A DNA stretch of 22,684 nt, from the NCBI GenBank assembly GCA_018985225.1, contig JADGIF010000081.1, positions 1 through 22,684 of the forward strand, written 5' to 3'. A program made the translations under genes and the position numbers. This DNA comes from Amoeboradix gromovi X-113. Taxonomy: Eukaryota; Fungi; Sanchytriomycota. Within the stretch, counting starts at the first letter, position 1. Each line of letters begins with the position of its first letter. Shown here piece by piece: positions 1-22,684 of this stretch. The notes beneath the pieces were generated by a model, which was given only the letters and a program-made list of their open reading frames with translations, was not told the DNA's origin and made no database searches.

Positions 1-329
1 CTGAAAGGATCTGTAAATGACAGCCACAGTCTCTATCTAGAAGTAAATGATATCTTCTTCGGTTGCATTTATTTTAAACTAGATTTCTTTGAAATTCCAC
101 ATCTCTGTACAATTTGAATTAGTAATGCATTTACTAAATTCATTTACTTATCGTCCCTTCTCTGCATGATAAGGAGAATCGCTAATTTTTACGACTAGAA
201 GTTTCCAGTTAGACGTGCTACTGAAGCATGATGTTCAGCATGATGTTTATGCAATCACAATATATTATTCATTCAGTGAAATTATATCTGCAAGATAATA
301 GGAAAAACTCAAGCCTTGTTTGCCATCTA

Positions 330-803
330 TTAGTATTTATTCAGTTGAGACAGACACCATTTGATTGCAAGTTTCTCATCATTGTCAAACATTTGCAAGC
401 TTTTTTCTAGTAGCTGTTGATTAGCACTTGGAAAAAGATGAAGCAGTCTTGTTAATTTAACATCGTTGGTTCTTTCAATTCTTCTTTGAGGTGCTTCTGC
501 TTTTAGAAATTTATTTTTTATGTTTTTGAAAAGGTGTAATTTCAAAATTTTGTTCTTAAGTCCAGTAAATCTGCCTGAACTTTCACCTAATCCAGTGCCG
601 TAAAGCCCTAGATTCGATCTTGAGGAAAATGTATTTAAGTTTCCTTCACTTTTGAAATAAACTGACTTGTACTCTGATTGAGAATTCAAGGTCTTGGATG
701 TGTATACACTCTGTGAGTCCACTGGTACTCTTTTAATTGTTGCAGTTTTTAACGAGAAGCGAGAATCATGCTTGCTGAGATTTTGATTAGAAATTCGAGA
801 CAT
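330..803 (-). CDS. Small protein with C-terminal CUE/UBA-like ubiquitin-binding domain
   Basis: 157-aa ORF. The C-terminus LTRLLHLFPSANQQLLEKSLQMFDNDEKLAIKWCL matches the CUE pattern (hydrophobic-FP motif, then helices ending D/N-x-x-x-AI-x-x-L). Divergent from the G-alpha gene. Confidence 0.55.
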   Translation of the reverse strand: MSRISNQNLSKHDSRFSLKTATIKRVPVDSQSVYTSKTLNSQSEYKSVYFKSEGNLNTFSSRSNLGLYGTGLGESSGRFTGLKNKILKLHLFKNIKNKFLKAEAPQRRIERTNDVKLTRLLHLFPSANQQLLEKSLQMFDNDEKLAIKWCLSQLNKY

Positions 804-935
804 TCCTAGTGGCTTGACCGATTTTCAATTCTATTTTAAATTATTACTTGTTAAATTAAGTTTCTCGAGATATTATTATAATTGTAGAGGATCGTATTTC
901 TTTATGTAATTTTAATTTTTCAAAGCCACAAAATA

Positions 936-2019
936 ATGGGAAACTGTCAATCAAGCTCCGACTTTGGAGAACGTAGGGTATCTGATAAAATAGACCATGA
1001 GATTATGATATCAGCCAAAGAGTCGCGATCAAAACAGAAAGTTAAACTATTATTGCTTGGCACCGGAGAATCAGGCAAGTCAACTATAGTTAAACAAATG
1101 AAGATAATCAACATGGGCGGCTACAGTAAGGAAGAAAAGCTGAACTTCAGGCAAATAATATATAGCAACATACACAGCTCATTGATATGCTTATTTCAGG
1201 CCGCAGAGAAGTTGGACTTAAAGCTAGAGCCATCGAACAGGTCCGCATATAAAGAGGTAATTAAGAAAATAGATTCCATATTGCAAAATGAAAAAGACGT
1301 TTTTGACTCTGGGATAGCATTGAGCATTTCCAACATTTGGAAAGACCCAGCGATTGCTCAAGTGTTGCAAAGTGCTTCTTATATACCTGATAGCACGATA
1401 TAGTAGTTCTTATTAATATAGCTATATTTCAAACATAGAAAAAATTTGTAAGCCCGATTATATACCAGACGATCAAGCCATTTTAAGAAGTCGATTGCGA
1501 ACGACAGGAATATCACAGTGTGACTTCGAACTTGGTCCACTAACTGTTAGCCTGTTCGATGTAGGCGGGCAGCGAAGTGAACGTAGGAAATGGATTCATT
1601 GCTTTGAGGGAGTAACCAGCGTTATCTTCGTAGTGGCTTTTAGTGAATACAATCAAGTTTTGTTAGAAAACGACAGCATAAATAGGCTGGATGAAAGCGT
1701 CCGATTGTTTGATTCCATTGTAAATGCTAGATGGTTTTTACGGTCTAGCATTATATTCTTTATGAACAAATCCGATTTGTTTAAAGAGAAGTTGAAGACA
1801 TTTCCTTTAGAAACACTTTATCCAGACTACAATAATGGTCCCGATCCTTCGAAAGCTGGCAAGTACATTTTATCTAAATTTACAATTGTGAACCGTCAAA
1901 AACTTAAACTATATCCACATTTTACTAACGCAACTGATAGTAGTCAAATCAGAGTAGTATTTTCTGCTGTGAAAGACACCCTGCTGCAGCACACGCTCAA
2001 AGTGAATGGAATGTTCTAA
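936..2019 (+). CDS. Heterotrimeric G-protein alpha subunit, fungal group III (Gpa2/GNA-3-like); exons 936-1402 and 1422-2019, 354 aa
   Basis: MGNC lipidation motif, P-loop GTGESGKST, RTTG, DVGGQRSERRKWIHCF, NKSD, TNATD. Removing the 19-nt intron joins the two listed ORFs in frame (DSTIY|YISNIEKICKPDYIP) to a normal G-alpha length. Confidence 0.96.
1403..1421 (+). other. 19-nt spliceosomal intron GTAGTTCTTATTAATATAG
   Basis: GT..AG boundaries. Removal eliminates the stop and frameshift and restores conserved G-alpha sequence. Confidence 0.9.
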
Positions 2020-2251
2020 TAAATAATGTCACTATTCCTTGTTGGACACTACAAATGCAAAAAACTCTTGCAAGTCAATATAATCTTTGATCGGTCACAG
2101 ATATGAGTCCATATTAAGACTAATTTCTCGACTATTGCTAAGATCTTTCCAAAGAAGTTCTTTCATTTTAATCTCTTGGATGCTGTTCTACAACTAGTAG
2201 GTGGGACACTGTCTCACATTATTCCCGCATTGATGTTTAACTATAATTTTA

Positions 2252-2376
2252 CTCCTTGTTAAAATTCCTGATTTCTGAGAAAATCGAGTTTCCACAGAGA
2301 AACTAGCAATGCTAGATGCTCTATTACAGTGATTGCTCACGCTTTCACTACCCTGAGGCGGGATTGAATAAGGATG
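2252..2376 (-). ncRNA. Putative omegaRNA scaffold of copy 1 (5' boundary approximate)
   Basis: Conserved element 3' end downstream of RuvC-III with several hairpins. The position matches known TnpB/Fanzor omegaRNAs. Expression not shown. Confidence 0.6.
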
Positions 2377-2680
2377 CAGATACTTGGTATATGTTCCTTA
2401 CTGCCATATGATCTCTATCTAGCTTCAAATGACATTTTGTACAGGTTCAGGTTTCTAAATTGGTTTTCTTTAGAGTAACACACCTTGCACATGTCTGACT
2501 AGTAAATGCTTCATTACATTCGATTATCGTCTTTTCTCTTTGTTTGCATTTGAAATTCAAGCGTTCCTTGAATGTGTAATGGGACATTGTGGCCATATTT
2601 CTTGCGACCTTGCTCGACAAGCTACTTATCATTTGGCTAGTATTGAGTGACGGTAAGAATATAAGATCATATGTCTTTAT
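2259..2680 (-). pseudogene. Fanzor2 (IS607-type TnpB) C-terminal remnant
   Basis: Minus strand reads IKTYDLIFLPSLNTSQMISSLSSKVARNMATMSHYTFKERLNFKCKQREKTIIECNEAFTSQTCARCVTLKKTNLET*TCTKCHLKLDRDHMAVRNIY. Pro sits at the canonical RuvC-II Glu position, with an alternative Glu in NEAFTS, a CxxC..CxxC zinc finger and RuvC-III DRD..RNI. One internal stop and a frameshift. Confidence 0.88.
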
Positions 2681-3029
2681 ATGCTGTACCTGCTAGTTAT
2701 TTCTTTAAATTTGACACGCTCAGGATCACATCTATTTATTCCATTAACAATTAGTCAGAATGGAAAATATCGAGTATTTAAGCCGTTGAGAAAATCTGGA
2801 AAAGTCATGAAATTATATAAAAATGCATACAAATTCGCAATAAATGATTTATTCAAGAAAACAATCGAGCTGTGTATATTTGTTATAGTATCTTTTTTAC
2901 TCTGCTTAAGTATCACACTTGATAGAAGATGAGAGGGTTTGTTACTGATATGCGCTGCTTAGATGCAAAGATATCTGGGATGTTTCTTAAGATGAGATGC
3001 TCCTAATAATTATCAATAAATTTATTATC

Positions 3030-4888
3030 TCACGGCTCAAATATCATGTTAACATTTTCGATTATTGATTCTACAACTTTACATGCATGCACCAGCTCAT
3101 CCTTCTCAACCCTTACTATACTTGGACCTACTCTTATAGCCAACTGAAAAGAATTAATCTTCTTTTTTTCCGCTATTCTACATTATTTATAAATTACTTG
3201 TTTAAATTTAACATCAAAGCCTTTAATGTGCAATAGTTAGAATCAGGCAGTTTGTTTACGCAATCGTGTACTCCAATAATCCTTCTTCTGTTGTCATCTG
3301 TTTTAACTGCAGCCATAAAATCCTGGATCATATCGTTTGGAATCAATCCATCTGGTAATTCTCTGAAGAACAGCAATATCATATCGCACAAAAGCGGCAT
3401 AGGAACGTTCCTATAGTCAACCGAAGGGGCGTGCTTGTTAAGCTGATTTCTCATTGAGATAATTGCATCATGGGATTCAGTAGACTGGTATATATCTACT
3501 CTTTCATTGTATCTATCCAAAGCATTCAGCAATTCCTCTAAAAATCTGGGCAAGTTAACATCATCCCGATCACATATATATTGAAGATCTACTCCAAAGT
3601 TGGTGTATATCACATCAGACGGGGTCTCATTCATTAAGCGACTATCATTCTTTGTAACCACGTGCATTTCTTCAATATGTTCAAGAAAGTTTTTGCTGTT
3701 GTTGTTGTACGAAAATCTAATAAAATCTGCCAAATCTTTTTCTAAATTGAACTTTTGAATAATCTCTAGCACTGTGGTTTGCAAAGCACCATCCTCTCCA
3801 ATTTCAGGATCGGTAGGACTCAATTGAAAACTGGGCTCTCTGTTTAAGACCAAGTGCTCAAAATCATTTTCGATATCAGTCATAGGTCCTGCTTCATCCA
3901 AACCACCATAAATCAAGTTCTTTTGATCATTAACTTTACGAACTTCCTTCCAATACATACCCCAAGCCCATTTGTATCTGTCTGCTAACTCATTACTGAG
4001 TTCCATCATGGAATGCAAAACTTTTGGTAAGTGAATCCTATAAAAGTTTTGATAAAACGCGATTAAGGATGAAATTTCTTTCTGGTACTTCTTGGATCTA
4101 TCACCCGTTTTGTTTGCGTATTTGGATTCGACATCCTGCAAAGCATCTATGCTTGGTTTGGATCCTAAAATGTTAAATGCTGATTTTCTCTTGGTAGCTG
4201 TTCGGTTTGGTTTTCCCAATTCTTGAACAAACTGAATTCTTTTATTAATTGAATCCTCCCATTTAGAAACGTACAATTCAAATTCTTTCTTCGCGGATTC
4301 AAGCTTCTTTTCTTGATCTTTTTTTCGTTTGGTCAACTCTTCTAAAGCATTTTTTAACTGTTTTCTACTATTGTCATGATTTCCATATATTCCTTTAATG
4401 TCTTGCCCAAGCGAGTCAAAACTGTGTCCCAATTCTAGATGTAAATTTCCAATCTCTAGGTGCAACCGATCTAGATATGAAAGTTTAGTGTTCATATCTA
4501 GTATAGCATCATTGGGAACCTTCTTCTGGTCTACTGATTTTTTCATCGCGCTCATGTTTGCAGATGTTGTTTTTCCTACCATCTTTTCAACTTGTGACTG
4601 TTTCTTCAAAAATTCGGAAATTTCAGAGAGCTGAAAGATCTGATATTTAAGGTACTCCATAAGATAATCAGGGCCTTCTTTTAAGTCGCATAATAAATTG
4701 ACCAAGCCATGTTCATTGAATCCAGTTTGTAATGGCTTATTTGGGTTTCTGTTAAAGTTAACTGGCTCAATCTGCCTTTCCATTGATTTGGTTAGACTTG
4801 AGTAGCTTTCCTTTGATGCTTCGCTTTGTATGTCTACTTGTCTAGCTAACGTAGCGAAACCTAATTTTGGAATTGAGTCTAAATTCAT
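3030..4888 (-). CDS. F-BAR (FCH) + RhoGAP protein, Rgd1-like; exons 4888-3198 and 3177-3030, 612 aa
   Basis: Long coiled-coil N-terminal region (EISEFLKKQSQVEK). RhoGAP motifs FGVDL, LPRFL, LLFFRELPDGLIP, LPDSNYCTLKALM. The second exon supplies LAIRVGPSI..VVESIIEN..IF. Confidence 0.85.
3178..3197 (-). other. 20-nt spliceosomal intron GTAATTTATAAATAATGTAG
   Basis: Removal restores the missing C-terminal helices of the RhoGAP domain in frame. Confidence 0.85.
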
Positions 4889-5158
4889 CTTGACCTGACC
4901 TATTTTTCAAATTGTAAGAGGCATTGGATTTCAAACAATTTTAATCAGGTTTAAATTTAGGGCAATAGTAATCACATTAAATCGTGGTTAGTTAAACTTA
5001 CTGAAAAATTTAATAATTTCAACATGAAAAATTTCGAGTAGCAAATAATTGATCATCAATATGACCACTATTTGCGCTTTATTTCTTGTCGTCTTTCGTA
5101 ACTATAATTGACATTTACTTAAACTTTGATAGGCGACGTTACCAACTCCAAACAGAAA

Positions 5159-5938
5159 ATGCTAAATATTTTCAGAACATTCGTGTTGATTTCTTTAAGC
5201 GGATTTCTATTCTACTACTTCTCTCCAAGTGACTCTAGCATTTCTCGTAGAGCTCCTACTAATTTCATTTCACAGTGTAGTACTTTAGTTCCTAACATGG
5301 TAGCTTTGACGATTTTGGACATCGGACCGCATCTGAATGATTGGCTAGCTGCATTGAGTATCCAGCAAGTAAAGGTTACTTTCATGTTGGATCGAGCAGG
5401 ATTAGGTAATGCTGAATTAGTAAATCAGATCTTTAATGCAGGCCATAACATTGGTATTGATGCGAGATCTGAGGCATTGACAACCTCTAATATAGTATCC
5501 ACTTTGAAAGAATTGAGCAACATAGTTGGCCCAATTATCAAAAAAGCTCCAAGATTCTACACCTTGAGCGATAACAATGCCGAACAATTAGCATCTGTAG
5601 CTTTGCAAGCTGGTTTGTATGCTGTTAAACTTAACACTGGGTTTTTAAAGACTGGTGACATTGTTGCCCAGGTTGCAAATGTTCAGCTCGTTGGCGACCA
5701 AACAATTATCGGGATGGTAGACTCTACAGCAAGTCTTATAAATACTAATCAATTTTCTGGATTTTTGGCTACTTTGAGAAATTCGAAAAACAATTTGGTA
5801 TCGCTTGCGGATTGCACTCAAAAGACATCAGCTTATGATTTATGGTTTCCAAATGAGAAATCAACAGCTGCACCTACTGAAAAAAGTGGTGAGACCAAAT
5901 TTAGTGCTGGAAGTGTAAATAAATGGTTGTGGTGGTAA
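5159..5938 (+). CDS. NodB/CE4 polysaccharide (chitin) deacetylase-like protein, catalytic residues degenerate
   Basis: First ATG at 5159 with a hydrophobic N-terminus. C..PNMVALTILDIGP (for TFDDGP), KVTFML, GHNIGID (for GHxIGxH), APRFY, LVSLADC. Confidence 0.7.
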   Translation: MLNIFRTFVLISLSGFLFYYFSPSDSSISRRAPTNFISQCSTLVPNMVALTILDIGPHLNDWLAALSIQQVKVTFMLDRAGLGNAELVNQIFNAGHNIGIDARSEALTTSNIVSTLKELSNIVGPIIKKAPRFYTLSDNNAEQLASVALQAGLYAVKLNTGFLKTGDIVAQVANVQLVGDQTIIGMVDSTASLINTNQFSGFLATLRNSKNNLVSLADCTQKTSAYDLWFPNEKSTAAPTEKSGETKFSAGSVNKWLWW

Positions 5939-5977
5939 TATAAATAAATTTATGAGATTATAGAGATTTTAATTTAT

Positions 5978-6875
5978 TCACAACAAATTTAATACGCACA
6001 AGCACAGTAATATGGCGGAAAGTAGACCAGCGCTATTTTTTCCATTTCCTTTATTTTCAGGCTGGACAAATGAGTTCATGTAAGGCGGTACTCCTAGACA
6101 CTCACTCAAAGGAAGGACTTTATAATTGTAGGATTTAACAAGCTCGATATATGCTTCTATGTCTTTACGAACAAGTTTGTTCTCATCCATATGAGTATGT
6201 GCCCAAATATATTTTAAGCGGTTTCCACCAGCGACATAAGGGTCCATTGTGCTTTTGTAAGTGCCATATAAATCCGCGTTACTTTGTGTTAAATCTTGTA
6301 AGTAAACCTGCGCTTTGATGGGTAGAAAACCCATTTCCATTGCCCATTGAGAAGTTTTGACTTCTGTATCCCATGATACACCATACCTTAGTTAACAGAA
6401 ACTACTTGAAAAATACAAATTTTGGATACGAAGATCCTCCAATAAATGTCTTCATGGTCTCTGCGTATCCAGCGAGTGTTATTTTAAATGTGGTCTGATC
6501 CATATTATCCAAATCCTGAGGAAAAGATGGGAATGCTAATCCTATCTCCATACCATCTGCAACCAGCCCATCTATTTGTCCTTTTAATCCTGCCTGGCTT
6601 TCCACAGTTACAGGGTTAATAAAGAAAGTGCATTTTAGTCCACGAGAGATGCAAGCTTGCCTAAATTCATAAGTTTTGTTAAAACCAGGTCCATCTCCGA
6701 ACACTATTGACATTTGAGATATGGTATTACATTCTCTTCTAAAAAAATAGTTTGTTCCAGCTTGTCTTCTCTGAGCAGGCTTTCGAGATAGATCATTATC
6801 GCTACTCCCTCCAAATCCATAATAAGCTACTATTGCAGCAAGCAAAAAAACGGAAATTCTAAAAAGATTCAGCAT
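5978..6875 (-). CDS. NodB/CE4 deacetylase-like surface protein; exons 6875-6406 and 6386-5978, 292 aa, probable GPI signal
   Basis: SIVFGDGP, KCTFFI, GMEIGLA, PKFVFFK|YG across the intron (RPPYG-like), YKVLPLSECLG. Signal peptide and hydrophobic C-terminus. Confidence 0.75.
6387..6405 (-). other. 19-nt spliceosomal intron GTAGTTTCTGTTAACTAAG
   Basis: Joins ORFs 6402-6875 and 5978-6340 in frame. Same intron signature as the others. Confidence 0.85.
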
Positions 6876-7210
6876 TCAAATATAATGAGGCTTGGCCGGT
6901 TACGTTTACAGAAGCATCTAAAGGAGAAATTCCAAAACAAATGGGACATGCAACATGACTTATACAAAGACCTTCATAGAAATTTGATATTTTGACTGAG
7001 AACATTGGAAGACTTTCACATTTTGAAATAGTGCTAATGCTAACCTAGTAGGCATTGGTTAAAGTTGTGAACACCTTGCTACGCAGCTGCCCTGGTATCC
7101 GAATTGTACTTCATAGGCAAGAACTAGAACAACATTGTCCAACTGGGAAACGAAACGCCTGAAAAGCTTACGGTTATCCATAAAATGCAAATTATGTCCA
7201 AAACCATTTA

Positions 7211-8152
7211 CTAAATGTAGCTTATCAGCATTATAGATAGTAAAGTTTCTAATCTGTTTGAATAAGAACCATAGTCCACTTTTGTTTTTTTTGAGTTATC
7301 TGAACTGCCCGTTACTGGATCAACGCAAACAGTTGGCATTTTGAAAAAACCTGGTGATGCATTTAGGCCTGCCGGTATGGAGTTTGCTATATTAATAATT
7401 AAACTACTTGATTTCAGAGTGCTTTCTGATCCTAAGCCTACGCAGTCTGACATCTGTACAACAGCGTACCCCGAGGCCGCAGCAGCATCTAATATCTGAT
7501 TGACAGCATTACTATCAATCGAATTAGTATCCGAATCTTCAATGCTAAACACATAACCAGCTCCACTGCTCATGTAGCTAGTCATAATGGCTATATCTTC
7601 TGTTTTTTGTAAATCGCCATTTCCCTTTGTGTTTTGTATGACGACAAATCCCATAGCATTAGCTATCTGAATCATGGGAGTCAAATCAACCAAACATATA
7701 TCTTTTGAGATATTTGGAATTCTTATAAACTTTGGCCATTGCCCTGCAAAATTCAATGCAACGGACACCTTGTCTGCATATTGCTTCAAGTAGTTGGCAA
7801 AATCTTGGGCGCTCATGGCAGCAATATCCTCAGGCCACAGTGGTATCTGCATTCCGACAATTTGATTTTTACTAAACGCATCATTAACTGCAGCCTTGTT
7901 CTCCAGATTTAACATATTCGGATTGACCATAAACGTAGCCTTTTCTTTTTTCAGCTGGAAGGAGTTCAATATAGAACCTGTCTTCGATGACGGGCCCCAA
8001 GTAGTCATGAAAGATACAGTTTTTGGTTTAGTGCACTGATTAAACATTCTTAACGCCTGCCTTTGCTCTTGTCCCGTCGAACTTCCTTCGTTAGATGTCA
8101 TGTAAGAAACGATGACTAAAATAGCTGTTAAAGTTTTTAAATTGTCAAACAT
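7211..8152 (-). CDS. NodB/CE4 deacetylase-like surface protein, catalytic residues degenerate
   Basis: CTKPKTVSFMTTWGPS, KATFMVNP, IVGMQ, PKFIRIP, GYAVVQMSDCVG. Signal peptide and hydrophobic tail. Paralog of the adjacent gene. Confidence 0.72.
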   Translation of the reverse strand: MFDNLKTLTAILVIVSYMTSNEGSSTGQEQRQALRMFNQCTKPKTVSFMTTWGPSSKTGSILNSFQLKKEKATFMVNPNMLNLENKAAVNDAFSKNQIVGMQIPLWPEDIAAMSAQDFANYLKQYADKVSVALNFAGQWPKFIRIPNISKDICLVDLTPMIQIANAMGFVVIQNTKGNGDLQKTEDIAIMTSYMSSGAGYVFSIEDSDTNSIDSNAVNQILDAAAASGYAVVQMSDCVGLGSESTLKSSSLIINIANSIPAGLNASPGFFKMPTVCVDPVTGSSDNSKKTKVDYGSYSNRLETLLSIMLISYI

Positions 8153-8367
8153 GGCTGAATGGGTTATTATCTCGAAAAATCAATTTTATTTATAAATGTT
8201 TAAAGAAAGAGATTGATACTAGTGATTATTTTTCGTCTTGTGAGGTTCTGGTATTAAAATCAAATCGTGCTTTATTGATCTAGTTTTTTCGTCGAAGTGC
8301 CTCTTTTTGTTTTCTGGGTGAGACTCTCGCATTTAAAATAATCACTTTTACGGAAGATCTGGAAATA

Positions 8368-8715
8368 TCAAATGACTCTTGGATTACCTCTAAATGGTGG
8401 ATCCACACTGTCCAAAATGGAAGAAATCTCAAAATTGCCTTGCACAAGCGACATAATGTCATGCTTTATCTGGGCTAGAACATCAGTCAGGTCAAATTCA
8501 AATCTGACAACAGATCCAGATTCAATAACATCTGCAAATTCAGTAAACAAACGTTTTGATTCATTTGGCAAATGTTTCACAGCTTCGCAATTACCAAAAT
8601 TAAGTTGCTTTGCACATTTTAGCAACTCCATTTGAAGATCTTGAGTCATCAAAGACTCTAGGCTCTCAGTACTGATTCCAGAAATAACAGATAAAAGCAG
8701 AACTTGGATAAGCAT
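8368..8715 (-). CDS. Small hypothetical secreted protein
   Basis: ATG at 8715 gives the signal-peptide-like start MLIQVLLLSVISG. No recognisable domain; 3' end uncertain. Confidence 0.4.
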   Translation of the reverse strand: MLIQVLLLSVISGISTESLESLMTQDLQMELLKCAKQLNFGNCEAVKHLPNESKRLFTEFADVIESGSVVRFEFDLTDVLAQIKHDIMSLVQGNFEISSILDSVDPPFRGNPRVI

Positions 8716-9436
8716 ATTTTTGTATGGATGTGTTAAGATTATATAACCCCCAATCACTTAATATATTCGGCCATATTACGGGATTGAACTGTGATTCTAG
8801 CAAACTTGTTGCACCATCACTAATGCCAACAGTGTGATTACATGATGAGCCACTGGTATCAAAAGTTATGGTACTAAAATTTAACTCTCAAAATCCTCGA
8901 TTTAACATAGTCAAATATCTTTATTTTCTTCTCATGCCGTATCCAACAGGAAGTCATAGTTTGCGAAACATCCACAGGGAATAAGTGTCTGTGCAACTAC
9001 TAGCCAAAAATATCTCTAAATCTGTATTGTAATTATTAGAAATGCTGGCGATTAGAACCTAAATAAATCTGTTGCGTAGTTATTGAAGATGACTAAAATA
9101 CAGTAGAGCGCTAATGCTATTATAAATAGTAGCTCGAACAATGGCCTATGTTGTAGGCAAGAAATTTAAAAAAATGTTAGGAGATAAGCTCATTTTGCAT
9201 TTCAAAATTGCTTGATGCAGTGATTTTACACGTGCAAAAAAATTCTGGCTAAATTATATCACTTTACTGATCTGCACAGGAAGCGAATACAATATGTGAA
9301 GCGCAACCCGATATAAGAGTTCTTTTGAAATTCAAGCGAATGATTCTTGACACCCAAGTGCTAATAAATAATTTTCAGGTTACATAGGCTTCGAACGTCA
9401 AAATAGATGCCAATTATTGCGACTCAGATCTTTCTA

Positions 9437-9563
9437 CTCCTCATTAAAAGTTCTGATTTCCGACAAAATCGAGAATTTCCAGAGAGAAGCTAGCAATGCT
9501 AGATGCTCTATAACAGTGATTGCTCGCGCTTTTACTACCCTGAGGTGAGATTGAACAAGGATG
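9437..9563 (-). ncRNA. Putative omegaRNA scaffold of copy 2
   Basis: Homologous structured 3' end. Confidence 0.5.
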
Positions 9564-9912
9564 CATATACTTGATGTATATATTCCTTGCTGCCATATGA
9601 TCTCTACTGTTGTACAAGTGGTAAGACCATTCACATACGAATTATTAAATAAATGGTTCGCAGGTTTATTTATCTTTGATTTCTTTCTAGGCATTGAAAG
9701 ATATCAAATTCTTCCGTGCTTGGACCAGCTCTCTCAGAGTTGATGAACGTATGCTGTACCTATTAGTTATTTCTTTAGATTCCATTTACCATTTGTGAAA
9801 AGGAAGAATATCGAGTATTTGAGGTATCGGAAAAATATGGAAAACTCATGCAATTATGTAAAAATACATAAAAACTCTCGATAAATGATTTATATTTTAC
9901 AAAACTTAATAG
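9437..9912 (-). mobile_element. IS607/Fanzor2 non-autonomous element, copy 2 (left end diverged)
   Basis: Colinear with copies 3 and 5. Right end TTTTAATGAGGAG. Terminal ~20 nt of the left end degenerate, preceded by TCAG. Confidence 0.85.
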
Positions 9913-10096
9913 CTGATTGATATTTCAAGCCGAATCTCATGAAAAGGTACCAAGTTGGAGCACCAACAAAAACGCTTGCGATGGTCATATGTATGGAGTC
10001 ATGTGGAGGGAATACGTCATTTACAACCAATTGGATCGTTAGAAAACAACTCAAAACTCGATGCTTGAAAATATACTTTGAGTGATTTTTGATAGG

Positions 10097-10739
10097 ATGA
10101 ATGCTTTGATGATTGTATTAATGACCATATCTAAGGCGCACGTAACAGCCAACCCTAATTATGGAGCACCTAAGGCTTATTTGGCAACTTATTTCAGAAT
10201 CGGGCATTCCTGCTCTCCCTTAGAGAAGACCACGTCTGTAGAGATTGAGATTCCTGATGGTGTGTACACTGTCAGACCCAAGTACACGGCTGGATGGACA
10301 TTCAACGTGACGACTGTTCAACTGGAAACTCCAATTACTGGAGGCGAGACTCCAATCACCAGTAAAGTGACAAAGGTAACATTCAACAGTGCTGAGGGGC
10401 TAGCCAACGATGCTTACGAGGATCTGGGATTAAATTTCCAACTTCCGGACAAGGCAGGAACAAATTTGTTTTTCAAGACAACTCAGAAATGTCCAGGAAA
10501 CACAACTGCATGGGTCAACATCCCGGAAAACAATGACATAGCAAAGTGGGGAAAGACTGCAAAGCCTGCGCCGTACGTCATGATCAAAGCAGAAACCGTG
10601 CCTGAAGCATCCACACAGGATCCTGTTAATTTGGGAATTGCAGTTGCAGGTAATTGAAACTAATTAAGCACTAGTTATTAGCGTGATTGCGTTGTCTGTT
10701 GGAAGTGTAATAGCTATAAAAACAAGAAAACGAACCTAA
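10097..10739 (+). CDS. YcnI/DUF1775-family copper-binding membrane protein; exons 10097-10649 and 10669-10739
   Basis: Signal peptide ending ..SKA|HVT gives an N-terminal His. Motifs FRIGHSC, TTSVEIEIPDG, P..AGW, QKC....W, PAP. The second exon gives a C-terminal TM helix plus basic tail (ALVISVIALSVGSVIAIKTRKRT), as in bacterial YcnI. Confidence 0.85.
10650..10668 (+). other. 19-nt spliceosomal intron GTAATTGAAACTAATTAAG
   Basis: Contains a CTAAT branch motif. Removal completes the TM helix, and the stop is followed by AATAAA. Confidence 0.85.
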
Positions 10740-10834
10740 GTTAATAAATTTCAAGTATATACAAATCATTGTGCAAACTTAGGAATTAAGCAGAGGGTCC
10801 CGACTCAAAGCAAAATTTACGTATTTATTTGTAT

Positions 10835-11197
10835 TTAATGGTGGTGGGAATTTACCGTGTGGAGTTCCATTCCATCAGCAGTCTTATGAGGAATAGTAGG
10901 CGCGCCTTGGATAAAGGCCTTGGGAACGGTAGCCGTCTTACTACTTTTGGTATCAGAAGTTCCATTTGGAGAGGGTAAATTACCATCGGGGTGGCTGTGG
11001 TTATGTTCTGAGCTCATCAAACTATATAAACCGCCACCAGTGACAACACCTGCAGAAAAAGATGCCAAAGTCTTAAACCACGGACCTAGTCCATTTAGAA
11101 ACGATCTAGTGTTCTCGCCAACAGCGTGACCATGGCCGCCGCAACAGTCGCCAGGAATCGGGACTGCGAACAAGGTAATAAGCAGAAATATCATCAT
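10835..11197 (-). CDS. Small His/Cys-rich secreted or membrane protein
   Basis: ATG at 11197 (MMIFLLITLFA). Contains CCGGHGH, a hydrophobic segment, HNHSH and a C-terminal HHH. AATAAA follows the stop. Confidence 0.55.
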   Translation of the reverse strand: MMIFLLITLFAVPIPGDCCGGHGHAVGENTRSFLNGLGPWFKTLASFSAGVVTGGGLYSLMSSEHNHSHPDGNLPSPNGTSDTKSSKTATVPKAFIQGAPTIPHKTADGMELHTVNSHHH

Positions 11198-11864
11198 TTT
11201 GGAATTCTCTAAAACTGATGGATAAGCAAAGCTCACGTGATTTTAGCCAATGAGATTATGCCAATGTTTTATCACATCTTGATTAAGTACATTACTATAC
11301 AAAATTTTAACATGAGCTTGACCTTATGATCTCTTAACGTACAAGTCTATGGTTGATCATCGGTACTTTACCTCTAATTCCATAGTCTGGAGAATATGAG
11401 AACCCTTCAGTATATGAGACCCATTTTGATAAAATGTGTTTATTCCCAAGTAGTAGGAACACCTAGAAACCACACTAGGAATCAGACATCGTCATGTCAT
11501 CAAATATGAAAGCTTATCAGAAATAAGAAGGGATGTACTGTGAACAAGAGTACATTAAAAACATCAAGACAGAATATGAAAACAATTTTCGGTTGAGATA
11601 TTGCAACATGTGCTCAAATGCTAATCGGCTGAGCTATTTTAAAAGAGATATTGCCAGCGTATTTTTCATATTGAGAAAAAGCTTGATTGCATATTATGTG
11701 ACTGGCACATCTTTCTGCTCTTACGAGCGACAATATTATCAGAATAGAAAACTGGAAAGGCCGATTGAAATTACTGCTTTTTGTTTTAATATTCAACTAG
11801 AGTAACTGTATTATATTTATTGCTTTTGTGCCAGTTTGCGGTGATTACTGGCCATTGTTTCATA

Positions 11865-12992
11865 TTATTTAGTTTCTTCACTTGGCTGCAAAGTATCCTT
11901 CTGCTTGTCTACAGTTTCTCCAAGTAATGCATGATATTTCATCCAAGCAATTTCATCTTTGATGTCTTCAACACTTTTAATGTTGTCACCATAAATGGAT
12001 TTGTACTCATCAGACATGCCATCCACTATTACAAAGTCTTTCATTAATATTCTCGATTCTATCATAGGAATAGCAACAAGAACTTTTTTTAAAGGCAAGT
12101 TATTATCAACTACTATTGCGCAACTCTCAATGGCAGCATTCCGCTCTGGCATCCATTTTGGATTTGGATAGCAAATCTTCAAGAAGACGGCGTAGTCTTC
12201 AAAACAATCATCACTGCTTCCATAAGAATGGATGTAAATTGCTTTTAAACATATCATTCTGTAGTATCCAATGATAACTTCTGGACTTAAAACATTTTCT
12301 AATCCTAATTTTTCCAACTGCTCCGCAATTACATTTTCAGAGGACGAGCTAACCACGTAAACATCAAAGTGCTCTGCCGCATCAAGCACAAACTCTTTTG
12401 CTCCGTCTAGGCAGTATAAATCTCTTCTATTTCGTTCAGCCTGGTCATCGTAGTATCTGTATGTTCTGCAGAGAGTGTTATCCAAATCCAATATCATGAG
12501 CTGCTTTTGATTGACAGTTCTCTTGTCAGCTAGTGCTGGGGGGTTATTTAAAACCACTAGAAGATCGGCAAATCCGTCAACTTTTCTTTGGTGCGGATAG
12601 AAATTAAAATATTCTGAATTTGGAGTCCAAATTTCAAAATCACCACTCATAAGGCTATCTTTGATCTGAGGAAGCAACTGAATAGGATAAGCTTTGTAAT
12701 AATTATTGTAATGTTTCAATTTCAAGACTTCACTGGTTCCAGCTGGTAATTGGAAATCGTTTGATATCAGACCACGAAAATAGTCATCGCTTACAGTATT
12801 CACTTTGGAATCCAAATCATATTTCTTCAAGAATTCCTGCGTTTCGGTTGTAATGGCACCGACTATGAAAACTTCACTTCTCATAAGCAGCTCCTGGATT
12901 GGAACTGCAGGATCTATTTGCATATAAAACAGATGCAGCAGATCTTCATGAATAACTACTAAATGCGCAAAAAGCAAGTAATAAAAGAACAT
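11865..12992 (-). CDS. Secreted HAD-superfamily (FCP1/NIF-like) phosphatase
   Basis: Hydrophobic N-terminus. Motif I LMILDLDNTL (DxDxT), GAKEFV..AAEHFDVYVVSSS (motif II), IVVDN. Confidence 0.7.
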   Translation of the reverse strand: MFFYYLLFAHLVVIHEDLLHLFYMQIDPAVPIQELLMRSEVFIVGAITTETQEFLKKYDLDSKVNTVSDDYFRGLISNDFQLPAGTSEVLKLKHYNNYYKAYPIQLLPQIKDSLMSGDFEIWTPNSEYFNFYPHQRKVDGFADLLVVLNNPPALADKRTVNQKQLMILDLDNTLCRTYRYYDDQAERNRRDLYCLDGAKEFVLDAAEHFDVYVVSSSSENVIAEQLEKLGLENVLSPEVIIGYYRMICLKAIYIHSYGSSDDCFEDYAVFLKICYPNPKWMPERNAAIESCAIVVDNNLPLKKVLVAIPMIESRILMKDFVIVDGMSDEYKSIYGDNIKSVEDIKDEIAWMKYHALLGETVDKQKDTLQPSEETK

Positions 12993-13076
12993 TTCACTAC
13001 CCCTGCGATGGAATAATTGTGTTAATCTGCTTTAATCAATCTGTGTAACCCTACTTTGTTTAATATTTAGGAGTTG

Positions 13077-13200
13077 CTCCTCGTTAAAAGTTCTGATTTC
13101 TGAGGAAATCGAGAATTTCCACAGAGAAACTAATGCTAGTTTCACCGTTACAGTCACTGCTCACGCTTTCACTACTCTGAAGCGGGACTGAATAAGGATG
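13077..13200 (-). ncRNA. Putative omegaRNA scaffold of copy 3
   Basis: Homologous structured 3' end with a remodelled hairpin GAAACTA-GCAT-TAGTTTC. Confidence 0.5.
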
Positions 13201-13531
13201 CAGATGTTTCATGTAAGTGTTCCTTGCTGCCATATGATCTCTACTGTTGCATATTCGGTAAGACCAATCACAAGAATTATTAAATAAACGGTTTACAAGT
13301 TTATTTATCTTTGATCTCATTCTAGGCATTGGAAGATACCTAATTGTTCCATGTTTGGACCAGTTCCTCAGTGTTGATGAATGTATGCTGTACCTGTTGT
13401 TTCTTTAGATTTGATTTACCATTTGCGAAAAGGAAGAACATCGAGTATTTAACCTATTAGAAAAAGTCATGAGATTATATAAAAATGCATACAAATTCGC
13501 GATAACTGATTTATTCAAGAAAACAATCGAG
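13077..13531 (-). mobile_element. IS607/Fanzor2 non-autonomous element, copy 3 (455 bp)
   Basis: Intact ends ACAG|CTCGATTG...TTTTAACGAGGAG. Encodes SIHSSTLRNWSKHG (TnpA HTH) and RDHMAARN (RuvC-III). Confidence 0.9.
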
Positions 13532-13701
13532 CTGTATGATCCTCAAGTTTGTTTTACAAATTAATTTGAACTGAGAGATCGGTCAAAGAGTTGTCCCAAG
13601 TGTAGTTTGCATTTTAATTTGGTTGGGCATCCAATCAAGTCTAGCTTCGAGTTGATTGAGCGCTAGTTACTGATTAAAAGCCCCCAAGCCCACTAATCAT
13701 C

Positions 13702-15258
13702 ATGTTGTGGACTGTTTTATTTGCACAATTTACTGTGCCATGTGCCAATCCTAGATTGCGTAAAGATTTTCGAAGATATACTACCCAGGAATGGGCTGAC
13801 TTTACAAGGGCGTTCAAATCGATGAAATCATCAGGCGAGCTATCAAAATTCGCTGCTTTGCATTGGAGTATATATGGTGACATTCACAGTGGCGTAAGCG
13901 TCCGTAAAAGGAACTTTTTAACTTGGCATCGTGCTTTTATTTATGAATTGGAAACTCGATTGCGTCAAATATCTGGTAAGCCTATCACTCTGCCGTATGT
14001 CGACTGGGGTAATGAGGCAGATGTCTACAAAGGTGCTGTTAGTAAGAGCGTCGCTTTCAAAGGATATTACTATGGCGAAATGGTCGGTCAGTGCTTAACT
14101 GGCAATATTTATGATTCGTTCTCTTTAAGACCTGATTTTGTGGAATATAACAAACTTAGGGGAGATAACCGCCAATGTATCTATACCACCACCAATACTG
14201 CTGTACCAGTTGGTGGATGGGCTACAGTAGATGGTACTATCTTCAACAAGAAAGCCTTTGCCTCCTTTTCTGATGATGTGGAATATTCCATCCATTACCA
14301 AGTTCATACACACATTGGTGGACTAATGACATCTAAAATATCACCTATTGTTCCGATATTCTTTGCTGTTCATTCATTCGTTGATCTGATGTTTACTACC
14401 TGGCAGTATGTGCATAACCAGTGGAAAAACATGCCTGAATCATTTTCTAAATCCACATTTCAAATATTGTCAGGGAAAACCTACACACACGAACAAGTTT
14501 ATGGGATGAATGAAATGTGTGTGCGATATGAGCGGGTTCAGTCTTCTAGTTTGTCATCAAAAGATAGAAACACCTTGAGCCCTAAACTCTTGAAAAGAAT
14601 GTCTGAATTACAAGATCTACATAGTTCATTGATATCAGAACCCACAGCAACTACCACTCATTCACCCACATCAGCTGCAACGCTATCTTCCCAGGAGTCA
14701 ACAGAAACTGAGACTGTAGTCTACTTGAAACCAGTTGTAACTGTTCCTACAGACCAGCAAGTGTTGGAATACAACACCAAATTGAATTCATACTACAACG
14801 AGGTCAAAGCAATTTACTCCAAGGCTAATTCGAATGAGACAGATGCTGATGACGAAGCATACACTAAATGTGCTCAATTTTATGGAAACAGTTCATTTAT
14901 TCCAGTTACTACTAAGATGAACAGTACTCTGTTAAATGCATTTCATATAGATCCAGTCTCATACCAAAAGCATCTAGAGCTCAAGAACAAGAGGAATATT
15001 CAGATTGCGCAGCATGCAAAATTGCCAGTTTACGTCGGAAGCTCTAAAAGCACCGACTACAAAAAAGTACAAAGCAATTTGAACGCTACATACAAAGGCA
15101 TGAGATTGCAGGCGGAAACAGACGGAAAAACAGCCATGATTGAACAGGCTGCAACAGCTACCGAAGAGTTAAATTCAGCCCAAACAATCAAGGCATATGC
15201 AAGTGGATCACACGATTTAGTTACGGCAATGTATATTCTGACACTTATAGTGATTTAA
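13702..15258 (+). CDS. Secreted tyrosinase (type-3 dicopper) with Ser/Thr-rich linker and hydrophobic tail
   Basis: RLRKDFR N-terminal motif. CuA H(WSIYGDI)H...FLTWHR, LPYVDW. CuB IHYQVH..IGG.M...PIFFAVHSFVD. Confidence 0.92.
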   Translation: MLWTVLFAQFTVPCANPRLRKDFRRYTTQEWADFTRAFKSMKSSGELSKFAALHWSIYGDIHSGVSVRKRNFLTWHRAFIYELETRLRQISGKPITLPYVDWGNEADVYKGAVSKSVAFKGYYYGEMVGQCLTGNIYDSFSLRPDFVEYNKLRGDNRQCIYTTTNTAVPVGGWATVDGTIFNKKAFASFSDDVEYSIHYQVHTHIGGLMTSKISPIVPIFFAVHSFVDLMFTTWQYVHNQWKNMPESFSKSTFQILSGKTYTHEQVYGMNEMCVRYERVQSSSLSSKDRNTLSPKLLKRMSELQDLHSSLISEPTATTTHSPTSAATLSSQESTETETVVYLKPVVTVPTDQQVLEYNTKLNSYYNEVKAIYSKANSNETDADDEAYTKCAQFYGNSSFIPVTTKMNSTLLNAFHIDPVSYQKHLELKNKRNIQIAQHAKLPVYVGSSKSTDYKKVQSNLNATYKGMRLQAETDGKTAMIEQAATATEELNSAQTIKAYASGSHDLVTAMYILTLIVI

Positions 15259-15268
15259 CAGTAAACAA

Positions 15269-15716
15269 ATTGTTTTCTTGAATAAATCATTTATCGCGAA
15301 TTTGTATGCATTTTTGCATTATTTCAAGACTTTTCCAGATTTTCCTAATAGCTTAAACACTCGATATTCTTCCTTTTTGCAAATGGTAAATCAATTCTAA
15401 ATAAATAACTAGCAGGTGCAGCATACATTCATCAACGTTGAGGAACTGGTGCAAACATGGAAATTCGAGGCCATGTACAATATGTGGCACTCTAAAGAAA
15501 ACCAATTTGAAGAGCTATTCATGTACATAGTGTCATTTGGAAGTGGACATGGACCACATGGCACCAAGGAACATACACATCAAGTATCTGCATCCTTATT
15601 CAATCCCGCCTCAGGGTAGTGAAAGCGTGAGCGATCACTGTAACGGAGATCTAGCATTGCTAGTTTCTCTGTGAAAATTCTCGATTTTCTCGGAACTCAG
15701 GTCTTTTAAAGAGGAG
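15269..15716 (+). mobile_element. IS607/Fanzor2 non-autonomous element, copy 4 (opposite orientation, distinct deletion)
   Basis: Left end ATTGTTTTCTTGAATAAATC. Reads ITSRCSIHSSTLRNWCKHG joined to PCTICGTLKKTNLKSYSCT*CHLEVDMDHMAPRNIHIKYLHP. Ends in GAGGAG. Lies just after the tyrosinase stop. Confidence 0.9.
15591..15716 (+). ncRNA. Putative omegaRNA scaffold of copy 4; guide would begin at 15717
   Basis: Hairpins CCC-GCCTCA-GGG, AGTGA..GC-GTGA-GC..TCACT, CTAGC-ATT-GCTAG. 3' GAGGAG. Confidence 0.6.
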
Positions 15717-15728
15717 TAAACAAATTGT

Positions 15729-15782
15729 ATTTATGGGTCATATTTTATCCGAATTTACTCACAAGAAATGGCCATCATCTGC
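15729..15782 (+). repeat. 54-nt block repeated at 21910-21963 (3 mismatches)
   Basis: ATTTATGGGTCATATTTTATC(C/G)GAATTTAC..CAAGAAATGGCCATCATCTGC at both sites. Confidence 0.85.
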
Positions 15783-15814
15783 GGCCCGCATTTCATAATT
15801 TTTAAAGCATATAA

Positions 15815-16260
15815 TTACTTACTTTTCGCTAGTTGTTTCTCATACAGGTAGTTTATTGTTTTCATTATGTTTCTATTTCTTCTTGTAGACAACTTTTGAT
15901 TACTCGTAGTTGCTCGGAGAGTTCCCAGTTTTTAAAGAAAGTGCTGGCTGATGTTCTGTTTCTTTTTTTCCAAGTAATTGTTTTGAAAATCTTGTGGTTG
16001 TAATAAAAATTGAAAACTGGTGTCTGACTCCAGGCGAGAACGAATATCATAATTTGTGCTTCTTATATCTTTTGTCTCTCCGTTTCTGCCTTTTAGGACT
16101 ACTATTTCTTTGTTTTTTAGCTGAACTCTTAATTCTTGTTATTGTTCTGCATAGCAACCGTTCTGACAATTAGAAAAACTTACCACAAACCCTAGTACGA
16201 AAGTAATATATAAAAGCAACAAAGAATAAATTCCAGACTTATTAAAAAAGTAAAAACATC
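15815..16260 (-). pseudogene. Decayed ORF, possibly related to the secreted family at 11865-12992 and 21956-22336
   Basis: Long minus-strand frame with sparse stops (QELRVQLKNKEIVVLKG...) after a hydrophobic, frameshifted start. Similarity is weak. Confidence 0.25.
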
Positions 16261-16670
16261 ATTTCGAACCTACCATAGAAAGTTAGCGATTTAAGGGTGT
16301 TAATTTAAAACTTGATTTTTTGTTTCTCAGAAGCACCAATCAGACTTAACAAAATTTAATAGGAAACTTCAGCTAGAAATTCTGATTGGTGGTGTATTTT
16401 ATATTAGGATGAGGGCAATTAAGTATGGATGTGTAGCTGTTAAATACAATACAGCATACATTAGTTAGAGCTTCTCATCGTGTAAGTTGATTATATGCTT
16501 TCATCTTACACTGCTTGTAGCATTGCGCTGTTTAGATCTTTGACAATAATTTATTGAGTGAACCGCAATTAAGTCTTGAAACTAGAGAATATGACATAAA
16601 GAAGTACTGCAATTCTCTTTTATTAACAAGCTCTATTTAACATTTAATCTTGAAATCATTATTTATCATA

Positions 16671-17296
16671 ATGTACCAGCTGAGACATTTTAGTCAATAC
16701 TCAATTATGGAGACAACCATATCTTTACAGATTTCGCATGGCTTTCCGTTTAAAGTTTTTGGCTCTACTAGTGGCTTGCCATGATAATGCCACCAGATGA
16801 AATTTTGATACGCGAATTCAGCGATGGAGACGCCACAAAAGGTGTATACTTGTACAAATATACAGGCAGCATGATCAATGACAAAGTCGTAATTGCTGGT
16901 GTAAACTACGAAATTCCAAAACTCATGCAGACTCCAGAATACTTTATTAGAAAGTTTGGACGTAGTAGTGAAATCCAAGCTCGCTAAAAACATGATGAAA
17001 ATCTCAGGCATGTATTTCACATTAAATCGAGAGATCAAATTAGTGCTGAAAGTGATATACGAGTTTTTCTATGAAAACAATTATTTAACTTGCATATGCA
17101 CAGAACTCATTTCTGCAATTTAGTTAGGCAGCTTTTAGATGACAATTTAATTACCTTTAATGGTAATCTTAATAGTATCGACTTTAGACGTATGTACGAG
17201 ATATATGAATTTAACCTCGACGACATGTACCAGGAATTTTCGGAACACGAGCTGAGAGTTAGTCATTTGATAATACGCTTCGGTCTTCAAATCTGA
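16671..17296 (+). pseudogene. Decayed coding region of unknown product
   Basis: Successive short plus-strand ORFs with protein-like composition, separated by single stops or frameshifts. Confidence 0.3.
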
Positions 17297-17698
17297 TTCA
17301 CTTGGACAGAGAGTCCACCTATGAATTTCCTCCTCTTGAGAATCATTGTAAATTTCACTGAGGTCTGAAAATTCAAGAAAAGATGAACTCTCGGACCGCG
17401 CATTAGGTTATTACTTGTACAGCAACTAAAAGAAACATAAGATCGAACTTCATAGCATACTAACGTGCTTACCCTCTTATGTTTAAGATCGAGTGTTATG
17501 ATTGTTGCCATTATTAATTTTTGTGATGAAATTACAAGTCTCACCAATCGTGACCTTAATTACACTTTGAGGACTGATCCTTTAGCATCAAATTGAACGG
17601 GTTGACTGAGTACTACAAAAGTCCTATTGCGTTCATTAAACAAATTCGCATGAGTGTTGCCTTTTTAAGGAGATAACTACCGAAACACGCAAGATTTA

Positions 17699-18427
17699 AT
17701 GAACACTTTTAGAGATCAGCATTTAGATAAGACTATAAAAAAGTCAGATTTTAGATTAAAGTTATGTTGCTGTGATGAGAATACCGATTTTATTATCGCT
17801 AATGATGAGGATGTTCTTATGTTTACCACAAATAACATCCCCTATGACGGAAACTCATCCGTTTGGTTACTTCCTCATTGGAAATTAAATAAAGAGAGAT
17901 TGAAACGTGAACGCCCATTCTGTAATCCATCCAAAGGCTTTGGATACTACGTTAATTGTAAAATAAAAAAATGCCGTACTGGCTATTACTATCCACTGAG
18001 TGTAGGTTATCACGATAAACCTGGCTTGACCAAGCTAACAATGACGACCAGGTTAGAAAAAACTGAAGAAGTAAAGGAATTGATTCGTTTTGATGGAAAG
18101 AAAACAGATTGGCAAACGGAGTATACTCCAATTCTGGATCCTAAAAAGACAAGAACAGAAGACATATATCCAAAGTACGAGGGGTTAAACATATCTCCAG
18201 AGTACACGGGGTTACCTAATGAGACTGATGATGGTGTTTTTTTGTATTTTGGTACTTTAATGTTGTTTGACCAGTTTGAATGGACTGTCAATAATAGTAT
18301 TAACAATAAAGACAGGGAATTTTCCAATAAAAAATGGAGAATAGTGTCATATTGTCTTGTTAGACTGCTATCTATTGCACTCGACAAAGAGCCGAACTGT
18401 GAAGATATGCTCAACCATAAGATTTGA
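17699..18427 (+). CDS. Hypothetical protein or fragment; weak PIN/XPG-like motif
   Basis: 242-aa ORF. DFIIANDEDVLMF resembles the S/N-DSD-hydrophobic-F motif of XPG/FEN1-like nucleases. Abuts the next ORF out of frame. Confidence 0.35.
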   Translation: MNTFRDQHLDKTIKKSDFRLKLCCCDENTDFIIANDEDVLMFTTNNIPYDGNSSVWLLPHWKLNKERLKRERPFCNPSKGFGYYVNCKIKKCRTGYYYPLSVGYHDKPGLTKLTMTTRLEKTEEVKELIRFDGKKTDWQTEYTPILDPKKTRTEDIYPKYEGLNISPEYTGLPNETDDGVFLYFGTLMLFDQFEWTVNNSINNKDREFSNKKWRIVSYCLVRLLSIALDKEPNCEDMLNHKI

Positions 18428-18441
18428 TCAGCGATGATGTT

Positions 18442-19758
18442 ATGATCAACATGGATCCCTTTAATGGTGTCTTTGAGTGTATAAAATCTAAATATAAAGA
18501 GGTCTATAAAAAGTTTCTTAAAAAGGGAGATCATGACCTAAAAGTATTTAAGGATCGTATTGTGGTGCAAATTACAAATCGCATTTTATTAATTCTTAAT
18601 ATTTGTAATGACAGTGATTTCATAAATATCATAAAGGATGTTCAGTGTATTATAAAAGAACAAATAAGCAATTTCAAAGAATTTGATATTGAAATTTATT
18701 TAAGCGTTTTGAAAATATTTAAATTAAGAAAAGATCATCATCAATATAAAGAAGTTTATAAGACGCTAAAAGGATTTTGTAAGTCTCCAGATTCTGAGCA
18801 ACAGTTGTGGAATATGTTTAAACCAAATAGAGAAATAATAGAGATCGAAAGTCCATATGATTGGATGGCAGTTTATAAAAAAGAGAGATTTGAAAGAAAG
18901 GATGAACTTTTACGCTCTGTTCATTATATTCTGGAAGATCCTTATTTCTTCAATACAGTGATGGGTAGGATAAGTTTTAACGCAATAGTTCCTCAAGAGG
19001 AACGAGAGATTATTGATGCCATGATTAAGTCATATTACGAGTCCGAATCAAAAGATAGATACGAATGGAAAGAAGCCCCTAACTCTGATGATAAAAAGTT
19101 CAAATTTGCATGTCTTTTGTTTTTGTTTAAAAGAACAGGAAGCCCAGTTTTCACAAAAGAAGAGTTCTTAAAGCTCCTCAAGGAAACTCCAAACATTCAC
19201 TATCTACTACATGGTGGCTTAGCTCTGCTTGTGTTGAAGAAACTGAGCTTCTCTGTGGAGCAAGCCATGGTCCAATACAAAAAATTGATTCATCCAAAAG
19301 TGTGGCGATTATTAACATTTTATGAATCTAACTGTGCTACAATCAATATCGACCTTCATACATCCTTTTTAAAGGTGGGTCCTGAGATTCTTGGATTTAC
19401 TGTGCCGTTTATCATGGAGATGCTGAGAAAGCATACCAAGAAACTCAAAGAAGAGAATACCTCCAAGGACGACGGTTACCGAGGACTAAAAACTATAAAA
19501 TGGATTATTATTTGCGGGAAAGGTATTCATGGAGGTGGCGAAAGCAATCGTGGTAGAGGTAGAGGCAATCGTGGTAGAGATAGAGGTAGAGGCAATCATG
19601 GTAGAGGTATAGGCAATCGTGGTAGAGGCAATCGTGGAGTTTCTGAAATCCTAGACAAGACAATCGATAAAGGGATTATCGAAATAGAGGATAAACATCC
19701 ATTTAAAAAGTTAGTTAATTATAAAATTCCAAAACCTGAATTTCCTGAAATGCATTGA
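18442..19758 (+). CDS. Helical protein with C-terminal Smr (MutS2-like) domain containing an RG-rich insertion
   Basis: Smr motifs INIDLH ... WIIICGKGIH (consensus DLHG...IITGxGxHS). First ATG at 18442. Confidence 0.65.
   Translation: MINMDPFNGVFECIKSKYKEVYKKFLKKGDHDLKVFKDRIVVQITNRILLILNICNDSDFINIIKDVQCIIKEQISNFKEFDIEIYLSVLKIFKLRKDHHQYKEVYKTLKGFCKSPDSEQQLWNMFKPNREIIEIESPYDWMAVYKKERFERKDELLRSVHYILEDPYFFNTVMGRISFNAIVPQEEREIIDAMIKSYYESESKDRYEWKEAPNSDDKKFKFACLLFLFKRTGSPVFTKEEFLKLLKETPNIHYLLHGGLALLVLKKLSFSVEQAMVQYKKLIHPKVWRLLTFYESNCATINIDLHTSFLKVGPEILGFTVPFIMEMLRKHTKKLKEENTSKDDGYRGLKTIKWIIICGKGIHGGGESNRGRGRGNRGRDRGRGNHGRGIGNRGRGNRGVSEILDKTIDKGIIEIEDKHPFKKLVNYKIPKPEFPEMH
19544..19637 (+). repeat. 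Coding minisatellite GCAATCGTGGTAGAG(GTAGAG) x ~5 encoding NRGRG repeats
   Basis: Imperfect tandem units of 15-27 nt visible directly. Confidence 0.9.
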
Positions 19759-20075
19759 CACATATAGAGTTCTATATATGCTACTAATAAATCTTTTTCG
19801 AAATTCATGCAGTCTATATGAACCCAAGTGAAATTCTGACATGTGATAATAAACCAGAAATCAACATTTTTTGCAAATCTGTGACTTTATGGTGCATTGA
19901 AGATTTCTAGCGATTTTGAGAGCTTAGCATTTCTGGTGAGTGATGCTCTGTTCAAATTAAGCAGAGCTAATGATATTCAACATTAAGAAATATGATTATT
20001 TATTTTTTCAACTTTTTCCAATCCTGTAGTAGATCTGCAGCACCTAGTCCTTCATTCATGCTCATCATTTACTAA

Positions 20076-20708
20076 TCAACACCTTGTAATTCTCATCGCA
20101 TAAAAAACCAAATATTTTATCTTTAATCTCATCCTCGGTTTGATACCCTTTAAAAGGAACACTTTTGTTGGTAAAGTAGTCCAATGATTTCCTTGAGTGA
20201 TTTTCCCAGTGCGTATATCCAAGAGATCTGCATCAGATTCCATAGTATTTAGTTCGTTACCTCTAGCAGATATACGGTCTAAGATCTCTGAAATAGCACT
20301 CTCGGCCTCCTCATTCTTTTTAACCACATTGTCTCTAGACCTAATACGAATGAACCAATCCGAAATAACAGTCATAAACCCATTATGCTTTGTACTCCAA
20401 TACACTAATTCAATTACCTTGATAATTAGTTCCTTATCCATAGTAAGTATCCTGTCCTTATACTTATTGAAATGCTCTTCTATAGCTTCCAAATCAGAGC
20501 ATTCTCTCTTACTTTTTATCTCGAGTAAACAAACTTCCAACGCAGATAGTAGCACAATCTCGATTGCATTAGGGACTGCGCTTGAAAGAATATAACTAAC
20601 GGTACCAAGGCCTTTGTTTTTTCTCTTTGGAATTGTTGAAGACCAACCAAAATCGATTAGCATTATTTTATATTGCGAGTTTTCAGCAAATCTTGTGTAT
20701 TTTTTCAA
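20076..20708 (-). pseudogene. Protein kinase-like C-lobe fragment
   Basis: IMLIDFGWS (DFG motif) and GTVSY. In-frame stops upstream; no N-lobe or HRD motif seen. Confidence 0.45.
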
Positions 20709-20870
20709 AGCGTATTGGATGATTCTTTAGCAAATAATATGACCTCTTCAGAGGAGGAAGTGATTATTATCTAAGTCTTGATTGTCTCTTAAGCAGCAAG
20801 GAACCTCTTCCTGGTATGAGCACGGATCATCTTCATGCTTGTTGATTTGTTTATGTTTAGCATTTTATGG

Positions 20871-20996
20871 CTCCTCGTTAAAAGTCCTGATTTCCGAGAA
20901 ATCGAGAATTTCCACAGAGAAACTAGCAATGCTAGATGCTCCGTTACAGTGATTGCTCACGCTTTCACGACCCTGAGGCGGGACTGAATAAGGATG
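20871..20996 (-). ncRNA. Putative omegaRNA scaffold of copy 5
   Basis: Homologous structured 3' end, including the perfect hairpin GATTTC-TCG-GAAATC. Confidence 0.6.
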
Positions 20997-21115
20997 CAGA
21001 TACTTGATGTATATGTTCATTGCTGCCATATACTCTCTATTGTTACACATGTGGTATGAACAATCACATAAGAGTTATTAAATAAATAGTTTACGAGTTT
21101 ATTTATCATTGATCT

Positions 21116-21223
21116 CTTTCTAGGCATCGAAAGACATCTAATTGTTCCATGTTTGTACCAGTTCCTCAATGTTGATGAATGTATGCTGTACCTGCTAGTT
21201 ATTTCTTTAGATCTGACGTATTC
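21116..21223 (-). pseudogene. IS607 TnpA (serine recombinase) N-terminal MerR-type HTH remnant
   Basis: EYVRSKEITSRYSIHSSTLRNWYKHGTIRCLSMP matches the IS607 TnpA winged-HTH pattern (Y....E....(G/S)(V/I)...TLRxW...G.I). The catalytic domain is deleted. Confidence 0.75.
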
Positions 21224-21955
21224 GGTATTACAACCATTAATTCCATTTACTATTTGCGAAAATGAAAAGAATATCGAGTATTTAAGCTATTGGAAAAGTA
21301 TTGAATTATACAAAAATGCATACAAATTCGCGATAAATGATTTACTCAAGAAAACAATCGAGCTGTCCGAGTTGGTGTTTTATTTGGGTTTTTTGAAAGC
21401 TCCTCTTAAGTAGTATGTCTGACCATCAGTAATCTGGTATGCCAATAGTGATATTTCCAATTCATTTATTTATTAACATTTTTATATGCTCTCCATGGCC
21501 GACGCAAAATTTATGCCCATCCAGGCATTTCCAGATGATATTAGGTCATCTTGTTTTTGCATCCTTCTTTCGTTCACATGTTGTCTGTTTGCGTGAAACC
21601 TTCGACCTTAACACAGTTTTTGTTTCGACACTGAGTTGGTGGCATGTATTAAAATGTTGTCACCAAGGTTATAACCAATAAACCTGATCTGGTGACTACA
21701 ATGTCATGACGGTTACCGATCAACAAACCATTGATTGGTTGATAAAGAATGACAAGTAGTATATTGGAGATAGGTACGTTATGTTCAAGGGAATCGCATC
21801 AAGGCTTCTCAAGTTCAAGGAACAACTACATTTGGTAAAACTACTAATTTGAAGCTACATTCATACTATGCTGGTGAAAAATATCCTTTTAGATGTTGAA
21901 ATTAAACGCATTTATGGGTCATATTTTATCGGAATTTACCCGCAAGAAATGGCCA

Positions 21956-22336
21956 TCATCTGCTTTGCAACTTTTCAGTTATTAAATCTGAAAAGGTGTA
22001 TACGTCATTGACTAATTTTTCGTGGTTTGATAAATCCCCATACACTCCTCTGTATGTAATCCAGAGTTCAAAATCTCCATAACCAGGGAAAGCAGTAGTT
22101 AGTTCCACTGGATTAAAAAGTGGGTGCGTAAAAATTTTTACACTTTTAACTAGTTCTTCAGGTAGTAAATTCTCTAAATATTTCTTAATCAATACCTCAG
22201 TATTTCCTATCACCGCAATTTCATGACGGGCAAACAAAGATTCAAGTTTTTTGCCCAACAAGGCATCAGAAGCTATTTCCAAGACAAATTCATGGATGAT
22301 AATTAATGTTGCAAAGCAAAGATTTAGAAAGATCAT
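21956..22336 (-). CDS. Short or truncated paralog of the N-terminal domain of the secreted HAD protein
   Basis: MIFLNLCFATLIIIHE vs MFFYYLLFAHLVVIHE; RHEIAVIG vs RSEVFIVG; GDFELW vs GDFEIW. No HAD domain follows. Confidence 0.45.
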   Translation of the reverse strand: MIFLNLCFATLIIIHEFVLEIASDALLGKKLESLFARHEIAVIGNTEVLIKKYLENLLPEELVKSVKIFTHPLFNPVELTTAFPGYGDFELWITYRGVYGDLSNHEKLVNDVYTFSDLITEKLQSR

Positions 22337-22684
22337 GTTAGCCCCTTAGAGGACGTTGTTTGAAGTAATACCAGTAAGTGGTCACAAAATATGTTAGCGT
22401 TTCACAAAAGCACCAAAAGATCTTCTTTCAGAGAAACACTAATCTACACGAATACATCTGACTGGTAAAAGTCTAACCTTGGCCAAGCACTGATTAGTTG
22501 CAATTCTGTACGTGCTGTTGGCAAGATGCAATTTAGGGACAGAATAATGCGTAGAAATGAAATAAATAAAGCAACACTAACAACAGCTCACTTCATGCTT
22601 GGCAACGCTCCAGCACCAATTATGGCTATTCTGCACATGGGTTGAGGTTCTCCACGTGCCATAATACGCAAGAAACAACTTTCT

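Follow-up and report, generated by a model that had tools for sequence, protein, structure and literature searches.

Five homologous elements in a 22,684-nt stretch of the Amoeboradix gromovi genome (hereafter the window) are very probably non-autonomous deletion minis of a single IS607-type (IS607EU) TnpA and Fanzor2 family, which transposed and homed in the nuclear genome in the manner proposed below. A. gromovi is a sanchytrid, a tiny alga-parasitising fungus. IS607-Fanzor2 elements are already known from eukaryotes, though rare; new here are the scale, the AG/CAG specificity and the candidate scar at copy 4, and the family seems to have multiplied far beyond reported eukaryotic cases.

Five elements and their junctions at CAG

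The elements match one another in pairwise BLASTN within the window (E = 1e-22 to 1e-141) and are also seen to be homologous in the alignment, in agreement with the original prediction, whose quoted peptides were recovered as well. The coding strand is minus in copy 1 (2252-2869, 618 bp), copy 2 (9437-9912, 476 bp), copy 3 (13077-13531, 455 bp) and copy 5 (20871-21362, 492 bp) and plus in copy 4 (15262-15716), whose length of 455 bp is counted from 15262, homology to the other copies beginning at 15269. Together they sum to 2,496 bp, or 11.0% of the window, matching the predicted share of about 11%. Copy 1 retains the left end and approximately the first 24 TnpA codons, followed by a deletion, the C-terminal part of Fanzor2 and a predicted omegaRNA right end terminating in AG. 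A different deletion lineage is common to copies 2, 3 and 5: copy 2 has a diverged left end, a frameshifted TnpA HTH with the next helix and a RuvC-III tail, copy 3 carries a TnpA-HTH/RuvC-III fusion in a stop-free frame of 106 aa (13087-13404), and copy 5 combines the most complete TnpA N-terminus with a RuvC-III tail. In copy 4 the TnpA HTH is joined to the Fanzor zinc finger and RuvC-III; copies 2, 4 and 5 likewise close with a predicted omegaRNA right end.

The ends had been described as sharply shared, which held for the right end (..GGAG) in all five copies but for the left end (CTCGATTG) only in copies 1, 3 and 5. The first ~20 nt of copy 2 have diverged (it starts CT), and in copy 4 a duplicate of the right flank stands in place of the first 4 nt. 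End regions are 72-93% alike between copies, and a CTCGAT motif, a putative short direct repeat, recurs at the very tip of the left end, ~90 nt further in and ~37 nt short of the right end.

CAG precedes the left end in all five copies (minus strand 2870-2872, 9913-9915, 13532-13534 and 21363-21365 for copies 1, 2, 3 and 5; plus strand 15259-15261 for copy 4), with a probability of ~2e-4 for C at position -3 by chance. AG is present at both junctions of every copy, the right end being GGAG. Among contigs from the sequencing run, 44 diverge precisely at the right-end border, and at the left end 46 stay alike through CAG or ACAG before they diverge; loose contig ends also pile up at the borders of copy 3 (13077 and 13534/13535). 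CAG before the left end was also found in three relatives (L082, L083 and L002), and the AG end in five. These junctions identify AG as the crossover core, where characterised IS607 members typically have GG. We regard this as a variant within IS607, unusual rather than unprecedented, because what is required is that the 2-bp cores match, and TAMs with ends other than GG have been published (AGGAG for RAGATH-18 TnpBs; CCG and TAG for two Fanzor2s).

The architecture of the ends also bears on a very improbable reading, in which Fanzor2 was captured by a cut-and-paste, Helitron or retro element and the TnpA piece is a passenger. Fanzor2* elements captured by TIR transposons, with TIRs and TSDs, do exist (bioRxiv 10.1101/2023.08.09.552727), and the duplication at copy 4 might be taken for a TSD of 14 bp. 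However, TIRs and poly(A) tails were absent from all five copies, four of the five have no TSD, both junctions carry one and the same dinucleotide and intact TnpA-encoding relatives share these ends; the Fanzor2* combination of TIRs, TSDs and no TnpA was not found in the A. gromovi copies.

Protein remnants and intact relatives

The HTH of copy 5 (21122-21247) shares 55% identity with L002 TnpA over 42 aa (E = 1e-11) and matches the TnpA clade HMM (E = 8e-8), supporting the predicted MerR-type HTH of an IS607 TnpA. TnpA-HTH pieces score up to 27.5 bits on the clade HMM, compared with a maximum of 10.3 bits in 60 shuffled windows; the weakest pieces, in copy 4 (10.3 bits) and copy 2 (5.4 bits), do not reach significance by themselves and were assigned because of their DNA homology to copies 3 and 5. 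PF07282 and the clade HMMs gave matches to the remnants; the short HTH pieces escaped detection with Pfam and NCBIfam alone, and with PDB. The serine-recombinase catalytic domain is deleted in all five copies and is encoded by the closest intact relatives. A possible sixth remnant, far more decayed and without recognisable ends, lies at 8286-8405 (minus strand) and resembles the TnpA catalytic-serine motif; its TnpA HMM score is weak (12.4 bits, E = 0.0034 among 936 pieces), although none of 60 shuffled windows scored as high, and NCBIfam gave no match.

The peptide CDWSYRI had been taken for a Fanzor N-terminal piece, a reading unsupported by sub-HMM scores. In copy 3 it scored 1.8 bits on the Fanzor N-terminal sub-HMM (24 of 500 shuffles as good) and 4.7 bits on the TnpA sub-HMM (6 of 500 as good), and in copy 5 it favours neither. 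The linker after the HTH aligns with the next helix of TnpA itself.

The Fanzor2 C-terminal remnant of copy 1 (2351-2692, minus strand) matches PF07282 (E = 2e-8), with 9B0L as its best PDB match (E = 1.3e-5). It contains, in order, RuvC-II, an alternative Glu, a C4 zinc finger and RuvC-III, interrupted by a stop at 2447-2449 and followed by a frameshift after RuvC-III. As foreseen, Pro occupies the canonical RuvC-II Glu position, and the alternative Glu lies six residues before the zinc finger; the replaced Glu, the alternative Glu and the RuvC-III RD occur together in copy 1 and in 23 genomic fragments. The nuclease remnant is 57-64% identical to L082 Fanzor2, with 54% scored for the copy 1 piece at 2351-2692 (E = 1e-30), and RuvC-II/zinc-finger/RuvC-III pieces reach 95 bits on the Fanzor clade HMM, where 60 shuffled windows reached at most 7.9 bits. 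All five copies have lost the RuvC-I motif (DPG) by deletion, whereas L082, P0005 and P0032 retain it. At 15783-16200 and 21400-21900, readings resembling Fanzor did not reach significance. Decay of the protein remnants looks neutral, and the copies in the window are apparently now dead as protein genes.

The closest autonomous relative is an unannotated metagenomic element, L082/L083 (JGI Ga0102960_1025404, Ga0209932_1011863). L082 is intact at ~1.9 kb and encodes a TnpA of 214 aa overlapping a Fanzor2 of 583 aa; its TnpA passes NCBIfam NF033518 (173 bits, cut-off 110), as does L002 TnpA, and the best PDB match of its Fanzor2 is the mimivirus Fanzor2 9B0L. L082/L083 share with the window copies the HTH, the nexus loop, the CAG/CT left junction and the GAGG-AG right end, but have intact genes where the window has protein-less remnants. 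This common layout argues for the predicted IS607 TnpA and Fanzor2 parent, and the phylogeny agrees. In a quick tree of 145 columns (moderate support, none starred around the A. gromovi group; copy 1 entered with X at its stop; computed without the distant loci L289-L312 and the Fanzor1 rows), the A. gromovi rows formed one group (SH-aLRT 93) with L082 as sister (91), among IS607-associated Fanzor2/pro-Fanzor proteins as anticipated. The wider set includes a giant-virus contig with NCLDV capsid genes (L315) and lies apart from cyanobacterial pro-Fanzors. Single-protein locus scans with P0005 and L082 Fanzor2 returned nothing, but alignments did retrieve loci.

The predicted omegaRNA and the copy 4 junction

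The right end is predicted to fold as an omegaRNA scaffold with a pseudoknot. The predicted scaffold core of copy 4 (15605-15716, plus strand) comprises a nexus hairpin (15605-15616), three more predicted stem-loops and the terminal AG; the hairpin loop would pair with 15710-15714 to form the pseudoknot, and the guide would begin at 15717. Among copies and relatives this 5-bp pseudoknot covaries across four sequence variants, with AG directly after its second strand, and it is complete in the right end of copy 2. The five copies taken alone contain no compensatory pairs, and folding of each sequence by itself gives weak z-scores (-0.35 to -1.56). No real match was found in Rfam, nor did exact right-end DNA patterns match metagenome or viral contigs. 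No guide of copies 1, 2, 3 or 5 matches the window over 9 nt next to a CAG, and we therefore do not propose a local regulatory target.

At the left junction of copy 4, a 12-nt copy of the right flank (15717-15728) occupies 15262-15273 (plus strand) and joins the left end via a 5-nt microhomology. The chance of a 12-nt match is ~4e-7, and ~2e-4 for the 7 nt not common with the left end. Another contig record spans the junction without differences. We lean towards reading this candidate homing/repair scar as the imprecise product of Fanzor-cut repair (n = 1). On its left, the junction is exactly the joint of an empty site at the AG core, and it switches back just short of the positions at which Fanzor2 cuts, 9-21 nt past the TAM (PMC10432273, PMC10530073), both of which speak against a duplication formed without Fanzor cutting. 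Such an origin, by template switching, repair of a spontaneous break between empty and filled alleles, or an amplification chimera, nevertheless keeps a substantial if smaller share of the probability for copy 4: the case is single, 5 nt of microhomology is enough for slippage, and the DNA was whole-genome amplified (PMC8371127), the sole run being probably the source of the window. Also weighing against such an origin, two assemblies of the reads both give this junction as their consensus.

Genome-wide spread, proposed history and known systems

The flanks of the copies are mutually unrelated and hold host genes, namely a G-alpha gene with a 19-nt intron (its spliced model examined exon by exon), RhoGAP and tyrosinase, with copy 4 inserted just past the stop codon of the tyrosinase-domain gene; no viral passenger genes were found in them. 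A further 25 fragments lie on 25 other contigs, giving at least 30 loci including the window. Deletion junctions recur at unlinked loci (those of copies 2, 3 and 5 in P0186, copy 1 in P0002 and copy 4 in P0193). The copy number is probably hundreds to ~2,000, an estimate, not a direct count, for which contig depth was not used as copy number. Contamination or assembly artefact has a negligible likelihood: the genome was single-cell amplified and bacterial contaminants were removed afterwards, but the copies are decayed, differ at their ends, sit among intron-bearing host genes and recur on other contigs, which refutes this in practice. Amplification within the nuclear genome, as originally proposed, is consistent with the unrelated flanks, the fixed CAG, the shared deletion junctions and the other contigs, but the autonomous parent was not found: searches of the predicted proteome of this genome recovered neither intact TnpA nor full-length Fanzor, and the parent's existence is for that reason inferred. 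Amoeboradix is unnamed in the supplements of Saito 2023 and Yoon 2023.

The proposed history builds on what the sequences show (the homology, the ends and the target motif, the covarying RNA and several deletion lineages) and takes its TnpA steps from IS607 biochemistry in bacteria (PMC6188088, PMC10690162). A parent of ~1.9 kb, which probably came from a giant virus, would have encoded TnpA overlapping Fanzor2, with the 3' end of the Fanzor2 gene doubling as omegaRNA. By analogy, TnpA may have bound the short end repeats, for which the CTCGAT motif is the candidate; a 2-bp crossover at AG would then have released the element as a circle, to be inserted at 5'-CAG with no duplication of the target. 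Copies with deletions but still bearing the two ends could have been mobilised in trans and so amplified. Fanzor2, with a copy's omegaRNA and right-flank guide, would cut empty CAG sites, and repair from the filled chromatid would restore the copy; filled sites would be spared because GGAG, not CAG, precedes the right-flank target.

It is unlikely that the enzymes were never long resident, with TnpA (and Fanzor2) supplied in trans from a giant virus, or copies arising via repeated viral integration or segmental duplication. The clade member on an NCLDV contig and the lack of an intact parent in the predicted proteome would fit viral supply, and a virus may have provided the transposase in trans; segmental duplication accounts for most of the multiple IS607 copies described earlier from eukaryotes (PMC3673617). 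Viral DNA integration is countered by unrelated flanks of host genes free of viral passengers, and exact ends at a fixed CAG require a recombinase at each site, which excludes duplication and bulk integration but is silent on viral enzyme supply.

On a bolder reading, somewhat less likely than not, nuclear transposition at CAG brought this bacterial-type serine-recombinase transposon to the scale of eukaryotic TEs, with more than 1,000 copies and up to ~10% of the reduced 10.5-Mb genome, while Fanzor2 acted in trans with omegaRNAs of protein-less copies, maintained those copies by homing and left scars. If true, scars of the copy 4 type would amount to naturally occurring evidence that Fanzors home in eukaryotic nuclei. 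IS607 transposition in eukaryotic nuclei was left open by a 2013 survey (PMC3673617), and restorative homing has been shown for bacterial TnpB/IscB, not for Fanzors, according to a 2026 review (PMC13565253); each insertion stores its own target motif and guide, so both questions are addressable from sequence alone. L082 TnpA and Fanzor2 are predicted to integrate at, and cut beside, CAG, which would widen the range of specificities among compact editors and scarless integrases by a new one. The copies also suggest that transposon debris, partly annotated as proteins, makes up a sizeable share of a 'reduced' parasite genome, a point on which the genome paper is silent.

The nearest known systems are the giant-virus/Acanthamoeba IS607EU/Fanzor2 elements (ISvMimi, ApmFz2 = PDB 9B0L; PMC3627910, PMC10530073, PMC13565253), which likewise have a MerR-type HTH TnpA followed by a Fanzor2 with rearranged RuvC-II, no TIR/TSD, and an omegaRNA with pseudoknot overlapping the gene 3' end. 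They use GG/GGG, whereas A. gromovi has an apparent AG core, a CAG target and minis without protein genes, packed very densely into its nuclear genome. Fragmentary IS607 ORFA/ORFB remnants, as here, were described from fungi, oomycetes and amoebae by Gilbert & Cordaux 2013 (PMC3673617), at 1-22 copies per eukaryote genome, often segmental duplications, from which transposition could not be concluded; in contrast, A. gromovi shows its many loci with exact ends and a fixed target. In another zoosporic fungus, Spizellomyces, protein-less Fanzor1 copies similarly keep both ends and the omegaRNA (Saito 2023, PMC10432273), with 134 ghosts whose RNAs are functional and 42 gene-bearing loci, 19 of them full-length. 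Those are TIR elements with Fanzor1, while the A. gromovi family pairs a serine recombinase with Fanzor2, falls into several nested deletion lineages and has yielded no intact gene. Bacterial IS607, IS1535, CboIStron and RAGATH-18 TnpBs (PMC6188088, PMC10690162, PMC11061315) have the 2-bp crossover, direct end repeats, TAM equal to the target and restorative homing model that are proposed or putative for the A. gromovi family; the GG core of bacterial IS607 is experimentally strict, whereas that of A. gromovi appears to be AG.

Five elements between host genes

Self-BLAST of the window, together with alignment, confirmed the five homologous elements of the original prediction and returned only one other repeat, a 54-nt pair. 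The dispersed elements lie at 2252-2869 (copy 1), 9437-9912 (copy 2), 13077-13531 (copy 3), 15262-15716 (copy 4) and 20871-21362 (copy 5), with coding strand plus in copy 4 and minus in the others, and sum to 2,496 bp (11.0% of the window). Pairwise identity is 82-93% over the last 165 nt and 72-87% over the first 125 nt. Their ends had been described as sharply shared, which holds for the right end (predicted omegaRNA side), common to all five; the left end (TnpA side) is exact in three, copy 2 having diverged and copy 4 being without the first 4 nt. The 54-nt repeat (15729-15782 and 21910-21963, plus strand, 94% identical) lies outside this family and may represent either a small RNA or the terminus of a second family of elements; one of its copies starts directly after the duplicated 12-mer of copy 4. 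A TTAAGAGGAG stretch (21399-21408, minus strand), ~35 nt outside the left end of copy 5, resembles the family's right tip; homology upstream was looked for and none found, and the likeness may be chance.

All five copies sit between host genes, and the flanking genes (G-alpha, RhoGAP, tyrosinase, DUF1775) are eukaryotic; seven of 10 window ORFs are identical to EukProt entries. The G-alpha gene, whose exons were inspected singly, has a 19-nt GT-AG intron (1403-1421, plus strand), the frame correctly resuming at 1423. The stop codon of the tyrosinase-domain gene (PF00264; 13702-15258, plus strand) directly precedes the CAG used by copy 4, so this copy is likely in its 3' UTR. Three clustered, probably secreted ORFs (5126-8152) resemble polysaccharide deacetylases by eye; the two scanned (5126-5935 and 7214-8152) had no Pfam match at E<0.01. 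Nor did a 444-aa ORF match Pfam; near its end is an RG/RGG-rich tandem repeat (19523-19642, plus strand).

TnpA and Fanzor2 remnants and their intact relatives

A stop-free piece of copy 1 matches PF07282 (E=2e-8) and TnpB models; among solved structures, the mimivirus Fanzor2 (9B0L) is the one most closely related to it. Pro occupies the canonical TnpB RuvC-II Glu position, and six residues ahead of the zinc finger there is a Glu, a rearrangement that is a Fanzor signature (bioRxiv 2023.08.09.552727), bearing out the proposed Fanzor2 remnant. Every one of the nearest relatives of the copy 1 peptide (77-85%) is an Amoeboradix gromovi protein predicted in EukProt. HMMs made from proteins encoded at fetched loci, 75 TnpAs and 124 Fanzor2/pro-Fanzors, picked out the copies among 936 six-frame pieces of the window: TnpA positions 2-43 were recovered in copies 5, 3 and 4 and weakly in copy 2, and every copy yielded the Fanzor C-terminus (top scores in 60 shuffled windows, 10.3 and 7.9 bits, respectively). 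The HTH was correctly attributed to TnpA, that of copy 5 being 55% identical to the TnpA of relative L002. The peptide CDWSYRI, previously read as a Fanzor N-terminus, could not be assigned to Fanzor and was rejected as unsupported; in copies 2, 3 and 5, what follows the HTH aligns with the next helix of TnpA itself. At 8286-8405 (minus strand), a TnpA catalytic-motif-like piece scored 12.4 bits, more than any of the 60 shuffled windows; a RuvC-II-like stretch comes after it in a different frame but is not significant. The piece is possibly an older remnant.

Searches of predicted proteins found no intact Fanzor or TnpA of the A. gromovi genome. Among family fragments, zinc-finger cysteines were substituted in 6 of 85 cases versus 149 of 1731 overall, a rate consistent with neutral decay; both catalytic acidic residues were unchanged in 43/43 observations, possibly because the search selected for them. 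The proposed tnpA+Fanzor2 parent type does exist in the closest intact relative, a metagenomic element of ~1.9 kb (L082/L083) with a 214-aa TnpA overlapping a 583-aa Fanzor2, its nuclease C-terminus (L082) 57-64% identical to the A. gromovi remnants. L082 and L083 are two assemblies with the same right flank and different left flanks, which fixes the left boundary at CAG; the flank difference may be a rearrangement or chimera. The TnpAs of L082 and L002 both score above the cut-off of the IS607 transposase model. At L002:3146-3865 and L314:34-~750 the gene caller overlooked intact IS607 TnpA genes, which overlap a Fanzor2 ORF in another frame. In a quick tree search with moderate support, the A. 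gromovi sequences formed one group (93), sister to L082 (91), inside a set of 14 rows (88), one of its members NCLDV-borne, that stands apart from cyanobacterial pro-Fanzors, making a viral source of the family likely.

The last ~130 nt of the copies, the putative omegaRNA, are predicted to fold into a small hairpin and three stem-loops; on copies 1-5 alone, folding z-scores were weak and compensatory pairs were none. The hairpin loop is complementary to the five bases before the terminal AG in four sequence variants among relatives, each with all five pairs, and the stem of the hairpin varies between CCC/GGG and GCC/GGC. This predicted pairing is a pseudoknot like that described in IS607 TnpB and Fanzor2 RNAs; copy 2 keeps five pairs and copies 1, 3, 4 and 5 keep 3-4.

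Target specificity and amplification

CAG precedes and GGAG terminates all five copies; read as the IS607 2-bp crossover, the core would be AG. The CAG|CT left end recurs in L082, L083 and L002, and the GG-AG right end, located by homology and pseudoknot, in L082, L001, L002, L313 and L314. In the sequencing run, 44 contigs become unrelated exactly at the copy 3 right end and 46 diverge at the left end only past a matching CAG or ACAG, a sign that the motif applies across the genome.

The same deletion junctions turn up at unlinked loci encoding predicted family fragments (that of copies 2, 3 and 5 in P0186, of copy 1 in P0002, of copy 4 in P0193), so the deleted forms themselves appear to have been mobile; P0010, P0187 and P0003 have other junctions. 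Amplification within the genome, as originally predicted, is thus upheld, with 25 predicted family proteins on 25 different contigs. Copies 3 and 4 drew 2,200 contig records, the host DNA between them being single. At the window's density the 10.5-Mb genome would hold ~2,300 copies, a number that leans high since the window was chosen for density; with at least 30 loci shown and dozens of distinct flanks in reads, the number is probably hundreds to ~2,000. The words 'repeat' and 'transpos' are both absent from the main text of Galindo et al. 2021 (PMC8371127).

The copy 4 junction and comparison with known systems

In copy 4 the left junction starts with CAG, which leads into 12 nt identical to the start of this copy's right flank; the left end follows, reached through a 5-nt microhomology. 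This amounts to a precise empty-site joint with a return into the element. One contig spans the junction without differences, and the chance of such a duplication is ~2e-4 to 4e-7, by counting method. Fanzor2 cuts 9-21 nt past the TAM (PMC10432273, PMC10530073), close to the 12-nt duplication, and such a structure is just what would be expected from a break beyond the TAM that was trimmed to +12 only and extended on the filled chromatid. The case is a single one, and slippage or a spontaneous break may account for it instead, although the precise empty-site joint speaks against either. On balance, we lean modestly towards a Fanzor cut with filled-chromatid repair, making copy 4 a candidate homing scar.

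The finding is real and its interpretation right in its main lines: the elements are of a known kind, IS607EU/Fanzor2, departing from described cases in scale, in an AG/CAG specificity shared with an intact relative, and in the candidate homing scar. Characterised IS607 transposases are strict for GG (PMC6188088, PMC10690162), whereas this family has an AG core and CAG target. The AG core is a variant and no new principle, since TAMs of AGGAG (PMC11061315) and ending in CCG and TAG (PMC10432273) are published and, by automated call, CG follows the predicted pseudoknot strand in L017, L084, L097, L117, L131 and L140, which suggests a CG-core Fanzor2 group. Like the 134 known Fanzor1 ghost loci (PMC10432273), the window copies are protein-less and keep a predicted omegaRNA end. 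In contrast to the 1-22 IS607-like sequences per eukaryotic genome of a 2013 survey, which could not establish transposition (PMC3673617), A. gromovi has at least 30 loci and probably far more.
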